A stretch of 64,000 bases of DNA from Pseudomonadota bacterium. GTDB lineage: Bacteria; Desulfobacterota; Desulfobulbia; Desulfobulbales; JAHJIY01. The first letter of the stretch is position 1. Each line of letters starts with the position of its first letter. A program made the translations under genes and the position numbers. The stretch covers positions 8,396 to 72,395 of the forward strand of contig JAHJIY010000085.1 of assembly GCA_018823175.1 (NCBI GenBank), read 5' to 3'. Under the pieces are notes generated by a model. That model did no database searches and had not been told where the DNA came from. It was given only the letters and a program-made list of their open reading frames with translations. Below are positions 1 through 64,000 of the stretch, piece after piece.

Positions 1-189
1 TCGCTGGAATTGCGTGTTTTTAGACCATTTGGGCGTAGCCGGCATAAATAAATATTGTTTCAGCGCATAGTTTGCATGACCAAGAAATAGGTTTGAACCG
101 TAAAGGGTCTTATATCCTGCAAAGGGGACTGTCCGTATGGCACCAATCCCAGCTTTACAAATTCTGATAATTTGTAAAATCAATAAACA

Positions 190-1116
190 TTATACCAGAT
201 ATTTTTGTTCGATTCTTTTTATCTTGCCGACCAGTTCTCGGTTGATCGGTGCGGGGATGCCCAGACGGCTTGCTGTTTCAATAATGGCACCGTTGATGGC
301 GTCTATCTCGGTTGGTCTTTTTCTCCTCACATCCTGTAGCATGGAAGAGATATTTTGTTCAGTGGCCCGACATACTTCCATACAACGGACAATCGGGTCG
401 TGGTCGATTTTGATCTCCAGGGCTCGGGCCACGGCGGCGGCCTCTTTAACAGCTCCTCGAAGGTGCTCGCGGGCTTTTGGTAATTCAAGTAATTGACCGT
501 TGGGGCAATCGTGGATAGCGGTAAGGGCATTGATCCCGACATTAATCAGGAGTTTTGACCAGACATGATTGATAATGTCTGAAACCACAATGGTATCCAA
601 TCCCGACGAATTAAACAGCGAGGCGGCAATTTCTAGAGTTTGGTCTGCCAGGTTGCCGGGTTGGGCAAAGCCGATTTTGGTCAGTCCATATCCGCCGTAC
701 TTGACATGGCCGGGTTTAACAAGATTTGCTCCAAGGGAGGTGACCCCGATTGCAGTTTGACATGGCAGAGTGTTTTCTTGCAGGATATTAAGATGACTAA
801 TCCCGTTTTGAAAAGAGATGAGCAGACTTTTGTCGTGCAGGGCCGAGCTTATTGACTGCAGGCCTTCGGCAACATCTTGGGATTTGACGCAAAGCAGAAT
901 AAGGTCGGCCGGCCGAATTTCCCTCGCCTTTGTCGTGACCTTGATCGGATAGTGAAACTTCTCCGTCCCCTTTTCCAGGATCAGTCCATTTTGGCCGAGT
1001 TCTTCAGCTCTGTGCTGATTGTGATCCATGAGCCAAATTTCATGGCTCGTGTCACGGGTCAGGGAGACTGCCAGCAATGTGCCAAGAGCCCCAGGTCCTA
1101 TTACGACAATTCTCAT
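190..1116 (-). CDS. panE: 2-dehydropantoate 2-reductase (ketopantoate reductase)
   Basis: N-terminal GPGALG Rossmann motif, LCVKS, QNG, WSKLLINVGIN, SSMLQD and TEIDAING motifs; 308 aa. Confidence 0.93.
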   Translation of the reverse strand: MRIVVIGPGALGTLLAVSLTRDTSHEIWLMDHNQHRAEELGQNGLILEKGTEKFHYPIKVTTKAREIRPADLILLCVKSQDVAEGLQSISSALHDKSLLISFQNGISHLNILQENTLPCQTAIGVTSLGANLVKPGHVKYGGYGLTKIGFAQPGNLADQTLEIAASLFNSSGLDTIVVSDIINHVWSKLLINVGINALTAIHDCPNGQLLELPKAREHLRGAVKEAAAVARALEIKIDHDPIVRCMEVCRATEQNISSMLQDVRRKRPTEIDAINGAIIETASRLGIPAPINRELVGKIKRIEQKYLV

Positions 1117-1429
1117 TTCATCAATAATTCGTAATTAATAAGGTTGATGTTTAGATGAAAGTGACAAGTAACGAGTTTCTCTCCATCACTGTTAATTTTC
1201 ATGTCTGACTGTTCTCCATTTCGTTGGTGGGTGTTATTTATGGTCTCTAAATAAGAATACCTTGAAGGGCTTTGGTTCCCCCCAAGGTATTCATGATTTT
1301 TGATATCTCCCGATATTTCACATTTCCCACGAATATTTCAGTCAGGATAATGAAAAACACTTATGGCTAAACATCTTGCTTTGTGTTTTTGCTACTGTCT
1401 CAGCTTGTAATAAATCAGGGGCCAAACCA

Positions 1430-2305
1430 TTAATTGTTTAAATGTGCCTCTTCAACAATTACTGCGTATTTATACCCTGCGCCGAAATCCTTGTTGGCCC
1501 GCAGTATACCTTTGATTTTGACGATGGTATCGTTTTCGGCGGATTCAGTTGAGGTTATAACAAGGTCGTGGGTTTGTTGTTGTGGATCGCCGGTACCATC
1601 CTGGATGTGGAGCCAGTTTTTACCCATAATATTGGGAGAAAATTTCATGACTTTGCCGTTAATGACAATTTCCTTGCCGTCAAGTTCAGGGGCTTTGGCG
1701 AAAAGTTCGGCCACGGTAAAGCCGTTGCTGCCCGGCGCCCGTTCTATTTTTAATTCGGCAAAGGGGACGACGGCTTTGGCGCTTCCTGCCTCGATGGTTT
1801 CTCCCGTCAGAGTGGCCGGCATTTCTTCCTGCAAGGCATTTTGGAAGGAAGGGGCAGAGGTATTGGCGCTGGATCTTCTGGTGCGGGATGGTTGCGCATC
1901 CTGATCAGTGCCGCTTTGGGGATTTTTCCCTTCAATTGAAGAGGCAAAGATCAGGTTGTCAAATTTACGATCCAGTGATTTGCTGTAAAAATCAGGAAAG
2001 ACTGTCGCGTTTAACAGGGTAACCTCTTCATTAACTTCGACCTTGGTAGAGGGAGCGGAGGCCCATTTTTTCTCACCTTCATGTTCCAGAAGTATGAAGG
2101 TAAAGCCACCACCGGAAAGAACTTCCAAAACCTTTCCTTTTATGGTCATTGCCAACGGTAGCGTGATCTTGTCAAGTGCGACCTGTGGGGTTGCGGTCTC
2201 GGTGGAAGTTTTGGTTTTCGGGGTGTCATTACTGCATGAGGTCAGAACCATGACGACTGTGACCCCGGCAATCAGGTAAAGAAATTTTCTTATTTTAAAA
2301 TCCAT
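1430..2305 (-). CDS. OB-fold lipoprotein (NrfJ-related / two OB-like domains)
   Basis: Lipobox LTSC; GFTF..L....KWA and IMGKNWLHIQDGTG..THDLVIT...KDFGAGYKY motifs; paralogue of 12389..13126. Confidence 0.7.
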   Translation of the reverse strand: MDFKIRKFLYLIAGVTVVMVLTSCSNDTPKTKTSTETATPQVALDKITLPLAMTIKGKVLEVLSGGGFTFILLEHEGEKKWASAPSTKVEVNEEVTLLNATVFPDFYSKSLDRKFDNLIFASSIEGKNPQSGTDQDAQPSRTRRSSANTSAPSFQNALQEEMPATLTGETIEAGSAKAVVPFAELKIERAPGSNGFTVAELFAKAPELDGKEIVINGKVMKFSPNIMGKNWLHIQDGTGDPQQQTHDLVITSTESAENDTIVKIKGILRANKDFGAGYKYAVIVEEAHLNN

Positions 2306-2410
2306 TTTATAGTTCTCCCTTGTTTATCTGATGGTGGATTATGATTAATTTGTAAAGCAAAACTGGTTTTCGCAGCTTGAAGTTTACATGCTTATCTGCT
2401 GCGTAAAGTA

Positions 2411-4621
2411 TCAATAGGTGAAAGTTAATTTTTTATCTTTTGTTCCTACCATGACTTCCCCGCCTTTGACAAGTTTCCCGAACAGAATTTCTTCGGCAAG
2501 AACGTCGCCTATTTCCTGCATGATCAAACGTCGTAAGGGTCTGGCGCCATAATCAGGATCATGGCCCTTGATGGCCAAAAAGGTTCGGGCTGCCCCGGTC
2601 AGTTTGATCGATACCTTCTTTGCGGTTAACTGGAGCTGTAATTCGTTGATCATTTTGTCGACAATTTTTTTCATAGTCGCTTGATTTAGGGAGTCAAAGG
2701 TTATCAGACTGTCCAGCCGGTTTCTGAATTCCGGCGAAAACAGATCTTTGATGGCCTTGTGTTCTTTGCCCTTTTTGCTGGGCATGAAGCCGATCGCCAT
2801 TTCACTCATTTCGCGAGCCCCGGCGTTGGTGGTCATGATCAGGATGACGTTTCTAAAGTCGGCCCGCCGCCCGTTGTTGTCAGTCAAGGTGGAATGGTCC
2901 ATCACTTGTAGCAAAATATTAAAAATGTCGGGATGGGCTTTTTCAATTTCATCAAGTAACAGCACGGAGTATGGATGCTTGCGGATCGCTTCGGTCAACA
3001 GGCCGCCCTGATCGAACCCCACATATCCCGGAGGGGCCCCAATCAGCCTGGCCACCGCATGTTTTTCCATGTATTCACTCATGTCAAAACGTTCAAAATG
3101 GATGGCCAGAGCTGCTGCTAACTGTTTTGCTACCTCGGTCTTGCCGACTCCGGTTGGTCCGGCAAAAAGAAATGAACCGGTTGGCCTTTCTATCTCACCA
3201 AGACCGGCTCGGGAACGTTTGACCGCCGTGACCAGTGTGTTTATGGCCTGGTCCTGCCCGAAGATAGTGGATTGCAGAAGTTGGTCAAGATTGCGCAGTT
3301 GTTCAACGTCGGAAGTGGAGGCGCGACGCGCCGGGATCCGGGCCATTTTGGAAACCACATTTTCCACATCTCTGACCGTGACCACTTTTTTTGTTTTACC
3401 CGTTTTTTTAAGCCTGAAAGCCGCCCCAACTTCATCGATCACATCAATGGCCTTGTCCGGCAGAAAACGATCGTTAATGTAACGGGCAGAGAGTTCCGCC
3501 GCCGCCTTGATTGCGGTATCTGAATACTTGATGCCATGATGTTCTTCGTAACGGCTTTTAAGTCCTCGGAGGATGGCCATGGTTTCTTCCACCGAAGGTT
3601 CTTCAATATCAATTTTTTGAAATCGACGGGAAAGGGCGCGGTCTTTTTCGATATGATTTTTCTGTTCCTCGTAGGTAGTTGACCCGATGCACCGCATTGA
3701 TCCGGCCTGCAGGGCAGGTTTGAGAAGATTGGAGGCATCCATGCTACCGCCGCTGGTAGCTCCTGCCCCGACAATAGTGTGGATTTCGTCAATCAACAGG
3801 ATAATGTCTTTTTCTTGAAAGGCGTCGATCAATGATTTCAGTCTTTGCTCAAAATCGCCCCGGTATTTGGTGCCGGACATCAGAGCACCCATATCAAGAA
3901 GACGAATTTCCACATTCTTGAGGAGATCAGGAACCTTGCCTTGGTGAACGCGCAGGGCCAAGCCTTCGGCAATCGCAGTTTTGCCGACTCCCGGTTCCCC
4001 GACCAGCAAAGGGTTGTTCTTGCGGCGGCGACAGAGGATCTGGATCATTCTTTCCATTTCTCTGCTCCGGCCGATCAGGGGGTCAATTTGTCCATCGGCT
4101 GCCCGTTGGCTGAAGTTAATGGTGTATTTGTCCAGTGCCGAGTCGGATTTGCCGGCATCTTTTTTGGTGATGGGATCTGGTTCGATGATTTTGTGTGGTA
4201 TTTCCTGGGAAATGTATTCGACCACATCCAGCCGTTTTATTCCTTCTGATTGCAGATAATATGCGGCAAATGAGTCAGATTCGGCAAAGATGGCAACCAG
4301 AACGTCGGAGGCTTCCACTTCTTTTTTGCCGCAGCTTTGGACGTGGGCAATCGCCCTTTGCAGGACCCGGTTAAAGCCGATGGTTTGTATCGGATCATTT
4401 ATTTCGTTTTCTTTCAGGGAGGCAAGATTACTTGAAAAGAAATTTTCCAGACTTTTTTTAAGTTTTTCAACACTGCCGCCACAGTTGGTAATTATTGTAG
4501 CAGCGTGTTCATCATGGAGCAGGGCGTAAAGAATATGCTCTACCGTTACATGTTCGTGTTTGCGGGTTTTAGCTTCTCTTATCGCCATGACCAGTGCGAG
4601 TTCAAGCTTGTTGCTTATCAT
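2411..4621 (-). CDS. clpA: ATP-dependent Clp protease ATP-binding subunit ClpA
   Basis: Clp N-domain and two AAA+ modules (GEPGVGKT, GPTGVGKT); no ClpB coiled-coil; directly downstream of clpS. Confidence 0.95.
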   Translation of the reverse strand: MISNKLELALVMAIREAKTRKHEHVTVEHILYALLHDEHAATIITNCGGSVEKLKKSLENFFSSNLASLKENEINDPIQTIGFNRVLQRAIAHVQSCGKKEVEASDVLVAIFAESDSFAAYYLQSEGIKRLDVVEYISQEIPHKIIEPDPITKKDAGKSDSALDKYTINFSQRAADGQIDPLIGRSREMERMIQILCRRRKNNPLLVGEPGVGKTAIAEGLALRVHQGKVPDLLKNVEIRLLDMGALMSGTKYRGDFEQRLKSLIDAFQEKDIILLIDEIHTIVGAGATSGGSMDASNLLKPALQAGSMRCIGSTTYEEQKNHIEKDRALSRRFQKIDIEEPSVEETMAILRGLKSRYEEHHGIKYSDTAIKAAAELSARYINDRFLPDKAIDVIDEVGAAFRLKKTGKTKKVVTVRDVENVVSKMARIPARRASTSDVEQLRNLDQLLQSTIFGQDQAINTLVTAVKRSRAGLGEIERPTGSFLFAGPTGVGKTEVAKQLAAALAIHFERFDMSEYMEKHAVARLIGAPPGYVGFDQGGLLTEAIRKHPYSVLLLDEIEKAHPDIFNILLQVMDHSTLTDNNGRRADFRNVILIMTTNAGAREMSEMAIGFMPSKKGKEHKAIKDLFSPEFRNRLDSLITFDSLNQATMKKIVDKMINELQLQLTAKKVSIKLTGAARTFLAIKGHDPDYGARPLRRLIMQEIGDVLAEEILFGKLVKGGEVMVGTKDKKLTFTY

Positions 4622-4668
4622 CTTTTTTCCTCTGCATACTTAATTTCAATGCGCGACGTTGTTATTTT

Positions 4669-4983
4669 TTACAGATGTTCCACTGAGCATTTAAGTGGAT
4701 ATTCATTTTTGCGGGCCAGGTCGTGCACAATTAAAACTTTGGTTTCAGCCACGTCCCGGGGGTAAATCCCTGCCACTCCCATTCCTTGCTGGTGGACGTT
4801 GAGCATTATCTTGGTGGCCTCGGTGGGGTTTTTATGAAAAATCACCTCAAGGACCATTACCACGAATTCCATGGTCGTATAATCGTCGTTATGCAAAAGA
4901 ACCTTGAACATGGATGGCTCTTTAACCTGTTGGCGATTATCGGTAATTACCCACTCTTCAAACTCTTTATGCGGTGCGGACAT
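4669..4983 (-). CDS. clpS: Clp protease adaptor ClpS
   Basis: VLLHNDDYTTMEFVV, MLNVH..G and YPL motifs; 104 aa; upstream of clpA. Confidence 0.95.
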   Translation of the reverse strand: MSAPHKEFEEWVITDNRQQVKEPSMFKVLLHNDDYTTMEFVVMVLEVIFHKNPTEATKIMLNVHQQGMGVAGIYPRDVAETKVLIVHDLARKNEYPLKCSVEHL

Positions 4984-5235
4984 CGGTTCAATATTTTTTG
5001 TATAGAATCTTGGTCAAGATAATTAACTTTATTCTCTCATCCCTGGGGCAATCGCCTGGATGGTGGCAGGAGGTAAATTTATTTTGACAGACAAGGGTCT
5101 AAAATTTTTTGCTGCTTTTCTAATTTTTATAATTGTAATCATTAACCGCAATATACACCAGCATGTTAATCACCTCAATCGTGCAATCGCCGGAGGTCTG
5201 GAGGGAAATAATCACCAGACCGGTAATTTGTATTA

Positions 5236-6594
5236 TTATTCGGCAAGGATCTTGAAAAACATGTTTTCCAGGATCAATGCCGGCGGGAGACCGGAGCCTT
5301 TGAGCCGGAATTCCGCGTCAAGAATGTCAGAGAAACAGTTGCGGACCTTGGTAGTCGAAAACTTTTCCGCCTTTTGGAACATCATGAATAAAGCGTAAGG
5401 ATGACTCGGAAGACTCGAAGGCCATTCGATCCTTTGTTGTTTTAACCTTTCCAGATAGCCTTTTTGGAAGGCACCATATGATAGGCCCGGGACATAAGAT
5501 GGGTCGGCAATATCTTGCAGGGAGCGGACGATCAGCAACTTTTTCATATGGTTTCTGACTCCCGAGATAATGACCAGAGGGTGTGTCCCGTTTTCCTGGA
5601 GCCGGGCGGCAATAACCATGGTTTCCGACAGATTGCGATTGGCCAGGGCTTCGGTCAGTTCGAATAGGGCTTCCTCGCGGGTGCGGCCGATAATGGCGTT
5701 CAGGTCTTCGATCGTAATGGTATTTTGATCACCTACATAGAGGGCGAGTTTTTCGCTTTCCCGTTCGGCGGCTACCGGATGAAACCCTATTCTTTCAAGG
5801 AAGATCGGTAGGGCGCGCGGCTCTAATTTTTTGCCGAAACCGGCCAGGGTTTTTTGTACTATCTCACTAAGGACTTCCTGTTGTTCTTTGTCGGCGGCCC
5901 GGCTGAATCCGGCTTCGACCGTAAGGTCAACCACCGCCCCGTGTTCGGAAATATATTTGTACAGTCTTTTTCTTTTATCCACCGCTTCGGCGATGAGCAA
6001 TAATATATTGCCGCTGGGTAGCCCCTCCTCCAAAGCACTGAGAAAAAGGTCGGCCGCTTCATTTTTCTCCGATGGTGGCGGGTTGTTCGGGGTGTCGGTG
6101 GTTGCCGTAATTTCTTGCACCCATTTCAGATTGCCCTGGGGTTTGGCAAAGCCGAAAACGCTTTTCCATTTGGCGGCGGAGAGATCGGCCATTTCATCTG
6201 AGGCCAGGCGTCCCATGATGAGCAATTGTTTAAGGTAGCGTCCGGTCAGTTCAAGGTCCTTTGCCTCAAATGCTTCTTCCGCCTTGTTCCAGATTGTTTT
6301 GGCGATTACTTTAGAATAAAGGAGTTTGGAGTCGTTTACTTTGATGACGGTTCTTCCGGCAAATAAGCTGTAGGTGCGAAGCTGGTTTAAGGTCTTGCGC
6401 GGCTCTTCCTGATCGCCGTCGATTACCCGGAGGTTGTTTCGTTGCGTTTGCTCGGGCAGGAGAAGTTCGATTAGTTCATTGGCGGTCTGGCGGCAGAGAT
6501 GACGTTCCCCGAAGACCAGATAGACAGGCAAAATTTCCCCTTGTTTAATGGCTTTAAACAGTTTTAAGGTGTCTGATCTTTTGTATACTGGCAT
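5236..6594 (-). CDS. holA: DNA polymerase III delta subunit
   Basis: PVYLVFGE N-terminus, SLFAG, EKLALYVG, LFELTEAL and DAEFRLKGSG C-terminus; longer than the E. coli protein because of an internal insertion. Confidence 0.82.
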   Translation of the reverse strand: MPVYKRSDTLKLFKAIKQGEILPVYLVFGERHLCRQTANELIELLLPEQTQRNNLRVIDGDQEEPRKTLNQLRTYSLFAGRTVIKVNDSKLLYSKVIAKTIWNKAEEAFEAKDLELTGRYLKQLLIMGRLASDEMADLSAAKWKSVFGFAKPQGNLKWVQEITATTDTPNNPPPSEKNEAADLFLSALEEGLPSGNILLLIAEAVDKRKRLYKYISEHGAVVDLTVEAGFSRAADKEQQEVLSEIVQKTLAGFGKKLEPRALPIFLERIGFHPVAAERESEKLALYVGDQNTITIEDLNAIIGRTREEALFELTEALANRNLSETMVIAARLQENGTHPLVIISGVRNHMKKLLIVRSLQDIADPSYVPGLSYGAFQKGYLERLKQQRIEWPSSLPSHPYALFMMFQKAEKFSTTKVRNCFSDILDAEFRLKGSGLPPALILENMFFKILAE

Positions 6595-6692
6595 ATGTAG
6601 GAGAAAAGCTGCTCTTTATGGTAGAATTTGATGATGGGGATAAAATACTCTTTTTATTATTTTTGAAAAAGGGCAATTAGTAAAATTTGGTT

Positions 6693-6834
6693 ATTGAACA
6701 TGCAAAGCGAAACAAATTCACCGCAACTCGGAGTGTCGCAAGCCCCCTTATCTGCTGCGGGGTTAGTGAGCGAATCTAATGATAACATCCTTACATACGG
6801 AGATTCCCCGTGGCTTACCGCGGGGAGCTTCAAT
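6693..6834. mobile_element. MITE/REP-like palindromic element
   Basis: Bounded by short inverted ends ATTGAA...TTCAAT; internal GC hairpin TCCCCGTGG-CTTA-CCGCGGGGA; GC-rich patch in an AT-rich intergenic region. Confidence 0.5.
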
Positions 6835-6854
6835 CAAAAGTTATGGAGGAGTTA

Positions 6855-8003
6855 ATGGGGCCAGAAGAAGGCAAGTCATCCAGGAAACTTGGCGTTCTGA
6901 TCGGTGGTTCCGGGTTGATCGGCGGGGCCTTGATGCATTATTTTAAGATTAACGCCCCTCGGGAAATTGAAGTTTTGTCGCCCAACAGCAAGAAGTTAAG
7001 TTTGCGGGAATTGTCTGATATAAAAGACTATTTTGCAAAATATAAGCCTGAATTCATTATAAACTGTGCGATCGCCTCGATTGATTCTGATCCTAAAATG
7101 GCTTATGAAGTCAATTATGTCGGGGCGATTTCTCTGGCGCGAGTGGCCCTGGCCCTTGGCATTCCGTATATTCATGTCAGTTCTGCCGCCACCATGCCAA
7201 ACGGGGAGAACCTTTCTGAAGATGAGATGTTGCCCCTTACCCCGGATTTGTCTAACTACGCCAAGTCCAAATTGATGGCCGAGCTTACCCTTAAGCATAT
7301 GCATGAAACAAAGGGTCTGGATTATACGGTTATTCGACTTGGTGTGGTTTACGGTAAACATGACCATAAGATTCAGGGGTTTCATCGGCTTTTTTTCTCC
7401 ATTATGGATAAAGCGATGCCGGTAATGCTAACCCGCCGTGGAGTATTGCACTCCTATTCGCACAGTAAAAAACTGCCACCTTTTATTTATTATATTCTTG
7501 ATCATCGAAAGGAATTTTCCGGCCAGACTTATAATTTCGTAGACCGTAATCCGGTTGAATTGGCCCAGCTGATTCTGACCATTAAATCGTATCTGGAACT
7601 TAACGTCCCGAAGGAGATTTATCTGCCTTATCCGATGGCCCAGTTCGGGCGGTTGTGCCTGGGATTAATGGTTAAAATTTTAGCACGGATCGGGATTGAG
7701 GCCAGGATGCCTGGTGAATTGATGTTTCTGGAAAATTTTTATAAGACCCAGACCCTTTCTTCGCAAAAGTTAGAGAACTCTTCCTATGTTGATCCAGCTC
7801 CCGAGGTGACGGTTTTCAGTTCTTTGCCGGGCATGATTCAGTACTACCTCACTCGCTGGGAACATTTGAATCTTATTTCTTCCTATAACCAGGATTTTTT
7901 TGATCCCAGTCGACAGACGGAGGATTTTATTTCAGATCCCGAGAAGCTTCTTAATATCGTTAACCAGGAAGAGAGTGATGCTCTCCCTGGGTTTAAGGCA
8001 TGA
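6855..8003 (+). CDS. NAD-dependent epimerase/dehydratase (extended SDR)
   Basis: GGSGLIG Rossmann motif and YAKSK catalytic motif; start moved to ATG 6855 (GGAGGAG Shine-Dalgarno) because the GTG at 6810 lies inside the repeat element. Confidence 0.8.
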   Translation: MGPEEGKSSRKLGVLIGGSGLIGGALMHYFKINAPREIEVLSPNSKKLSLRELSDIKDYFAKYKPEFIINCAIASIDSDPKMAYEVNYVGAISLARVALALGIPYIHVSSAATMPNGENLSEDEMLPLTPDLSNYAKSKLMAELTLKHMHETKGLDYTVIRLGVVYGKHDHKIQGFHRLFFSIMDKAMPVMLTRRGVLHSYSHSKKLPPFIYYILDHRKEFSGQTYNFVDRNPVELAQLILTIKSYLELNVPKEIYLPYPMAQFGRLCLGLMVKILARIGIEARMPGELMFLENFYKTQTLSSQKLENSSYVDPAPEVTVFSSLPGMIQYYLTRWEHLNLISSYNQDFFDPSRQTEDFISDPEKLLNIVNQEESDALPGFKA

Positions 8004-8009
8004 GAAGCG

Positions 8010-8861
8010 ATGCCACTTCTTGGCGCTCATATGTCGGTGGCCGGTGGTTTGTTTCTTGCTGTTGACCGGATAAATCAGGTGGGTGGGGCGGCTTTGCAGA
8101 TTTTCACCAGGAATCAACGGCAATGGCGGGTGCCAAGTTTGTCGGCGGAAGAGGTCGGCCGGTTTCGCCAGGCCTGCCAAAAATCCGGGGATATGCCGGT
8201 CGCGGCCCATGATTCTTATTTGATTAATCTGGCATCGCCCAAGAAGGATGCGGCCGACAGATCGGTGGCGGCTTTTGCTGATGAAATAAGGCGGGCCGAG
8301 ACCCTTAGTATTCCATATTTGATAATGCATCCCGGCGCCCATCTGGGAGAAGGAATTGAGCCAGGACTGCGGCGTTTTGTTGATAACCTTGATTTGGCGT
8401 TAGATCTGGCCGGGGATTGCAGGGTTATGGTTCTGATCGAAACCACGGCGGGACAGGGCACTGCTTTGGGTTCAACTTTTGAGGAAATTTCTTATATTAT
8501 AAGGAACTCCACCCATACTAGGCGACTTGGAGTGTGTTTTGATACCTGTCATGTTTTTGCTGCTGGTTATGATTTTCGTACTCTGGCTACTTACCATAAA
8601 ACTTTTGACCGGTTTGACCGTTTGATCGGACTGGAAAAGTTGTTGTTTTTTCATTTGAATGACTCTCAAAAAGATCTGGGCAGTCGGGTGGACAGGCATG
8701 CGCATATAGGCCAGGGCAGGATCGGTCTGGAGGGTTTTGGCTTATTGTTGAACGATTTGCGGTTTAAGGATCACCCGATGGTTCTTGAAACCCCGAAAGG
8801 GGTTGATTTGCAGGAGGACCGTGAGAATCTGACTGTTCTCCGGAGGTTGATCGTTATTTAA
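8010..8861 (+). CDS. nfo: Endonuclease IV (AP endonuclease)
   Basis: LGAHMS, HDSYLINL, HPG, ETTAGQGT, DTCH, HLNDS, DRHAHIG and LETP Zn-binding motifs. Confidence 0.95.
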   Translation: MPLLGAHMSVAGGLFLAVDRINQVGGAALQIFTRNQRQWRVPSLSAEEVGRFRQACQKSGDMPVAAHDSYLINLASPKKDAADRSVAAFADEIRRAETLSIPYLIMHPGAHLGEGIEPGLRRFVDNLDLALDLAGDCRVMVLIETTAGQGTALGSTFEEISYIIRNSTHTRRLGVCFDTCHVFAAGYDFRTLATYHKTFDRFDRLIGLEKLLFFHLNDSQKDLGSRVDRHAHIGQGRIGLEGFGLLLNDLRFKDHPMVLETPKGVDLQEDRENLTVLRRLIVI

Positions 8862-10320
8862 AGATGATCTGTACCGGGCAGTGATCTGAACCCATAATTG
8901 AGCTTAAGATATCGGCGCTCTTGACCCGGCTTTTACTGTTTTGATCAATGAAGAAATAATCTATCCGCCAACCGATATTCCTTGCTCTTGCGTTAAATCG
9001 GTAGCTCCACCAGGTATATTGGCCTGGTTGCTGATTATACATACGAAAGGTGTCCTGATACCCTGCTTTAATGAAATCATCCATCCAGGCCCGCTCCGGG
9101 GGAGAGAATCCCGGGTTCTTTTCATTATTATCCGGGTTTTCCAGGTCGATTGGTTGATGGGCCACATTGAAATCTCCGGTGATCAGCACTGATTTTTTGG
9201 GGAACAGATTTTGGCAAAAATTCAGGATGTGGCGGTTGAAATCGAGTTTGAATTCAAGACGCTTCAAGCCATGCTGGGCGTTGGGAAAATAGGTATTAAT
9301 AAAATAGTAGTTGTCGAATTCCAGGGTTAAAACTCTTCCTTCCCGATCGGCGACATCTTCTCCCAAGCCATAAATAACTCGAATGGGTTTGGTTTTTGTA
9401 TAGATGCAGACTCCGGAATAGCCTTTTTTTTCGGCCGGCAGCCAATAGGACTGATAACCGGCAAGATTAAGCAGTTGATCCGATAACTGGTCCGGCTGGG
9501 CCTTGATTTCCTGGAGGGCCAGGATATCCGGGTTGAGTTCATTAACGATCTCAGTAAAACCTTTTTTTTCAATAGCTCTGATGCCGTTCACATTCCAGGA
9601 GATTAATTTTTTAGGTCGGGATGAATCAGGGCTTGTACTTTTATCTGGCAGACGACGGGCGGTGACGCCTATTTTAGGGCATAAATTATTAATAATGCAT
9701 CGGTCGCAGTGCGGACGGAGCGGGCGGCAGGTTCCCTGGCCAAATGCGACCAGGATGGAGTTAATCCGTGCCCAATATTGAGTCGGCAGTTTCTCGCGAA
9801 GTGCCATTTCCGTCTGCAGGGGAGTCGAGGTCTGAACGTAACCCCAGATATTCGTGATCCGGTGGACATGGGTATCAACACAGATTGCCGGCTTATTAAA
9901 GGCTAAGCAGACCACAAGGTTTGCGGTTTTGCGACCGACTCCAGGCAATTTAATCAGAGACTCAACGGTGTCGGGTATTTGGGAGTTGTAGAGATCGGCA
10001 AGTTGTCCGGGCAGAGAGGATAAATGTCTGGCCTTGGTTTTATAGAAGCCAACCGGGTAAATTAGTTTGGCTATTTTTTCTTCCGGAAGCAGAGCCAGGC
10101 TTTCCAGGGAAGGGGCTTGTTTGAACAGACGCCCAGCGGCCTTGGCGGTCACTTCATCTTTGGTTCGGGCCGAAAGAATCGTGGCGATCAAGATACGATA
10201 AGGGTCAGTACTTTGCGCCGCCATCAGGTCAATGACCGGCACCTGATAAGTTTCAACCTCTTTTGCCAGAATTGTAAAGGCCTGGTGAATGTCAAAATTT
10301 AATGGTGGATTATTTTTCAT
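8854..10320 (-). CDS. Endonuclease III (Nth) - exodeoxyribonuclease III (Xth/ExoA) fusion protein
   Basis: N-half: ILSART, HhH LPGVGRKTAN, VDTHVHR, CX6CX2CX5C FeS motif. C-half: SWNVNG, LQEIK, GYSGV, GDFNVAH, WRIDY, GSDHCP. One continuous ORF. Confidence 0.92.
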   Translation of the reverse strand: MKNNPPLNFDIHQAFTILAKEVETYQVPVIDLMAAQSTDPYRILIATILSARTKDEVTAKAAGRLFKQAPSLESLALLPEEKIAKLIYPVGFYKTKARHLSSLPGQLADLYNSQIPDTVESLIKLPGVGRKTANLVVCLAFNKPAICVDTHVHRITNIWGYVQTSTPLQTEMALREKLPTQYWARINSILVAFGQGTCRPLRPHCDRCIINNLCPKIGVTARRLPDKSTSPDSSRPKKLISWNVNGIRAIEKKGFTEIVNELNPDILALQEIKAQPDQLSDQLLNLAGYQSYWLPAEKKGYSGVCIYTKTKPIRVIYGLGEDVADREGRVLTLEFDNYYFINTYFPNAQHGLKRLEFKLDFNRHILNFCQNLFPKKSVLITGDFNVAHQPIDLENPDNNEKNPGFSPPERAWMDDFIKAGYQDTFRMYNQQPGQYTWWSYRFNARARNIGWRIDYFFIDQNSKSRVKSADILSSIMGSDHCPVQIIFK

Positions 10321-10340
10321 TTTGTGGGCGAGGAAGCAAA

Positions 10341-10374
10341 AAAATAGCCACCAGAGCGCTCTGATGGCTATTTT
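10341..10374 (-). terminator. Rho-independent terminator after the HAMP gene
   Basis: Hairpin AAAATAGCCACCAGAG-CG-CTCTGATGGCTATTTT followed by a U-tract on the minus strand. Confidence 0.7.
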
Positions 10375-10432
10375 AGATCAAGAAGATTTGAAAGTTTATC
10401 GGGAAACTAAATTAATTATATCCACATCCTGG

Positions 10433-10858
10433 TTATTTAATCTTGGATCGGAGATAGGAAATAGTATCATTAATAGTATCTGCCAATTCTTTGAGAGGGT
10501 CTTCCTCCCGTAACTTTATCTCTTTGTCAATGTTGCCAGCCTGAATGATTTTCAAATCTTCTTCTATCCGAAAAACAGGACCAGCCAATTTTTGTGGTAG
10601 GAATAAGGCCAGCAGAGTACCGCTAAACAAGCTGACAAAGGTACCGGCAAGGATAACTGGAATAAGCAGATCACTTACTTTCCTTATTTTGATGTGAGCA
10701 TCATAAAAAGAATTTCCGACTTCCTGGCTCGAATAAAAATACAGGATTATTGCCGCAATAATGGAGCTTAATAATACTGTTCCCAGTATTCTTGTCAACA
10801 ACCACATTTGAAATCTTTTTTTAACTTGGAGATTAAGTTTTTTTCTTTTGTATTGCAT
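10433..10858 (-). CDS. Small 2-TM + HAMP-like membrane protein with no output domain
   Basis: KRK...FQ N-terminus, two hydrophobic helices, LAGPVFR..GN...LR..D.L.ELA..IN HAMP pattern. Confidence 0.65.
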   Translation of the reverse strand: MQYKRKKLNLQVKKRFQMWLLTRILGTVLLSSIIAAIILYFYSSQEVGNSFYDAHIKIRKVSDLLIPVILAGTFVSLFSGTLLALFLPQKLAGPVFRIEEDLKIIQAGNIDKEIKLREEDPLKELADTINDTISYLRSKIK

Positions 10859-10914
10859 TGTTAGCCCGTCCTGTTTTTGAGGGTATACTTGTTTTTGTCA
10901 GGTTGGAGAAATTA

Positions 10915-12117
10915 TTACAGCATATCTTTATGACAACCTACGCAAAGTTCTTTATTGGATGCTTTTATCGTCCGGTATGGAAAGTCGGAACCATGTTTTA
11001 TATGACATGACATGCAGGTTATGCGACCATCCGGCAGAGTAGAATACTCAGGCGGGATGGTCATTCCTTTTTTTGGGTAGACGTTAACCGGATGAGAAAG
11101 CCCCTTTTTGTATTGTTGGTGGCAGTTAAAACAAATTGGGATGGTTAACACAAATGGTTCATTGGTGATTACATGCCGAACCACCTCAAGGCCTTCATCG
11201 TTGTTCCCGTATTGCGGTTTCTTCGTAAGATCCATGGTGCCGAGACTTATTGGAACTGATTGGTTAGCGGAAATTTTAACTAGATAGTTTCCATCGCTTT
11301 GGAATATTTCTGTGTCGATCTTGAAATCTTTGGCTTTTATTCCTTTTTCAACATTGTTGGTTTCAAGATTTGAGAATGTATTTTTTGTTGATAAAGTTAA
11401 TTGATCTGAGACCGTCTGGTTACCGAAAATATCTTCGGAAATTACCTTGAACAAGTATGTTTTGTTGGGCTTGATATCGGTCAGTGTTATTTGATGTTTT
11501 TTGGTGAAGAGGCTTACCTGGGGAGAATAGTTATTTAACTTCTTAAGTCCGTAATTGACCATTGAATTCGCCATTTCGTCAGTTTCCCAGCCGATTGTGG
11601 CTGAAAAAAACAGACCTTTCTCGACTTCGAGTACTTTTACGTTGGTTATTTTGGGAGGTGTATGGTCATTATCATATCGTTTTAGTTCAGCAAGCGGAGG
11701 TAACGGCAGTTCGTTTTGAATGATTTCTTTTTTGTTTACTTCTGCTTCAATTAAAAGGGTGGCCTTTGTTTCGATTAAAAGGCCAGTTTTGGCCTTGGAG
11801 GCAGGAAAGTTGAACCAGTGAACCTGGCTTGGAGTGTAATTGCGACCAAGCCATTTGACGCGGTTCCGCTTTTCGGCCGCTTCTGCATAAAGTTCTTTTT
11901 CCGAGGGAGGAGCGGTATGGCAATCCTGGCATTTTTGTTGTAAAAAAGGTAGGTGAACAAATCGTTTCGAACTCCCTTCCTGCCAGATATCATCATGGCA
12001 GTCGAGACATTTTTCGGCGGCTGATGTCTCGGCAAGGGCCGTTCCGGTCATGGTGACAAAAAGAAGGGCGACCAAGAGGAAAAATCCATAATAATATTTA
12101 TATAGAACTTTAAGCAT
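10915..12117 (-). CDS. Pentaheme c-type cytochrome with internal FN3-like domain
   Basis: Signal peptide (ALA); 5 CxxCH (2 N-terminal, 3 C-terminal); SATIGWETDE...H.ITLTD.KP.KTY.F.V.SEDIFGN fibronectin-III-like segment. Confidence 0.85.
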   Translation of the reverse strand: MLKVLYKYYYGFFLLVALLFVTMTGTALAETSAAEKCLDCHDDIWQEGSSKRFVHLPFLQQKCQDCHTAPPSEKELYAEAAEKRNRVKWLGRNYTPSQVHWFNFPASKAKTGLLIETKATLLIEAEVNKKEIIQNELPLPPLAELKRYDNDHTPPKITNVKVLEVEKGLFFSATIGWETDEMANSMVNYGLKKLNNYSPQVSLFTKKHQITLTDIKPNKTYLFKVISEDIFGNQTVSDQLTLSTKNTFSNLETNNVEKGIKAKDFKIDTEIFQSDGNYLVKISANQSVPISLGTMDLTKKPQYGNNDEGLEVVRHVITNEPFVLTIPICFNCHQQYKKGLSHPVNVYPKKGMTIPPEYSTLPDGRITCMSCHIKHGSDFPYRTIKASNKELCVGCHKDML

Positions 12118-12330
12118 GCTGATCCCTTAAAATATTTGTTAACCCGGACTGACAGGTTTTTGTGGTAATAATGCACGTGGCAATATCACAACAGGGTTTA
12201 GATCAACTTTTTCATTTGGATGAATGTTTACTTTTCTCAATATCAGAATAATCATATCACATTGTAAGGGTGTGGGCAAAGAAGAAAATTTACGGAAACC
12301 AGAGAAAAAATTTATTGGTTATAAACGAAA

Positions 12331-12366
12331 AAAAAGCCCCTATCCTTTTGGATCAGGGGCTTTTTG
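12331..12366. terminator. Bidirectional rho-independent terminator
   Basis: A-run, GCCCT.ATCC-TTTT-GGAT.AGGGGC stem, T-run; just downstream of the gene ending at 12389. Confidence 0.65.
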
Positions 12367-12388
12367 GAAAGAAATTTAAATAGTTTGT

Positions 12389-13126
12389 TTATTCGACGGA
12401 TACCTTGGCATCTTCGATTATTATATCGTAACGATATCCGGACCCAAAATCCTTGTCGGCAGTCAGGGTGCCGCTGATTAAAACAGTGTCGCCAACCTTA
12501 ACCATTACGTCGGCGTCAGTAGTCACCGTAAGATCGTTTGTTCCCTGGCTACCACTACCGTCCTGTACATGGAGCCAGTTTTTACCCATGATCTGTTTTG
12601 TGAATTTTACGGCTTTGCCTCGGAACATAACGGGTTTGCCGTTGAGGTCCGCCTTCCCGGCATAAATTTCAGCAATGGTATGACCGTCAACCGCTTTCTC
12701 TATTCCGCTGAAATCGATTTGCTCAGGGCTTATCGTGCTTGGGTGGTCAGCCGGCATATCTGCTGATCCGATAGTCTGGTCCGCGCCAGCCACTATGATC
12801 AAGGAGACAAAGTAAATCATCTCAAATTCACGATTCAGGGTTTTGCTTTGGAAGTTTTGGATAGGAGAGCCCTGGGGCATGGAAACTTCATCGCCGACTT
12901 TGAGCGCGGTACGGGGCCCAGCGGCCCATATTTTTTCAGAGCCGGTATCAATTTGTACATAGGTGTAACCGGATGCATCCATGGTTTCAGTTACCGTACC
13001 CGATAGAGAGGCTCCTGGCTGGTTGATTTCGGTCGGGGCTTGTTCGACCGATTTGGTTTTTTCATCGTTACAGCCGACAGTCATGGTTAATAGAACACTT
13101 AATGATAATATGATAAATTTTTTCAC
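12389..13126 (-). CDS. OB-fold lipoprotein (NrfJ-related)
   Basis: GTG start after AGGAGG; lipobox TVGC; GYTYVQ..WAAGP, MPADHP and IMGKNWLHVQDGSG..KDFGSGY motifs. Confidence 0.72.
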   Translation of the reverse strand: MKKFIILSLSVLLTMTVGCNDEKTKSVEQAPTEINQPGASLSGTVTETMDASGYTYVQIDTGSEKIWAAGPRTALKVGDEVSMPQGSPIQNFQSKTLNREFEMIYFVSLIIVAGADQTIGSADMPADHPSTISPEQIDFSGIEKAVDGHTIAEIYAGKADLNGKPVMFRGKAVKFTKQIMGKNWLHVQDGSGSQGTNDLTVTTDADVMVKVGDTVLISGTLTADKDFGSGYRYDIIIEDAKVSVE

Positions 13127-13456
13127 GGTGTATTCCTCCTTGCGCATTTTATTTTAAACGCAAAATTTGTTGTTTTTGAAAAAGTAAAATAGGTTAATTG
13201 TTCAAATGTTATATTAATTAGTCTGGTAATTTTTTTGATCCCGGATGAATTACGATATTATCTCAGGGGGGTAAAATGACTTTATACTTCAATCGTTAAA
13301 AATATTTCTTTAAAATATATTATTTTAACTTAATCACAAAAAAATTTAAACATAACATATAGCGATTAACGCTGGCAACTGTTTTCGGTTAAGTATGGGT
13401 TTGTGTTTTTTTTGGCAAATGATTCCTGCCTTTGCTTTTCAAGTTTGGCTTTAATC

Positions 13457-13486
13457 TTGACAAACAACGATGAAATTAGATAAAAT
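13457..13486 (+). promoter_or_regulatory. Candidate sigma70 promoter for the octaheme cytochrome
   Basis: TTGACA-N18-TAAAAT in a very AT-rich divergent intergenic region. Confidence 0.5.
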
Positions 13487-13702
13487 AATGTGAAATATTG
13501 AGTATTTAATGCAACTTTATTTGATTTGGTTCTATCGAAAAGACGGCGTAATATTCCGGCAAGTTTTTTTTGTATAAGAACTATGAAAACAATTGTTTAA
13601 ATCAATTAATTATTATTGAGTTAGTAGAATTTTTATCCTTATTTATGATTTATCAGATATTGAGTAGCATCAATTTTCAGCAGGTTTGTCCGGAGGGACT
13701 CA

Positions 13703-15031
13703 ATGCCCACAAATAAACGATTACTTTCTGTTTCAGTTATTTTCCTGTTTGTCTGTCTAGGAATTTCCATCTTTGCGGGCGATCTTTTTGCTGGTCTTTA
13801 CCTGGATTCCGGACATGGGGGGAGCAATGTCGGCGGACAAGGAGTTATCCGCCTGGTTGGTTACGCCGCTGGTAATTGTGCTCATTGTCATGAACAACAT
13901 GCCAGTATCGGCGGTTCTGAACCGGTACCGAATGACAGTAAGGCTTCTGAGAGGTTGTTATTTAGTGATTTGAAAACCAGCGGATATGACGATAATGATT
14001 TTTGTCTTTATTGTCATGGCGGAACGATTGGTTTTTCAAATGGGGAAGATGATATTGCTGCTCAATTTTCTAAAGCACCTAATTTACAACATGATCCCGG
14101 GACCAATAAATCATTAAATCTGGTTAATGGACCGGTCACCTGCCTGAAATGTCATAATCCGCATGTGGCGCAGTCAAGCCCACCAACAAATACTCATGAT
14201 GAGGCGGTAGATGGTAATCTGGTGACTGGTCCTGGTTCTACCGTGGTTTCAGGTGCTTTGCAGGGGGTCAGTGGAGTCAGTGCATCCTGGGTAGTTCCTA
14301 CCGCACCGGATCCTGGAGCAGAAAATCTTAGCAATCCCACTTATACTGACATTGATCCGATTACTATGGAATATGAGCTTTGTTTGAAATGCCATAGCAC
14401 TGAAGAATCGGCCAGTCCGAATCCTCTAACTCCGCTTGGCGGTCAATTTAATCCAAATAATTACGCCACTCATCCGATTGCGACCACGGCATGGAAGAAT
14501 ACATGGCTTGTCACTAATGCTGGCTCCGGGATGAAAGCACCATGGAATACAGCCGTTGATCAATCAATGTATTGTAGTGATTGTCATGGGAGTGATGGCA
14601 GTGGGTCGCCGGCGGTCGGTCCGCACGGTTCGACAAATGCTTATATTTTAAAGGCTGTCGGCCCAGGTGTGTCCTATGATAATTTATGTGTCAGCTGTCA
14701 TAATACTCTGGCTGCGGGTGGGACTTCTTGGGGGGGGGGCGCCACAGGGCATCATAATCCTCAGCATCAGGAACCAATAAATCCATTGGGATGTGTCGCC
14801 TGTCATGGTGGTAGTTTCGCAAATGGTGACCGGGCAGCCAATATTCATGGCACTAATTATCTGGCACCAACTGTTGACCCTGACCCTGGTCGAACGTCAA
14901 ATAAATTTTTAATGCTGGTTAATAATTATGTGACTGCCAGTAACTATACCGGAACGGATACCGTAGGCAATCGGCAATGCACAACAGTTCCCGGGTGTCA
15001 CTCTAATCCTGGAGGAACACGTACTTTTTAG
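13703..15031 (+). CDS. Secreted multiheme cytochrome c (7 CxxCH + 1 CX5CH; putative octaheme, likely extracellular)
   Basis: Signal peptide; CAHCH, CLYCH, CLKCH x2, CSDCH, CVSCH, CVACH and terminal CTTVPGCH; G/S/T/N/P-rich, low heme density. Confidence 0.88.
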   Translation: MPTNKRLLSVSVIFLFVCLGISIFAGDLFAGLYLDSGHGGSNVGGQGVIRLVGYAAGNCAHCHEQHASIGGSEPVPNDSKASERLLFSDLKTSGYDDNDFCLYCHGGTIGFSNGEDDIAAQFSKAPNLQHDPGTNKSLNLVNGPVTCLKCHNPHVAQSSPPTNTHDEAVDGNLVTGPGSTVVSGALQGVSGVSASWVVPTAPDPGAENLSNPTYTDIDPITMEYELCLKCHSTEESASPNPLTPLGGQFNPNNYATHPIATTAWKNTWLVTNAGSGMKAPWNTAVDQSMYCSDCHGSDGSGSPAVGPHGSTNAYILKAVGPGVSYDNLCVSCHNTLAAGGTSWGGGATGHHNPQHQEPINPLGCVACHGGSFANGDRAANIHGTNYLAPTVDPDPGRTSNKFLMLVNNYVTASNYTGTDTVGNRQCTTVPGCHSNPGGTRTF

Positions 15032-15130
15032 TAATTTTCGTGAGGTGCAAAGAGATGAGTAACTCAAAGAGTATTTGTCTCACAACATGATTTAGGGCTC
15101 GGATTGTCAGTTTCTGAGAATTAATTAAAT

Positions 15131-15165
15131 AAAAAGGGGATATCTTTTAAAGATATCCCCTTCTT
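15131..15165. terminator. Bidirectional terminator between convergent genes
   Basis: AAGGGGATATCT-TTTAA-AGATATCCCCTT inverted repeat with flanking A/T runs. Confidence 0.75.
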
Positions 15166-15184
15166 ATTTATGGTGTGATTTTGA

Positions 15185-16654
15185 TTAATTAATAACTGAT
15201 ATCCCTACAGGTTTGGCCCCTAGTTCTATAGTGCTGTTCATCCGGTTGGAGGTAATATCTACTACGCTTAAGCCTTTTGAGTTTTCATCTCCGATATAAA
15301 GCCATTGGTGATTTTCAGTTATAGCCATTTCCAGTGGTCGTCGGCCGATTTTAATCTCTTTTGAAGCAGTAAATTGCCCTGGAATCAGTAGTGAAGCAGT
15401 ACCATCCAGAAAATTTGTTATGTATATGCTGTTGGAGGTTGCAATAAGTCGCCGCGGAGAAAATCCCACATTAAACCTCTTGATAATTTTTCTGCCGGTT
15501 AACTCGTAAATGGCAACGGTATTAACTTCCGGTTCTGTAATGTACAACAGGTCATCCCAAACCATTAGGCCCAGGGGGGGGCTACTTACAGGAAAAGACT
15601 CTATAATTTTAAGGTTGTTGGGGTCAACCAGGTATACCGATTGATCCATGGCGGAAGAAACAGCAAGAAGACCTTGTTCTTGCATGTAAAGCACATATTG
15701 CGGGTGCTGTCCTATTTTTAGTTGATTTGTAATGTTGCCGGTCTGCAGATCAAGATTAATCAGGAGATTTTTTCTGCCGTCCAGAATATAGGCCCGGCTG
15801 GTATCCTTATTTAGTGCCATATGGACGGGATCAATCAGTGTAGGTATCTTTATGATGTCCAGCAGGAGATTGGTTGAAAGGTCGATGACCTTAACGGCGG
15901 ATTCATCAGCCGCCAGGATATAGAGGCGGTGGGTCGCCAGGTTAGTTGCCAGGTAGGTGGGACTTCCTGATACTCCTAATGAACCATACACCATGTTTTT
16001 ATCGGTCCGGACGATATAGATGGTGTCGATTTCCGGGCAGGCGATATACGCCAGATTGGTGATTATCGGCAGGGTCTGCGAGCTGGTTACCGCAACAACC
16101 ATTTTGTCCATCCGGTTGTCTTTGATTGAAGCGTTCACATCCCAATCCAGGAAGAAGGAGTGACTATTCCCTTGCGCCATATTCAAAGGTGCAGGTAATA
16201 CTATTTCAGTAAATGGTTTCGTTACAGTTATCGGAATTTTTTTGCCTTCTTCTATGAATGCGGCTTTGGTGGTTGTTATCCTGATTTGAATATAATCGCC
16301 GGTTGGCATTATTTTTCTACCGATGAAAATTTGTTCTTTTCCTAACTTTGCTGTGTCTATTTCGAGAGGACCGGAGGTGATAGTGAGCCAATTATCACCA
16401 TTGAGTACTTCAATCGCTGAGATTTGGGTCCATATATGAGGCACATCAGGTTGTCGTAAATTCAGGAAAAGAGACAGTCGACCACCGGTATTGGGATCCA
16501 TCCCAACAATACAGGTCGCATCTAATGTTTTCTGGGAGGATTGGGGGATGGTCAGGCAGCCGACGGGTAGAAACAATATCAAGACAAGGAGTAAACGCTG
16601 AATAACAGTATAAAACATGCAGTGGTAGGTTGTGGCGTTACTGTTATTATTCAC
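15185..16654 (-). CDS. Lipoprotein with DUF4382-like N-domain and YVTN/YncE beta-propeller (OscD-like)
   Basis: Lipobox PVGC; GDY.QIR and LDWDV N-domain; repeated blade motifs (LYI..., VID, VG..P); last gene of the cytochrome operon. Confidence 0.72.
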   Translation of the reverse strand: MNNNSNATTYHCMFYTVIQRLLLVLILFLPVGCLTIPQSSQKTLDATCIVGMDPNTGGRLSLFLNLRQPDVPHIWTQISAIEVLNGDNWLTITSGPLEIDTAKLGKEQIFIGRKIMPTGDYIQIRITTTKAAFIEEGKKIPITVTKPFTEIVLPAPLNMAQGNSHSFFLDWDVNASIKDNRMDKMVVAVTSSQTLPIITNLAYIACPEIDTIYIVRTDKNMVYGSLGVSGSPTYLATNLATHRLYILAADESAVKVIDLSTNLLLDIIKIPTLIDPVHMALNKDTSRAYILDGRKNLLINLDLQTGNITNQLKIGQHPQYVLYMQEQGLLAVSSAMDQSVYLVDPNNLKIIESFPVSSPPLGLMVWDDLLYITEPEVNTVAIYELTGRKIIKRFNVGFSPRRLIATSNSIYITNFLDGTASLLIPGQFTASKEIKIGRRPLEMAITENHQWLYIGDENSKGLSVVDITSNRMNSTIELGAKPVGISVIN

Positions 16655-16736
16655 TCCTGTCTCCTTCTGGAAAAAGTAATAATATTTTTGGCAGTTGATT
16701 GTGAAATTATATGAATAAATTACCTCCGATTACAAA

Positions 16737-17789
16737 TTATTTTTTGGTGGTATGACACTCGCCGCAACCATCATAACCACCGGCGGGCCAATTTTTATAG
16801 TCCCAGCGAAGATTGGCATCGTATGGGCTGCCATGGGCCCGGTGGCAGGATAGGCACATGACGATTGCATCAGCAGGCCCGTCTAGTATTGTAGATTGAG
16901 TACCTCCTATTACGTCAAGATCACTTGCTACCGGAGAGACTACACTATAATTTTTACCCGCTGGTCCGTATTGGGAAATATCGGAGTTACCCATATCATA
17001 ATCGCTTGGATGACGGACCCAGGGATTTGTAAATATACCCTCAGTGACACCTTTATTGTCCGCACCACTGTGAAAGTCACCATGGCAATTGGCGCAGAGA
17101 TAATTGATGGAAGTTGGGTCTAAATCGGACTCATTAATCCGGTCTTTGGCGTTATACTGATTGTGGTTGAGGTTATCAACGGTCAGTTCCCAATCCACGT
17201 CTTCAATGCCGGCAATCCCGTCAAGGAAACGGTAACTTTCGCTGAGGGAGGCACCGGTTGTCGCCGCCGGCGTATTACTGTGGTGGGTTTTGTACATTGA
17301 CATCGTCGGGTTGATTACACTTCGATTGCCGTGGCAACCCCTGCTGCCGGCACATTGCAGAGGCGCGTAATTTGTTGATGTAGGGTTCCCCGGTGCTGGT
17401 CCTGAGGGAAAAAAGGCTACGCCGTCCACATTATGACCTTGTGCATTACTGCCTTCGGAAACCCAGCGGAAGTTCCCGCCGGCCAGAGTATTTCTGGTTG
17501 ACGCTCCACTTTCGGTTCCTGTGGTGTCATAGTCGGCGGTGGGGTCGAATACGTATGGTGTACTTCCCTCCGAGTTTGTTCCCTGGTGGCATCCATAGCA
17601 GGTGTTGATCAATAAGGCCTCGTTGCCGGTGGTGTAGGCGGCGGAACCCATGGTCTTGCTGTCCTGGCTGTTGTGCATGGTATGGCAGTTGGCGCAACGA
17701 TCCGACATAGCCGCCGTTCTGGCCAGGCAGATACCAGGTGCTGTCAGGAAAAAAGCCACAATAATAAACCATGGTTTCTTAGCCATCAT
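16737..17789 (-). CDS. OmcS/OmcX-like hexaheme cytochrome c (copy 2, operon-internal)
   Basis: Signal peptide; CANCHTMHNSQ, CYGCH, LAGGNF.W, GHNV, CAGSRGCH (CX5CH), SYRFL, CANCHGDFH, RHP, CLSCHRAHGS and terminal CGECH in OmcS order. Confidence 0.87.
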   Translation of the reverse strand: MMAKKPWFIIVAFFLTAPGICLARTAAMSDRCANCHTMHNSQDSKTMGSAAYTTGNEALLINTCYGCHQGTNSEGSTPYVFDPTADYDTTGTESGASTRNTLAGGNFRWVSEGSNAQGHNVDGVAFFPSGPAPGNPTSTNYAPLQCAGSRGCHGNRSVINPTMSMYKTHHSNTPAATTGASLSESYRFLDGIAGIEDVDWELTVDNLNHNQYNAKDRINESDLDPTSINYLCANCHGDFHSGADNKGVTEGIFTNPWVRHPSDYDMGNSDISQYGPAGKNYSVVSPVASDLDVIGGTQSTILDGPADAIVMCLSCHRAHGSPYDANLRWDYKNWPAGGYDGCGECHTTKK

Positions 17790-17804
17790 AATCCTTACTC
17801 TCCT

Positions 17805-18701
17805 CTATCGGCTAAAAATCTCTACTCGACCGTTACCCGAATCAACAACGCAAAGTCTTCCCCAAGGGTCGAATAATAGATCCTCCGGATAATAAAGCTC
17901 CCCCCGGCCATGACCTTTGCTCAGGAAGTTATATTTGAAAGAGCCGGTTTGATCAAAAACTGCAATAGTTCCATTGTGTCGATCAAGAATATAAAGAAGT
18001 CCGGCCGGTCCGATCTCTAAAGCAAAAGGAAAAGCCAGGCTGCCTTTTAATTGAATTTTTTCAGATTGAGGGCCGTCTGTATTAAATTTATAAACCGCCT
18101 TTTCGGTCCGGGCCAAGGCCCAAATATTCCCGGATTTGACCGTGAAATCAATGAAGCCGCTGGTGCATTCAGGGCAGCCGTAATGTTTAATTCCTTTTAA
18201 TTTGCGGTCAAAAAGAATTATATCTCCGGAAGATTTGTCCAGAAGATAGGTGTTTTCCCCATCAATAAAAAGTCGGTCGGGAAAGACTGAAACGCCGCGA
18301 TATTGAAGGGAGTGGTTTTCTATTTTTTTCTCTTTGAGGTCTATTTCGGTTAAACTGTTTCTTCCTTTTTCGATGACCCACATTAAACCGTCTTTCTCGC
18401 GAACAATATCAGTAGGCGTCTTAAGTTTGTTGCTGGCGCTGAATGCATTAAGATAGATCCCTTCTCGCTTAAACGAAAGAAGTCGGTTGTTGCCGGCATC
18501 AGCGACATAATAGCGTTCCAATTCCTGGTCGACAAAAATATTCCCCGGCAGCAGCATGGGCTTAGTTTTGTCATCGTTGGGTTGATCGCCTCGCAAGCTA
18601 AATTGCCATTGCCATGGATCTTTGGCCAAGGCAGAGGTAAAACACCCTGAGACCAGGATGAAAAGAGACAATATAATAATCGTCAAATGTGTTTTTCTCA
18701 T
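17805..18701 (-). CDS. NHL-repeat six-bladed beta-propeller protein, exported
   Basis: YVADAGNNR, YILDRHNG and G.G.GELYYP...VVDSGNGRV NHL repeats; N-terminal signal. Confidence 0.85.
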   Translation of the reverse strand: MRKTHLTIIILSLFILVSGCFTSALAKDPWQWQFSLRGDQPNDDKTKPMLLPGNIFVDQELERYYVADAGNNRLLSFKREGIYLNAFSASNKLKTPTDIVREKDGLMWVIEKGRNSLTEIDLKEKKIENHSLQYRGVSVFPDRLFIDGENTYLLDKSSGDIILFDRKLKGIKHYGCPECTSGFIDFTVKSGNIWALARTEKAVYKFNTDGPQSEKIQLKGSLAFPFALEIGPAGLLYILDRHNGTIAVFDQTGSFKYNFLSKGHGRGELYYPEDLLFDPWGRLCVVDSGNGRVEIFSR

Positions 18702-18872
18702 GTTCCGACCGTTTTATAAGAATTTAATCTGGTTAATCTCATCCCAAGGCCAATTATTTTTGGCTGGCCCCAGGGTCACCTCGGTTCTTGATTAAAATTT
18801 AGTATGTTTCCATCCAGACACTAACTAAATTACTGAATTTATAAAATATTGGACAAACAATCTTATCCATTC

Positions 18873-20045
18873 TTAATAACTTTTGTGGCACTGGATACAC
18901 AAATCTTTGCCGCCACTCAATTTAAGATTGAATTTGAAATTTGTGCCATGCGGATAGTGGCAACTGACACAAGTCACTTGTTGCCCGGTCCGAGGGTCAA
19001 GGACTGTTCCGCCAACCGGATGAGTAAACTGACCCTGGGTCTTATGACAGGAATCGCACACTTCAATGCCGTTGCCTTTCAGCATCGCCATATTATTTGA
19101 GCCGTGTAAGGCATGGCAATCACTACAGGAGCCGGTATCAGGATGGCTATGCAGGGTGTTATCATATCCGGCAAAGGTGTTGGCGTGGCAGCTGCGGCAA
19201 ATCTGATTCTGGCGGTTTTTCAACATGCTATTACTGTCCGCGGCGTGGGGACTATGGCATTTCACGCAACTATTAACCGCTTTATCAGTCAAATGATTAT
19301 GGGCCGATAAAAGCTGATCCATGATTTCTTCATGGCATTCCAGACATTTATCGGTTTTTACCGGTCCTTTTTCATGACAATCACTGCAGCCTTCTTTGTA
19401 TGGGGCATGCAAAACGTTACGGATCAGGTTCTTTCGTTCGCTACCATGTGGGTTATGGCAGGAAAGACATACGCGCAAACGACCGGGAAACCCTTGGTGT
19501 TTTTGTTGCAAGATATTTTCCTGATGACATTTGCTGCAAAGTTTGTCCGGCTCATCGTTAAGTAATTGAGCCCTTTCAGATTGATGGGCGCGATGACATG
19601 CCCCACAATCACCCTTTTCATAGGGTTGGTGGGTGTAATCATATTTTTTAAGCAGGGTCTTATGACACTTAAAACAGTTTTCACCGGGGGCGCTTTCATT
19701 CAATAATCCTTTATTTGACGAGGCGTGTGGGGCATGGCAAGACAGGCATTCCCCTTTTTTTACCGGTTTGTGAACGATGCCCTTGCTGAAAGATTCAATT
19801 TTATCCTGATGGCATTGGTAACAGAGTTCGGAGACTTCGCTTGATAAGAGATTTTTATAACGGGCAACATGCGGGTTGTGACATGAAGAACATTTGTTTT
19901 CAGCTACCGGGCTATGCACGACCTTGCCACTGAAATTTGCTTTTTTATGGCATTTAAAACAGGTAGTGTTGGCCTCCGCCGAAACAATACTGGTAAAAAA
20001 GCAGGTCAGTAATATTAACAGGGACAATTGAATGTTTTTGTTCAT
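18873..20045 (-). CDS. 16-heme periplasmic cytochrome c (doubled-CxxCH/DmsE-like repeats)
   Basis: 16 CxxCH counted; H.P...C..CH.PH...LL...LC..CH repeats; signal peptide; start overlaps the stop of the 26-heme gene (TAATG). Confidence 0.93.
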   Translation of the reverse strand: MNKNIQLSLLILLTCFFTSIVSAEANTTCFKCHKKANFSGKVVHSPVAENKCSSCHNPHVARYKNLLSSEVSELCYQCHQDKIESFSKGIVHKPVKKGECLSCHAPHASSNKGLLNESAPGENCFKCHKTLLKKYDYTHQPYEKGDCGACHRAHQSERAQLLNDEPDKLCSKCHQENILQQKHQGFPGRLRVCLSCHNPHGSERKNLIRNVLHAPYKEGCSDCHEKGPVKTDKCLECHEEIMDQLLSAHNHLTDKAVNSCVKCHSPHAADSNSMLKNRQNQICRSCHANTFAGYDNTLHSHPDTGSCSDCHALHGSNNMAMLKGNGIEVCDSCHKTQGQFTHPVGGTVLDPRTGQQVTCVSCHYPHGTNFKFNLKLSGGKDLCIQCHKSY

Positions 20046-21976
20046 TATTTTGTCCTCCCTGGGTGGCAGGGATTACATTTCCCTTCCATAAACGGTGTAT
20101 GGCCGACTGGATAAAGCAGGGATTTGTCGAGACCTCCATGGGGATCGTGGCACTTGAGACAAGAATCCGGTCCAGGTTTGATTTCTTTATGTGACTGCAG
20201 AAAACTTTCAGTATTTATCTGATGGCAATCCTGGCAGAGTGACCGGCGGTCTTTTTTCAGGATAGCCACGTTATTCGAGCCATGCGGGGAATGACATTTA
20301 CTGCAATTAATGGTTGCCGGCTGGTGGGCCACTCCATCCTGCCAGTCTTTGGCGATGGCAGAGTGACAGGTAAGACACAGCATGGGCTGTTTCTTGTTTA
20401 GATTGCTGTCGTTGCGGGATCCATGTCCGCGGTGGCAAGTAATGCAGTTAAGAGAGGATACTGGTTTGTGTTCAACTTTGTAATTGGCCAACTCTGTGGC
20501 TTTTTCCGCATGACAGTCAAAACACAATTCGCCGGTTTTCTTCCTGAAAAGAAATTGGTAATCGGCGCTGTGTGCAGAGTGGCAGGTTCCGCATTCGCCG
20601 GAACGGAATGGTTCATGTGTTCCTTCGCCAGATTGGGCTGCGGCCAGTTCCTTATGACAAGTCAGGCATAAGGCGCCGCCTTTCTGGGTTTTATTCAGTA
20701 GTTTTTCAGCGGTCGATTGATGCGGTTGATGGCAACCGGTGCAGTTGCCGGCGCTAAATGGCTTATGAAGGCTGTAGCGGCCTTGTTCTTTGGCTGTTTT
20801 TTCATGACAATCCAGACAGAGATTTTTCTGACTTTTAATCAGTAGGGTTTGTTCTCCGGACTCATGCGGGTTGTGACAAGTCAGGCATTCTCCTTTAAGG
20901 GCCGGTTGGTGAGATATCAAACCTGAACCATAATCTTTTTTCTGATGACAGGTAAAACATAAAGTTGTGGCTGGAGAACGGAGGAGTGATTTTTCAAGGG
21001 ACGCGTGACCTTGATGGCACTTCAGGCAATTTCCATTTTTGGCAGGGGCATGAAGGCTTTTCATCTGTTTGTTCGTATTTTGGCCCTGACTGTGGCAGGC
21101 AAGACAGACTTTTGCTGGTGAATTGTTTAACATCCCGCTGTAATCACTGGCATGTGGCCCATGGCAGGAGGTGCATTTTTTTTCGATATATGGTTGATGG
21201 AGGTGCCCGGCAGCGGTTCCATCGTGGCACTGCAGACAAAGAGTATCGGGCTCATCTTTTATTTTAATATCTTTATTGGCGTCGATCTTATGACATTCAT
21301 TACATTCACCGGCTTTCACCGGGCTATGGAGAACATCTTTCAATAATCCTTTATTATCAGAGCTGTGTGGTGTGTGGCATGACATACAGTTTGATTTTAC
21401 CGGATATTGAAAATGACTATTTTTGAACGAATCAGTGTTCAGATCATGGCATCCCTGGCATAATTCCGTGGTCTTTTTGAGTAACAGGGATTCGTTGTTG
21501 GTTGCGTGGGGATTATGACAGGTTTTACATCCTTGCTGTAATGGGGCGTGAATGTTTGTTTTTACAAAATCACTTCGGTCATGACAGGCAAAACATGCTT
21601 CCTGACCCTCAGCTTTTAAAAGTTTGGAGTATGGGCTGTTATGGACCTCGTGGCAGGCGGTGCATTTCCCATTAGTAAATGGCTGATGTACGGATTTCAT
21701 TGAGGATGAAGCGGCCAGGTCTTGATGACAGCGGTAACAAAGGGCGGGGGGCTCCTGTTTAAGGTAGAGACCGCCGATAAAGCCGTGCGGAAGATGGCAA
21801 TCCTTACAGTCTTTTTTGCGGACAGGTTCATGAACAATACCGGTTAAATACTTGTCGGCCATTTCAGCATGACAATCCAGACATTCCTTTCGTGTCTTTT
21901 GGGAAGGGTTGGTAGTTCCGCACGCTGTAAGGCCCAGGACCATGCAACATAAAATCAATAGAAGTTTATTTTTCAT
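20045..21976 (-). CDS. 26-heme lipoprotein cytochrome c
   Basis: 26 CxxCH counted; lipobox LTAC. Confidence 0.94.
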   Translation of the reverse strand: MKNKLLLILCCMVLGLTACGTTNPSQKTRKECLDCHAEMADKYLTGIVHEPVRKKDCKDCHLPHGFIGGLYLKQEPPALCYRCHQDLAASSSMKSVHQPFTNGKCTACHEVHNSPYSKLLKAEGQEACFACHDRSDFVKTNIHAPLQQGCKTCHNPHATNNESLLLKKTTELCQGCHDLNTDSFKNSHFQYPVKSNCMSCHTPHSSDNKGLLKDVLHSPVKAGECNECHKIDANKDIKIKDEPDTLCLQCHDGTAAGHLHQPYIEKKCTSCHGPHASDYSGMLNNSPAKVCLACHSQGQNTNKQMKSLHAPAKNGNCLKCHQGHASLEKSLLRSPATTLCFTCHQKKDYGSGLISHQPALKGECLTCHNPHESGEQTLLIKSQKNLCLDCHEKTAKEQGRYSLHKPFSAGNCTGCHQPHQSTAEKLLNKTQKGGALCLTCHKELAAAQSGEGTHEPFRSGECGTCHSAHSADYQFLFRKKTGELCFDCHAEKATELANYKVEHKPVSSLNCITCHRGHGSRNDSNLNKKQPMLCLTCHSAIAKDWQDGVAHQPATINCSKCHSPHGSNNVAILKKDRRSLCQDCHQINTESFLQSHKEIKPGPDSCLKCHDPHGGLDKSLLYPVGHTPFMEGKCNPCHPGRTK

Positions 21977-23639
21977 TTACTTTAACCCCGAATTCCTCTC
22001 TGATTTTCTGCCAAATTTCCTGGTTGATTGAAATATTGGCTATTGTTTTAAGTTTATCAATATATTCCTTTTTAATTATATCAGATTTTCCTTTTTTAAT
22101 TTTTTTAGAAATTTCAGTTGAAACTTTTTCAAGAGGAAGGGATCTGCCCTGGATCTGGTTAATCATTTTGACCATGGCATATCCGGCATTATGAACAAAA
22201 GGAGGACTGACTTCGCCTTTGACAAGTTTTTTGAACTCCAGTTGCAGGTTCTCCGGCAGCTTTTCAAGGGGTTCTTGCTTAATCTCGAGGTCTTCACTGT
22301 AATATTTTTTGGCCAAATCAAAAAAGTCTCCCCCCTGGATAATTGAGGCCCATACTTTGCTGACCAGGTTTTCCTCACCGGTCAACATGGCGTAATTGAT
22401 CACAGTAGGCATGGAATATTGAGCCTTGTTTGCTTGGTAATACTGGTCAATTTCCTCATTTGAAATTTGAACCTGAGAAAGCAAACTACTTTCGAGTTCT
22501 GCCTTAAGGCGGTTGCCCTGGTAGAACTCATAAATCCACTTGAGAGGCGGATTTTTTTCGTAATGTCTGTTCATTGATTCCAAGGAAATAAGGGTATCGT
22601 ACACTGCGTTGAATAATATTGTTTTTTTGAGTTCTTCCAAATTGATTGTTTTGTCTATGCCGTACCTGTTTTGATAAGTCCAGTCGTTACTGATGACTCT
22701 TATCATGTCATCAACTGTAATCCCCGTTTCATTTTCAGTCATGGTGACAACTTTTTTGTCTAAAAACTCAGAGGAATAGTTACGGGCCTTTGGGTCAATT
22801 TTGGCCAAGAGGTCTTCATCGATCTGCACATTATATTTCTTCTCAAGACGTTCAATTAGTTTCTGGGATAAATCGTTGGTAGCTTTCTTTACCAGTTCGT
22901 GTTGGCACAACTTTTGTTTTTCTGCGAAATCATCATCCGGGGGTATTAATTGTTCATGCAATCTGAGAAAAATGAATTTGCCGTCGTCCTCGAAAGGTTC
23001 CGCCACATACCCTGGTTTAAGTTTGCGCAAAACAGAAAGCCAATTTTTTTTGTTTTTCTTGGAGCTGAGTGACTCTGGCAGAACCTGTATCTGTTCAAAG
23101 GATATTGGCCCGCCATTTTCCGGTAAAATACCTTTCTGGTCGGTGAACGGGAGGTGTCCTGCCGGCGAACCGTTATACTGTTGCATTTCGTTAAAGGCCT
23201 TCATGGCGTCAGTCTGGTTATTATAGGTTAGGGCCTGAATACGCCAGATAGGGGTATAGTTTTCCTGGTAAAAATCTTTGATATCCTGTGCGCTGATTTT
23301 TATTTTAGAGTCGATCTCTTCATTTTTTAACAACATCATGTTTCGGACTGAAAGGAAGATCTTTAATTTTCTTTGGTAGGATGGAAGATTGTATAATTCT
23401 CTTTCCTTAGCCTGGTTGACCATCAGGTTCCACTCGATGAATGAGTCTGGGGTTTCGGGGAAAGGGGTCTCTTTTTCCTTCCAGTTTTGCCACCAATGGC
23501 GGAAATCATCGGCCGTAAGGTCCTGGCCGTTGATCGAGGCTAAAGGTTTTTCCTGCCCAAACCATGCGCTGGCATTATGGCCGGACAATAATATTATTAA
23601 CAGGCAAAAAGAGATCGGTTTAATTATTTTCCAACGCAT
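21966..23639 (-). CDS. SurA/PpiC-type peptidyl-prolyl isomerase-like chaperone (OscH-like)
   Basis: Signal peptide; LASINGQDLT SurA-N motif; two degenerate rotamase halves (LKPGYVAEPF, DFFDLAKKY, LVKGEVSPPF); overlaps both neighbours. Confidence 0.8.
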   Translation of the reverse strand: MRWKIIKPISFCLLIILLSGHNASAWFGQEKPLASINGQDLTADDFRHWWQNWKEKETPFPETPDSFIEWNLMVNQAKERELYNLPSYQRKLKIFLSVRNMMLLKNEEIDSKIKISAQDIKDFYQENYTPIWRIQALTYNNQTDAMKAFNEMQQYNGSPAGHLPFTDQKGILPENGGPISFEQIQVLPESLSSKKNKKNWLSVLRKLKPGYVAEPFEDDGKFIFLRLHEQLIPPDDDFAEKQKLCQHELVKKATNDLSQKLIERLEKKYNVQIDEDLLAKIDPKARNYSSEFLDKKVVTMTENETGITVDDMIRVISNDWTYQNRYGIDKTINLEELKKTILFNAVYDTLISLESMNRHYEKNPPLKWIYEFYQGNRLKAELESSLLSQVQISNEEIDQYYQANKAQYSMPTVINYAMLTGEENLVSKVWASIIQGGDFFDLAKKYYSEDLEIKQEPLEKLPENLQLEFKKLVKGEVSPPFVHNAGYAMVKMINQIQGRSLPLEKVSTEISKKIKKGKSDIIKKEYIDKLKTIANISINQEIWQKIREEFGVKVNEK

Positions 23640-24253
23640 ATTTTTAATCCTTTATTAATCCAAGCTGTAATGATTTCCTGTGAAACAACTTTTGACAGTT
23701 CTGCTATGGTATTTATTTTGCCGAAATGAAGAAATTTCTGGTATTGCTTTGCTTCCCTTCGATGGTAGGTACTCCATAAGGTCCGACCGGAATCGGTTTC
23801 GATTATCCGGAGAATGACGGCCAGGGAAACAGGTTGTCGACCTCGTTGCTCATCGTTACCACTCATTTCAATAATAGTCCCGCTGACCACAATTTTTGAG
23901 CCTAACCGTCCTCCTAACGATCTTACTTGTTCGAGAGAAGTTTGTTGTCCGATAAATACTCTCATTTGTCTTAATATTTTGCGAACATCACCTTCCTGAG
24001 AGATTAAATAATTACCGGTGGACAAAAGCTCTGAGGTGAAGATCCGGTAAAACAGGGTGTCTGCGGTTTTGCTTTCTGTTTGATTGATGAACGGCAATAC
24101 GGTTATCTGGCAGATCTGTCCTTCATCCGGTAAAGCGGCAAGTTGCAAAACGGTTGGTGACTCCTTGAAAGAGCAACCGGTGGCAATCATATGGAGTAAG
24201 GTAATTAGTATTAATTGCCGCCAATAATTATTAATTTTAAATTTTTTCATCAA
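23624..24253 (-). CDS. CsgG/PelC(GNA1162)-like lipoprotein
   Basis: Lipobox ATGC; ITVLPFINQT, VVSGTIIE and LRIIET.SGRTLWS pattern. Confidence 0.72.
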   Translation of the reverse strand: MMKKFKINNYWRQLILITLLHMIATGCSFKESPTVLQLAALPDEGQICQITVLPFINQTESKTADTLFYRIFTSELLSTGNYLISQEGDVRKILRQMRVFIGQQTSLEQVRSLGGRLGSKIVVSGTIIEMSGNDEQRGRQPVSLAVILRIIETDSGRTLWSTYHRREAKQYQKFLHFGKINTIAELSKVVSQEIITAWINKGLKICVGK

Positions 24254-24347
24254 ATTAAACGTTGGTTAAATTAACTGATTATAAATTTTATCAGTACTTT
24301 TGTGTTAAGCTGGAAGTAGGTATTTTTTATTACCGGGGTTAAAGCCA

Positions 24348-25964
24348 TTAAAATTCATCTAGCCAAGCCGGACCGGAACTTGTCTTTTCACCTTCTTTTA
24401 CTTCAGGCGCAACTAATGACTGGATATCTTTAATTACCTGCCTTGATTGGTTGCCTAGGACATCACGCATCAAAATGATGCATTCAACTTTTCTGGTTTC
24501 ACCAGCCAGTGGATCGATAATATCAGTCTGGATTGAATAGTCCTCATTTTCCGCTACTTTGACAATGTTTGGCCCACTGTTTTCCGCCACTTTAACAATA
24601 TTTTGGCTATTATCTTTGGCGACCTTGATTACGTTATTGGGAAGCTGGATATCCATTCTAAAAGGTAAATTATCACCTTCCGCTACTTTTATTATTTCTC
24701 CGTTTTCGCCGCGGACCTCCATGCGCCAGAATGCGATGGGCACCTGTCCCTCGTGGTTTAAGTCAACAATCATGTCCCTCCCAAGATTTTTTGCTTCCAG
24801 CACCATAGCTGGCGGGGTGCGGGCAATTGCGACCTGTTGCGATGTCACCGACAAATTCTCTGCGCGATCCCAGACCTGGAGCATAATTTCGTATATTCCT
24901 TCTTCTGATAGCCAGCCGCTTTTTTTGCGTCCGTTCCAGACAAACTGCCGGGGCAGATTTCCGTAACCGCTTCGGCTCATCTGTTCTTCGCCTGCCTCAT
25001 CTTCAATGGTTATTTTCCAACGGGCCACTGGCTCACGTTTGATCATGTGGGGAAGAATAATAACCTGGTCCCGAAAGGCCACGGTTCCTTCTAGACGGAC
25101 TCCTTTAAGTTCCAGCACCAGTTTAGGTGGTGCACTGTCAACATTGTAGGCCCCCAGAAAAGTCACTTTTTTATTACCTGATGGCCAATCGACAACCATA
25201 GTTACCGGGTAGCGGCCATCTCGGTCGGAGACGACCCAGTTGGATTCGTAAGAGTATCCGTCTGGTGATTGACGTGCCAGGTGGACCCGGCCTCCCACCT
25301 TGAAAAAGAGACGAGGCATATCCGTTTCCGACCATTTGGTGCGCAGGCTGACTGAGCATGAAACCTGGTCGCCACGACGGACATGGGAGGGACGCAGGTC
25401 TACGTATTCGATTTCCAGTGGTGGTTGTTGGCTGACGATAAACTCAAGTTCATCAGGCCAATCTTCCAAAACTCTTTGGGCCAGAAGGGGTACTAGTCCT
25501 TCTGGCGGGCCACTATCGCCAATTCCAAGCAGGCTAATTATGTCGTCCTGGCATAGGCCACCTGAAGCGGACCATAAAGTCCTGCTGTCGTCTGATCTTG
25601 CCAGGTAAAGGGTAAGTCCCAAGGAAGGGTCTTTAAGGTTCTGGCCCAGGGTTATAGTGCCGAAAAGCACTAAGTCAGCTCCGAGCTCATCTTTAGCCTT
25701 AATAATGTGCTTGGTGTCGAGAAAGCCAAGCCAGCGCATCCTGTTTCTGACCATAAAGGCCTCGACGTTTTCATTACTGATCACATCAAGTCCTTTTTCC
25801 GATAGTTCCCAGGCAAGATAATCGGTTACTTCCTTATTGATCCCGTTTGAACCCTGGCTCAGGTCTTCAATGGGGATAATGGCCACGGTCATGGCTTGAC
25901 TGATCGAAACATTAACCAAAAAATAGAGGATGAGACTGCAATAAAATAAATATTTAGTAAACAT
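24348..25964 (-). CDS. Exported protein with N-terminal CsgG/PelC-like domain and C-terminal FlgD/Ig-like domains
   Basis: Signal (SQA); VAIIPIEDLS..GADLVLFGTI..TLWS; DGRYPV, FVWNGRK..G...EGIY...VWDRAEN and DVLGN Ig-like motifs; start at ATG 25964 (GAGG SD). Confidence 0.65.
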   Translation of the reverse strand: MFTKYLFYCSLILYFLVNVSISQAMTVAIIPIEDLSQGSNGINKEVTDYLAWELSEKGLDVISNENVEAFMVRNRMRWLGFLDTKHIIKAKDELGADLVLFGTITLGQNLKDPSLGLTLYLARSDDSRTLWSASGGLCQDDIISLLGIGDSGPPEGLVPLLAQRVLEDWPDELEFIVSQQPPLEIEYVDLRPSHVRRGDQVSCSVSLRTKWSETDMPRLFFKVGGRVHLARQSPDGYSYESNWVVSDRDGRYPVTMVVDWPSGNKKVTFLGAYNVDSAPPKLVLELKGVRLEGTVAFRDQVIILPHMIKREPVARWKITIEDEAGEEQMSRSGYGNLPRQFVWNGRKKSGWLSEEGIYEIMLQVWDRAENLSVTSQQVAIARTPPAMVLEAKNLGRDMIVDLNHEGQVPIAFWRMEVRGENGEIIKVAEGDNLPFRMDIQLPNNVIKVAKDNSQNIVKVAENSGPNIVKVAENEDYSIQTDIIDPLAGETRKVECIILMRDVLGNQSRQVIKDIQSLVAPEVKEGEKTSSGPAWLDEF

Positions 25965-26205
25965 AAGCCTTACCTCTTTCTCCACGAAACCCGGAAAATA
26001 AAAGTGAATAGTGACAAGTTGAAAAGTTATGGCGTTATCTGATTTGACTGTTTTCTGTGTTGCTCGAAGTCTGTCGTTTACCTGGAGTCTATAACTTCAC
26101 AGTTGATACCTCGTGTTATTATACCACAAAATATCAGTTCATTACAGCAGATAGCCCTTTGGATATTTAAATTGTCTTTATCAATTCACTTTTAACTATT
26201 CATAA

Positions 26206-26787
26206 TTATTTTTTGGCTGGAATAGTTGACAGCATCTTTTTCATTAACTTAAGGGTAATATGAAATTTGTCGGTCGGCGCCAGGCCGAAAAGGCGACCTG
26301 CCATTGAATCGGCGCTCCACCTGGCGCTGGATTGCCAGATAACAACCGATGATTTGGAATCTACCAGTCTAAGGGTTACCGCCAGGTCCGGAAAGGCGAT
26401 AGTCCCTTTGCGTACTTCACCCGATTCATCGATTGAACCCAATAAAAAAGCCTCTACGTTCAGTCTCTGGGCCAGACGCTTGAGGTTAAGCAGGTCAATG
26501 GGCTTGCCTGGGTCAATTACTTCTTCCATCATGACGCTATCTACGATACCCATATCAACGACATCGGATATCCCCATGGCCAGGACCTGGGTAATAGCGA
26601 CGTCCCTGACCCGCTGGGCGGCATATTTGTCATCGGTATGGTTTTCAAAAGGCAGAACCACCAGCCGGTTTATCAGGTCCAGATCCACGTCTTCCCGTAA
26701 AAATGATTGAGAAGAGAATTTCCCGCTGCAACCTCCGATTAATAAAGTAAACATTGCTATGAGCAGCACAATAGAGCACTTTCGCAT
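26206..26787 (-). CDS. CsgG/PelC(GNA1162)-like lipoprotein
   Basis: Lipobox IGGC; LVVLPFENHT, LLGSIDE and LRLVDSKS.VVIWQ; start at ATG 26787. Confidence 0.75.
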   Translation of the reverse strand: MRKCSIVLLIAMFTLLIGGCSGKFSSQSFLREDVDLDLINRLVVLPFENHTDDKYAAQRVRDVAITQVLAMGISDVVDMGIVDSVMMEEVIDPGKPIDLLNLKRLAQRLNVEAFLLGSIDESGEVRKGTIAFPDLAVTLRLVDSKSSVVIWQSSARWSADSMAGRLFGLAPTDKFHITLKLMKKMLSTIPAKK

Positions 26788-26856
26788 GCCTGGTACCCCT
26801 TTATCCTTTTGATTTACGGTTAATCGACTTCTCTGGTCATACAAACGAAGCCGCGG

Positions 26857-28962
26857 TTAATAGGTCGAAAATCTTGCTGTTAAAACACTTTTCAAAATTA
26901 TATCTTCTTGCAAATCGTTCTTGATGTAGTTGCCGATGAATTGCATGAAAATATTGGAACTAACGGTCCAACGCAAGTTAACATCCCCCGAATGGGTGTT
27001 GACGGTTGCATGCGTTATTGAATAGCTCATACTCCCTTGAATTTTCGGGGTTATGGCCAGTACCAAACTGAGGTTGCTGGTTTCCCGTTTACTTTCGCCC
27101 CAAGTTTTTTGTCCAGAGAAGGCCAGGGAAAGAAGGTCGGAAACCCGCCAGCCCATGTTGATTGATGTTTTATAGGTGTCGGTTGTAGTTGTGCTTTGGT
27201 TATTAGTGTATTCGCCGGAAAAGGAGGTGGTTATTTGTGGATTAAGGCGGGCCGAAAAATAAAGTATGGTTGTCAATTGTTTGTTCTCTTTGCTGTCGTC
27301 TTCCGGTTTAGTTGTGGTATGAGTTGCCCGGAGCTGGGAAGAAAGGTCAGGATAAAGCTGGGCGGTGATGTTTGCTGCGAAACTATAATTCTGGGAGGTT
27401 TTCTCGTTATTCGTGTAATTGTCATTGACTGAGCCGTTTAGACCAAGGTCAAGAGTAGGTAGCAACTCTGAATTTAATCCCAAGCCATAGGATTTGATAT
27501 TGGTTTCGGTATAGGATTTGATATTGGTTTCGGTATGATCTGTGTTTTTACGCCAGGAGTCGTTTACGTTAATTTGGGTTTTGAATTTAGTGGTTGGCCG
27601 CCAGGCAATGGATCCGCTTTGGTTCCGGGTCTCTACACTTGTCTCTGTTGGTTGAGATTCGGTCTGGCTCATCGTCAGATTGTAGTTTAGGCTAACTGTT
27701 TCTGTCAGTTGCAAGCCAAGGGAGGCATTGGTCTGGTTTTGGAGATTCTCGGAGGAAGTTGGAACAATAGTCCCGATGGTGCCGGTTATCTGATCAAAGG
27801 CCTCAATTTCGGTAAAGTTGATTGTTCCAGCCCCGGGGTAGTCCAGCAAAACAAGTTTGAGATAGATTTGTTGCTGCTTCTGGACTGGAATCTCAAAACG
27901 ATAGGTATTGTTTATCGGATCGGTGTTATAGATTACGGTATTGGCATCAAGAGTCTCTTGCGCAAAGTTGATGCCGTCAGTGCTTGACCACAACTGCCAA
28001 TTAAAATTATTTGGCATGGCGACGCTGATGTCCACATCCGTATAAAGGTAAATCATATCGACTTCGGCCAGATTTGTTTTCAGATCGATATTATAGTCGA
28101 TCCCCGCTGGCGGGAGGGTGATTGCCGGGGTCAGCAGATCCTGGTTGGTCATGGCAACGGTAACATCGGTAAAAGTAGAACCATCACTGCTCTCAGGGTT
28201 GTCGTCAATGCTCCATCTTATTTGGGAAATCGGCTTGTTCAGCAAGGCAAAGCCACTACTGGTAATCAGAGAATCCTTGTCACTTTGACTGTTTTGCTGT
28301 TGATAAGAAAATGATGTATTGAGGCGATTGTTCCAGAATAAATGGGCGGCCGAGATTCGGGCTGAATAATTTGTGGATATCTCATCATCGTTGCTGATCA
28401 TTGTATTATCTATTTGTCGCCAGTTGCCGCTTAAATATATCTTGGCTAAAATCAGGTTCCAGTTAAGGGTGCCGCCGGCATTAGTCTGTTCTAATTCCTG
28501 GAACCGGCCGCTGGAATTTTGGCCGAAGGAGGCAGTAAGGTTAGGGGCTAATTCATTCTTCCAGGCGCTGGTCAAATAGCTGTCCCAGGAAGTGGATTTG
28601 CTATATCCTGAGATACTGTTATCAATTTCCGTTATTGATCCGCTAAGATCAAGGTCAAACAGGTAGTTTTGAAGATTCATGGATAAGTTTGGTGATAAAT
28701 TTTTGGTGGTTGCGCCGTTTTCGATCCAGGTGATGCTATAACGTATATTTTCCTGGACATTCATTAAGTCAGTGACCGGCTGTTCAAACGATGCGCTATA
28801 TGACTGGCGGTATGATTGGATGAAATTATCATTGTCATCCTCATCAATATTCCAGTTACCGTTAAAGTTGAGATTGACCGCCGGTGCCGGGTTCGGAATA
28901 AGTAGGACAAAGATCATGCCCAGCGCCAGAAGGTAATATCTTTTAATGATTTGTGTTTTCAT
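26857..28962 (-). CDS. Outer-membrane beta-barrel with inserted discoidin (F5/8C)-like domain (porin of the cytochrome conduit; OscE/OetB-like)
   Basis: Signal peptide from ATG 28962; S/T/N-rich alternating beta-strand pattern; aromatic C-terminus (RFSTY); central IYLY..WSSTDGINF..YLKL..EIEAF segment. Confidence 0.72.
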   Translation of the reverse strand: MKTQIIKRYYLLALGMIFVLLIPNPAPAVNLNFNGNWNIDEDDNDNFIQSYRQSYSASFEQPVTDLMNVQENIRYSITWIENGATTKNLSPNLSMNLQNYLFDLDLSGSITEIDNSISGYSKSTSWDSYLTSAWKNELAPNLTASFGQNSSGRFQELEQTNAGGTLNWNLILAKIYLSGNWRQIDNTMISNDDEISTNYSARISAAHLFWNNRLNTSFSYQQQNSQSDKDSLITSSGFALLNKPISQIRWSIDDNPESSDGSTFTDVTVAMTNQDLLTPAITLPPAGIDYNIDLKTNLAEVDMIYLYTDVDISVAMPNNFNWQLWSSTDGINFAQETLDANTVIYNTDPINNTYRFEIPVQKQQQIYLKLVLLDYPGAGTINFTEIEAFDQITGTIGTIVPTSSENLQNQTNASLGLQLTETVSLNYNLTMSQTESQPTETSVETRNQSGSIAWRPTTKFKTQINVNDSWRKNTDHTETNIKSYTETNIKSYGLGLNSELLPTLDLGLNGSVNDNYTNNEKTSQNYSFAANITAQLYPDLSSQLRATHTTTKPEDDSKENKQLTTILYFSARLNPQITTSFSGEYTNNQSTTTTDTYKTSINMGWRVSDLLSLAFSGQKTWGESKRETSNLSLVLAITPKIQGSMSYSITHATVNTHSGDVNLRWTVSSNIFMQFIGNYIKNDLQEDIILKSVLTARFSTY
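27487..27534. repeat. Perfect 24-bp tandem duplication inside the beta-barrel gene
   Basis: ATAGGATTTGATATTGGTTTCGGT x2, encoding TETNIKSY-TETNIKSY. Confidence 0.9.
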
Positions 28963-29375
28963 CAGCTGGATAATATACTTCCCGGTTGTCCGCCAATCCA
29001 CTTAACAAGAGGCGCGTGATAATTTGTCAACCGACGTACCCCCCCCAGGGTACTTCCTTATGAATGTAAAAAATCATCTAACACGTTTAGTTCAGGTTTA
29101 CTTAATTACATATTATTTTTTGATTAACACTAATTTTTAGCCATAAAAAAGGTTATCCAACTCTGTGTTATCTGTAGACAACGTAAAGCATGCAAAATGA
29201 TTTCGCCACAACCTATGCTTAGAGTCAGCGTTATAAGATTGCCACGTCACAAAGTTTATACCCCTTGCGGGGTGCTTCTTGCAAAGACTTGCAAGGTTTC
29301 GTCTCTACAGTAAGCCCAAATTAGATGGTAACCAGATATTATTTCAACTGCATGCAAAGTCCATAATGTACATGT

Positions 29376-29418
29376 GCACCGCCGCCCGCCGGGATATTCC
29401 CCCGGCGGGCGGCGGTGC
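29376..29418. terminator. Strong GC hairpin downstream of the 16-heme gene (terminator or mRNA stabiliser)
   Basis: 18-bp perfect stem GCACCGCCGCCCGCCGGG / CCCGGCGGGCGGCGGTGC; no clear U-tract. Confidence 0.55.
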
Positions 29419-29431
29419 GATTATTCGTCGA

Positions 29432-31168
29432 TCAGCGACTGTGCTTGATCTGCGGGTTGTTCCGGTCATAGGTCTTGGGAGCGTGGCAGCCGACCACACA
29501 CGTCCCGCCTACCTTACTCTTGGTAAAGCTGATCGGGTACGACCAGGCCCCGAACGGTACCTCATAACGAACATGCTTGCCCTGGTTGCTGGCATGGGCA
29601 TCATGACATGAGGTGCAGGTCCGGCCTTTTTTCATGTTAACGTGAAAGTAGTGCAGGTTATAGTTGCCGTCTCTGAAGTTGGTCAGGGTCGTGGTCAGTT
29701 TGGTTTTGGCGATGTCCTTGTTGTGACAGCCAAAACACAAGTCATAGTTTTCCGGTTCATAGGGACTGTAAAATTCCATCGGGAAATAGCGGGCCAGCAG
29801 TTTGGAAAACTGTGAACCGTGCACGTTATGACAGGCGGCGCAGTCACCGGTCTGAACCGGACCGTGCCGATTCTGGCTGTCGGCAATAATATCGCCGAGG
29901 TCGGTATGGCAGGAGAGGCAGAGCTTCTCCATGGAATCCTTGAGTAGCGACCCGTAATTGGAGGAATGGGGCCGGTGACAGGCGACACATTTACCTTCGT
30001 CTACCGGCGGATGTTTAACTTTGGCGGTGTTGATCGCCGTATAGATCTCGGGAGTCGCCTCTTCATGGCAGGAGGCGCAAAGTTTCCCTCCCTCTTCGTG
30101 CAGTTGGTAAGGGGCGTCGGAACTGTGCGGGTCATGGCACTTGTTGCAATCTTCCTGGACCGGGGCGTGGATATTCTCCATGGTGAATTCAGCCTTGCGG
30201 TCTTCATGGCATTCAAAACAAAGTTGGCCGTCCTTGGTTGGCGCGATCAGTAGACTGGCATTGGCCGAAGAGTGGGGCTGGTGACAGGCGATGCACATGC
30301 CGCTGCCCACCGGGCCATGCTGATGTTTTTTGGTAAAAATCCCGTCTTCATGGCAGTTGAAACACAAGGCGCTGATCGCCTCACCTTCCGCTTTTAACTG
30401 GAAGCGCATATTTGATTGATGGGGATCATGACAGTCGGTGCAACCTTCTTCGACCGGGGCGTGGATAACCTCTTGGTTAAATTCTTCTTTTTTGGCTTGG
30501 TGACAGACCAGACAAAGATCGCCGCCGGTGCGCTGCAGGGCCTTTGCTTCAAAGGTGCCGTGCGGGCTGTGGCAAGAGATGCAGACGCCAGCCCCGACCG
30601 GACCGTGGACATGTTTGGCCTTGCCTTTATCGGTATGACATTCCCCGGTGGTGCAGTCGGCCCGGGCCGGGATTATTTTTTTAAAATCGTATTCCCCCTT
30701 CTTTAATCGATGGCAATCCTGGCAATTAAGGGTTGAGGGTTTCTGGTGAACATAAAATCTTTTAAAATCCTTGGGCGGCGCATTTTTCTTCTGGTCCGGG
30801 GTGTAAAAGACCCGCACCGAGGTCTGCAGCTTGTCGCTGCCTATTTTTATCGTGTTCAGCCCATTTTTTAAGCTGACCGGCGCGCCGAAAACTCCGCCTT
30901 CATTAACTGTGGCCCGGTCATTTTTGAGCTTGGTGTCCACTCCCTTGAGCTCAATGTTATCTATTTTGATCCCCTGGACGGTGCCGGCCAGAAACAGGTT
31001 TTTTTCGGTTACCCACACGGCGTCTGGCGGGGAGACTATTCGGATGGCCGGGTCGGCGGCCAGAGCCGGCCGGCTAAAGATTAAAGCGCCGTTAACGACG
31101 GATATAAACAGAAGCAATAGTAGCCGGATATCATGACATCTCATCCTTTTCTTCCCCATCATGGTCAT
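29432..31168 (-). CDS. 16-heme cytochrome c with N-terminal Ig-like domain (14 CxxCH + CX4CH + CX3CH)
   Basis: Signal (ALA); Ig-like segment (..LKNGLNTIKI); CTTGECH and CVVGCH atypical motifs; doubled-CxxCH repeats. Confidence 0.9.
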   Translation of the reverse strand: MTMMGKKRMRCHDIRLLLLLFISVVNGALIFSRPALAADPAIRIVSPPDAVWVTEKNLFLAGTVQGIKIDNIELKGVDTKLKNDRATVNEGGVFGAPVSLKNGLNTIKIGSDKLQTSVRVFYTPDQKKNAPPKDFKRFYVHQKPSTLNCQDCHRLKKGEYDFKKIIPARADCTTGECHTDKGKAKHVHGPVGAGVCISCHSPHGTFEAKALQRTGGDLCLVCHQAKKEEFNQEVIHAPVEEGCTDCHDPHQSNMRFQLKAEGEAISALCFNCHEDGIFTKKHQHGPVGSGMCIACHQPHSSANASLLIAPTKDGQLCFECHEDRKAEFTMENIHAPVQEDCNKCHDPHSSDAPYQLHEEGGKLCASCHEEATPEIYTAINTAKVKHPPVDEGKCVACHRPHSSNYGSLLKDSMEKLCLSCHTDLGDIIADSQNRHGPVQTGDCAACHNVHGSQFSKLLARYFPMEFYSPYEPENYDLCFGCHNKDIAKTKLTTTLTNFRDGNYNLHYFHVNMKKGRTCTSCHDAHASNQGKHVRYEVPFGAWSYPISFTKSKVGGTCVVGCHAPKTYDRNNPQIKHSR

Positions 31169-31388
31169 TTCTCCTTGCAGATTTTACGGTTTAATTTTCG
31201 GGCAATTTATCATTAAGTTAAATGTGTTTTCTTGGGGGAGCCGGATTCGACTGGAATCCGAACAACCTGACATGTAAAACCAACCCAAATAACTACAATG
31301 ATGCCCATAAGTTGTCAAGGAGAAAGGAAAAAACGGTTGATAACTGCTTTGTCATTTTACGGCAAAATCCGCCCTGCCCTGTTGGACA

Positions 31389-31433
31389 TACATCCCATCT
31401 AATCATGCTTCAAGCATGATTAGATGGGATGTA
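31389..31433. repeat. 45-bp near-perfect palindrome
   Basis: TACATCCCATCTAATCATGCTT-C-AAGCATGATTAGATGGGATGTA (22-bp perfect arms, 1-nt centre). Confidence 0.9.
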
Positions 31434-31520
31434 GAGTGCTTCTTAATTATTTGTCTGCCTGGGGAAATTCTTCTGGAACGAGAATCGGGTAAAAATGGAT
31501 GGTCTTGTTGATAAATCAAC

Positions 31521-31560
31521 AAAAAAAGCGCTGAACCGAAAATCGGTCAGCGCTTTTTTT
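31521..31560. terminator. Rho-independent terminator after OmcS-like copy 1
   Basis: AAAAAAAGCGCTGA..CCGA-AAA-TCGG.TCAGCGCTTTTTTT; a second hairpin (ATTCCCGGCGAACC...GGTTTGCCGGGAAT, 31572..31607) lies between it and the stop codon. Confidence 0.85.
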
Positions 31561-31627
31561 GTTTCTCAGGCATTCCCGGCGAACCCAATATCTGGTTTGC
31601 CGGGAATCACCTTAGATGAAGTTACTA

Positions 31628-32662
31628 TTATTTTGAGGTATGACAGATAAAGCAACCAGCCTCAGCAGAACCGACTGTATCATCACCTGGAAATGCAGCA
31701 AGAGTGGTTCCGGCGTTCATGTTAGCAAGATTCCAACGCAGGAGATCCGGGTAGGCTGAACCATGGGACATATGGCAGCTGAGACAGATTACCTGACCGG
31801 TCGTGGTGTTGGTGTTGGTCATTTCGCCCAGAGGAATGGCTGGGTTATAAACGCCACCATTGGCGTCATTATATGCTTCACCAGTCAGGTTGGCATTTAC
31901 TGGGATATCGGTTGGATGCCGCTTCCAGATCTGAGCAGATCCAGCACCAGCGACACTCAATTGGTTTGACGAGCCATGGAAATTGCCGTGACATACGCCG
32001 CAAACGGCTGCGCCCATACCGTTAGTTATATCAGCTGAATAACGACTAGAGCCGACAACTTCGGCTGCATCGTATCCGTAGTTAATGCCTTCAGTGCCGT
32101 CGACAAATACTGCGGAACCTTGTACTTCAAGGAAGCGGTAGCTGCCACCGTTTGTTGTGCCAACGGTATTTAATACAGTATTTGCGTTGGAATGATGAGC
32201 GCCAACTGCATTATGACAACCGAGAGCGCCACTACAGGACAGAGTATTTGCAGCAACAGCTCCACCTGGTGAAACGGTCAAAGTGCCGTCATTGGACTGT
32301 TTACTAACGGCAATTAGATCGGCCACATTGTGAGTTTGATTTGAAGTATTTGAAAAATAGCCACCGGCCAATGGATTTGCAATGTCGTTAACCTGTGGTG
32401 CTGCTGGGCCGTTTGCGCCACTTGAGTAACCAGTGGCGGTGTTTGGGTCCGCGTTATGCGCATGGCAACCAACGCAGTTATTGGCCAATAACAGCTGGTT
32501 GTTACCGGTGGTATAAGCAACCCCACCGACTGATGCTCCGTCCTGGCTGTTGTGCATGGTGTGACAGCCGCTGCATGGTCCACCCAAGGCAAAAACGGTG
32601 GCTGGCAATGCCAGGGCCGCAGTTGCAAGGGCAGCGATGATTGTTCTTTTTACTGTAATCAT
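31628..32662 (-). CDS. OmcS/OmcX-like hexaheme cytochrome c (copy 1, putative major nanowire subunit)
   Basis: Signal peptide; CSGCHTMHNSQ, CVGCH, LAGGYF, THNV, CSGALGCH (CX5CH), SYRFL, CGVCHGNFH, RHP, CLSCHMSHGS and terminal CFICH; AGGAGG SD. Confidence 0.88.
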   Translation of the reverse strand: MITVKRTIIAALATAALALPATVFALGGPCSGCHTMHNSQDGASVGGVAYTTGNNQLLLANNCVGCHAHNADPNTATGYSSGANGPAAPQVNDIANPLAGGYFSNTSNQTHNVADLIAVSKQSNDGTLTVSPGGAVAANTLSCSGALGCHNAVGAHHSNANTVLNTVGTTNGGSYRFLEVQGSAVFVDGTEGINYGYDAAEVVGSSRYSADITNGMGAAVCGVCHGNFHGSSNQLSVAGAGSAQIWKRHPTDIPVNANLTGEAYNDANGGVYNPAIPLGEMTNTNTTTGQVICLSCHMSHGSAYPDLLRWNLANMNAGTTLAAFPGDDTVGSAEAGCFICHTSK

Positions 32663-32847
32663 TCTTCTTTCCTCCTAATTTTGATTGTATTTTGTCCTCA
32701 ATTAAGGACTTCCCCTTTTAATACTCTTTTTAACATGTCGGAACGGTATTTCTCCGGCCCCTGGTATATCATTTGTTTACGGCGTCAATCAATACACTTC
32801 ATTTGGGGCGCATTATGCACCAACATTTTTTTAACCTTGTACTACAA

Positions 32848-32876
32848 ATAATATCATAAGCATTTGGCGATGTCAA
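32848..32876 (-). promoter_or_regulatory. Near-consensus sigma70 promoter of OmcS-like copy 1
   Basis: Minus strand TTGACA-N17-TATTAT with extended -10 TGn; implies a ~180-nt leader. Confidence 0.7.
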
Positions 32877-32973
32877 CTTGAAATCACCAAATCGTGTAAA
32901 CTGTGATGTCCCATGATTTTATGAGCCCCAAGGCATAGGTCCGGTCAGATAAATATGAATTTTGAATGATATT

Positions 32974-33696
32974 TTAGATATTTTCTCCATTTAATTTATC
33001 GAGCAAAGCTTTCGAGATTTCCTGGAGCAGGGTAGCAACTAATTTTTGGGGCTGCGGGTCGTTTTTGATCGGTCGGCCGATCACCAGATGATCAGCTCCG
33101 TTGATTATGGCCTGGCGGGCAGTGGTCACCCGGACCTGATCGGCCCGGGCGCTGCCGGCCGGGCGCACTCCTGGAGTGACAATGGTGAAATCGGTGCCCA
33201 GATGGCGGCGGAGCATGGCCGCCTCCTGGGCCGAGGCCACAATCCCGTCACTGCCTAATGCCAGGGCCTGGCGGGCCCTTTCCAGTACCAGTTCGGTCAG
33301 GGGAATGGTGATTCCCATCCGGCGCAGATCGTTTTGGTCAAAGCTGGTGAGGACGGTCACCGCCAGAATCTGCAGCTCTTTGCGGTCGCGGAGGGCGGCG
33401 GCAATCATCGGTTCGTTGCCGTGCACAGTGGCGAAGGTGATGCCACGTTCGGTAAGCTGCTGGACCGCAAGGTGGACTGTTTCCGGAATATCAAAAAATT
33501 TGAGGTCGACCATCACCTTGTTGCCGCGTCTGATGATTGCGTCAATTACCGGAAAACCGCCGGCCAGAAAGAGCTGCAGGCCGACCTTGAAAAATTTGAT
33601 TTGGGCATCTAGCCTTGCCACCCAGTCCAGAGCAGTTTCGGCCTGGGCAAAATCCAGGGCAAAGATAATTCTTTCGTTTAAAGGAATATTTTTCAT
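32974..33696 (-). CDS. pyrF: Orotidine-5'-phosphate decarboxylase
   Basis: IFALD, FKVGLQLF, DLKFFDIPETV, AVTVLTS, VTPGVR, DQ.RV and VIGRPI motifs. Confidence 0.95.
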   Translation of the reverse strand: MKNIPLNERIIFALDFAQAETALDWVARLDAQIKFFKVGLQLFLAGGFPVIDAIIRRGNKVMVDLKFFDIPETVHLAVQQLTERGITFATVHGNEPMIAAALRDRKELQILAVTVLTSFDQNDLRRMGITIPLTELVLERARQALALGSDGIVASAQEAAMLRRHLGTDFTIVTPGVRPAGSARADQVRVTTARQAIINGADHLVIGRPIKNDPQPQKLVATLLQEISKALLDKLNGENI

Positions 33697-33730
33697 CGGT
33701 TAGGGTAAATCTCCGGGGTTTGATTTGTTA

Positions 33731-35647
33731 TTATTGTATTTTGCGCAATAATTGTTGTCGGTATCGGGTCATCGCCTCGCGGCCCATATCCATATTGTTG
33801 CAGATCAGGGCCTGGTCCAGGGCGGCGATCGCGGCCGGAATTTGATTTTGGCCGGCCAGGGCAAAGGCCAGCCTTTGATAGAGCCGACCATCGCGCGGGT
33901 CAAGATTGAGCCCTTGACGGAATGATTTTTCCGCCAGTTGGTGGCGACCAAGCAGGCCAAAAACCACCCCCTGATTAAGCCAGGGATCAACCAGTAAAGG
34001 GTCGAACTGGATCGCGGCGGCCGCCTCGGTCAGGGCCCGGGGCAGGTCGTCTAATTTTATGTAAATTATCGCCAGGTTGTTGTGAATTTTGGCCGGCGAC
34101 ACATTGGGGTGACCCAGCGCCTGTTCAAAGCAGTTTTTGGCCTCGGTCAAAAGGTTAAGTCTTTCATAGGACCGACCCAGATTAAGCCAGGGCGTGCCAT
34201 TTTTGTGGTCAAGCCTGATCGCCTCGCGCAGGATGGAGATTGCCTTGAGGTGATTGCCGGCCATCTCATGGGCCCGGCCCAGATTGGCATATCCCCGGCC
34301 CAGGTTGGGGGATTTTTTTACCACATCCGACCAGAGGCTGATCTCACTGGCCCAGACCTTATTACGCTGCCAGGTGCCCAGGCAAAGAAACATGATCACC
34401 AGTGCAAAAAAGAGACGCCGCAAGATTTGACGTTGGGCAAAAATCTGGGCCAGTCCGACCACTCCGGCCAGGATCAGCATAGTGGAAGGCAGATAAAGCC
34501 GATGTTCAAAGATCAACTCCAACGGAAGGATGGTTGACTCAATGGCCAGATTGGCCAGAAACCAGAAAAGACCGAAGGACAGAAGTTTATGCCGCTTAAA
34601 CAGGTATGCGGTTAAGACCAGTAGGCCGATGATCCCCAGGAGGGCCAGTAAGGTCTGGGGCGGCGCCAGCAGGGAGTGAGAAATCTGGTAATCGTAGGCC
34701 AGATTCAGACGGGAAGGTAGGGGCAGTAAGATCAGGCCCAGATAATGAAAGATGATTCTGCTCTCGGTTAACAGCCGCTCCAGCATAGTGAAATCCCTGC
34801 CCCCGAAACCATGAGTAATCGCGGTAAATGGATTTGTGCCCAGGTAAAGCCAACCGACTACATATAAGACAACAAAAGTGATGAGCAGGGACGGGACTAT
34901 TATTTTATAATCAGTTTTTTTTGCCTGGTTTCGAAGAAAATAAAACTCATAGGCCGGAATGATCAGAACCAGCATGGCGCTGTTTTCCTTGCTGAGCATG
35001 GCCGCCAGGCCGCAGAGCAGGCTGCCGGTCCACCAGAGATATGAGCGGATGGGGAAAAAGGTGGCAACCGGGAAGGGATGTTTTTGTTTTTCTGGTAATG
35101 ACCGACAAGCAAGAAAGGCAAGGCGCCCTCGGACATAACAGAGCAGGGCGGCCAGATAAAAAAAGGCGGCCATACTGGTCATCCGCTGGACCAGATAGGT
35201 TACGGCATTGGTCTGCAGCGGATGGACCGCCCAGAGCAGAGCGGCAATTAACGAGAGTTCCATCGCCGCCCGGGGTTTAAAGTCGATCTGAGGTAAGATT
35301 AAGGTGGTAAAAGAAAGGCCATAGAGCAGAAAGGCGGTCAGTAAATGGATCGCGAGATTGACCAGGTGATAACCAAAAACTTCGTAGCCATGAAAATAAT
35401 AGTTGAGGCCGAAACTCAAGTTCGGCAACCAGCGGTGTTTAAGTGGGCTCCTGGTCGTTAGTTGGTGCAAAGAGTTCCAAGATAATTTATTGATCCGCAG
35501 GGCGTGATTCTCGGTAATATTTTGTTCATCATCAAAGCTGAACGGAGTCTGAAAAGAGTTGGCATAGGTCAGAGTTGTTAAGATGAGCAGGACTAAGGCC
35601 GGCAGTAAAAACAGATGAATTAAATTTTCAGACTTGTGGATCTTCAT
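33731..35647 (-). CDS. TMTC-like GT-C membrane glycosyltransferase with C-terminal TPRs (copy A)
   Basis: First-loop FDD motif, GYHLVN..IH, HPLQTNAV.Y..QR, SKE, EHRLYLP and RN..W; about 11 TM helices; about 5 TPRs. Confidence 0.8.
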   Translation of the reverse strand: MKIHKSENLIHLFLLPALVLLILTTLTYANSFQTPFSFDDEQNITENHALRINKLSWNSLHQLTTRSPLKHRWLPNLSFGLNYYFHGYEVFGYHLVNLAIHLLTAFLLYGLSFTTLILPQIDFKPRAAMELSLIAALLWAVHPLQTNAVTYLVQRMTSMAAFFYLAALLCYVRGRLAFLACRSLPEKQKHPFPVATFFPIRSYLWWTGSLLCGLAAMLSKENSAMLVLIIPAYEFYFLRNQAKKTDYKIIVPSLLITFVVLYVVGWLYLGTNPFTAITHGFGGRDFTMLERLLTESRIIFHYLGLILLPLPSRLNLAYDYQISHSLLAPPQTLLALLGIIGLLVLTAYLFKRHKLLSFGLFWFLANLAIESTILPLELIFEHRLYLPSTMLILAGVVGLAQIFAQRQILRRLFFALVIMFLCLGTWQRNKVWASEISLWSDVVKKSPNLGRGYANLGRAHEMAGNHLKAISILREAIRLDHKNGTPWLNLGRSYERLNLLTEAKNCFEQALGHPNVSPAKIHNNLAIIYIKLDDLPRALTEAAAAIQFDPLLVDPWLNQGVVFGLLGRHQLAEKSFRQGLNLDPRDGRLYQRLAFALAGQNQIPAAIAALDQALICNNMDMGREAMTRYRQQLLRKIQ

Positions 35648-35778
35648 TTTTATTTTAGTCCCGATATTGAAGGGGCATGCTGATTTTTCTCAGCCGGGAA
35701 GAATTTTCAGTCGATTACTATCGGCAGGTGAAGTGATTTAGCGATGGTTTGGAAATTTACTTCGTTGCGGGTCGGCGT

Positions 35779-37458
35779 TTAATTATTATGATAGAGAAAC
35801 CAGCCGCCCAACAGTCCCAGGGCGGCGACTGGTCCGTAGACCCCGAGCGAAGCCAGGAGCGTCAGGTAACCTGATTTGCCGGCGGGAAAGGTGATGGTCG
35901 CGCCAATTTCCGGGACGGCGACAATTACTTGCGGAGGATTAACGAGCGGCGGGGTCAGGAGGGTCATTTTTTTTTTCGGTGGTTCGATCTGTTTGGGTCC
36001 GATTTTGATTATCTCACCTGGTAATTCGGTGCTTTCTGCGATGAATTTAATTTGGGTCAGGACCGGGCCGGCCAGGTGAGGAGGTTTAACCGGTTTGGCC
36101 GGAGTCGGCGGACTGACCGCCGTAATCTGGGCGGCTTCGGTGTTGGCTACGGTCGGCACCAAAGCCGTTTCAGCCAGCGGCTCTTCCGGTGGGCTGATTT
36201 CCGAAACCTGGGGCAGGGCCGGGCTTAAAACCGGACGCCTGGTTCCCATGTTCGGGTCAATTACCTGTACCCGGCGGTTAAACAGGTCGGCGACGATGAC
36301 GTTCCCTTTTTGGCCGACGGCAATATTGTTCGGGTAATTGAACCAGAGCGGACCGCTACCTTGGCCTCCGAACTCGAAGATATATTTGCCGGTTAAATAA
36401 TCATAACAAATTATGGTGTGGCGCATATAGTCTACCACGTAAATCGCCTGGTGGACTTCATCAATTCCCAGGGCTAGAGGGGTGCTCAGTTTTCCTGTCG
36501 CACCTCCTTTCTCGCCAAAGGCGAGGAGAAACTCGTGTTTATCATTATAAACATAGATCCGGCTGGTTTCGGTGCTTAGCAGATAAATACGTCCTTTTTG
36601 ATCAATGACCACATCGTTCACGAAGACCGGCAGTTTTTGCTCTTTTATGCCAAGAGGTTGATCTGATTCCTTGGCGGTGGGTAGAAACTCTGCCGGCAAA
36701 TTGGCCAGTTCAGCGGCAATTTCCTGGGCGGTTTGATCTTCCGGGGTGATATTGGCCTCGGGGGTCGGAGCCTTTGGTTCCGAAGCTTTTTCAGCTTTTG
36801 GCGCGCGGTAGACAATGTCGGTGGGGGTTATCCAATTAAGAAATTTGCCATTGGGGTCAAGAACCAGAACGCCCTTTGTGTTTTCCTGCTTAGCAAGTAA
36901 GATCCCACATATATAAATATTTCCTTGTTGGTTTACCGCAACGCGGGATGGATTAAAGGAAAGAACCTCAGGAATTTGATCGAAGAAGATTTCTTTTTCC
37001 AGAAAAAATGCGGCATTCAGGATCGTGATTCGTGGACGATTTTTGGGATTTTTAACGCTGGAACCTACTTGTCCTGTTCCCTGGCAAAGATAAATAGAAC
37101 CTTTTTTGTCAACAAAGATCCCAGAAGGGTTAGTGATATTGCGGCCTTGGCCTAGAGAGATCTCCGGGAAATAATCGTCCCCGTAGATGGTTATGCGACC
37201 GGTGGAACTAACGACATAGGTTTCTTTTGTAGTGTAATCGTAGAATACGTCAGTCGGGATATTAATTGGCAATCCCTGATCATCGATTTTTAAGATCGTC
37301 ACCATCCGGATCGGGACCTGGTCGTCAAGCGCCAGGACAATTGACGGGCAGATGACGGCCGTAAGAAAGGCACTCAGGATGCAGAGCTGCACGGTTGATT
37401 TCCGGAGCAAGGCCAAAGGGCCTGATTTTGTATGTATATGTAATAAAGTTACTGACAT
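35779..37458 (-). CDS. NHL-repeat beta-propeller protein with Pro-rich stalk and C-terminal membrane helix
   Basis: NHL repeats (FGEKGGATGKLSTP, FGGQGSGPLWFNYP, VADLFNRRVQ); P/A/E-rich insert and tail; terminal hydrophobic segment. Confidence 0.78.
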   Translation of the reverse strand: MSVTLLHIHTKSGPLALLRKSTVQLCILSAFLTAVICPSIVLALDDQVPIRMVTILKIDDQGLPINIPTDVFYDYTTKETYVVSSTGRITIYGDDYFPEISLGQGRNITNPSGIFVDKKGSIYLCQGTGQVGSSVKNPKNRPRITILNAAFFLEKEIFFDQIPEVLSFNPSRVAVNQQGNIYICGILLAKQENTKGVLVLDPNGKFLNWITPTDIVYRAPKAEKASEPKAPTPEANITPEDQTAQEIAAELANLPAEFLPTAKESDQPLGIKEQKLPVFVNDVVIDQKGRIYLLSTETSRIYVYNDKHEFLLAFGEKGGATGKLSTPLALGIDEVHQAIYVVDYMRHTIICYDYLTGKYIFEFGGQGSGPLWFNYPNNIAVGQKGNVIVADLFNRRVQVIDPNMGTRRPVLSPALPQVSEISPPEEPLAETALVPTVANTEAAQITAVSPPTPAKPVKPPHLAGPVLTQIKFIAESTELPGEIIKIGPKQIEPPKKKMTLLTPPLVNPPQVIVAVPEIGATITFPAGKSGYLTLLASLGVYGPVAALGLLGGWFLYHNN

Positions 37459-37486
37459 TTTGTATTTTGCTCTTTGCGTGAATTGG

Positions 37487-38698
37487 CTAGAACTTCATTT
37501 TCCCGCGATCTCCACCACTATGACACAATAGGCAGATTTGGCCGCCCCGAATGTCTTCGATCAGTAAATACTTGTAGGTTGAGCCGTGGGGATTATGACA
37601 ACTGGTACAGGTAAAGGGCGAACCTTCACGGCGCGGATCTTTTGGTCCGGAAAGGGGGTGTTTCTGCACCGGGTGGTCGTAGTCCATGCCTTCCAGGGCG
37701 CCATGACAACTGGTGCATAATTTGTTAATCGGTTCATACAACTGAAAACGATTATTGGTGGCGTGCGGGCTGTGGCAGGCCACGCAACCCTGGGCATTCA
37801 GGATTCCGTGTATGTTTGCCCGCGGGGTGTCTGTTTGAATGTATTTCTTTTTATCGGCGTGGCAGGCCACGCAGATTTTGCTTTTGCCGTCGGTCCATAA
37901 CTGGTATTGGTTTCGTTCGCCATGGGGGTCATGGCAGATCGTGCAGTCTCCGGTGCCGACCGGCCCGTGAATATGAGACATGCTGCTCCAGGCTCTTTCG
38001 TTGACATGACAGCGAAAGCAGAGTGACTCAATCCTGCCGGTGGGGATGACGACCTTTTCTTCTTTGCTTTTGTCTGATTGATGGCAGGAAAGACAGAAGA
38101 GGTTGGCGGATGGACTGTGGCGCCATTTCGATTCCAGCACGGTCGAGCTGTGACATGAGTAGCAGGTGGTAGAAAGCTGGCCGTAGAGGGCGCGATCTAC
38201 CTGGGCCTCGGTCGGTAGTTTGTTGTCGTGGCAGATGTTACACTCTTTGGGACTGGTGGTCTCGCGGTGAAACAGGTAGGTAGATGTGCTGGAAAAGTCA
38301 ACGTTTAACAGGGAGCGCAGCGGTTTAAATCGGAAGTCAAGCTCCCGGTTTACCGGCGCAATGTTGAATTTGTTGCCGCCTTTTTGCAGGGGAAGTTTGT
38401 AGTGGACGTAATGATTGCCGTCCTTTTCCCATTTGCCGATCGGATCAAAACTGCGGCCATCGGCAGATTTCATCGAAACCTTGGTCAGGTCACCCGATTC
38501 CGTTAATTTCAGGACCACGTGCACCACGGGATTTCTGGAATAGATTTCGCCATCGCTTTTTGGAGCCAGGACTGATATTTCACCGGCCGTGGCTGAAATA
38601 GTGAAACCGGTAAGTGGCATCAGAAAAAAGGCCAGGACTGTCAGGTTGAAGATGATCCTGGTTGATATTGTTTTTTGATTTGGAGTTTGCTCGGTCAA
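37487..38698 (-). CDS. Decaheme cytochrome c with N-terminal Ig-like domain
   Basis: 10 CxxCH counted; signal peptide; LQKGGNKF Ig-like segment resembling the N-domain of 29432..31168. Confidence 0.9.
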   Translation of the reverse strand: MTEQTPNQKTISTRIIFNLTVLAFFLMPLTGFTISATAGEISVLAPKSDGEIYSRNPVVHVVLKLTESGDLTKVSMKSADGRSFDPIGKWEKDGNHYVHYKLPLQKGGNKFNIAPVNRELDFRFKPLRSLLNVDFSSTSTYLFHRETTSPKECNICHDNKLPTEAQVDRALYGQLSTTCYSCHSSTVLESKWRHSPSANLFCLSCHQSDKSKEEKVVIPTGRIESLCFRCHVNERAWSSMSHIHGPVGTGDCTICHDPHGERNQYQLWTDGKSKICVACHADKKKYIQTDTPRANIHGILNAQGCVACHSPHATNNRFQLYEPINKLCTSCHGALEGMDYDHPVQKHPLSGPKDPRREGSPFTCTSCHNPHGSTYKYLLIEDIRGGQICLLCHSGGDRGKMKF

Positions 38699-38710
38699 GG
38701 ATCGCCTCCG

Positions 38711-39745
38711 TTATTTAAGCATGGATTTTTTGAAAAGTAGTTCGTAGGCGCTACGATATTCCTTGGCGGCGTCATCGATTTGTTTTTGTTCTTCAAGCAG
38801 GGTGGCCAGGATATAATGCAGGTTGGCATCCCTTGAGCTGCGCAGCATTAGAAATTTGAGATCGTCAATCGCTTCGCCCGGGTTGCCTTCTTTGGCTTTG
38901 ACTCGGGCCCGGCAAATCTGACCGTCTAGTGAGTCCGGGTTGAGTTTCAGACTTTTGGCCAGAGATTCTTTGGCTAAATCAATTTTATCGATGTCAATAT
39001 AAAGGCAACCCAGTTGCTCGTGGGCTTCGGACATATTCGGTTCAAATTCGACCGCTTTATTAAATTCGATAATCGCCGCGTCCGGCTGGCCCCGCTGGAT
39101 CATGGTCAGGCCCATATGCATGTGGCGTTTGGCGTCTTTTTCTTCCTTGGATTTTTCGACCATTTGAGGGCGTAGCTCCTCTTCGACCTGGGCGCGGGTT
39201 TTTTCGCCCAGCATAACCTCGATTTCGCCTTTCAGTCTTTTGGGAAGGTCACGGCTGTAACCCATGCCGGCCACGACCTTGCCCTGTAGGTCGACCAGCA
39301 TGATCGAAGGCATGACAAAAATGCCTAGTTCACCGTAGGCTTTACGGTCAGGATCCAGATATACCGGCATCGAAAATTCGGCGGCGGCCAGCACTTCGTC
39401 AATAACCTCGGGGCCGTCATTTTGAATATCTATGCTCAGTAGTTGTATTTTTTTATCTTTTAAAAAAGGAGAGAGTTTTTTGATGACTTTGAGGGTGTCG
39501 ATTGAACGTTTTTTCTTGGTAGGAATATCGGCCCCCCAGAAGACCAGCATCGCGTTGTTGTTGCGTAGCTGTTCCAGGGTCATTTGCTGACTGGACTTAT
39601 ATTCGGTCAGGGTGACGGTAGGCAGAGGATCGCCGGGATTAACCGCCCGGAAAGGAAAAGAATTTGCTTCACCGGTACCGTTAAGGAACAAAAGAAATGA
39701 AATAATGCCAACCACCAATGCCGACAAATGTAATCTGTTGCCCAA
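38711..39745 (-). CDS. Exported redoxin-fold (no CxxC) + TPR protein
   Basis: PGDPLP..TL, LVFW, VYLDPD..AY..LG..VMPS.MLVD..GKV thioredoxin/TlpA-like fold with GADIP in place of CxxC; 3-4 TPRs. Confidence 0.75.
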   Translation of the reverse strand: MGNRLHLSALVVGIISFLLFLNGTGEANSFPFRAVNPGDPLPTVTLTEYKSSQQMTLEQLRNNNAMLVFWGADIPTKKKRSIDTLKVIKKLSPFLKDKKIQLLSIDIQNDGPEVIDEVLAAAEFSMPVYLDPDRKAYGELGIFVMPSIMLVDLQGKVVAGMGYSRDLPKRLKGEIEVMLGEKTRAQVEEELRPQMVEKSKEEKDAKRHMHMGLTMIQRGQPDAAIIEFNKAVEFEPNMSEAHEQLGCLYIDIDKIDLAKESLAKSLKLNPDSLDGQICRARVKAKEGNPGEAIDDLKFLMLRSSRDANLHYILATLLEEQKQIDDAAKEYRSAYELLFKKSMLK

Positions 39746-40303
39746 AGTTTCCCCCCCTTTGATGCGTTATTGTCTTGGCCGGTATCTCGTAAATTTATGA
39801 AATAGCCGCTATTTTTGTAAGACGTATATTTATTTTTGGTGAAACTATAATTGTAAATATATCAGTTGTTTGCCTGTCGGAATCTCGTAAGTGCGAAGTC
39901 AAGAAAAAGCAGCATAAGCAGGCAAAACCTTATTTAAGACTTGCAGAATCTAGCATGTAAATATTTCTTTGTCAAAGATACTTTTAGTTGATCAGTTGGA
40001 TGCAAAGACTGTTAACAAATTGAGAAACGGTGATTTTTTATGGAAATCCTTTCAATCAAAGTGTGCTGCGAATAGAATTGCGATTGACTTGCCTTGTTCT
40101 GGTAATATATATTTTTGATTTTTGGAGGCGTAAGCGACCTTTTGAAGTATTTAGTACTTTGTAATGTGGCGGGGACCTTTATGGTTATGCCAATATTTTT
40201 GGACTTCAAAAAAGAATGAAAGTCTGGTTTATTAAATGATTCTGGACAGAAATGAATCGTTGATTATGAAGTTTGAGAAATTCATGAAGTGAGATAAATA
40301 TTA

Positions 40304-41983
40304 ATGCCGGTAGATTCTTTAAAAAACAGTTGTCCTGCCTGGGTCGGGCACCTGGTATTTTTATTAATATTGGCGGTGGTCACCGGTGTTGCTTACAGTA
40401 ATTCACTTTTTTCACCGTTTGTTTTTGATGATTTAGTTAATATTGTTGATAAGTCCACCATGCAGATGACCGCTCTTACCTGGAAAAGTATGCAGCGGGC
40501 AGCGGCGGAAGGAGTTTGCGCTAAGCGCTGGTTGCCGAACTTGAGTTTCGGCCTCAATTATTATTTTCATGGCTATGAGGTTTTTGGCTATCACCTGGTT
40601 AATCTGGCGGTTCATCTGTTGACCGCCTATTTATTCTATGGTTTCTCCTTTACCACTCTGACTTTACCTCAGATCGGCTTTAAACCCCGGGTGGCGGTTG
40701 AACTTTCGTTAGTCGCCGCACTGCTCTGGGCGGTCCATCCGTTGCAGACCAATGCCGTGACCTATCTGGTCCAGCGGATGACCAGTATGGCCGCCTTTTT
40801 TTATCTGGCCGCCCTGCTTTGTTATGTTCGGGGCCGTCTTGTCTTTCTGGCTAATCGCTTATTACCAGAAAAACAAAACCATTTCGCGCCGGCTGCCATC
40901 ATTTTCCCCTTTTTTCCACTCCGCTCATATCTCTGGTGGACCGGTAGTCTGCTTTGCGGCCTGGCGGCCATGCTCAGCAAGGAAAACAGCGCCATGCTGG
41001 TGTTGATTATTCCGGCCTATGAATTTTATTTTCTGCGGGAGCAGACGGTAAAACCTGATTACAAAAAAATAATCCCGGCCCTGCTCATAACCTTTACTGT
41101 CTTATTTGTAGTCGGTTGGCTTTATCTGGGCACAAATCCATTTACCGCGATTACTCATGGTTTTGGGGGCAGGGATTTCACTATGTTGGAGCGGCTGTTA
41201 ACCGAGAGCAGAATCATCTTTCATTATCTGAGCCTGATCTTGCTGCCTCTGCCTTCCCGGCTGAATCTGGCCTACGATTATCAGATTTCTCACTCCCTGC
41301 TGGTGCCGCCTCAGACCTTGCTTGCCCTCCTGGGGATCATCGGCCTGCTGGTCTTGACCGCATACCTGTTTAAACGGCATAAATTACTGTCCTTTGGTCT
41401 TTTCTGGTTTCTGGCCAATCTGGCGATTGAATCAACCATCATTCCGCTGGAGCTGATCTTTGAGCATCGGCTTTATCTGCCCTCCACCATGCTGATCCTG
41501 GCCCTGGTGGTCGGCCTGGCTCAAATCTTTAGAGAGCGTCAAGTTATGCGACGCCTCTTTTTGGCGGTGTTGATTGTGCTACTAGGCCTGGGCACCTGGC
41601 AGCGCAATAAGGCCTGGGCCAGTGAGATCAGCCTCTGGTCTGATGTGGTAAAAAAATCCCCCAACTTGAGCCGAGGATATGATTATCTAGGCCGGGCTTA
41701 TAATATAGCGGAGCGCTATCAGGATGCCTTTGATGTATATCAGGATGCGGCTCGGCGGGGAATTGATGAAGTCGGAATTTACAACAACTGGGGGAAGGCT
41801 GCTTTTAATCTTGGCAAGATCGACCGGGCGGTAGATTTATTGGAGCATGCTGTGCAATTGGAACCACGGCACTCGGAGAGTCATTATAATTTAGGAGTTG
41901 CTTATGGTACTCTGGGGCGGCAAGATGAGGCCCGCCGGGAGATGGCGTTGGGAATGAAGTTGAATGAGTTAAAACAACGATAG
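40304..41983 (+). CDS. TMTC-like GT-C membrane glycosyltransferase with C-terminal TPRs (copy B)
   Basis: FVFDD, HPLQTNAV, SKE and EHRLYLP motifs; core nearly identical to copy A; about 3 TPRs. Confidence 0.8.
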   Translation: MPVDSLKNSCPAWVGHLVFLLILAVVTGVAYSNSLFSPFVFDDLVNIVDKSTMQMTALTWKSMQRAAAEGVCAKRWLPNLSFGLNYYFHGYEVFGYHLVNLAVHLLTAYLFYGFSFTTLTLPQIGFKPRVAVELSLVAALLWAVHPLQTNAVTYLVQRMTSMAAFFYLAALLCYVRGRLVFLANRLLPEKQNHFAPAAIIFPFFPLRSYLWWTGSLLCGLAAMLSKENSAMLVLIIPAYEFYFLREQTVKPDYKKIIPALLITFTVLFVVGWLYLGTNPFTAITHGFGGRDFTMLERLLTESRIIFHYLSLILLPLPSRLNLAYDYQISHSLLVPPQTLLALLGIIGLLVLTAYLFKRHKLLSFGLFWFLANLAIESTIIPLELIFEHRLYLPSTMLILALVVGLAQIFRERQVMRRLFLAVLIVLLGLGTWQRNKAWASEISLWSDVVKKSPNLSRGYDYLGRAYNIAERYQDAFDVYQDAARRGIDEVGIYNNWGKAAFNLGKIDRAVDLLEHAVQLEPRHSESHYNLGVAYGTLGRQDEARREMALGMKLNELKQR

Positions 41984-41997
41984 GAATATACCGCTAA

Positions 41998-44187
41998 ATG
42001 CAAAACTTCGAGAAAATTTTGACCAAAAAATCAACCACAGTCTTTTTGCTCTTGTTGATTATGAGTGTCGGATTTTACGTAAGGTTTGATAATTTAAGCT
42101 ACTGGTACCAGCATAAAGATAATTTCTTTTTTGCCTCATATTCGTTACCCGCCACAATAAATATCGATTCATACTATTATCTGGACATTGCCGGTGATTT
42201 ACTGCACGGGGATATGCAAAAGTTTGACGACCAGCGCTGTTTCCCTGCCGGGTCAGTAAGGCAGTCCTCGGCCCCATTACTGTCTGTTCTTCTGGCAGGA
42301 TTAAGTTTTTTACTGGATTTTCCTCTCGAATGGGTTGCGGTTATTCTCCCCCCTTTTCTTGGTATCCTTCTGGTGATCCCTACCTATTTTTTAGGATATA
42401 CGCTGGCTATTAATACTAAAATGCCCTGGGGCCGCAAAAGGACCATTAGTCCGGTCGAGGCAAAGATCGCAGGTTTCTGTGCGGCCTTCTTTGCGGTACT
42501 TTCACCCGTTTATATTGAACGGTCATCGCTTGGCTGGTGCGACACCGATATCCTGAATGTTACCTTTCTGACGAGTTGTATTCTTTTTGCCCTTCGTAGT
42601 TACACGGGCCAAGCAAAGAATGAGCAAGTCAGATTTCTGGCGTTATTTGGGTTGGCTTTTCTGCTTTTTGTCTGGTGGTGGGACCAGGCAGTCGGCCCGG
42701 TTATGGTCTTGAGCGGGGGTGTGTTGCTGTTGCTGTTGCTAATGACTTTTTATGAAAACAGAAGAAGGTTCCTCAGTTATCTGCCCGTTCTGGCAGTAAT
42801 TTTATTCGGAATGATCATTTGGAAAGGAGAGTTTTTAGTTACGATCCACCATAGTATTTTAAATACCTTAAAATACGTGATGGGCGCAGAAAGTAATTCT
42901 GTCTTTCCGCCTTTGGCGGAATTTGTTTTGGAACAAGTGGGGATTTCTTTCCAGGCGGTTGCGATTAGAGTTGGCGGTAGTATTTTCAATTATACCATTT
43001 CAATTATCGGTCTGGTTTTTCTGGCTTTAATCTCCTGGAAAAAGTCTATATTTTTACTCCCCTTGATTGCCTTAAGTATCTTGTCTTTTGAAGTTTCCAG
43101 ACTGAATATCTTTGTCGCCCCATTGTGCGGTCTGGGGCTTGGTTTTGTCGCGGTCGCCCTTTTTAAGTCCGGATATTTGCCTGATCGGGGGAAGCTTGTT
43201 TTTTTGGCTTTTTTTATCCTTTTTTTCAGTTGGTTCCCGATAGTTGAAGCGCAGAAGTATAATTTTATTCTTCCGGCCCTTGATCCAAGCTTATATGAGG
43301 CCATGGGGGATCTGGCGGAAGATACTCCTGAGGATAGCGTGATCTGGTCATCATGGGGTCATGGCCATCCCCTGGTCTTTTACTCTAAAAGAAAGACGAT
43401 CAGTGATGGTGTTTTTCATCCGTCGTCACTGCTTTATATTTCATTTTTTCCTTTGGCCACTGATAACTTTAGGTTATCGGCCAATTGGATCCAATTCTAT
43501 ACGGTCAATGGCCAAAATGGTTTGGCCAAGATCTTTAAAGTGCTTACCGGTGCGACCGATGACTGGGGCCAGGGTGGACCTAGACTCCAGGAATTATTAG
43601 GGGCAGGAGTTGAGGTTAGCAAAAATATCTTAAAGGAAAAATATCAGAAAACACCCGCCGAAATCGAGGAGCTGCTTGCTTTCTTGTTTCCCGTCGATTG
43701 TCCGCCGGTTTATCTTTTTCTGGACTATAAACTGGTTGGCGAGAAATGGTATTTTCTGGGGAAGTGGGATTTGGCCAACAGGTCAGGTCCTCCCCCTTAT
43801 ACGATGCTTCCCGTTTATTCATTTGAACAAAGCGGCAAAGACATGATAACGGGCCGGGGTAAAACCGGTAATTTCATGGTGAATCTCAATAACGGGGAAG
43901 GGCGGTTCAACACGACGCCATTAAGTTTTATTGATATAAATTATGAACTGGGCGGTAAACTCCATGAAAGGGTTTACCCGTGGAGAAAAAAAGGGCATGT
44001 CCTCTATCTGGTCCAAAATGATGAGAAAAAGGTCCAATTTGGAGTACTGGCAGATCATCAAACTGCCAGCTCTGTTCTCCTTAAACTCTTTTTTGAAAAG
44101 AAATTTGATCAGGAATATATCCTGCCGGTCAAATCTCAACTGCCTTTGTATCTGATCTGTAAAGTTGTCGGCGAAAAATATTTCTAG
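41998..44187 (+). CDS. STT3/PglB/AglB-family oligosaccharyltransferase-like protein
   Basis: DSYYY, RSSLGWCDTD (R...DxD), FVLE, SRL and VIWSSWGHGHP....RKTISDG at the positions of the PglB catalytic and WWDxG motifs; about 13 TMs plus a periplasmic domain. Confidence 0.8.
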   Translation: MQNFEKILTKKSTTVFLLLLIMSVGFYVRFDNLSYWYQHKDNFFFASYSLPATINIDSYYYLDIAGDLLHGDMQKFDDQRCFPAGSVRQSSAPLLSVLLAGLSFLLDFPLEWVAVILPPFLGILLVIPTYFLGYTLAINTKMPWGRKRTISPVEAKIAGFCAAFFAVLSPVYIERSSLGWCDTDILNVTFLTSCILFALRSYTGQAKNEQVRFLALFGLAFLLFVWWWDQAVGPVMVLSGGVLLLLLLMTFYENRRRFLSYLPVLAVILFGMIIWKGEFLVTIHHSILNTLKYVMGAESNSVFPPLAEFVLEQVGISFQAVAIRVGGSIFNYTISIIGLVFLALISWKKSIFLLPLIALSILSFEVSRLNIFVAPLCGLGLGFVAVALFKSGYLPDRGKLVFLAFFILFFSWFPIVEAQKYNFILPALDPSLYEAMGDLAEDTPEDSVIWSSWGHGHPLVFYSKRKTISDGVFHPSSLLYISFFPLATDNFRLSANWIQFYTVNGQNGLAKIFKVLTGATDDWGQGGPRLQELLGAGVEVSKNILKEKYQKTPAEIEELLAFLFPVDCPPVYLFLDYKLVGEKWYFLGKWDLANRSGPPPYTMLPVYSFEQSGKDMITGRGKTGNFMVNLNNGEGRFNTTPLSFIDINYELGGKLHERVYPWRKKGHVLYLVQNDEKKVQFGVLADHQTASSVLLKLFFEKKFDQEYILPVKSQLPLYLICKVVGEKYF

Positions 44188-44232
44188 TTGTTGTCTTGCA
44201 GGGATTGGTGTTTGTCAGAATTTTATATGTTA

Positions 44233-45156
44233 TCAGTCAACCGGGGTGGTCAGCAAGTCGGCAAGCTTTTGTTCAAGCAAGGTCTTGATTCCGTAGGATG
44301 CGGCCTCGACATAAAAAGGGGAAGCGGACGACTTCATGATATACTCACCATCATTTCCCGGTAATTCCCAAATCAGCAGTTTAATTATATTTTCTTTAGT
44401 TGTCAGCTTCAGGGTGGTTAACGGTTCTCCGGTGGGGTAGTCATTTTTATTGAGCACTACCCCGGTCAACAAGATCTGGCCGGCCTGGTCAATAAAATCC
44501 TGGACCTTGGCCGCTGCGAGCTGGCCGACGTCGGTGTGCCAGACATTTTCCGTCTTTTTTAAAGTGAAAGAACCATGACTGTTTTGTAGTTCCACCTTGT
44601 TTAATTCATCCGGGGAAAGATTAATATATTTGTTCTGCCACCATGACTCGTGATCGGTTGTTACCTCCCAGGTTGAAAAGTCGTGGGCCAGATAGACATT
44701 ATCACTGTTGCCGTTGCGCAGATGGATGGTTTGGTAATTGGGCGCCGTTCCCAGATAAAGGGTGGTGGCTGCGGAGTTTTCCGGGATGATTTTAAGCCGC
44801 CGGCTGAATTTATTATCCTCCACCTCCAGGCGGTCATGGCTGGCCTTGGTCCGGGTGACAAGTCGGGTAGATTTTAGTGTGGCGACTTTTTTGAGCAGCT
44901 CTTCGATCTTCTCGGGGTCGGCCGGAAAGGGCACGCCCGGTTCAAGTTCCAGGCTCCAGTTGTTTTGGTTTTTGGTTAAGGTTAGTGTTTTGCCTTGGTC
45001 ATCGGTTATTTCCAGGCTTTTTACCGCGCCGGTTTCGAGGCCGGTGAAGAGGTCTGTGGTTGGCGGGGCACTGATTTTCCCTGGTCGATAGATATAACCG
45101 ATAACCATGATCTGCAGGATCATGAGGGCGGCCAATAGTTTGTTGCGGTTGTTCAT
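44233..45156 (-). CDS. DUF4340-domain protein (Gld-like ABC system accessory)
   Basis: N-terminal anchor; repeated .L.K....W......PAD and TLYLG..P.....LR motifs; coupled to the upstream ABC genes. Confidence 0.75.
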   Translation of the reverse strand: MNNRNKLLAALMILQIMVIGYIYRPGKISAPPTTDLFTGLETGAVKSLEITDDQGKTLTLTKNQNNWSLELEPGVPFPADPEKIEELLKKVATLKSTRLVTRTKASHDRLEVEDNKFSRRLKIIPENSAATTLYLGTAPNYQTIHLRNGNSDNVYLAHDFSTWEVTTDHESWWQNKYINLSPDELNKVELQNSHGSFTLKKTENVWHTDVGQLAAAKVQDFIDQAGQILLTGVVLNKNDYPTGEPLTTLKLTTKENIIKLLIWELPGNDGEYIMKSSASPFYVEAASYGIKTLLEQKLADLLTTPVD

Positions 45157-48107
45157 CTTGCATGCTCCTCGTCGGCAAGTTCCATTGGTTTTTCACGTCT
45201 GATCTTAAGCGCGCCGTAAATGCTGACCCCGGCCAGGGCCAGTAGGGCCAGGCCGTAGTTCAGCCATTCCCAGAAGGTTTGGGTTGTTCGGGTCAGGGGG
45301 CTGAGCAGTCTGGCACGGGTGCCGCGAGACCTGATCATCAATAAATCATCATCGGCCACCGACCAGTCGATCGTGTTTTGCAGGAACGAAAGACCGTTTA
45401 AGAAACGCTCCTGGCCCATGGACTGGGACATGGAGATAATCGTGTCGTTAATAAATTCCGAACAGCCGATTACCGTAAGTCGGGAGGTGGCTGATGATCT
45501 TTTGATGATCGGGGTGGCGGCAAGCATTTGCCGGTGGTCCTCATCGTCTTTTTCTTCGGGTAGATCCGAGGAGAGATCCTCGTCCATCACTTCGGTTTCC
45601 TCGATTTTTGCATCTTTAATTTCCGTGTTCTCACTCAGGCGGGGATCCGGCTGGTTGGCAAAGAAACTGCTGAATTCACCCTGGACCGAGACGGCCAGAA
45701 TTTGGCTGGCCATCTGCTCGGAGGATGGAAAACCGAATTTGGGATAGAGGCTGAAATTGGGCTGGATATCGGTACTGTCGCGCAGCCAGGAGTCGGGGCT
45801 TGATTTTAAAAGGGTCGTTAGTTTACGGCTGGAATTCTTTTCCTGGTCGATGGTCATGGGCGAAACCCAGTTCATGGTGACCGCCGGCAGGGCGGCGACA
45901 ATCGGGCTTTGACGGTCCATGCCGTCACTTCTGACATCGACAAAGAAGGGATAGTCCAGCAGCTGGATTTCCTGGACCATGAAACCACCCAGGTTACGGT
46001 TGACCGGCACCGGGAATGGTTCGTTTCTCTGGTCGAGGACCAGGGTTTTTTCAATCTTAATTCCGTAATGGGTAAGGATCTCGGCCAGACCTTCTTTTAC
46101 TTCCTTAATGTTTAAAGAGCGGGATTCCGGAGTGATGTCGAGCTGGTAGCTGCCGGCCAGGGCAACCACCGCGCCGCCGCGCATCAGATATTGGTCCACC
46201 GCCAGTTTTTGCAGGGCCGTCATGTCCTGGGGGGCGACCAGGAGCAGGACGTCTATCTCCCCAGGCACCCGGCCATCGGCCAGATCAACCTCTTGCAGGT
46301 TATAGTTTTCCCGGATGATTTGCTGGAAGATCCGGTAGCTGTTGCCTTGCGGCGCCTGGGGTTGGTACATGGACATTTGCGGCCCGGCCGTTTTCGGCAG
46401 CCAGAGACCGACCGTCTTCATGAAGCCGGAAGAATGTCGTTTGAGGGCTGCTTCCACTTCCCGGCGGATTTCGGCCTTGCCCATTTCCCCATCAAGATAG
46501 ATCGGTTCGCTCTTCTCGCCGGTTGTCATCAGCAGGTGCAGATAAAAAGTCTGGTCGGAGAAGATGGAAACGGGCAGCGGGTCTATGTCATATAATTCCT
46601 TGATCTTCTGGGGTCCTAATCCGGCGCCGGGGTCAGGAGAAATTTCTTCAAAAATGATTTTATGGTTGGATTCTTGGCTCAGTTCCGTCGCTGCCTGCCG
46701 GAGATTGGTCGCCATTTCCTGCAGATAGTCCGGCAGGTTGGTTGCCGAGATGATCGCGGTCAGCTTAACCTCTTGGGGCAGGTTGGCCAGAACGCCGCTT
46801 AGACTCTGGAAACCATAGACCACTTTTTTAATTGATTTGGTCAGATCATATTCCAGATTGCGCAGTCCGACGTCAAGCTGATTGCCCGGTCTGGGTTGGA
46901 CCTCGATTAAATCGTTGAAACCAAGGGTGACGAATTGATCGCCATATTTGATCAGGATATTGAAGTAGGAGTTGACCACCGAGGCTTCGTAACGGCCGGC
47001 AATCTGAAAGGGCACCGGTTTGATCCCGTATTGCTGGTTGGCTTCCATTTCGATTTCTTCATTGAACCGTGGGTCGATAAATGAAACCTCAATCCGGCCA
47101 TTGCCGGCGATCCGGTATTCCTCCATCAGGTCTTTAATTCTGGGGACCAGCGGCGCCAGCAGGGGGTGGGTCTTTTCGCTGAAATAACCACGCAGAATCA
47201 AGGGCTCCTCAAGGTTGGCCAGTAGATCACGGCTGGTTGCGGAGATTGAATATTCCTGATCCTTAGTCAAATCAATTCTGGCCACATGGATATGGTTCAG
47301 CCAGATATTGAATGCCAGCAGGTTGGCTCCTAAAAGCCAGAGGGCGATAATGGCGTTTCTGCGGTGTGAGGCGGTATTGGCCCCGGTACTCCATCCTTGT
47401 TTATCCAGGGACAAGATGTTGAGGTAGATAAAAAATAAGGAAAGGGAGCCGTAATAAGAAAGATCGCGCAGATCGATGACGCCTCTTTCAATGCTGGCAA
47501 ACCGACTGCCGGAGCCAAGGGCCCGGAAGAATTCTCCGGCTGCATTGCCCATCAGGCCGGTAATCCCGGCAGAACCGATCAGGTAAAGGATGCCGCAGAG
47601 GATCACGGTCACAATCAGGGCGATGATCTGATTGTCGGTTTTTGAAGAGACATATAAGCCGATGGCAATGTAAGCAGAGGCCATCAGCATGGCGCCCAGG
47701 TATCCCCCGAAGACCGGCCCCCAGTCGATATCACCCAGAAAAGAGACGGTCAAGGGCAGGCCGAGAGTCAGGGCCAGGGAGATGGCGAGCAGGATGTTGA
47801 CCGCCAGAAATTTACCCAGGACCAGATGCGACAGCCGCACCGGCAGGGTAAGTAGAATTTCCAGGGTTCCCATTTTTTGCTCTTCGCTCCATTGCCGCAT
47901 GGTCAGGGCCGCGACCAGGAAAATCATCAAGAGCGGCATCCAGCGGAACAGGGGACGGATGTCGGCAATGTTGCGGGCAAAGAATGTTTCCACCCAGAAA
48001 AACGAGAACAGGGCCGACAACAGAAAGGCGCCGATGAAAATAGCGGCCATCGGCGAGCCGAAATAGGCCTTTAATTCTTTTTTGGTTATGGCCAGGATCT
48101 GTTTCAT
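45153..48107 (-). CDS. Fused GldF-like ABC permease + GldG-like auxiliary domain
   Basis: KKELKAYFGSP, MRQWSEE.K.GTLE.LLT.P and VLGKF (GldF-like), then DLTKDQEYSIS, DQYLMRGG and NTIDW...D.L..IRSR (GldG-like). Confidence 0.85.
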   Translation of the reverse strand: MKQILAITKKELKAYFGSPMAAIFIGAFLLSALFSFFWVETFFARNIADIRPLFRWMPLLMIFLVAALTMRQWSEEQKMGTLEILLTLPVRLSHLVLGKFLAVNILLAISLALTLGLPLTVSFLGDIDWGPVFGGYLGAMLMASAYIAIGLYVSSKTDNQIIALIVTVILCGILYLIGSAGITGLMGNAAGEFFRALGSGSRFASIERGVIDLRDLSYYGSLSLFFIYLNILSLDKQGWSTGANTASHRRNAIIALWLLGANLLAFNIWLNHIHVARIDLTKDQEYSISATSRDLLANLEEPLILRGYFSEKTHPLLAPLVPRIKDLMEEYRIAGNGRIEVSFIDPRFNEEIEMEANQQYGIKPVPFQIAGRYEASVVNSYFNILIKYGDQFVTLGFNDLIEVQPRPGNQLDVGLRNLEYDLTKSIKKVVYGFQSLSGVLANLPQEVKLTAIISATNLPDYLQEMATNLRQAATELSQESNHKIIFEEISPDPGAGLGPQKIKELYDIDPLPVSIFSDQTFYLHLLMTTGEKSEPIYLDGEMGKAEIRREVEAALKRHSSGFMKTVGLWLPKTAGPQMSMYQPQAPQGNSYRIFQQIIRENYNLQEVDLADGRVPGEIDVLLLVAPQDMTALQKLAVDQYLMRGGAVVALAGSYQLDITPESRSLNIKEVKEGLAEILTHYGIKIEKTLVLDQRNEPFPVPVNRNLGGFMVQEIQLLDYPFFVDVRSDGMDRQSPIVAALPAVTMNWVSPMTIDQEKNSSRKLTTLLKSSPDSWLRDSTDIQPNFSLYPKFGFPSSEQMASQILAVSVQGEFSSFFANQPDPRLSENTEIKDAKIEETEVMDEDLSSDLPEEKDDEDHRQMLAATPIIKRSSATSRLTVIGCSEFINDTIISMSQSMGQERFLNGLSFLQNTIDWSVADDDLLMIRSRGTRARLLSPLTRTTQTFWEWLNYGLALLALAGVSIYGALKIRREKPMELADEEHAR

Positions 48108-49036
48108 TTTGCACCTCCCGCCACTGTGGTCAGTTGATTAAAGACGGCTTCCAGATTTTTTGTTTCCTGTCGCAGTTCGCACAGCGCCCAGTTATGTTCG
48201 CGGGCCAGTTGGTAGATGGCCGGGCAGATATCTTGAGCGGCCTCAATCCGGAAGGTTGTGCGGTGGTCATTTCGGCTGACGGTCTCGACTTTGCTCGCCT
48301 CGGACAAGGCGGTGAGCTGCCGGCTGATCGTTTGTTCATCGGTTGGGTTGGCGATGGTTACGATGGCGGCGGCTTTTGCGGACAGTTCGGAGAGCCGGGC
48401 ATCGGCCATCAGTTCGCCGGCCATGATGATGATCGCCCGGTCGCAGGTTGCTTCAACCTCGGAAAGAATGTGGGTGGAGAGCATAACGGTACTATGGTGC
48501 GCCAGGTTTCTGATTAAATGGCGGACCTCGACGATCTGGGACGGATCAAGGCCGTTGGTCGGTTCGTCCAAAATTAACAGTTTAGGTTTATGCAGAATGG
48601 CCTGGGCCAGGCCGACGCGCTGGCGGTAACCTTTACTTAAGGTGCCGATCCGGCGGGTCAACCGTTTTTCCAGGCCTACCGCCCGGATTGCCTCGGAAAG
48701 GTCGTGTCGTTGTTGATTCTGCGGGATATTGCGCAGATCGGCAACCATCCTCAGTTGCGACTGGACGGTGAGCTCGGGATAAAGGGGGGCGTTTTCCGGC
48801 AGATAACCAATCATTTTCTGGACCTCGCCGGGGTGGGCCAGAATGTCCAGGCCGCCGATTTGGGCGGTGCCGGAGGTCGGGTGGAGAAAGCCGGTCAGGA
48901 TCTTCATCAAGGTGGTTTTGCCGGCCCCGTTGGGACCAAGTAACCCGATGATCTCACCTGATTTTACCGAGAAGGAGACTCCTCGTAACGCTTCGATGTC
49001 GTCGTATGATTTTTTAAGATTTTTTATTTCAATCAT
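48104..49036 (-). CDS. GldA-like ABC-2 transporter ATP-binding protein
   Basis: GPNGAGKTT, LSKGYRQRVGLAQA, LDEPTNGLDP, STHILSEV. Confidence 0.92.
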   Translation of the reverse strand: MIEIKNLKKSYDDIEALRGVSFSVKSGEIIGLLGPNGAGKTTLMKILTGFLHPTSGTAQIGGLDILAHPGEVQKMIGYLPENAPLYPELTVQSQLRMVADLRNIPQNQQRHDLSEAIRAVGLEKRLTRRIGTLSKGYRQRVGLAQAILHKPKLLILDEPTNGLDPSQIVEVRHLIRNLAHHSTVMLSTHILSEVEATCDRAIIIMAGELMADARLSELSAKAAAIVTIANPTDEQTISRQLTALSEASKVETVSRNDHRTTFRIEAAQDICPAIYQLAREHNWALCELRQETKNLEAVFNQLTTVAGGAK

Positions 49037-49043
49037 AATTTTT

Positions 49044-49099
49044 TCTAAGGTCTAAGGTCTAAGGTCTAAGGTCTAAGGTCTAAGGTCTAAGGTCTAAGG
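49044..49099. repeat. Heptamer microsatellite (TCTAAGG)x8
   Basis: Eight perfect copies ending 7 bp upstream of the ABC ATPase start codon. Confidence 0.92.
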
Positions 49100-49189
49100 T
49101 TAAAGGTTAAACTCATAACACCATGGCTGGGCTTGTAATTATGATTTGGTAATTTTTTTGTTGCCGGATCTGATCTTTTCCGCAAACTT

Positions 49190-49251
49190 CTTCACTCTTC
49201 ACTCTTCACTCTTCACTCTTCACTCTTCACTCTTCACTCTTCACTCTTCAC
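49190..49251. repeat. Heptamer microsatellite (CTTCACT)x~9 overlapping the htpG stop
   Basis: 8 full copies + 1 partial; the last htpG codons VKSEE* are read from it. Confidence 0.92.
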
Positions 49252-51108
49252 CGCGCGGCTCAGGATCCGGTAGCTGCGGTCCACCATTCTGCGGGGTTCG
49301 ACCAGCAGACCGGCCTGGATCATCGCATTATCGTAAATCTGTTCCACCACTTCCCTGGCAAAAGCTTCGTCCTTGTTTCTTAAAGTATCAAGGTTTTTTA
49401 TCAGATCATGGCGGGTATTTATTTCCAGAATCTTGTCGCTGAATTCCTGAAAACCTTCGTGCTGGGCGGCGCGCATTACCCGTTCCATGCTGCTGGTCAT
49501 ATAACCGCCGGGGTTGACGATGATCGCCGGACTGTCTTCGAGTCTTTTTGAGATGTGCACCTCTTTGATCTTGGTGGTCAGGGTTTCCTGCATCCATTTG
49601 GTCAGTGCTTCGGTCCGGTCGGCAGCCAGCGCCTCCGGCTTGTCGGCATCTTCTTTCTGCTCTTCTTTTAACTCGGGCAGTTCAAGGTCGGCCCGGTCGG
49701 CTGAAACCAGTTTTTTGCCGTCAAATTCGCCCAAGTGGCTGAAGGCAAAGTCATCAATTGGCTCAAGGGTGTAAATGATTTCAAGCTCCCGTTTTTTGAA
49801 GGCCTCGACGTATGGTCCGCTTTCCGCCGATTCCCGGTTGGGGGCATTGATATAATAGATCTCCTGCTGGTCCTCCTTCATGCGCCCGACATATTCGGGC
49901 AGAGAGATCAACTTGCCCGCCTCCGAGGCCGAGGACTCAAAGCGTAGCAGTTTGGCGATCGCCTCTCGGTGGCTGAAGTCGGAGGTCACGCCTTCCTTGA
50001 GATAGATCCCGAAATTCTGCCAGAATTTTTCATATCCTTCCGGGTTGTGTTGGGCCTCTTCTTCCAGGTGTTTGAGATATTTTTTGGTCAGGACCCGGTT
50101 GATTTTCATCAGCAGGGCATTGTCCTGTAAGGCCTGACGGGAAATATTAAGGGGCAGGTCTTCGCTGTCCACCACCCCTTTTACAAAACGCAGCCAATCG
50201 GGCAGGATGTTCTTGCTGTGCTGTTCAATCAACACTTTTTGGCAGTAGAGATTGACCCCCGGCTCCGTCCGGCCGAAGCCAAGTTGCTCAAAATTTTCCT
50301 GGGGGGTGAAGAGCAGGGCCTTGATGGCCAGCGGCGCATCGGTTGAGAAATGTAATTTAAAGGTCGGATCGTCAATGGCGTTGCCGATGAATTTGTAGAA
50401 CTCGTTGTACTCATCGTCTTTGATCTCGCTTTTATTGCGGGTCCACAAGGCCTGGACCGTGTTGACCTTCTCGCCGGCCACCTTGATCGGGAAGGAGACA
50501 AAGCTTGAATAACGCTTGATGATTTTTTTGATTGTGGTCTCGTCGGCATAATGGTGCGCGTCATCTTTCAATTCGATAATCAGTTTGGTCCCCCGGTGAA
50601 TGCCGCTGCATGGTGAGATGGTGTAAGTGCCGCCGGCGTCGGAGACCCACTCGTGACCTTCTTCGTCCGGCAGGTAGGAGCGGGACTGGACCCTGACCTG
50701 TTTGGCGACCATGAAGGCGGAATAAAAGCCAACCCCGAATTGGCCGATCAGGTTGACTTCGGCCCGGGCGTTATCGGCCAGTTTTGAGAGGAAGGTTTTG
50801 GAGCCGGAGTGGGCAATGGTCCCCAGGTTGCTCTCCAGTTCCTCTTTGCTCATGCCGGCCCCGGTGTCGATAATGGTCAAGGTGTGGTCCTGGTCATTAA
50901 TCTCGATATTAATTTCCAGTGGCAGGTGGTCGTCGAATACCTTTTCTTCAAGCAGGCTCTGGTGGCGGAATCTTTCCAGGGCGTCGGCGCTGTTGGAGAT
51001 CAGTTCGCGCAGGAAGATGTCTTTTTCCGTGTAAAGGGAGTTGATGACAATATCCAGCATTTTTTTGACTTCAGTCTGAAATTCCTTGGTTACGCTTTTG
51101 TCTGACAT
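49234..51108 (-). CDS. htpG: Molecular chaperone HtpG (Hsp90)
   Basis: SLYTEKDIFLRELISNSADA, DTGAGM, NLGTIAHSGS, IGQFGVGFYSAF, LPLNISRQ. Confidence 0.96.
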   Translation of the reverse strand: MSDKSVTKEFQTEVKKMLDIVINSLYTEKDIFLRELISNSADALERFRHQSLLEEKVFDDHLPLEINIEINDQDHTLTIIDTGAGMSKEELESNLGTIAHSGSKTFLSKLADNARAEVNLIGQFGVGFYSAFMVAKQVRVQSRSYLPDEEGHEWVSDAGGTYTISPCSGIHRGTKLIIELKDDAHHYADETTIKKIIKRYSSFVSFPIKVAGEKVNTVQALWTRNKSEIKDDEYNEFYKFIGNAIDDPTFKLHFSTDAPLAIKALLFTPQENFEQLGFGRTEPGVNLYCQKVLIEQHSKNILPDWLRFVKGVVDSEDLPLNISRQALQDNALLMKINRVLTKKYLKHLEEEAQHNPEGYEKFWQNFGIYLKEGVTSDFSHREAIAKLLRFESSASEAGKLISLPEYVGRMKEDQQEIYYINAPNRESAESGPYVEAFKKRELEIIYTLEPIDDFAFSHLGEFDGKKLVSADRADLELPELKEEQKEDADKPEALAADRTEALTKWMQETLTTKIKEVHISKRLEDSPAIIVNPGGYMTSSMERVMRAAQHEGFQEFSDKILEINTRHDLIKNLDTLRNKDEAFAREVVEQIYDNAMIQAGLLVEPRRMVDRSYRILSRAVKSEE

Positions 51109-51320
51109 CTTAAATGACCTCGTTGAAGATAAGTCTTTTTGGAAAAAATTATCGGGCTATCTATAAAAAATCCGCAAACGAACGAGAATGAACGAGTACG
51201 GATTTTTTTTCAGACTAGAAATGATAATCAAAAAAAGTTCGGTGTCAAGGGCTGGCGGTCAAAATTTAGCGGCCTTGCCTGGTTATGTTTTTTTGATAAA
51301 GGTCAGCGGGAATAATTATT

Positions 51321-51779
51321 TTAGTTGTATTTAAGCGGCAGGCCTTCATTTTTCCAGGCGCTGATCCCGCCTTTTAAATTGTATATTTCCGGATAACCTT
51401 TGCCGGAAAGGAGCTGGCCGATCCCGAGACTGCGGCCGCCTATGGCGCAGATCAACAGAATCGGGCGATCGCTGGGCAGGGTGACCTGGCCTTTGGCTAT
51501 ATTCCAGAAAGGGACCAGCTGTGAGCCTTCGATGAATCCTTCCCGCAGTTCCTCGGGGTTGCGGACATCAATCAGGAGCAGATCTTTGCGGCTGGCGATT
51601 AGTTTTTGGGCCTCAGTCGGGGTGACGGTTTGGAAGATTTTGCTCGGTTGTTTGGCGGGCTGCGAAGTATTTGTTTCAGCGGCGGCGGCCGTGTTCAGGC
51701 CGGATGATTTTTTGTCCTGTGAGCAGGAGACAGACAGGACAATAATTAAGATGAGCAAAAAGTGGAATAGATTTTTCAT
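51321..51779 (-). CDS. Rhodanese-like lipoprotein
   Basis: Lipobox SVSC; LIDVRNPEE, active loop CAIGGRS, LKGGISAW. Confidence 0.85.
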   Translation of the reverse strand: MKNLFHFLLILIIVLSVSCSQDKKSSGLNTAAAAETNTSQPAKQPSKIFQTVTPTEAQKLIASRKDLLLIDVRNPEELREGFIEGSQLVPFWNIAKGQVTLPSDRPILLICAIGGRSLGIGQLLSGKGYPEIYNLKGGISAWKNEGLPLKYN

Positions 51780-52034
51780 GTTAAAATACCTCGTGATCCG
51801 GTCAAGCCGGACTTTTTTGCAACCCCTGCAAGAGGGGATAAATTATGATTTTTCCGGGCGATAGTCTGGAAAATCCGATAAAAAGGCCTTGATGGTAAGG
51901 CGACAAACCTTGCCACTAAACAAATTATGTAATAATTAGTCAAGGGTATCATTTCGGAAATTTTCCAACTTGAGACTGTGATCGTTTTTTAGTTCTCTTC
52001 TTGCCGGGGAAAGTGGCTTTTTAGCGAGGTTTAC

Positions 52035-52601
52035 ATGGAGTTAACTACTGTTTTGTTGATCGCCTTGGCCCTGGCGGTGGATGCCTTTGCTGTGGCCCTG
52101 GCCGCCGGGGTCAGTCTGCCCGTGATTAATTTTCGCCATACCTTTCGTTTGGCCTGGCATTTTGGTCTTTTTCAGGGTGGCATGAACATTATCGGTTGGG
52201 CGGCCGGGTTGACCGTTCGGTCGTATATCGAAAATTTTGATCATTGGCTGGCTTTCGGCCTGTTGGCCTTTGTCGGGATCAGGATGATTGTTGAGGCGTT
52301 GCAGGCCGATGATCCTGTCGCCAAAAAGGACCCGACCAGAGGGCAGACCCTGGTCATGTTGTCGGTGGCCACCAGTATTGATGCGCTGGCCGTTGGCCTG
52401 AGTTTTTCTTTGTTAAAAATTTCCATCTGGCAGCCGGCCTTGATCATCGGAGTGGTTGCGGCCGTGCTTACCGCTCTTGGTCTTCATCTGGGCCGGATGT
52501 TGGGTGCGGCCTCAAAGCTTGGTCCTCTTACTGAGGTTATCGGCGGCCTGGTCCTGGTTGGTCTGGGACTCAATATTTTGTATGAGCACGGGATCTTCTG
52601 A
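52035..52601 (+). CDS. mntP: Manganese efflux pump MntP
   Basis: ALAVDAFAV, FGLFQG, DHWLAF.LL and ATSIDALAVG motifs. Confidence 0.92.
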   Translation: MELTTVLLIALALAVDAFAVALAAGVSLPVINFRHTFRLAWHFGLFQGGMNIIGWAAGLTVRSYIENFDHWLAFGLLAFVGIRMIVEALQADDPVAKKDPTRGQTLVMLSVATSIDALAVGLSFSLLKISIWQPALIIGVVAAVLTALGLHLGRMLGAASKLGPLTEVIGGLVLVGLGLNILYEHGIF

Positions 52602-52645
52602 TGACGCTGTTTGGGCCGCAGGTTGCCGGAAGTCCGCTATTTTGG

Positions 52646-52675
52646 TTGACATCATTAGTAAGGCGTTGGTATCTT
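52646..52675 (+). promoter_or_regulatory. Candidate sigma70 promoter of thiC
   Basis: TTGACA-N18-TATCTT with extended TG. Confidence 0.5.
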
Positions 52676-52716
52676 CCCTCCTTACCTTTTAATATCTATC
52701 TCGGTTGGAGAAAATA

Positions 52717-54018
52717 ATGACTATTCGTGAAGACGCAATTAATAAAAAAATAACTCCCATCTTTGAGGCCTGTGCCCGGCAGGAAGGATTATCGGTTGAG
52801 ACCTTAATGGATGGCGTGGCCAAGGGGATTATTGCTATCCCTAAAAATATTAATCATGATTTTGAAAAAATAATGGCTATTGGCAAGGGGACCTCAACCA
52901 AGGTCAATGCCAATATCGGCTCATCGAAAGATTTCCCGGAGGTTGCCCAGGAGCTGCAGAAGCTTTGTGTTTGCTTAAAAGCCGGGGCCGATACGGTCAT
53001 GGATCTGAGTATGGGCGGCGACTTGAATAATGTCCGGCAGGAGATCCTGAAGAATTGTCCGGTGCCTCTTGGTACGGTGCCGATTTACCAGAGTATCGCC
53101 GAGGTGGTTGAGCAGCAGAAAAAGCAGATCGGCGAGGTTACGGTTGACCATATTTTCAAGACCATTGAGCAACAGGCTATCGACGGGGTTGACTTCATGA
53201 CCCTGCATTGCGGGATTACCCGGGACACCTTAAGTAAAGTTGAAAACCATGAACGGGTGATCGGGGTGGTGAGCCGGGGTGGCTCCTTTACTATTGAATG
53301 GATGAGTTATAATAATAAAGAGAACCCGTTGTATGAACGATTTGATGACCTGCTGGCTATTCTGAAAGAGCACGAGGTCACCTTGAGTCTGGGAGATGGC
53401 ATCCGGCCCGGTTGTCTGGTCGATGCCACTGATCGCGGTCAGGTCCAGGAGTTGATCCATTTGGGTGAACTGACCCAGCGGGCCTGGGCGGCCGGGGTGC
53501 AGGTCATTGTGGAAGGGCCGGGGCATATGCCGATGGACCAGATTGCGGCCAATGTTCTTTTACAAAAAAGGTTATGTCATGGGGCGCCGTTTTATGTGCT
53601 GGGGCCATTGGTCACGGATATCGCGCCGGGTTACGATCATATTACGGGCGCGATCGGTGGGGCGATCGCCGCGGCGGCCGGCGCTGATTATCTTTGCTAT
53701 GTGACGCCGGCCGAGCATCTCAAGCTGCCCAATGCCGAAGATGTGCGGGACGGGGTGATTGCCTCCCGGATTGCCGCCCATGCCGCTGATATCGCTAAAG
53801 GTCTGCCCGGCGCGATTGAGAAGGATATCGCCATGGCCAGGTGCCGGAATAATCTGGACTGGAAAGGGCAGATTGAGCTTTCGATGGATCCTGAAAAAGC
53901 TAGACGTTTTCGGGATGAAGGTGGTACTTATACGGGAGATGCCTGTAGTATGTGCGGGTCCTATTGCGCGATTAAAGTGTATAAAAAAGCAACGTCCCCG
54001 CGCAGAGATAAAAAGTAG
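52717..54018 (+). CDS. thiC: Phosphomethylpyrimidine synthase ThiC (short form; BzaF-type paralogue not excluded)
   Basis: TKVNANIG, GADTVMDLS, GTVPIYQ, VSRGGS, SLGDGIRPG, EGPGH, PGYDHI, LCYVTPAEHL and CSMCGSYC FeS motif; ATG 52717 after GGAG. Confidence 0.85.
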   Translation: MTIREDAINKKITPIFEACARQEGLSVETLMDGVAKGIIAIPKNINHDFEKIMAIGKGTSTKVNANIGSSKDFPEVAQELQKLCVCLKAGADTVMDLSMGGDLNNVRQEILKNCPVPLGTVPIYQSIAEVVEQQKKQIGEVTVDHIFKTIEQQAIDGVDFMTLHCGITRDTLSKVENHERVIGVVSRGGSFTIEWMSYNNKENPLYERFDDLLAILKEHEVTLSLGDGIRPGCLVDATDRGQVQELIHLGELTQRAWAAGVQVIVEGPGHMPMDQIAANVLLQKRLCHGAPFYVLGPLVTDIAPGYDHITGAIGGAIAAAAGADYLCYVTPAEHLKLPNAEDVRDGVIASRIAAHAADIAKGLPGAIEKDIAMARCRNNLDWKGQIELSMDPEKARRFRDEGGTYTGDACSMCGSYCAIKVYKKATSPRRDKK

Positions 54019-54032
54019 GCCAGGAGGGGAAA

Positions 54033-54365
54033 ATGACCGAATTTTTTGTGGGTATTGCCGACTTTATCAGGGAAACCAAGGTCCTGGACCAGATCGAAAA
54101 TATCGACGCGGGAGGGCTTTTTTCCAACCCCTATTTTCTGGTTCCCTTCGGGATTCTGATCGCTTATCAGATATATAAGGTGGCGATTGACACCCTGATT
54201 TTTACCGGCGCAATTTTTGGGGTCTGGGCTTTTTGCGGCACCGATTGGGCGCAGTCTATTATTGGGGACGGCAATCCGGATATGTCAAAGATCATTCCCC
54301 TTCTGCTCGGCGGAGTGGTGGGCATTGCAGTTTTGGCATATGTGATATTTTTTCGTGGGGAATGA
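54033..54365 (+). CDS. Hypothetical membrane protein
   Basis: 110 aa, three hydrophobic segments, AGGAGG SD, co-oriented between thiC and the HhH-GPD gene. Confidence 0.65.
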   Translation: MTEFFVGIADFIRETKVLDQIENIDAGGLFSNPYFLVPFGILIAYQIYKVAIDTLIFTGAIFGVWAFCGTDWAQSIIGDGNPDMSKIIPLLLGGVVGIAVLAYVIFFRGE

Positions 54366-54389
54366 CCGACCAGAAGGTTTGTTATAACT

Positions 54390-55022
54390 ATGCCTGACCG
54401 GTTGCTGGAAATATATAGCACCCTTCTGGAACATTTTGGCCACCAGAACTGGTGGCCGGGTGACACCCCCTTTGAAGTTATGGTTGGTGCCGTTTTGACC
54501 CAAAATACTAATTGGGGCAACGTGGAACGGGCAATTGCTAACCTGCGCCGGGACAATCTTCTGTCCTTTACGACGCTTGCGGCGCTACCGAGCGAGATCT
54601 TGGCTGAAAAAATAAGACCTTCCGGCTATTTCAACCTCAAGGCGGCCCGTCTTAAAAATCTGCTGGCTGCGATCAGTGATTTTGGCGGGCTTGATCTTTT
54701 TTTCGCGCAGGAAACGGCGGAGTTAAGGGAGAGTTTGTTGGCCATTAAAGGAATCGGGCCGGAAACGGCTGATTCCATTATTCTATATGCGGCCAACAAG
54801 CCGATTTTCGTGGTAGATGCCTATACCCATCGGATTTTATCCCGCCACAATCTGATTTGTGAAGAAGCTGATTATCAGGAGATTCAGGAGTTGTTCATGG
54901 ACTCATTGCCGGAGGATCTGGCGCTTTTTAATGAGTATCATGCCCTGCTGGTTATGGTGGGCAAGGAATATTGCAAGAAAAGTAAACCGCTTTGTGCCAT
55001 TTGCCCGCTGCAAGAGGGTTGA
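54390..55022 (+). CDS. Endonuclease III-related HhH-GPD protein
   Basis: WWPGDTPFEVMVGAVLTQNT, IRPSGYF..KA, IKGIGPETADSI, VVDAYT and C-terminal C...C..C. Confidence 0.9.
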   Translation: MPDRLLEIYSTLLEHFGHQNWWPGDTPFEVMVGAVLTQNTNWGNVERAIANLRRDNLLSFTTLAALPSEILAEKIRPSGYFNLKAARLKNLLAAISDFGGLDLFFAQETAELRESLLAIKGIGPETADSIILYAANKPIFVVDAYTHRILSRHNLICEEADYQEIQELFMDSLPEDLALFNEYHALLVMVGKEYCKKSKPLCAICPLQEG

Positions 55023-55029
55023 TCTTCGT

Positions 55030-55893
55030 TTAACTGTCTTCGTACTTCAGGAATTGCCGGCAGAAACCGTGAATAATCTTGACCTCCCGCGCTTGCAGTT
55101 CGATCCGGTTTAAAAACTGCCTGATTGAGCGCATCCAGTAGTCGTCCCGTCCCCCGGAATTTTGCAGAAATTCTATTTTGTGCAGGACTTCCTCCAGGTG
55201 ATGATACATTCCTTCCATCTCATTTGAATTTGCCTGTTTTGGGGTATAAACCCGGCGCTCGCCTGATAAAAAATCAAGCAGCGCGGTGTATAGCTCATAA
55301 CAATGGATGGCCACGGCCTGGCCCAGATTCAGGGAAGAGAAGTCTTCCGTCGGGATGGTTGAGGTGAGGTCACAGTATTTGAGATTGTCGTTGGTCAGCC
55401 CCCGGTGTTCCGGCCCGAAGAGAACGGCCACCTGATTGCTTTTCAGGTACGGGATGATCTGGGTCATCGCTGTTCTGGTGGTGGTTGCGGCCCGCCGCTG
55501 GCGGCCAACCCGGGCGGTAGTGCCGATAATCCTGGAAAAGGGGGTCAGGGCATCGGCCAGATTGTCGTAAAGCTCCAGATTTTCAATTAAGCCGGCGGCA
55601 TGGTGGGTGGCCATCATTAGCATTTTTTCCTGGTCCGGCGGTTCTTTCCGGACCACAATCAGCCGTGAGATCCCCATGTTCATGGCGCTACGGGCGGCCG
55701 CCCCGATATTTTCCGAATATTTAGGTTCGACCAGCACAATGGCGAAATTTGCCAGTAAACTTGCCATCTCCTTTTTGTGTTGCAAGGGGCTAAGTTTCGT
55801 TTGGGGCGAACCAAGGTTTACCGTCGATTTATCCGTAGACTTGTAGGACTTCTCCTTAACGAGTTTCGGTTGTATTGCGCTTTTCATTTTCAA
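55030..55893 (-). CDS. trmJ: tRNA methyltransferase, TrmJ/LasT (SpoU) family
   Basis: IVLVEP....NIGAAAR.A.NMG, GTTAR, LFGPE.RGLTN and SSLNLGQAV; true start uncertain. Confidence 0.82.
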   Translation of the reverse strand: MKMKSAIQPKLVKEKSYKSTDKSTVNLGSPQTKLSPLQHKKEMASLLANFAIVLVEPKYSENIGAAARSAMNMGISRLIVVRKEPPDQEKMLMMATHHAAGLIENLELYDNLADALTPFSRIIGTTARVGRQRRAATTTRTAMTQIIPYLKSNQVAVLFGPEHRGLTNDNLKYCDLTSTIPTEDFSSLNLGQAVAIHCYELYTALLDFLSGERRVYTPKQANSNEMEGMYHHLEEVLHKIEFLQNSGGRDDYWMRSIRQFLNRIELQAREVKIIHGFCRQFLKYEDS

Positions 55894-58147
55894 CCTTGTT
55901 TTCGACGATGAAATTTATTCGTCTGCGTTTTATATCCACACTGATTACCTGCACCGTGATCAAATCGCCGATCTGGAAAATTTTGTTGGTCAGTTTACCG
56001 ACCAGGCGATGGTTTTTTTCATCCAGATGATAATAATCGTCTTTCATGTCGGTGATTGCCACGCCACCGCTGATAAAGGAATCAAGTAGTTCTACGAACA
56101 TTCCGAAGTTGGAGACCCCGGAGACAATACCATCAAAGGATTGATAGATCCGCTGGGCCATATATCTTACGCTGATCCGCTCGGTCATTTCCCGTTCGGC
56201 TTCAACCGAGACTCTTTCCCGCTTAGAAAGAAAGATGCCGGCCTCGGAGGCTGATTTGTATGAGATGTTTTTGTTAGCTTTCTCTTTGGGTGAGATCAGG
56301 AGATTAAGGGCCCGATGGACCATCAGGTCTGGATAGCGCCGGATGGGTGAGGTGAAATGGGTGTAGTTTTCCGCCGCCAAACCGAAATGACCGGCATTGT
56401 CCGGGGAATAACAGGCCTGTTTCATGGCTCGCAACAGGAGGTTGCTGACAATGTACTCGCGCGGGGTGCCGCTGACCATGGCCAATACTTTGCCGAACCA
56501 CTTGGGGGAGGCGGCTTCACGCGGAATGTTCAGTCCCATTTTGCGGGCGAAATCGGCAAATTCCTCCACTTTCAGCGGGTCAGGTTGTTCGTGGATCCGA
56601 TAAAGAAAATCGGAGTTTTCCACCCCTTTTTCGGTAAAGGTTTCAGCTACTGCCTCGTTAGCGGCCAGCATGAACTCTTCGATCAGTTTATGGGCCAGGT
56701 TTCTTTCGGTGCGGGCGATGGCCTCTACTTTTTGGTCGGGGCCTATTTTGATCGCGGTTTCGGGAATTTCAAAACCGATACTGCCGCGGGCCATTCTGAT
56801 TTTTTCCAGTTTGGCGGCCAGGTCGCCCATCCATTTCAGGGGAGTCAGGATATCTTTGTACTTTTTGCAGAGTTCCGGTTCACGGTCAACCAGGATCTGT
56901 TTGACGATAGTGTAGGTCAAGCGGTGCTGGCTGCAGATTATGCTCTTGGTAAACGATTTGCCTATTTTTTTCCCTTGCAGGTCAAAATCGATGATCGCGG
57001 TAAAGGCCGGCCGGTCTTCGTTGGGCACCAGGCTGCACAGATTATTAGACAATCTTTCGGGCAGCATGGGGATGACCCGGTTGGGGAAGTAAACGCTGGT
57101 CCCTCTGGTGTAGGCGTCGATGTCTAGCGGTGAGCTCGGGGTTACATAATGACTGACATCGGCAATGGAAACATATAGTTTATACCCGGCGCGAGTTTTA
57201 ATTAGGGCCACGGCATCGTCAAAATCCCGGGCGGTTTCCCCGTCAATGGTGACATGGAGGACCTTGCGCAGATCGACGCGGTTGGCTTCGGGCTTGATGG
57301 CGGGATCGAGGTTATCGGTTTGAGCCAGGGCCTTGGGCGTGAATTCGTGTGGCAGTTTGTGTTTGCGGATGACGATTTCGGTCTGGACATCAAGGTCATC
57401 GGGATCCCCGAGCACTTCGATGACGCGACCGGCCGGATTGCTCTGTTCTTCCCGGTAATCGGTGATCTCGGCTAGCACGGCTTCACCGTTTTTGGCCCCG
57501 AGGTTGTCGCTTTTGTTGATCAGGATGTTGAAGGTAAAATGTTCATCTTCAGGGATCACCAGGCCGGTTTGGTTTCCATCCATGTAAATACCGACCACGG
57601 TGCCGGCCACTCTTTCCAGAATTCTGATGATAATGGCTTCCATCTTGCCCCGGCGGGAACCGGTGATCCTCAGCAGAACCCGGTCGCCATGGGTGGCGGA
57701 TCCCATGGCGCGGGCCGGCACGAAAATATCCTGAGTCTGGTCTATTTTCGTGTTGCCGGTGGCCAGTGGGGTGACAAAACCAAAGCCGCGCGGGTGGCTG
57801 AAGATGGTGCCTTCAACCAGATCATCCTGACGGTTCAGGCGGTAATTGGTATTACTGCAGGACAGTATTTTGCTGTGGCATAGTTTGCTTAACAGATTTT
57901 CGATTTCGCGGGAGGAGATATTCTTCGCGCCAAAAGAGGCTGATATTTCCTGGAAAGAGGCCTCACCTTTATTGGCGAAAATAAAGCCGATGATTTCATC
58001 GTCGATTGTTTTGTGTTCCCGGCTTCTTTGGCTATTGCCGCTCTGTAACCGGCGCGATTTTCCTCGATGGTCATTGCTATCGGAGCGCCGTTTTTTGAGG
58101 CGGGGGGTGGAAGAACTTTTTCTGCCGCTAAATTTTCTGCGTGCCAA
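55856..58147 (-). CDS. rnr: Ribonuclease R
   Basis: HPRGFGF, VTIDGETARDFDDA, RGTSVYFP, LIEEFMLAAN, YTHFTSPIRRYPDL and C-terminal S1 domain. Confidence 0.95.
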   Translation of the reverse strand: MARRKFSGRKSSSTPRLKKRRSDSNDHRGKSRRLQSGNSQRSREHKTIDDEIIGFIFANKGEASFQEISASFGAKNISSREIENLLSKLCHSKILSCSNTNYRLNRQDDLVEGTIFSHPRGFGFVTPLATGNTKIDQTQDIFVPARAMGSATHGDRVLLRITGSRRGKMEAIIIRILERVAGTVVGIYMDGNQTGLVIPEDEHFTFNILINKSDNLGAKNGEAVLAEITDYREEQSNPAGRVIEVLGDPDDLDVQTEIVIRKHKLPHEFTPKALAQTDNLDPAIKPEANRVDLRKVLHVTIDGETARDFDDAVALIKTRAGYKLYVSIADVSHYVTPSSPLDIDAYTRGTSVYFPNRVIPMLPERLSNNLCSLVPNEDRPAFTAIIDFDLQGKKIGKSFTKSIICSQHRLTYTIVKQILVDREPELCKKYKDILTPLKWMGDLAAKLEKIRMARGSIGFEIPETAIKIGPDQKVEAIARTERNLAHKLIEEFMLAANEAVAETFTEKGVENSDFLYRIHEQPDPLKVEEFADFARKMGLNIPREAASPKWFGKVLAMVSGTPREYIVSNLLLRAMKQACYSPDNAGHFGLAAENYTHFTSPIRRYPDLMVHRALNLLISPKEKANKNISYKSASEAGIFLSKRERVSVEAEREMTERISVRYMAQRIYQSFDGIVSGVSNFGMFVELLDSFISGGVAITDMKDDYYHLDEKNHRLVGKLTNKIFQIGDLITVQVISVDIKRRRINFIVENKVENEKRNTTETR

Positions 58148-58418
58148 GATGGCTCCTTTTCACTCAATTCTTATTGAGGTGGGGGTGGATGATAACCTGA
58201 TTTTTATAGTAATTATGGCTGGAGTAGTGATTTTTGCGGCCCAGATAAAGTTTATTGTTATTGTCTGACAAGAGTTTTATAACTATTGTCCATTAAAAAT
58301 ACGAGATTTTTGAGCAATATTTTAACGGCCAGTGATTAGCTATTAGCTTAATATATTGGTATTATAACATTATTAGTTTGCAGATTAATAGCTGCAGTTT
58401 ATTGATTTATTCCCTTAA

Positions 58419-60542
58419 GTGATGGTGGATGTGCAGAGCAAGACATTTGATATAACCAGTTATTGCGAGAAGATGGAGCGTCTGCTTGGCGGGCAGGAGG
58501 GAGAAGCTAAGCTTTTCTGGCAGGCGATGTCTTATGCGGTTTACGCCCATGAGGCGCAAAAGCGTAAATCCGGCGAGGCCTATGTCAGTCATCCCTGTGA
58601 GGTTGCCAGGATTCTGGTCGAAGAACTGGGGGTCAGGGACCCGGAGACTCTGGCGGCAGCCGTTCTGCATGATACGGTAGAGGATGTCCGGGAGGTGACC
58701 AATGAGGTGATTGGCGCCATGTTCGGTAAGAATGTGGAAGCGATTGTCGATGGGGTCACCAAGATCGATAACTTCAAGGGTGATCGTCAGAACTTCTATA
58801 AACTGGTGCATCGCAAGCTTTTTTCCGGGGCGGCCTCCCGGATTGAGACCATGTTGATTAAGCTGGCCGACCGGCTCCATAATTTACGGACTCTCGAGTC
58901 CATGCCCAAGCACAAGAGGCAGAAAATAGCCGAGGAAACCATTGATATCTATGCGCCAATGGCCAAGGTTATCGGTCTTTATGGATTGAAGAGAGAACTT
59001 TACGATCTGGCCTTAAAATATAAATTTCCCCGGCAGGCCAATAAGCTCCTGTCCCGGATCAGAAGTTATGAGAGCCGGGATGACGTTAAGGAGATTCTTA
59101 AAAAATTGCACCAGGAGATGGAGGCGGTTTGGATTACGGCCGATATCGGCCTGCGGGTCAAGGGACTATGGGCCTATTTTGATCCGGTCAATAAGGTGCT
59201 GAACAAAGAGATCGAGTCACCTCTTGAAATTTTGATTGCGGTTGATGATATCCAGACCTGTTATCGAATCCTGGGGATAGTCAATCAGACCTACCCGCCG
59301 ATCCCTCGAACTATTCGTGATTTTATCGCTAACCCCAAGGCCACCGGCTATCGTTGTATTCATGCCCGAGCTAATATCAGGGGAAATAATTATCTGTTTA
59401 AGATCAGGACCAGGGAGATGCTGGAATCAGGCCGGGCCGGAATTGTCGCCGAATGGTCGGTCAAGAAAAAGGTGCCGGGTATTTTTGAGAAACAGATCCA
59501 GGAGATGTTTGATATCCTGGGCGCCGATGATGATCTGTCTTATCGTGAGATGATCGCCGCCAGCGGGAAAAAGGAAATATATACCTATACGCCGAAGGGC
59601 GATCCGATCTATCTGCCGAAACAGAGTACGGTGCTTGATTTTGCCTTCAAGGTCCATACTGAGGTCGGCAGTCGTTGTCTCTACGGAGTGATTGGTCGGC
59701 AGAAGGTCGGTTGGGAGCATGTTCTGCAGGATGGCGACCAGGTTAAGATTGTTTGTCAGGAAGAGCCGGTAAAATTTGATCCGTACATCCAGGAGTTATG
59801 TCAGACCCCCAAGGCCAGGTCTGAATTGGCCCGGATGTTCAGGTTCAGACAGGCTGTCCTTTCCCGCGATGTCGGGCGGGCGATTATCAAGCAGGAGATG
59901 AAACATTACGGGATTCCGTTTGAAGTGCTTGATAAGGATGAGGTGTTTGAATTTCTTGAACATTTTGAGGTAGAAGATTTCGATACTTTTTTTCAACTTA
60001 TCGGTGAGGGAAGGTTGCCGTTGAAATTGGTGATTAGTGAAGTGAAAAACCGGTTGTATGCCAATCGCAATACCTTGCAGCCGCCGACCGGAACTTTTAA
60101 TCGGATCGAACTCGCCACCCTGGACCCGGCCTGTATCAAGTTGTCGCGCTGTTGCAATCCGGTGCCGACCGACAAGGGCTTGCTTGGGTTGCTTAGTGAA
60201 CGGGGTCTTTCGGTCCATCAGCAAAAATGTGACCGGATAAAATCACTTAAGATTCAAAGAGAGGATGTGGTTGAACTGCGTTGGCGGTTGAAGGACACCA
60301 AGGTAATTAAACCCCAGACCCTGCTTTTTTTAAAGGCTACCAGTCGTAACCGCTTGCTGATGATGCTGGGGGTGGCGCCGGATGAAATGAAGATTTTGGA
60401 TGTGATCTCTTTGGCCCAACGCCCGTCATCAAAACCTGCCTGGGAGATCAATTTTCAGGTGGACAACCTGCAAAGCCTGAAAAATATTCTTACTCACTTT
60501 ACCAAGTCGGGGCTGGAGTATGATTTCGCCCTTGAACAATAA
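58419..60542 (+). CDS. Long RelA/SpoT homologue with intact HD hydrolase and degenerate synthetase domain
   Basis: Q.RKSGE.Y..HP, LHDTVED, IKLADRLHNLRT, TGS (TPKGD..LP...LDFAF.VHTEVG) and zinc-finger CCNPVP. Confidence 0.88.
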   Translation: MMVDVQSKTFDITSYCEKMERLLGGQEGEAKLFWQAMSYAVYAHEAQKRKSGEAYVSHPCEVARILVEELGVRDPETLAAAVLHDTVEDVREVTNEVIGAMFGKNVEAIVDGVTKIDNFKGDRQNFYKLVHRKLFSGAASRIETMLIKLADRLHNLRTLESMPKHKRQKIAEETIDIYAPMAKVIGLYGLKRELYDLALKYKFPRQANKLLSRIRSYESRDDVKEILKKLHQEMEAVWITADIGLRVKGLWAYFDPVNKVLNKEIESPLEILIAVDDIQTCYRILGIVNQTYPPIPRTIRDFIANPKATGYRCIHARANIRGNNYLFKIRTREMLESGRAGIVAEWSVKKKVPGIFEKQIQEMFDILGADDDLSYREMIAASGKKEIYTYTPKGDPIYLPKQSTVLDFAFKVHTEVGSRCLYGVIGRQKVGWEHVLQDGDQVKIVCQEEPVKFDPYIQELCQTPKARSELARMFRFRQAVLSRDVGRAIIKQEMKHYGIPFEVLDKDEVFEFLEHFEVEDFDTFFQLIGEGRLPLKLVISEVKNRLYANRNTLQPPTGTFNRIELATLDPACIKLSRCCNPVPTDKGLLGLLSERGLSVHQQKCDRIKSLKIQREDVVELRWRLKDTKVIKPQTLLFLKATSRNRLLMMLGVAPDEMKILDVISLAQRPSSKPAWEINFQVDNLQSLKNILTHFTKSGLEYDFALEQ

Positions 60543-60650
60543 CCAGAAAGCCGTAAAGACTGAACCTGCTTTGTCATCGGCAGTGCCGCATAGCCTTGCT
60601 ATAGCGGCACTGCCTCTTTCGCGCATCTTCAGCCTTTACGGCTTTCTGGT
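60542..60650. mobile_element. 109-bp MITE-like element
   Basis: 23-bp terminal inverted repeats (ACCAGAAAGCCGTAAAGACTGAA, 1 mismatch) and internal hairpin GGCAGTGCCGC...GCGGCACTGCC; begins in the RSH stop codon. Confidence 0.65.
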
Positions 60651-60705
60651 GGTGATGAGTTTGGTTAGTGAAAAGACGTAACCAAACATTTTCATCTTTG
60701 CAGCA

Positions 60706-60899
60706 CATAAGTTTCGTTTGAATCCCGCTATCACGGGATTCAACTCAGCTTTATACCACAAGGGCACCCCAAGGGCACTTCCTGCGGGGCGCATAAGTTT
60801 CGTTTGAACCCCGCTATCACGGGATTCAACTCAGCTTTATACCACAAGGGCATAAGTTTCGTTTGAATCCCGCTATCACGGGATTCAACTCAGCTTTAT
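60706..60899. repeat. Three 49-bp direct repeats with internal hairpin (REP/BIME-like)
   Basis: CATAAGTTTCGTTTGAATCCCGCTATCACGGGATTCAACTCAGCTTTAT at 60706, 60792 (1 mismatch) and 60851; stem TTGAATCCCG/CGGGATTCAA; linkers of 37 and 10 bp share ACCACAAGGG. Confidence 0.88.
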
Positions 60900-61571
60900 T
60901 TCGCCGATCGCCAAGTCTTCCAGGGCGTCCCGGTCGACGATTCTGATTTCCGATCCTTTTGATTTGATAAATCCCTGCTGGTTCATTTTTTTGAGGATGC
61001 GGGACAGGGTTTCCGGGATGGTGCCGAGTAGACTGGCGAGCTGGGCCTTGCCAATATTAAGGGTAAAATTATCCTCATCTTCGTGTTGACTGCTTAAAAA
61101 TACCAGGTGAGAGGCAAGTCGGCCGGGGACTTCTTTTAGAGAAAGGGCCTCGATCATGTTGGCGAATTTCTTCAGGCGAAAGGAAAGGGCCGCCATCATG
61201 TTCATGGCGAGTGAAGGATTGCGCTGGATCATCTCGATAAAGGCAGCTCTTGGGAAGAAGAAGGCTCGGCTTTGTTCCAGGGCTTGGGCAAAAGCGGGGT
61301 ATGAACTGCCGGCGAAGACCGCCGCTTCGGCAAAAGGCTCGCCCGGGCCGAAGATATGGAGGATTTGTTCCTTGCCTTCCATCGAAAGTTTGTAGATCTT
61401 GATCAGGCCTGAGATCAGGACATAAAAGCCTACCCCTGGATCACCTTCGGCAAAGATCTCCTGGCCCCGTTTAAAATCCTGGTCGGTCATGATCATGGTC
61501 AGTTCATCGAGCTGCGGTTCGGTCAGACCTTTAAATAATGAGATGTCGGTCAGTATTTTGGATAATTCCAT
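60885..61571 (-). CDS. Crp/Fnr-family transcriptional regulator (HcpR/Dnr-like)
   Basis: SLFKGL, GKEQIL..FGPGEPFAEAAVF cNMP domain, LASLLGTIPETLSR HTH; no Fnr Cys cluster. Confidence 0.9.
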   Translation of the reverse strand: MELSKILTDISLFKGLTEPQLDELTMIMTDQDFKRGQEIFAEGDPGVGFYVLISGLIKIYKLSMEGKEQILHIFGPGEPFAEAAVFAGSSYPAFAQALEQSRAFFFPRAAFIEMIQRNPSLAMNMMAALSFRLKKFANMIEALSLKEVPGRLASHLVFLSSQHEDEDNFTLNIGKAQLASLLGTIPETLSRILKKMNQQGFIKSKGSEIRIVDRDALEDLAIGEIKLS

Positions 61572-61601
61572 GTTGTTTTTCGCCTGTTTGATGAATAGTT
61601 T

Positions 61602-61636
61602 GTTGAAGGTTGAAGGTTGAAGGTTGAAGGTTGAAG
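61602..61636. repeat. Heptamer microsatellite (GTTGAAG)x5
   Basis: Five perfect copies immediately after the PPTase stop codon. Confidence 0.9.
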
Positions 61637-61637
61637 G

Positions 61638-62441
61638 TTAGCTTGAAGTTGCTCGCGGCCCGACCATGGTCAGGGAGCAACCGTAATCATTATAAAAAAA
61701 CGAGATGGTCCTGGCCCGGATTTTTTTTTCTTTGCCGACAATAAAATCCAGTCGCATTTTTCCCGGTTTTATTTCGATCATATCTGTAAGTTCCATCTGC
61801 AGAAAGCCGGTGAGCGGGTGGCCGCCAATTCCTTTGCGCAAGGCCTCTTTGGCCGACCATAGCAGGGTCAGGCCATCGGCCTTCTTCTCCGATGAGAACT
61901 CAAGGTGCCGGGCGATCAACTCGTATTCGGCGTCACTGGCAAAGCGATCCTGGACACGGACCACCGCCTCACTGATTTGCTGAAGGTCAATGCCGCAGTT
62001 GCTGCCTTGCACTGCCATGGCTGCCGCCAGTCCCTTGCTGTGGGTTATTGAGATGTCGGGGCATGGTTGGTCTGCATTTTTGTCGGCAAGGGTAAGATAT
62101 GGTCTGCCGTTTTTGTCCGGTCTGATCAAGATGCCCTTTGGCGCTATGATAGCTTCCTGGTGGCTGGCGGCAGTCAATAAGTATACGGCGGCCTGTTTGG
62201 CGGCAATCCGCCCGGCCAGCCATTCGATTTTTCGTTTTGGATAGTGGAATGTCGTGTAATGTTTGACCTCGTCCGGGGCCAGAAAGTGTTCGGTGAATGT
62301 TTGGTCCCCCGATATTTCAATCATCTCTTTGAGCCGATCCAGGGACAGAAATACCAGGGATGGCGGCAGAGCCGGTCCTGAAATTTTGCGGTAATCATCA
62401 GCGGTCAGGCCGGGATCAAGGTTTATGGTTGGGACGTTCAT
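61638..62441 (-). CDS. 4'-phosphopantetheinyl transferase (Sfp-type)
   Basis: EWLAGR.AAK, GRP, ISITHS, GIDLQ and WSAKEA.RK motifs. Confidence 0.85.
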   Translation of the reverse strand: MNVPTINLDPGLTADDYRKISGPALPPSLVFLSLDRLKEMIEISGDQTFTEHFLAPDEVKHYTTFHYPKRKIEWLAGRIAAKQAAVYLLTAASHQEAIIAPKGILIRPDKNGRPYLTLADKNADQPCPDISITHSKGLAAAMAVQGSNCGIDLQQISEAVVRVQDRFASDAEYELIARHLEFSSEKKADGLTLLWSAKEALRKGIGGHPLTGFLQMELTDMIEIKPGKMRLDFIVGKEKKIRARTISFFYNDYGCSLTMVGPRATSS

Positions 62442-62529
62442 TGCCTGTTTTTTATGTTTAATGGGAAACTAATCCCTTGATATTTTTAGGAAAAAAGGTT
62501 TTTTTAATTTATTTTCTATTTAAACTATC

Positions 62530-63177
62530 GTGACCGTTCAGATGACTTCAATTGACACAATATTTCTAATAATCATTTTATCTTTTACCGCCAGAGGGAT
62601 CTGGATAGGGTTTGTCCGGCAGATTGCTTTTATTACTGCCTTGGTCCTCGGTTTTGTAGCGGCCGGCCGGTTTTATGAATATTTTGCCGATCTGGTCCTG
62701 CCATTTATCACCATTCCGCAAGTGGCCTTTTTTGTCACCTATATCCTTTTGTTCATGGTGGTCTATTTTTTCGTGATGCTGGTCGGGGTCGGTCTTAAAA
62801 AAGTAATAAATTTCTCGTTGCTGCAAGGTTTTGATCGGCTTATGGGTGGCGCTTTTGGTCTGGCCAAGGGGCTTTTTGTTGCCAACCTGGTTTTTGTTAT
62901 CCTGGCGGGCAGTTTGTCAAATTCGGGGCCGTTCCTCCGTAAGTCATGGTCCTACCCCTTTCTTAAAATGAGCTCCGGCTATATTATCTTGTTTATCAAG
63001 GACCGGGGTCTCCGTTCCCGTTTTCTCCCCAGTGAACCAGCTATTACTTCTGTTTTTGATCTTTCTTCTGATTTGCCTGCGGTGAGCAAGAAAAAGATTG
63101 GATCCTCTCATGATTTGACCCTCAACGAATTGCGATACAATTTGCGTAAGGAGTCGGGGCTGACGCCTAAAAAATAG
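62530..63177 (+). CDS. cvpA: CvpA (colicin V production) family membrane protein
   Basis: IDTIFLIII....RG..IGF.R and DRLMGGAFGLAKG motifs; 3' end overlaps the convergent GT2 gene. Confidence 0.8.
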   Translation: MTVQMTSIDTIFLIIILSFTARGIWIGFVRQIAFITALVLGFVAAGRFYEYFADLVLPFITIPQVAFFVTYILLFMVVYFFVMLVGVGLKKVINFSLLQGFDRLMGGAFGLAKGLFVANLVFVILAGSLSNSGPFLRKSWSYPFLKMSSGYIILFIKDRGLRSRFLPSEPAITSVFDLSSDLPAVSKKKIGSSHDLTLNELRYNLRKESGLTPKK

Positions 63178-63818
63178 CCGATAATTACCAATTGGTTGAT
63201 TAAGGTTGTTCTGACTACTCCCAGATCTTGCCAGCGGCGGGCTGAGGTTCTGACGGCCATTTCCAGCAAAGCAATCTTCCCCTGTCGTCGTAATTTGCGG
63301 ATTAGGGCGAAATCCTCCAGGAATGGCTGTTCGGGAAATCCGCCGGCGCGTTGGAATATTTCCGTCCGTATGAAAATTGCCTGATCGCCATATGGCATTT
63401 GCAGATATTTTGCTCTGAAGTTGGCCATCATCTCAATGCATCTGATCCCAGTTGCGGTATCTTCTATTTTAAGGCGGAAGGCCCCGGCCATGATTTCATG
63501 GTTGTTCAGGGCGTCGCGGACCTGGGGCCCAAAACCCAGGGGTAAAATGGTGTCGGCGTGTAAAAAAAGAAGAATGTCACCGGTTGCGGCTCGCGCCCCG
63601 GTATTCATCTGGTTGGCCCGGCCGGGAGGAGCGCTCAATACCATGGCCCCGGCTCGTTTGGCGTTGGTGATGGTCTGGTCGGTGCTGCCGCCATCGACCA
63701 CAATAATTTCTGCCACCGGACCTTGGGCAGCGGCCTTGATCGCGGCCGCGATGTTTGCCTCTTCGTTAATCGCTGGAATTATTATTGAAATGGCGGATGT
63801 CTTCTGGTCGGTCAACAT
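63108..63818 (-). CDS. TIGR04283-family (arsenosugar/selenosugar-associated) GT2 glycosyltransferase
   Basis: ISIIIPAINEE, VVDGGSTD, GRANQMN.GA, FLHADT, YGDQAIF and TSARRW motifs; ATG 63818. Confidence 0.88.
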   Translation of the reverse strand: MLTDQKTSAISIIIPAINEEANIAAAIKAAAQGPVAEIIVVDGGSTDQTITNAKRAGAMVLSAPPGRANQMNTGARAATGDILLFLHADTILPLGFGPQVRDALNNHEIMAGAFRLKIEDTATGIRCIEMMANFRAKYLQMPYGDQAIFIRTEIFQRAGGFPEQPFLEDFALIRKLRRQGKIALLEMAVRTSARRWQDLGVVRTTLINQLVIIGYFLGVSPDSLRKLYRNSLRVKS

Positions 63819-64000
63819 CAAAAAGGGTCTCCAGCTGAAATATTGATAGGCCTTTTTTTTTGGCCCGAGCAATGGTTATTGTCAGGACCTCTTCAGTCCC
63901 CCAAGGGATCGAGTTAAAAAGTTCGGGCTGATAATCTTTTAGTCCGATCAGGTAATAGCCGCCGTCATGGGCCGGCCCCAGGACCAGGTCGAAATTGGTC
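63766..64000 (-). CDS. TIGR04282/DUF2064-family glycosyltransferase, 3' part (truncated by window edge)
   Basis: Own translation of the minus strand: LVLGPAHDGGYYLIGL...IPWGT..VL...DVDRPED; stop at 63766; not in the ORF track. Confidence 0.85.
   Translation of the reverse strand, partial: TNFDLVLGPAHDGGYYLIGLKDYQPELFNSIPWGTEEVLTITIARAKKKGLSIFQLETLFDVDRPEDIRHFNNNSSD

Follow-up and report, generated by a model that had tools for sequence, protein, structure and literature searches.

Within the window, i.e., the whole 64,000-nucleotide stretch of DNA analyzed here, positions 10433 to 32662 hold, judged by sequence, a complete osc/oet-type cluster of an already-described kind. The cluster is genuine but largely ordinary, and the host group often has it. 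Together with a detached decahaem/NHL pair at 35779-38698, we regard it as very probably the form that the osc/oet cluster for extracellular electron transfer takes in Desulfobulbales. As far as homology goes, the host may be capable of forming conductive filaments.

Gene content and extent of the cluster

All open reading frames listed in the earlier note are present at their coordinates (Table 1). The eight multi-haem cytochrome genes contain 88 canonical CXXCH motifs and, with five conserved variant motifs, reach 93. The variants are a single CX5CH in each of the two OmcS-like proteins, and a CX5CH in the octahaem protein, while the Ig-16-haem protein has one CX4CH and one CX3CH. The earlier counts of 5, 8, 6, 16, 26, 16, 6 and 10 motifs, about 93 in total, are thereby reproduced. 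From the Cys and His frequencies of the host genome, 0.009 CXXCH are expected by chance over the 3,550 residues of the eight cytochromes. Genome-wide, 35 of 11,633 six-frame ORFs (at least 70 aa) carry at least four CXXCH, and eight of these 35 lie inside the window.

Table 1. Features of the cluster and its surroundings, with the number of canonical CXXCH motifs per cytochrome gene.
Position	Strand	Feature	CXXCH	Evidence
10433..10858	-	small membrane protein, 141 aa, HAMP-like region (weak matches), conserved pentahaem partner		
10915..12117	-	pentahaem cytochrome, weak FN3-like middle part	5	
13703..15031	+	octahaem cytochrome, also CX5CH	7	
15126..15170	.	bidirectional terminator-like hairpin, closes main minus-strand run		pattern match only
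15185..16654	-	DUF4382 + YVTN beta-propeller, 489 aa, no haem motif, OscD-like, at downstream end		Pfam, HMM
16737..17789	-	OmcS-like hexahaem cytochrome 1, 350 aa, also CX5CH	5	phmmer vs 6ef8, E=1.8e-8
17805..18701	-	NHL-repeat six-bladed beta-propeller lipoprotein, OscK-like, lipobox VSGC		Pfam NHL, E=2.4e-11
18873..20045	-	16-haem cytochrome, ordinary signal peptide, counterpart of GSU2494/OscJ	16	CXXCH
20045..21976	-	26-haem cytochrome, lipobox LTAC, counterpart of GSU2495/OscI	26	CXXCH, BLASTP
21966..23639	-	PPIase chaperone, predicted periplasmic, Rotamase_2 domain, OscH-like		Pfam, E=1.3e-14
23624..24253	-	lipoprotein module 3, 209 aa		second half of L081 392-aa protein
24348..25985	-	secreted 545-aa protein, N-terminal alpha/beta module, then three Ig-like beta-sandwich domains		AF2, hhalign
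26206..26844	-	lipoprotein module 1, OscF-like, LpoB/GNA1162/CsgG superfamily		Pfam by members, HMM
26857..29001	-	large outer-membrane beta-barrel, 714 aa (701 aa from second Met)		AF2, Foldseek, HMM
29375..29419	.	19-bp GC-rich hairpin between Ig-16-haem and barrel genes, possible attenuator/terminator		pattern match only
29432..31168	-	16-haem cytochrome with non-haem Ig-like N-terminal part, 578 aa, also CX4CH and CX3CH	14	
31628..32662	-	OmcS-like hexahaem cytochrome 2, 344 aa, also CX5CH, signal peptide	5	phmmer vs 6ef8, E=3.1e-9; profile
32848..32876	-	putative promoter TTGACA-17-TATTAT, TG extension, 11/12, upstream of OmcS-like 2		consensus match only
32974-33696		pyrF, housekeeping		
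33731-35647		TPR membrane protein		
35779..38698	-	accessory pair: decahaem cytochrome (37487-38698), then 559-aa NHL propeller (35779-37458)	10	

On the minus strand, the genes follow each other in the order barrel, lipoprotein, 545-aa protein, lipoprotein, PPIase, 26-haem, 16-haem, NHL, OmcS-like and YVTN. This is the co-oriented run claimed before, including its overlapping central genes; the overlaps amount to 1 nt (16-haem/26-haem), 11 nt (26-haem/PPIase) and 16 nt (PPIase/lipoprotein) and suggest co-translation.

The bounds of 10433-39745 proposed in the earlier note are too wide, as pyrF and the TPR membrane protein, neither of which that note lists, interrupt the region and part the decahaem/NHL pair from the cluster. 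The right-hand third is less well supported: this pair alone recurs, adjoining the cluster colinearly in eight of 80 related loci, and linked homologues of the redoxin-TPR gene were found in none of the 80. The Ig-16-haem gene has a homologue directly preceding the barrel in 12/80 loci (55-62% identity), and both of its variant motifs occur in 12/12 homologues. The octahaem gene is inverted here; in many relatives it lies between the OmcS-like and YVTN genes and shares their orientation, and a paralogue with 54% identity lies on contig C45 of the same genome. The pentahaem gene is colinear with the HAMP gene in 20/80 loci. Homologues of its HAMP-like partner occur in 21 loci, with identities as high as 64%, and second copies of both are located on contig C5 (49% identity for the pentahaem protein, 74% for the HAMP-like protein).

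Homologues of the core genes

The reference locus, L081, contains one ORF that is 100% identical to residues 126-407 of OmcS (PDB 6ef8). Every non-cytochrome core gene is matched in L081 by family HMM, with E-values from 8.4e-64 to 1.3e-20; BLASTP gives low identities of 20-37% with the Geobacter proteins. The previously suggested match to the osc cluster of Geobacter sulfurreducens was thus borne out by homology as well as by synteny, the two loci being colinear. This omcS-companion cluster was reportedly treated by Shen et al. in Cell Chem Biol in 2025. The genes of the osc cluster are GSU2504-GSU2493 (PMC13194489, PMC12977616). GSU2501 and the eight-gene block GSU2500-2493 are linked to maturation and secretion of OmcS, and GSU2495 is a 26-haem protein (PMC12977616); OscH, OscE/F/G and OscD have assigned roles (PMC13194489).

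The AlphaFold2 model of the barrel (mean pLDDT 92.7) is all-beta, with about 28 long strands and an inserted beta domain, in accordance with the fold expected earlier for 26857..28962. Foldseek ranks TonB-dependent barrels and the PapC usher highest. The HMM of the barrel family (234 representatives) matches the 729-aa barrel of L081 (E=8.4e-64), of which our barrel is the counterpart; it lies in the position of GSU2499/OscE and would take the role of OetI.

By family comparison, the three lipoprotein-type modules are paralogous and belong to the LpoB/GNA1162/CsgG superfamily. Among 41 members of the module 1 family, LpoB is matched in 37, GNA1162-like in 30 and CsgG in 19, and the family HMM finds a 199-aa ORF of L081 (E=1.4e-46). 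The alpha/beta module of the 545-aa protein is the same as in the lipoproteins (hhalign probability 99% to both families); the model of this protein has a pLDDT of 84.4, its Foldseek matches are Ig/FN3 arrays, and its HMM hits domain 1 of the two-module 392-aa protein of L081, at the OscG position (E=1.3e-20). Module 3 is related to module 1 with an hhalign probability of 99.9%, matches LpoB in 11/41 members, and corresponds to domain 2 of the same L081 protein (E=1.1e-23).

Further HMM matches in L081 are the 578-aa ORF for the PPIase (E=1e-41), the 301-aa ORF for the NHL propeller (E=4.3e-33) and the 498-aa propeller for the YVTN propeller (E=1.4e-54). The 26-haem cytochrome has 1449 relatives, with 26/26 CXXCH invariant in 24 aligned homologues, and matches its L081 counterpart by BLASTP at 3.5e-126; 16 CXXCH are present in 64/72 homologues of the 16-haem cytochrome. 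By their descriptions, the two would correspond to OetB and OetA, respectively. Compared with the locus of the Seep-SRB1 bin Desulfobacterales C00003060, identities are 36% (26-haem), 36% (16-haem), 29% (NHL) and 22% (PPIase). The core of 26-haem, 16-haem, PPIase and propeller genes, formerly likened to that of ANME-partner sulfate reducers, is indeed homologous to this operon.

Both hexahaem genes are OmcS relatives, their family profile matching 6ef8 with E=5.8e-25. OmcS-like 2 retains the CHTMH motif and occupies the GSU2501/OscC position, upstream of the machine genes. The third site, CX5CH, is a putative haem site whose two Cys and one His do not vary across 50/50 aligned proteins; 13 His are invariant in the alignment, sufficient for six bis-His haems.

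Distribution, proposed roles and alternatives

Among the 80 related loci fetched, of which many not fully colinear ones are cut by contig ends, 40 show the nine core genes, barrel through OmcS-like, in one order, and 61 hold PPIase, 26-haem, 16-haem and NHL together. The full order of the window, starting with the upstream OmcS-like gene and ending with the HAMP gene, occurs in seven loci, including cultured Hydrosulfovibrio ferrireducens. The array recurs in dozens of genomes of Desulfobulbia, Desulfuromonadia and Thermodesulfobacteria. The host, a Desulfobulbales MAG carrying dsrA and aprA, is a sulfur-cycling sediment bacterium, and the barrel is present in 87 of 301 sampled genomes of its class, Desulfobulbia. 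Skennerton 2017 lists Desulfurivibrio alkaliphilus with two cluster copies (PMC5539420), and Murali 2023 mapped the cluster onto the class Desulfobulbia (PMC10553843). The earlier note was right to place the locus outside Geobacter, but these reports and counts show that such an occurrence is not new.

Homology and order shared with an OmcS-encoding locus are the basis for the roles proposed here, along with published Geobacter genetics as given in citing papers. The OscH-like PPIase would act in the periplasm, folding OmcS-like hexahaem subunits after their export, and the barrel and the three paralogous LpoB/CsgG-type modules (OscE/F/G-like) would form the outer-membrane passage. The OmcS-like proteins, which retain the His that in OmcS ligates the haem of the next subunit, would form polymers outside the cell. 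Electrons may travel between periplasm and surface, towards minerals or inwards from a partner, by way of the 26-haem lipoprotein and the 16-haem periplasmic cytochrome in the roles of OetB and OetA, and the NHL and YVTN propellers may be accessory or morphology factors. Counted against this explanation are the low identity to Geobacter, the putative CX5CH haem site, the OscD-like propeller, which is devoid of a haem motif and sited elsewhere in the cluster, and the published conduit and assembly-machine models, which are not yet reconciled.

The OetABI model has been put forward along with expression of OmcS-like genes in consortia (PMC10553843). On this model, the locus could encode purely a porin-cytochrome conduit, with the 16-haem and 26-haem cytochromes enclosed in the barrel and passing electrons across the outer membrane. 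The OmcS-like proteins would then not form filaments but sit at the surface as monomers or loosely bound cytochromes, and lipoproteins and PPIase would only aid conduit assembly. The lipobox of the 26-haem and the ordinary signal peptide of the 16-haem protein are as described for OetB and OetA (PMC10553843), and a barrel of about 28 strands is large enough. Moreover, within the OmcS family of Geobacter, wire formation is established for OmcS alone (PMC12977616), and polymerisation of OmcS-like proteins as distant as these is therefore not assured. We still consider a pure conduit unlikely: the barrel matches no Pfam family above threshold, hence no MtrB/PioB-type porin family, and MtrB is absent among the 50 Foldseek matches listed; osc mutations in Geobacter are reported to alter how OmcS folds and is secreted, as well as morphology (PMC13194489); the His motif CxxCHTxH, linking subunits in OmcS, is invariant in 50/50 aligned OmcS-like proteins; and an OmcS-like gene lies 3' of the NHL gene in most complete loci.

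Horizontal gain of a silent or decaying locus, unused by the sulfur-metabolising host, would fit the frequent transfer of the cluster stressed in the literature (PMC5539420, PMC10553843), the inverted octahaem gene and the parting of one module by pyrF. It is highly improbable, given that all cluster genes are intact and free of internal stops, that all 26 and 16 haem motifs of the large cytochromes are retained, and that the GC content, 0.40-0.51, does not stand out from that of the flanks (0.44-0.54). The 26-haem protein falls within a Desulfobulbia-dominated clade (45 rows, SH-aLRT 96), beside Desulfurivibrionaceae and Desulfobulbaceae MAGs, which is in agreement with the HtpG affinities of the host. 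Active use is also suggested by additional copies in other parts of the genome, namely two more OmcS-like genes, another pentahaem/HAMP pair and another octahaem gene.

Comparison with known systems

With MtrCAB and PioAB, the locus shares the concept of a large outer-membrane barrel encoded beside multihaem cytochromes, one of them a lipoprotein. It differs by a barrel lacking a sequence-family match, by its additional lipoprotein modules, PPIase and propellers, and by far larger cytochromes (26 and 16 haems). Common to it and the OetABI/26-haem operon (PMC5539420, PMC10553843) are the core of six-bladed propeller, 16-haem, 26-haem and PPIase genes, the combination of barrel, lipoprotein cytochrome and periplasmic cytochrome, OmcS-like genes within the cassette, and the class Desulfobulbia among the listed holders (PMC10553843). 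In contrast, our host is no known ANME partner, and its 26-haem protein, in the Desulfobulbia clade, stands apart from Seep-SRB1 sequences.

The OmcS-like proteins are about 60 residues shorter than OmcS (PDB 6ef8/6nef), have low identity to it (about 30% or less) and carry CX5CH in place of its third CXXCH; they share its layout of six haems, the N-terminal CxxCHTMHNS motif with the subunit-bridging His, and the conserved C-terminal CLSCHRAH motif.

Several differences set the window apart from the osc cluster. It has three separate module genes, the middle one with three Ig-like domains, where L081 spreads its modules over two genes, a single-module one and a tandem of two. Its OscD-like propeller is located downstream and has no CXXCH (0/48 relatives), whereas that of L081 is upstream with one CXXCH. 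The OmcS-like proteins measure 344-350 aa and have CX5CH at the third haem position; of the L081 ORFs of this family, two are complete, measuring 430-437 aa with six CXXCH, and a third is cut by the locus end. The window adds Ig-16-haem, octahaem, pentahaem + HAMP and decahaem + NHL genes and is without counterparts of the L081 1035-aa gene and of omcS/omcT proper. Shared by both are a hexahaem gene of the OmcS family that lies upstream of the machine genes, the order of barrel, LpoB/CsgG-type modules, PPIase, 26-haem, 16-haem and NHL propeller, and a YVTN-type propeller homologue.

Haem motifs and layout of the gene run

Eight multihaem cytochrome genes occupy positions 10915-38698. According to the ORF list and motif count, they carry 88 canonical CXXCH motifs (5, 7, 5, 16, 26, 14, 5 and 10). 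Five variant motifs are added to these: CX5CH in both OmcS-like proteins and at the C-terminal end of the octahaem protein, and CX4CH and CX3CH in the Ig-16-haem protein. The resulting 93 motifs agree with the earlier note, which had counted about 93 in eight cytochromes. By chance, the 3,550 residues of these cytochromes would contain 0.009 CXXCH, as calculated from how often Cys and His occur in this genome. The Ig-16-haem protein is highly conserved and encoded beside the OmcS-like subunit gene, and all 12 homologues keep both of its variant motifs. Where the octahaem protein of the window ends in CX5CH, a paralogue on contig C45 of the host genome shows CX4CH. The host genome also encodes three Cytochrom_C_asm (CcsA/CcmC/CcmF-type) paralogues (C88:53976-54590, C6:24271-24882 and C69:9828-10460); that one of them might serve the variant motifs is pure speculation.

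The ORF list likewise bears out the co-oriented minus-strand run with overlapping central genes described before. Its order is barrel, three lipoprotein-type genes, PPIase, 26-haem, 16-haem, NHL propeller, OmcS-like gene and YVTN propeller, with overlaps of 1, 11 and 16 nt in the centre. The Ig-16-haem gene stands between the barrel gene and the upstream OmcS-like gene. Pattern matching places a strong promoter-like site ahead of the upstream OmcS-like gene, a GC-rich hairpin 3' of the Ig-16-haem gene and a bidirectional hairpin at the end of the run, after the YVTN gene. This layout would allow high expression of the subunit and lower expression of the machine. A search of the window against Rfam returned no RNA family. 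Two paralogous lipoprotein-like ORFs (33% identity, no family), one inside the cluster and the other about 10 kb away, have a homologue in only one of 80 related loci (L033).

Features of the window, with putative Osc counterparts assigned by position
Feature	Window position	Putative Osc counterpart
Lipoprotein-like ORF	1430-2305	
Small HAMP-like gene	10433-10858	
Pentahaem cytochrome	10915-12117	
Lipoprotein-like ORF	12389-13147	
Octahaem cytochrome	13703-15031	
Propeller	15185-16654	OscD
OmcS-like protein, downstream copy	16737-17789	
NHL propeller	17805-18701	OscK
PPIase	21966-23639	OscH
Lipoprotein module 3 (209 aa)	23624-24253	OscG (with the 545-aa protein)
545-aa protein	24348-25985	OscG (with module 3)
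Lipoprotein module 1 (212 aa)	26206-26844	OscF
Barrel	26857-29001	OscE
OmcS-like protein, upstream copy	31628-32662	
Large flanking membrane proteins	33731-35647, 40304-41983, 41998-44187	
Recurrent accessory pair	35779-38698	

Barrel, lipoprotein modules and OmcS-like proteins

Pfam and NCBIfam assigned the expected families to the cytochromes, the PPIase (Rotamase_2, E=1.3e-14), the NHL propellers and the DUF4382/YVTN propeller; nothing above threshold was obtained for the barrel and the three genes following it. The number of barrel relatives depended on the search: a word-index search gave only one and a barrel-only search of genome contigs none, while a full HMMER search yielded 234 family representatives at 50% clustering, of which the closest is 34% identical. 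An AlphaFold2 model built from 66 sequences (pLDDT 92.7) indeed adopts the barrel fold proposed earlier; it shows some 28 long strands, and a beta domain is inserted around residues 245-375. Foldseek places it near large barrels of the outer membrane (TonB-dependent transporters and the PapC usher; TM 0.2-0.3). An MtrB/PioB-type porin was considered and rejected, there being no Pfam or NCBIfam family match and only a sub-threshold one to DUF2808. For a complex of the barrel with module 1, the predicted score of 0.00 is below the mark and speaks neither for nor against binding. Seven genomes from two genera (G016, G023, G056, G246 and G259 in one; G017 and G051) have one in-frame TGA within the stretch matched by the barrel profile. 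This may reflect an artefact of start-site choice in the open-frame report, or else recoding or breakage of the gene.

Modules 1 and 3, both probable lipoproteins, are paralogous to each other and to the N-terminal part of the 545-aa protein (hhalign 99-99.9%); all three belong to the LpoB/GNA1162/CsgG/TolB_N superfamily. Among 41 members of the 212-aa family, 37 matched LpoB, 30 GNA1162-like and 19 CsgG (the latter at E<=0.01); LpoB was matched by 11 of 41 members of the 209-aa family. Module 1 itself matches only GNA1162-like, with 22.4 bits under a cut-off of 25.9. The labels 'CsgG/PelC-like' and 'CsgG+Ig' thus hold at the superfamily level and fail as family membership, the CsgG threshold not being reached. 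True CsgG channels were rejected on the same sub-threshold matches and the shortness of the modules. The 545-aa protein carries three further Ig-like domains (pLDDT 84.4; Foldseek).

The similarity to OmcS was confirmed for both hexahaem proteins, whose sole PDB match is OmcS (6ef8; E 3.1e-9 for the upstream and 1.8e-8 for the downstream copy). A profile of the OmcS-like family (50 members) reaches OmcS with E 5.8e-25, spanning residues 8-348 of 407. CxxCHTxH is invariant in this alignment (50/50) and reads CHTMH in both window proteins; its last His, three residues past the first CXXCH, corresponds in alignment numbering to His16 of OmcS, which we take to be the inter-subunit haem ligand. That a neighbouring subunit's His ligates a haem is stated in general terms in PMC12307469. 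In total, 13 His residues are invariant, sufficient for six bis-His haems. Besides five CXXCH, the OmcS-like proteins have one CX5CH, a putative haem site which aligns to the region of the third OmcS motif and is invariant in 50 of 50 aligned proteins. The pattern of five CXXCH, one CX5CH and CxxCHxMH recurs in 92 of 114 OmcS-like proteins of the 80 fetched loci. Neither 'CX5CH' nor 'CXXXXXCH' was found mentioned in the searchable literature, and other spellings, supplements or further papers may carry the motif.

Synteny, host and distribution

A scan with the 26-haem alignment, using one genome per species, yielded 181 loci; 80 of them were retained. Each six-frame ORF was assigned to the best-matching window gene. 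The 80 loci belong mostly to Desulfobulbia, Desulfuromonadia and Thermodesulfobacteria and include Hydrosulfovibrio ferrireducens, Malonomonas rubra, Thermodesulfatator autotrophicus and the Seep-SRB1 bin Desulfobacterales C00003060. Nine core genes are colinear in 40 loci, and the set of PPIase, 26-haem, 16-haem and NHL in 61; contig ends truncate many of the others. The pentahaem-HAMP pair is found in 20, the Ig-16-haem gene ahead of the barrel in 12 and the decahaem-NHL559 pair in eight. The whole window order from the upstream OmcS-like to the HAMP gene is common to seven loci (L005, L016, L025 of H. ferrireducens, L031, L032, L037 and L040). On these counts we delimit the conserved unit to 10433-32662, the recurrent accessory pair being detached here. 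Barrel homologues (22-24% identity) occupy the same position in L074 and L079, two loci whose 26-haem protein clusters with that of the Seep-SRB1 bin.

None of the 80 loci holds a homologue of pyrF or of the redoxin-TPR gene, and the two TPR membrane proteins have homologues in two loci each. With homologues in 0-2 of 80 loci, pyrF, the TPR membrane protein and the redoxin-TPR gene were rejected as parts of the system; the redoxin-TPR gene, earlier listed as an extra module, has to be dropped from it. The large membrane proteins flanking the accessory module comprise two with C-terminal TPR repeats, one of these with a weak DUF6056 match, and one STT3-like oligosaccharyltransferase; the three may form a protein-glycosylation set. 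Cluster-adjacent relatives are found for the STT3-like protein in L013 and for the TPR protein in L001 and L044. L045, L051, L053 and L060 have, in place of the separate 26-haem and 16-haem genes, a fused 26+16-haem cytochrome (about 1,010-1,040 aa, 42 CXXCH), and similar proteins of about 1,020-1,090 aa carry names from Zixibacteria and Latescibacterota.

The host MAG (4.1 Mb, 111 contigs, 94% complete) contains no 16S rRNA, and its taxonomy therefore rests on the names of HtpG matches and the 26-haem tree. Proteins labelled Desulfurivibrionaceae, Desulfobulbales or Desulfobulbaceae share 70-75% identity with its HtpG. A quick tree covers 75 26-haem proteins, with 13 rows (fused, short or secondary matches) left out, and places the window protein in a clade dominated by Desulfobulbia (45 rows, SH-aLRT 96). 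Its closest neighbours there are one Desulfurivibrionaceae and one Desulfobulbaceae MAG; local support is weak (90 and 82). The genome has dsrA and aprA, both scoring above family cut-offs. The sequencing-run search listed no RNA run; the runs listed are DNA, all from one biofilm-metagenome study, and one of them may be the source.

Elsewhere in the host genome, C93:5797-14526 encodes a 2,909-aa ORF with 58 CXXCH, and further OmcS-like genes lie on the same contig (C93:71492-72718) and at C57:22967-24037. A second pentahaem and HAMP-like pair at C5:4798-6486 is 49% and 74% identical to the respective window proteins. Within the whole cluster, the small HAMP-like protein shows the strongest conservation, with up to 64% identity in other species.

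The barrel profile is positive in 87 of 301 sampled genomes of the class (the host included) and in 38 of 71 genera. In earlier papers, two operon copies are reported for Desulfurivibrio alkaliphilus (Skennerton 2017, PMC5539420) and the cluster is described as present in Desulfobulbia (Murali 2023, PMC10553843). Consequently, a locus 'outside Geobacter' is correct as to location, and its occurrence here is expected rather than surprising or novel.

Proposed function and comparison with the omcS locus

For Geobacter, PMC13194489 assigns OscH to folding, OscE/F/G to secretion and OscD to morphology. By analogy with these roles, the window PPIase, the barrel with its three modules and the propellers would make and export the OmcS-like subunits. 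The 26-haem protein carries the lipobox LTAC, and the signal peptide of the 16-haem protein is a plain one; as lipoprotein and periplasmic cytochrome, they could take the OetB and OetA roles of the OetABI conduit model (PMC10553843). All elements of that layout, i.e., a barrel model, a periplasmic cytochrome and a lipoprotein cytochrome, are in the window cassette. The analysis itself establishes homology, gene order and predicted folds; the mechanism is inferred from Geobacter genetics as relayed by citing papers. A further-reaching proposal, which we consider rather improbable, is that the cluster-linked OmcS-like proteins of Desulfobulbia, many Desulfuromonadia and Thermodesulfobacteria form a filament type of their own, with the third haem bound via CX5CH. 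Their export machine would always have three distinct LpoB/CsgG-like modules, fused or split by lineage, and the Ig-16-haem protein would be the filament base or a second polymer.

As reference we used a 20-kb locus from the class to which related locus L067 belongs, in which 95 of 401 surveyed genomes have a 26-haem homologue at E<=1e-100; the locus (L081) was taken from one of these 95. Its end ORF is 100% identical to residues 126-407 of OmcS 6ef8, and L081 therefore represents the omcS locus. Its minus strand encodes OmcS, a second OmcS-like protein, a 1035-aa gene, a 437-aa OmcS-like protein, a 498-aa propeller with one CXXCH and a 729-aa barrel, followed by a 199-aa lipoprotein, a 392-aa protein, a 578-aa PPIase, a 660-aa 26-haem protein, the 16-haem gene and a 301-aa NHL. 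At L081:2689-4029, the 16-haem gene lies in two overlapping frames, a 446-aa ORF (10 CXXCH) and a 118-aa ORF (5).

HMMs of the window families recover the propeller (1.4e-54), barrel (8.4e-64), 199-aa lipoprotein (1.4e-46), PPIase (1e-41) and NHL (4.3e-33). Two modules in tandem make up the 392-aa protein; the 545-aa family matches one of them (1.3e-20) and the 209-aa family the other (1.1e-23). The 26-haem, 16-haem and NHL propeller genes stand in the window in the same order as OscI, OscJ and OscK. HMM comparison and gene order agree on the match to the osc cluster proposed in the earlier note. PMC13194489 and PMC12977616 name GSU2495 as the 26-haem OscI, GSU2494 as OscJ and GSU2501 as OscC; the Osc letters of the table were counted from these positions and are putative.

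Both complete OmcS-family ORFs of L081 have six CXXCH, the third, OmcS itself, being cut by the locus end, whereas those of the window have five CXXCH and a CX5CH. Three lipoprotein modules are present in both loci but are split differently among genes. The OscD-like propeller of L081 has one CXXCH and lies upstream of the barrel, while that of the window is haem-less (CXXCH in 0 of 48 relatives) and relocated downstream of the OmcS-like gene.

The locus is thus a real, complete and intact osc/oet-type cluster and one more member of a known system, which by itself opens no new question. It is a rather divergent example, with best matches of 51% identity for the 26-haem protein and 34% for the barrel. 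Its presence in an uncultured Desulfobulbales host with dissimilatory sulfur genes lends support to the idea that extracellular electron transfer by cytochromes is common within the class. Of practical use are the conserved CX5CH site in non-Geobacter OmcS relatives, the three lipoprotein modules as a constant of the system and the gene-by-gene map onto the Geobacter osc locus.

Follow-up and report, generated by a model that had tools for sequence, protein, structure and literature searches.

Introduction

Glycosylation genes, GT39 members and TPR proteins among them, follow the omcE clusters of Geobacter and Geomonas according to the account of these clusters given in PMC13712944 (mBio 2026). 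The block is composed of 15-70 genes situated behind omcE (GT2, GT4, sugar modification, export). Relatives carry it facultatively, and its presence goes along with extra densities, putatively glycans, on the OmcE filaments. The parts of the Geobacter osc (omcS companion) operon have been proposed to act in the folding, secretion and morphology of OmcS (Shen et al. 2025, as cited in a passage of PMC13194489). HmcA of Desulfovibrio gigas provides a multihaem cytochrome N-glycosylated at N261 (PMC4894442). The WWDYG motif of PglB forms a hydrogen bond to the +2 Ser/Thr of the sequon, and the replacements W458A/D459A, Y460N and G461D each kill the activity of the Campylobacter jejuni enzyme (PMC3527161).

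Organization of the locus

The window, a DNA stretch of 64,000 nucleotides from a sediment bacterium, carries three membrane glycosyltransferase genes amid OmcS-like cytochrome "nanowire" genes. The relevant features are as follows.

13703-15031: cytochrome with 7 CXXCH (counted here), carrying the sequons NDS, NKS, NLS and NYT
16737-17789: second OmcS-like gene, in a second, PPIase-bearing cluster at 16.7-29 kb
29432-31168, minus strand: multihaem cytochrome, 578 aa, 14 CXXCH and 2 longer motifs, its pairing with the OmcS-like gene being conserved
31628-32662, minus strand: OmcS-like cytochrome 1, 344 aa, 5 CXXCH, signal peptide
32974-33696, minus strand: pyrF, orotidine-5'-phosphate decarboxylase, housekeeping (Pfam OMPdecase, E 2.7e-47)
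33731-35647, minus strand: GT-C/TPR copy A (P0001), 638 aa, TMTC-like with the longer TPR tail, flanked by the NHL propeller gene and pyrF
34260-35434: homogenised tract of copy A, pairing with 40526-41709 of copy B
35779-37458, minus strand: NHL beta-propeller protein, 559 aa
37487-38698, minus strand: decahaem c-type cytochrome, 403 aa, 10 CXXCH
38711-39745, minus strand: Redoxin-TPR, ResA-like thioredoxin fold with TPR, heading a conserved three-gene unit
40304-41983, plus strand: GT-C/TPR copy B (P0002), 559 aa, transcribed away from the Redoxin-TPR operon
40526-41709: homogenised tract of copy B, partner of 34260-35434
41998-44187, plus strand: STT3/PglB-fold glycosyltransferase (P0003), 729 aa, Pfam STT3
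44233-45156, minus strand: DUF4340 gene, opening a DUF4340 / ABC-2-GldG-like / ABC ATPase / htpG block

The layout announced by the original prediction was borne out, both for the minus-strand run (Redoxin-TPR, decahaem, NHL, copy A, OmcS-like gene) and for the divergent plus-strand unit formed by a second TMTC-like gene and the STT3-like gene; the gene following copy A, left unnamed at that time, is pyrF. Copy A is located 131 bp past the NHL gene on the same strand, and 14 bp separate copy B from the STT3-like gene that follows it. The OmcS-like protein 1 was matched to the OmcS structure 6ef8 by phmmer (E 3.1e-9, residues 29-331), with 5 CXXCH counted. OmcS itself contains six haems.

As in the omcE block, glycosyltransferases that include a GT-C family are found together with TPR domains beside a nanowire cluster. 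The window differs in that it has three such genes, with no donor-synthesis gene among the ORFs scanned, its cytochrome is OmcS-like, its GT-C proteins are TMTC-like and not GT39, and it also encodes a PglB-fold enzyme (compared with the clusters as described in PMC13712944). The combination had been thought not to be described as one system, a statement which is outdated for the omcE clusters, whose glycosylation block has been published (PMC13712944). The locus can also be likened to the osc operon by its types of parts: OmcS-like paralogues, a PPIase-domain protein, beta-propellers and a lipoprotein or large unknown proteins. Unlike the window, osc is described without mention of glycosyltransferases in the corresponding passage of PMC13194489.

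The TPR-GT-C proteins

Copies A and B are paralogues in which an 11-helix membrane domain is followed by a TPR arm, predicted to be periplasmic. The eukaryotic protein O-mannosyltransferases TMTC1-4 constitute the CAZy family GT105; enzymes of this type move mannose from polyprenol-phosphate-mannose onto Ser/Thr of particular proteins. They share this architecture of about 11 transmembrane helices and a C-terminal non-cytoplasmic TPR domain, as well as a DD motif in the first loop and a K-E motif in a later loop (motif definitions, DD motif included, as given in PMC7801869). In the AF2 model of copy A (mean pLDDT 87.8), about 11 transmembrane helices precede TPR helices starting near residue 435, the TPR Pfam matches span 437-614, and the arm is placed on the non-cytoplasmic side by prediction. 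All 20 of the 20 family members aligned share D39-D40, which lies in the first extracytoplasmic loop, K220 and E381-H382-R383, and the 'AVHP..T' signature of TM3 reads 'LWAVHPLQT' in the window, resembling 'LFAVHPIHT' of human TMTC3 (PMC7801869). The presence of several paralogues with differing TPR arms is a further common trait.

The term TMTC-like holds for architecture and motifs and does not extend to the Pfam level: PF08409 (TMTC_DUF1736), to which human TMTCs score E < 1e-30, gave no match at E up to 10 with the N-terminal domain of either copy. The sole Pfam match of these domains is DUF6056, under its cut-off, and no Pfam model reaches its cut-off on the membrane domain. In contrast to TMTC1-4, these proteins are bacterial and would use a bacterial polyprenol-phosphate sugar as donor. 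All Foldseek matches of the full copy A model are TPR proteins, and a profile of the membrane domain alone matched no PDB chain. Comparison of that domain with the STT3-like family using hhalign returned a probability of 14%. An Atlas feature search, to be taken as a lead only, placed a eukaryotic TMTC_DUF1736 cluster at 0.92 (rank 18) and PMT_2 clusters at 0.98. With at least 595 loci in one species-genome scan, the GT-C/TPR proteins are a widespread, highly paralogous and uncharacterised bacterial TMTC-like family.

Copies A and B share a homogenised tract of about 1.18 kb (86-88% nucleotide identity) limited to codons ~72-463; the two copies differ in their first ~70 codons and in their TPR tails. 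A diverged TPR tail upon a homogenised core would be the expected appearance of a change of substrate. Three other GT-C/TPR genes are present in the same genome (one on contig C60, two on C55), none with a multihaem neighbour.

The STT3/PglB-fold enzyme

P0003 scores 74 bits against Pfam STT3 (cut-off 24.5) and 23.1 against STT3-PglB_core (cut-off 23). Its AF2 model (mean pLDDT 90.7) retrieves the PglB structures 6gxc, 5ogl and 3rce with Foldseek (E 8e-27 to 8e-25, TM 0.69-0.76), the resemblance to 6gxc extending over the full length (TM 0.74/0.76). A residue alignment was obtained by comparing the family profile to PglB (E 3.6e-36). The C. lari residues D56, D154/D156, E319 and R375 correspond to D57, D182/D184, E312 and R368 of P0003; among 28 family members displaying 25-48% identity to P0003, no variation is seen at D57, D184, E312 and R368 and very little at D182 (all conserved in at least 90%). 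The entire periplasmic domain of PglB is retained, together with the EL5 glutamate E312. The designation STT3/PglB-like is sound for fold and catalytic residues and fails at the WWDYG motif: W463-W464-D465-Y466-G467 of C. lari aligns with S452-W453-G454-H455-G456. The commonest form across the 28 members is [ST/A]-S-W-G-H-G, with SWG-x-G conserved, and WWD-x-G is kept by more distant homologues of the same order. The sulfur-cycle deltaproteobacterial lineage is shared with the Desulfovibrio PglB/HmcA system, in which a multihaem N-glycoprotein is proven; PglB systems differ by their WWDYG motif and by an adjoining pgl-type glycan assembly locus, the place of which is taken here by a TPR-GT-C partner.

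The pair itself recurs. A GT-C/TPR gene adjoins the STT3-like gene, separated from it by no more than one ORF, in 4 of 18 other loci (L015, L021, L220, L221), against a rough chance estimate of no more than 0.3 of 18. These four belong to four families, have non-orthologous GT-C partners and occur in both orientations; the addition of L214 brings to 5 of 18 the loci where a GT-C/TPR gene lies within the fetched flank. At the other STT3-like loci, the neighbours are GT2, GT4, AsnB, GT9, PMT_2 and sulfotransferase-TPR genes.

Sequons and candidate acceptors

Every sequon listed by the original prediction is present, namely NTS, NQT, NLT and NTT in OmcS-like copy 1, NRS, NES and NYS in copy 2, and those of the 13703-15031 cytochrome, which had been called an octahaem and has seven CXXCH in our count. 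Their use as evidence for N-glycosylation does not withstand analysis, because they are not enriched and the WWD residues reading the +2 Ser/Thr are replaced in P0003. When compared to 1000 composition-preserving shuffles, copy 1 has 4 N-X-S/T where 5.5 are expected (p 0.83), copy 2 has 3 where 4.5 are expected (p 0.86) and the decahaem cytochrome has 1 where 2.8 are expected. N-glycosylation at N-X-S/T is unlikely. The claimed richness in S, T and N of extracellular-type cytochromes was confirmed for the OmcS-like proteins (17% S+T and 8-10% N, proteome means being 11.6% and 4.0%), and a 714-aa protein of the OmcS-like cluster is likewise S/T/N-rich (22% S+T). All candidate substrates bear a signal peptide or a lipobox. 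The exported S/T-rich cytochromes may serve as acceptors, as may many others.

Conservation of the glycosyltransferase-cytochrome linkage

Two conserved units are apparent in the relatives: Redoxin-TPR / decahaem / NHL propeller, and OmcS-like / 14-haem cytochrome / 714-aa protein / lipoprotein. Orthologues of Redoxin-TPR were found in 39 of 200 same-order genomes, the NHL gene being beside the decahaem gene in 30 of these 39 loci. At six loci (L097, L099, L104, L085, L103, L117) the NHL gene and the OmcS-like gene are immediate neighbours on one strand. Redoxin-TPR directly abuts DUF4340-ABC-htpG, without glycosyltransferase, in L111; GT-C/TPR genes sit between the DUF4340 block and the Redoxin-TPR operon in L119, and tandem GT-C/TPR genes occupy the same junction as in the window in both L085 and L119. 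The placement of copy A and pyrF between the NHL and OmcS-like genes is seen in no relative, which weakens the reading of the locus as one system. In the five genomes searched, all of one related family (f15), pyrF is found elsewhere, on contigs without a listed GT-C/TPR gene, and other housekeeping genes part GT-C/TPR from OmcS-like genes in the relatives (M24 peptidase, nadC, ligA, cysS, MiaB-like). A near-consensus promoter at 32876-32848, between pyrF and the OmcS-like gene 1, suggests separate transcription, as far as a consensus match can tell.

The proposed conservation of the linkage was not recovered in most relatives. GT-C/TPR genes are near 2 of the 39 Redoxin-TPR-anchored clusters, and none of 18 homologous STT3-like loci has an OmcS-like gene nearby; an ORF with at least 3 CXXCH is near the STT3-like gene in 2 of the 18, both from one genus. 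When anchored on the GT-C gene, 4 of 80 loci have such an ORF and 1 of 80 an OmcS-like gene, compared to a background of 11-13% of positions of the window's genome within 8-10 kb of an ORF with at least 3 CXXCH. In the family tree the cytochrome-adjacent GT-Cs are scattered (12 changes over 15 labelled rows, shuffled mean 14.3).

TPR-GT-C genes occur beside OmcS-like clusters sporadically, at roughly 2-5 times chance. Seven same-order genomes (L082, L083, L084, L085, L086, L091, L119) have a GT-C/TPR gene within about three genes of the cluster edge, against about 2.4-3.4 expected by a rough estimate on interrelated genomes. Among 80 metagenome loci anchored on OmcS (725 kb in total), 4 have one, against 0.4-2 expected by a similarly rough estimate. 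In L269 the GT-C/TPR gene is inside the OmcS-like cluster, directly upstream of an NHL homologue, with a GT2 gene upstream of the cytochromes.

Interpretation of the locus

The best explanation, held with moderate confidence, is that two separate things were joined in this lineage: an osc-type assembly and a general periplasmic-face glycosylation module. The former would be an OmcS-like, extracellular-cytochrome assembly to which the second, PPIase-carrying cluster may also belong. The latter would consist of a TMTC-like TPR-GT-C directly followed by a PglB-fold enzyme having kept its metal- and donor-binding residues and lost the WWD readers. The three enzymes are plausibly extracytoplasmic polyprenol-dependent glycosyltransferases with intact catalytic motifs. 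For the module we infer activity, donor and acceptor class: both enzyme types would draw on polyprenol-linked sugars produced elsewhere and move them onto exported acceptors, the TPR arm pointing to proteins. Copy A would be an older paralogue whose catalytic core was homogenised with that of copy B.

Dedicated glycosylation of the nanowires by the locus itself, as originally predicted, is a minority hypothesis, conceivable but rather unlikely. Copy A, and perhaps copy B, would then attach O-glycans to exported products of the neighbouring cluster (OmcS-like subunits, NHL propeller or 714-aa protein), the TPR arms would choose the substrate as proposed for eukaryotic TMTCs, and OmcS/OmcE-type clusters would carry the module as an optional accessory. 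The enzymes are plausible, the S/T-rich candidate substrates are exported, published precedents exist in HmcA (PMC4894442) and in the omcE clusters (PMC13712944), and these parts of the prediction stand. The sporadic recurrence by OmcS-like clusters in several families and varied arrangements, up to the position within the cluster in L269, the same-strand position of copy A behind the NHL gene and the TPR tails diverged on a shared core are also in keeping with this hypothesis. The sequons and the conserved linkage are lost to the hypothesis: 37 of 39 orthologous clusters are without GT-C/TPR, the family as a whole is found near cytochromes less often than the genome background, its tree has no cytochrome-dedicated clade, housekeeping genes and a candidate promoter intervene, and the enrichment estimates are rough and drawn from mutually related genomes. 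Sugar-coating of nanowires is accordingly possible, not shown, because the pairing is missing in most relatives. A broader version is unlikely: with the TMTC-like TPR-GT-Cs, bacteria would possess a toolkit of protein O-glycosyltransferases, each specific for its substrates, and one use of it would be to give extracellular cytochrome filaments and the proteins assembling them a facultative 'glyco-coat', with copy A dedicated to nanowires through a new TPR arm on the homogenised core and the SWGHG PglB-like partner performing a second, sequon-independent step.

Acceptors other than proteins are improbable. Envelope glycans or lipids (LPS core, exopolysaccharide, periplasmic glycans) would be modified as by ArnT-type GT-Cs, with the TPR arm docking on an assembly machine. 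The GT9 (heptosyltransferase family), GT2, GT4, AsnB-type amidotransferase and sulfotransferase genes around STT3-like homologues are those commonly found in polysaccharide loci, the WWD residues that read the peptide have disappeared, and the module adjoins an ABC-2 / GldG-like transporter operon; however, the periplasmic domain and E312 are retained, the TPR-GT-C architecture is known among protein O-mannosyltransferases (PMC7801869), and no polysaccharide genes were found near the module among the window ORFs scanned. That the STT3-like protein has lost its transferase activity and assists the TPR-GT-C as a scaffold or other non-catalytic partner is very improbable. The inactivity of C. jejuni PglB motif mutants (PMC3527161), at the positions where the subfamily has S-W-G-H-G, would favor such a role, but the conservation of the catalytic residues and of SWG-x-G itself points to selection on an active site.

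Should the adjacent enzymes indeed glycosylate nanowire subunits or assembly proteins, then the bundling of filaments, their surface insulation, their resistance to proteases and their heterologous production would be affected, and the omcE work poses the same questions. Two elements may be useful to glycobiologists regardless of any link to cytochromes, namely a PglB-fold subfamily with its catalytic site and a replaced sequon-reading WWD, and the recurrent pairing of this enzyme with an uncharacterised TMTC-like family. Together they offer a tractable way into new bacterial protein-glycosylation chemistry.

Sugar donor genes

The scan of 40 different ORFs of the window, none of them at 60.9-64 kb, detected no GT2, GT4 or flippase indicative of a pgl-type locus. 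Contig C84 carries a 73%-identical copy of a GT2 that neighbours the glycosylation module in a relative.

Organization of the locus

The gene calls on both strands reproduce the organization originally predicted for the region, namely a minus-strand run of cytochrome, NHL and TPR genes facing a divergent unit composed of a TMTC-like glycosyltransferase gene (GT-C/TPR) and an STT3-like gene. The genes concerned are the following:

29432-31168, minus: 14-haem cytochrome
31628-32662, minus: OmcS-like cytochrome 1 (344 aa, 5 CXXCH; phmmer match to OmcS structure 6ef8, E 3.1e-9)
32974-33696, minus: pyrF (OMPdecase, E 2.7e-47)
33731-35647, minus: GT-C/TPR copy A (P0001, 638 aa)
35779-37458, minus: NHL beta-propeller
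37487-38698, minus: decahaem cytochrome (10 CXXCH)
38711-39745, minus: Redoxin-TPR
40304-41983, plus, divergent from Redoxin-TPR: GT-C/TPR copy B (P0002, 559 aa)
41998-44187, plus, 14 bp after copy B: STT3-like gene (P0003, 729 aa)

All cytochromes and partner proteins of the region carry a signal peptide or a lipobox-like N-terminus, and the names of the nearest homologues place the organism within the Desulfobulbales. Consensus-like promoters occur at three places: before Redoxin-TPR, before copy B, and between pyrF and OmcS-like 1 (11 of 12 matches); these are pattern matches only, their total being equal to the shuffle expectation. Should they be real, read-through from the Redoxin-TPR unit could extend into copy A and pyrF, and the OmcS-like gene would have its own start.

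The STT3-like protein

The AlphaFold model of the STT3-like protein, computed from a 28-member alignment, displays a mean pLDDT of 90.7. Its top structural matches in Foldseek are three C. lari PglB entries (E 8e-27 to 8e-25), with TM scores of 0.69-0.76 and 18% identity, the whole length being covered. PglB was also found by the family profile (E 3.6e-36), which was required since single-sequence phmmer against the PDB gave no match. In the profile alignment, residues D57, D182/D184, E312 and R368, invariant or nearly so in the STT3-like family, correspond to PglB D56, D154/D156, E319 and R375, and S452-W453-G454-H455-G456 aligns with PglB W463-W464-D465-Y466-G467. The SWG-x-G form is kept in the closer homologues and WWD-x-G in more distant ones of the same order, a few of which carry other variants. 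According to the available part of PMC3527161, the WWD residues of PglB form hydrogen bonds to the +2 Thr, and motif substitutions inactivate C. jejuni PglB. Because the catalytic residues are kept and WWDYG is replaced by SWGHG, the protein is, judging from alignment and model, a transferase of PglB fold in which the catalytic centre is intact and the site that reads the acceptor has changed; its specificity for N-X-S/T should not be assumed. Prediction of a complex between this protein and residues 432-559 of copy B, the TPR arm, scored 0.00, which is no verdict and evidence for neither side.

The GT-C/TPR proteins

The model of copy A (mean pLDDT 87.8) places TPR helices after about 11 membrane helices. 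All 20 aligned members share D39-D40, K220 and E381-H382-R383-x-Y-L-P, and E221 is nearly invariant; the window proteins match the DD motif, the K-E motif and the TM3 segment that the available text of PMC7801869 gives for human TMTCs. The TMTC_DUF1736 Pfam model did not match the membrane domain at E up to 10, the sole Pfam match being DUF6056, below cut-off. Foldseek returned TPR proteins only, a profile of the membrane domain alone gave two chance-level matches in the PDB, and hhalign between the GT-C/TPR and STT3-like families reached a probability of 14%. An Atlas feature search pointed to PMT_2 (0.98) and, at a lower rank, to eukaryotic TMTC_DUF1736 (0.92). The designation TMTC-like is therefore justified by architecture and motifs, but not as membership of the Pfam family.

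Of 60 same-order relatives, 28 carry the GT-C/TPR family, often as tandem arrays and with as many as 17 matches in one genome; the own genome of the window has five copies. At least 595 loci were found in one scan of species genomes, among Thermodesulfobacteriota and MAGs labelled Planctomycetota, Nitrospirota, Lentisphaerota, Bacteroidota and Pseudomonadota. Over a 1.18-kb tract confined to codons ~72-463, copies A and B are 86-88% identical in nucleotide sequence, and they differ in the first ~70 codons and in the TPR tails; we read the tract as converted between paralogues of older date or as a sign of mosaic ancestry.

A recurrent GT-C/TPR and STT3-like pair

The STT3-like gene, single copy in its own genome, was detected at E ≤ 1e-40 in 17 of 200 genomes of the same order, and the 18 loci from these 17 genomes were inspected. 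A GT-C/TPR gene adjoins it in four of them, upstream on the same strand in L015 and L021 (gaps of 53 and 11 bp) and convergently in L220 and L221; in a fifth locus (L214) the two are 6.7 kb apart. The loci with the pair belong to four or five families, and their GT-C partners to different parts of the family tree. Since at most 0.3 adjacencies are expected by chance, assuming at most ~10 GT-C/TPR copies per genome, the pair looks like a functional module, and this putative module is what adjoins the cytochrome locus in the window. The GT-C/TPR and STT3-like enzymes would use polyprenol-linked donors and act at the periplasmic face. Among the window ORFs scanned, no gene for donor synthesis was seen; the GT2 gene neighbouring the module in L021 has a 73%-identical homologue on contig C84. 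Other neighbours of STT3-like genes in the 18 loci include GT2, GT4, AsnB, GT9, PMT_2 and sulfotransferase-TPR genes.

Linkage to cytochrome genes in relatives

Linkage was sampled with four anchors: the STT3-like, Redoxin-TPR, GT-C/TPR and OmcS-like genes. Conservation of the glycosyltransferase-cytochrome linkage, the check set by the original prediction, did not hold in most relatives: an OmcS-like gene was near the STT3-like gene in none of the 18 loci, and the orthologous clusters, for which Redoxin-TPR is the most specific marker (39 of 200 genomes; best locus per genome, many ending at contig boundaries), contain GT-C/TPR genes in only two of 39 cases, L085 (three, in tandem) and L119 (two). 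Neither a glycosyltransferase gene nor pyrF lies between the NHL and OmcS-like genes in any of these 39 loci, and the latter two genes are contiguous on one strand in six of them. In L111, Redoxin-TPR directly adjoins DUF4340, ABC-2, ABC and htpG genes, which is the layout of the window minus the glycosyltransferases.

Among the 80 best GT-C/TPR loci of species genomes, 13 kb long on average, an ORF with at least three CXXCH was present in four, the own-genome background being 11-13% of positions within 8-10 kb of such an ORF; an OmcS-like cluster occurred in one (L136) and an STT3-like gene in none. Among 80 OmcS-like metagenome loci (725 kb in all), GT-C/TPR genes were found in four, or in three of the 37 that reach at least 8 kb, and cross-matching of contigs added adjacencies in L082, L083, L084, L086 and L091. 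The excess of GT-C/TPR beside OmcS-like genes amounts to ~2-5 fold, a rough Poisson figure from match counts in genomes related to one another. A tree of 104 GT-C/TPR membrane domains displays no cytochrome-dedicated clade: the 15 cytochrome-adjacent members need 12 state changes versus a shuffled mean of 14.3, and values as low as 12 arose in 15 of 500 shuffles, a low count due largely to two near-copy pairs. In relatives, GT-C/TPR and OmcS-like genes are separated by housekeeping genes (M24 peptidase, nadC, ligA, cysS, MiaB-like plus a PHP-domain gene), of which pyrF is the counterpart in the window; in five of five genomes searched from the related family f15, the contig with pyrF has no listed GT-C/TPR gene. 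The other three GT-C/TPR and the other two OmcS-like genes of the own genome are not near each other.

Several individual arrangements were recorded. Multihaem genes lie near the STT3-like gene in two of the 18 loci (L215 and L216, from two congeneric genomes), where a WWD-keeping STT3-like gene directly adjoins two dodecahaem genes (270-313 aa), the sole STT3-to-cytochrome adjacency observed outside the window. The metagenome contig L269 displays the clearest in-cluster arrangement found, with a GT-C/TPR gene directly upstream of the NHL homologue within an OmcS-like cluster and a GT2 gene upstream of the cytochromes. An IS200-type transposase gene (L083:13192-14064) adjoins a GT-C/TPR gene neighbouring an OmcS-like gene, which hints that some junctions are rearrangement sites. 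In two genomes of a different family (L111, L119), the block of DUF4340, ABC-2 with GldG-like domain, ABC ATPase and htpG genes at 44233-51108 keeps its synteny with the Redoxin-TPR cytochrome operon; GT-C/TPR genes occupy the junction in L119 and are absent from it in L111. A tie of GT-C/TPR to the DUF4340/ABC-2 operon, suggested by the layout in L087 and L119, was rejected, as the 80 GT-C loci contain no DUF4340 or ABC-2-auxiliary match.

Acceptor composition and interpretation

The observation underlying the original prediction is largely right, but the further step, that nanowire subunits receive O- and N-glycans from enzymes of the locus itself, is not established. The sequons cited in its favour all exist, yet no count rises above composition expectation in shuffles: 4 versus 5.5 in OmcS-like 1 (p 0.83), 3 versus 4.5 in OmcS-like 2 (p 0.86), 1 versus 2.8 in the decahaem and 1 versus 3.1 in the 14-haem protein. 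The extended sequon D/E-X-N-X-S/T is absent from both OmcS-like proteins, a weak piece of evidence given that a minimal N-X-T suffices for Desulfovibrio PglBs; D. gigas HmcA carries its glycan at N261 (both from the available part of PMC4894442). N-linked glycosylation of nanowire subunits by the locus is unlikely. The OmcS-like proteins contain 17% S+T and 8-10% N, versus 11.6% and 4.0% in the proteome, a richness that would fit targets of O-glycosylation and equally many secreted proteins. O-linked glycosylation of these subunits by the locus is a reasonable minority hypothesis, which we hold to be less likely than not. The best-supported interpretation is that this lineage placed a mosaic paralogue and a module for general glycosylation next to, and within, a conserved nanowire locus.

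A glycosylation block with GT2, GT4, GT39 and TPR proteins has already been described behind omcE clusters; it is facultative across Desulfuromonadia and tracks extra densities on OmcE filaments, according to the available text of PMC13712944. A term search of Portela 2024 (PMC10954620) found neither gene clusters nor glycosylation. In the literature searched, no description was found of an SWGHG PglB-like subfamily or of its pairing with TMTC-like enzymes, and titles and abstracts yielded neither a bacterial STT3 without WWDYG nor any experiments on bacterial TMTC-like proteins.

The second OmcS-like cluster and other genes

A second, larger OmcS-like cluster (16737-29001) encodes an OmcS-like protein of 350 aa, an NHL protein of 298 aa, cytochromes with 16 and 26 CXXCH, a PPIase-domain protein, lipoproteins and large uncharacterized proteins; products of the cluster include an LpoB-like protein and proteins of 545, 212 and 714 aa. 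Its gene order is kept in relatives and metagenome contigs (e.g. L084, L262, L267, L294), and it resembles the osc (omcS companion) operon as cited in the available part of PMC13194489. OmcS-like cytochromes of Desulfobulbales are already known and, according to the available part of PMC12545173, induced on iron oxide. The exported 714-aa protein (26857-29001), without Pfam or NCBIfam match, is the densest in sequons of the region (22% S+T, 10.4% N, 19 N-X-S/T); this density falls in the top percentile of the proteome, yet is as expected from composition. Its gene adjoins that of the 14-haem cytochrome in many relatives. Two further exported cytochromes flank the cluster at 10915-12117 (400 aa, 5 CXXCH) and 13703-15031 (442 aa, 7 CXXCH), and a homologous gene, 'mhc7/8', adjoins a DUF4382-propeller gene in several relatives. 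Elsewhere in the own genome, a 61%-identical Redoxin-TPR paralogue (C90:8138-9349; L096) has no cytochrome genes nearby, and an ORF of 2909 aa (C93:5797-14526) contains 58 CXXCH motifs.
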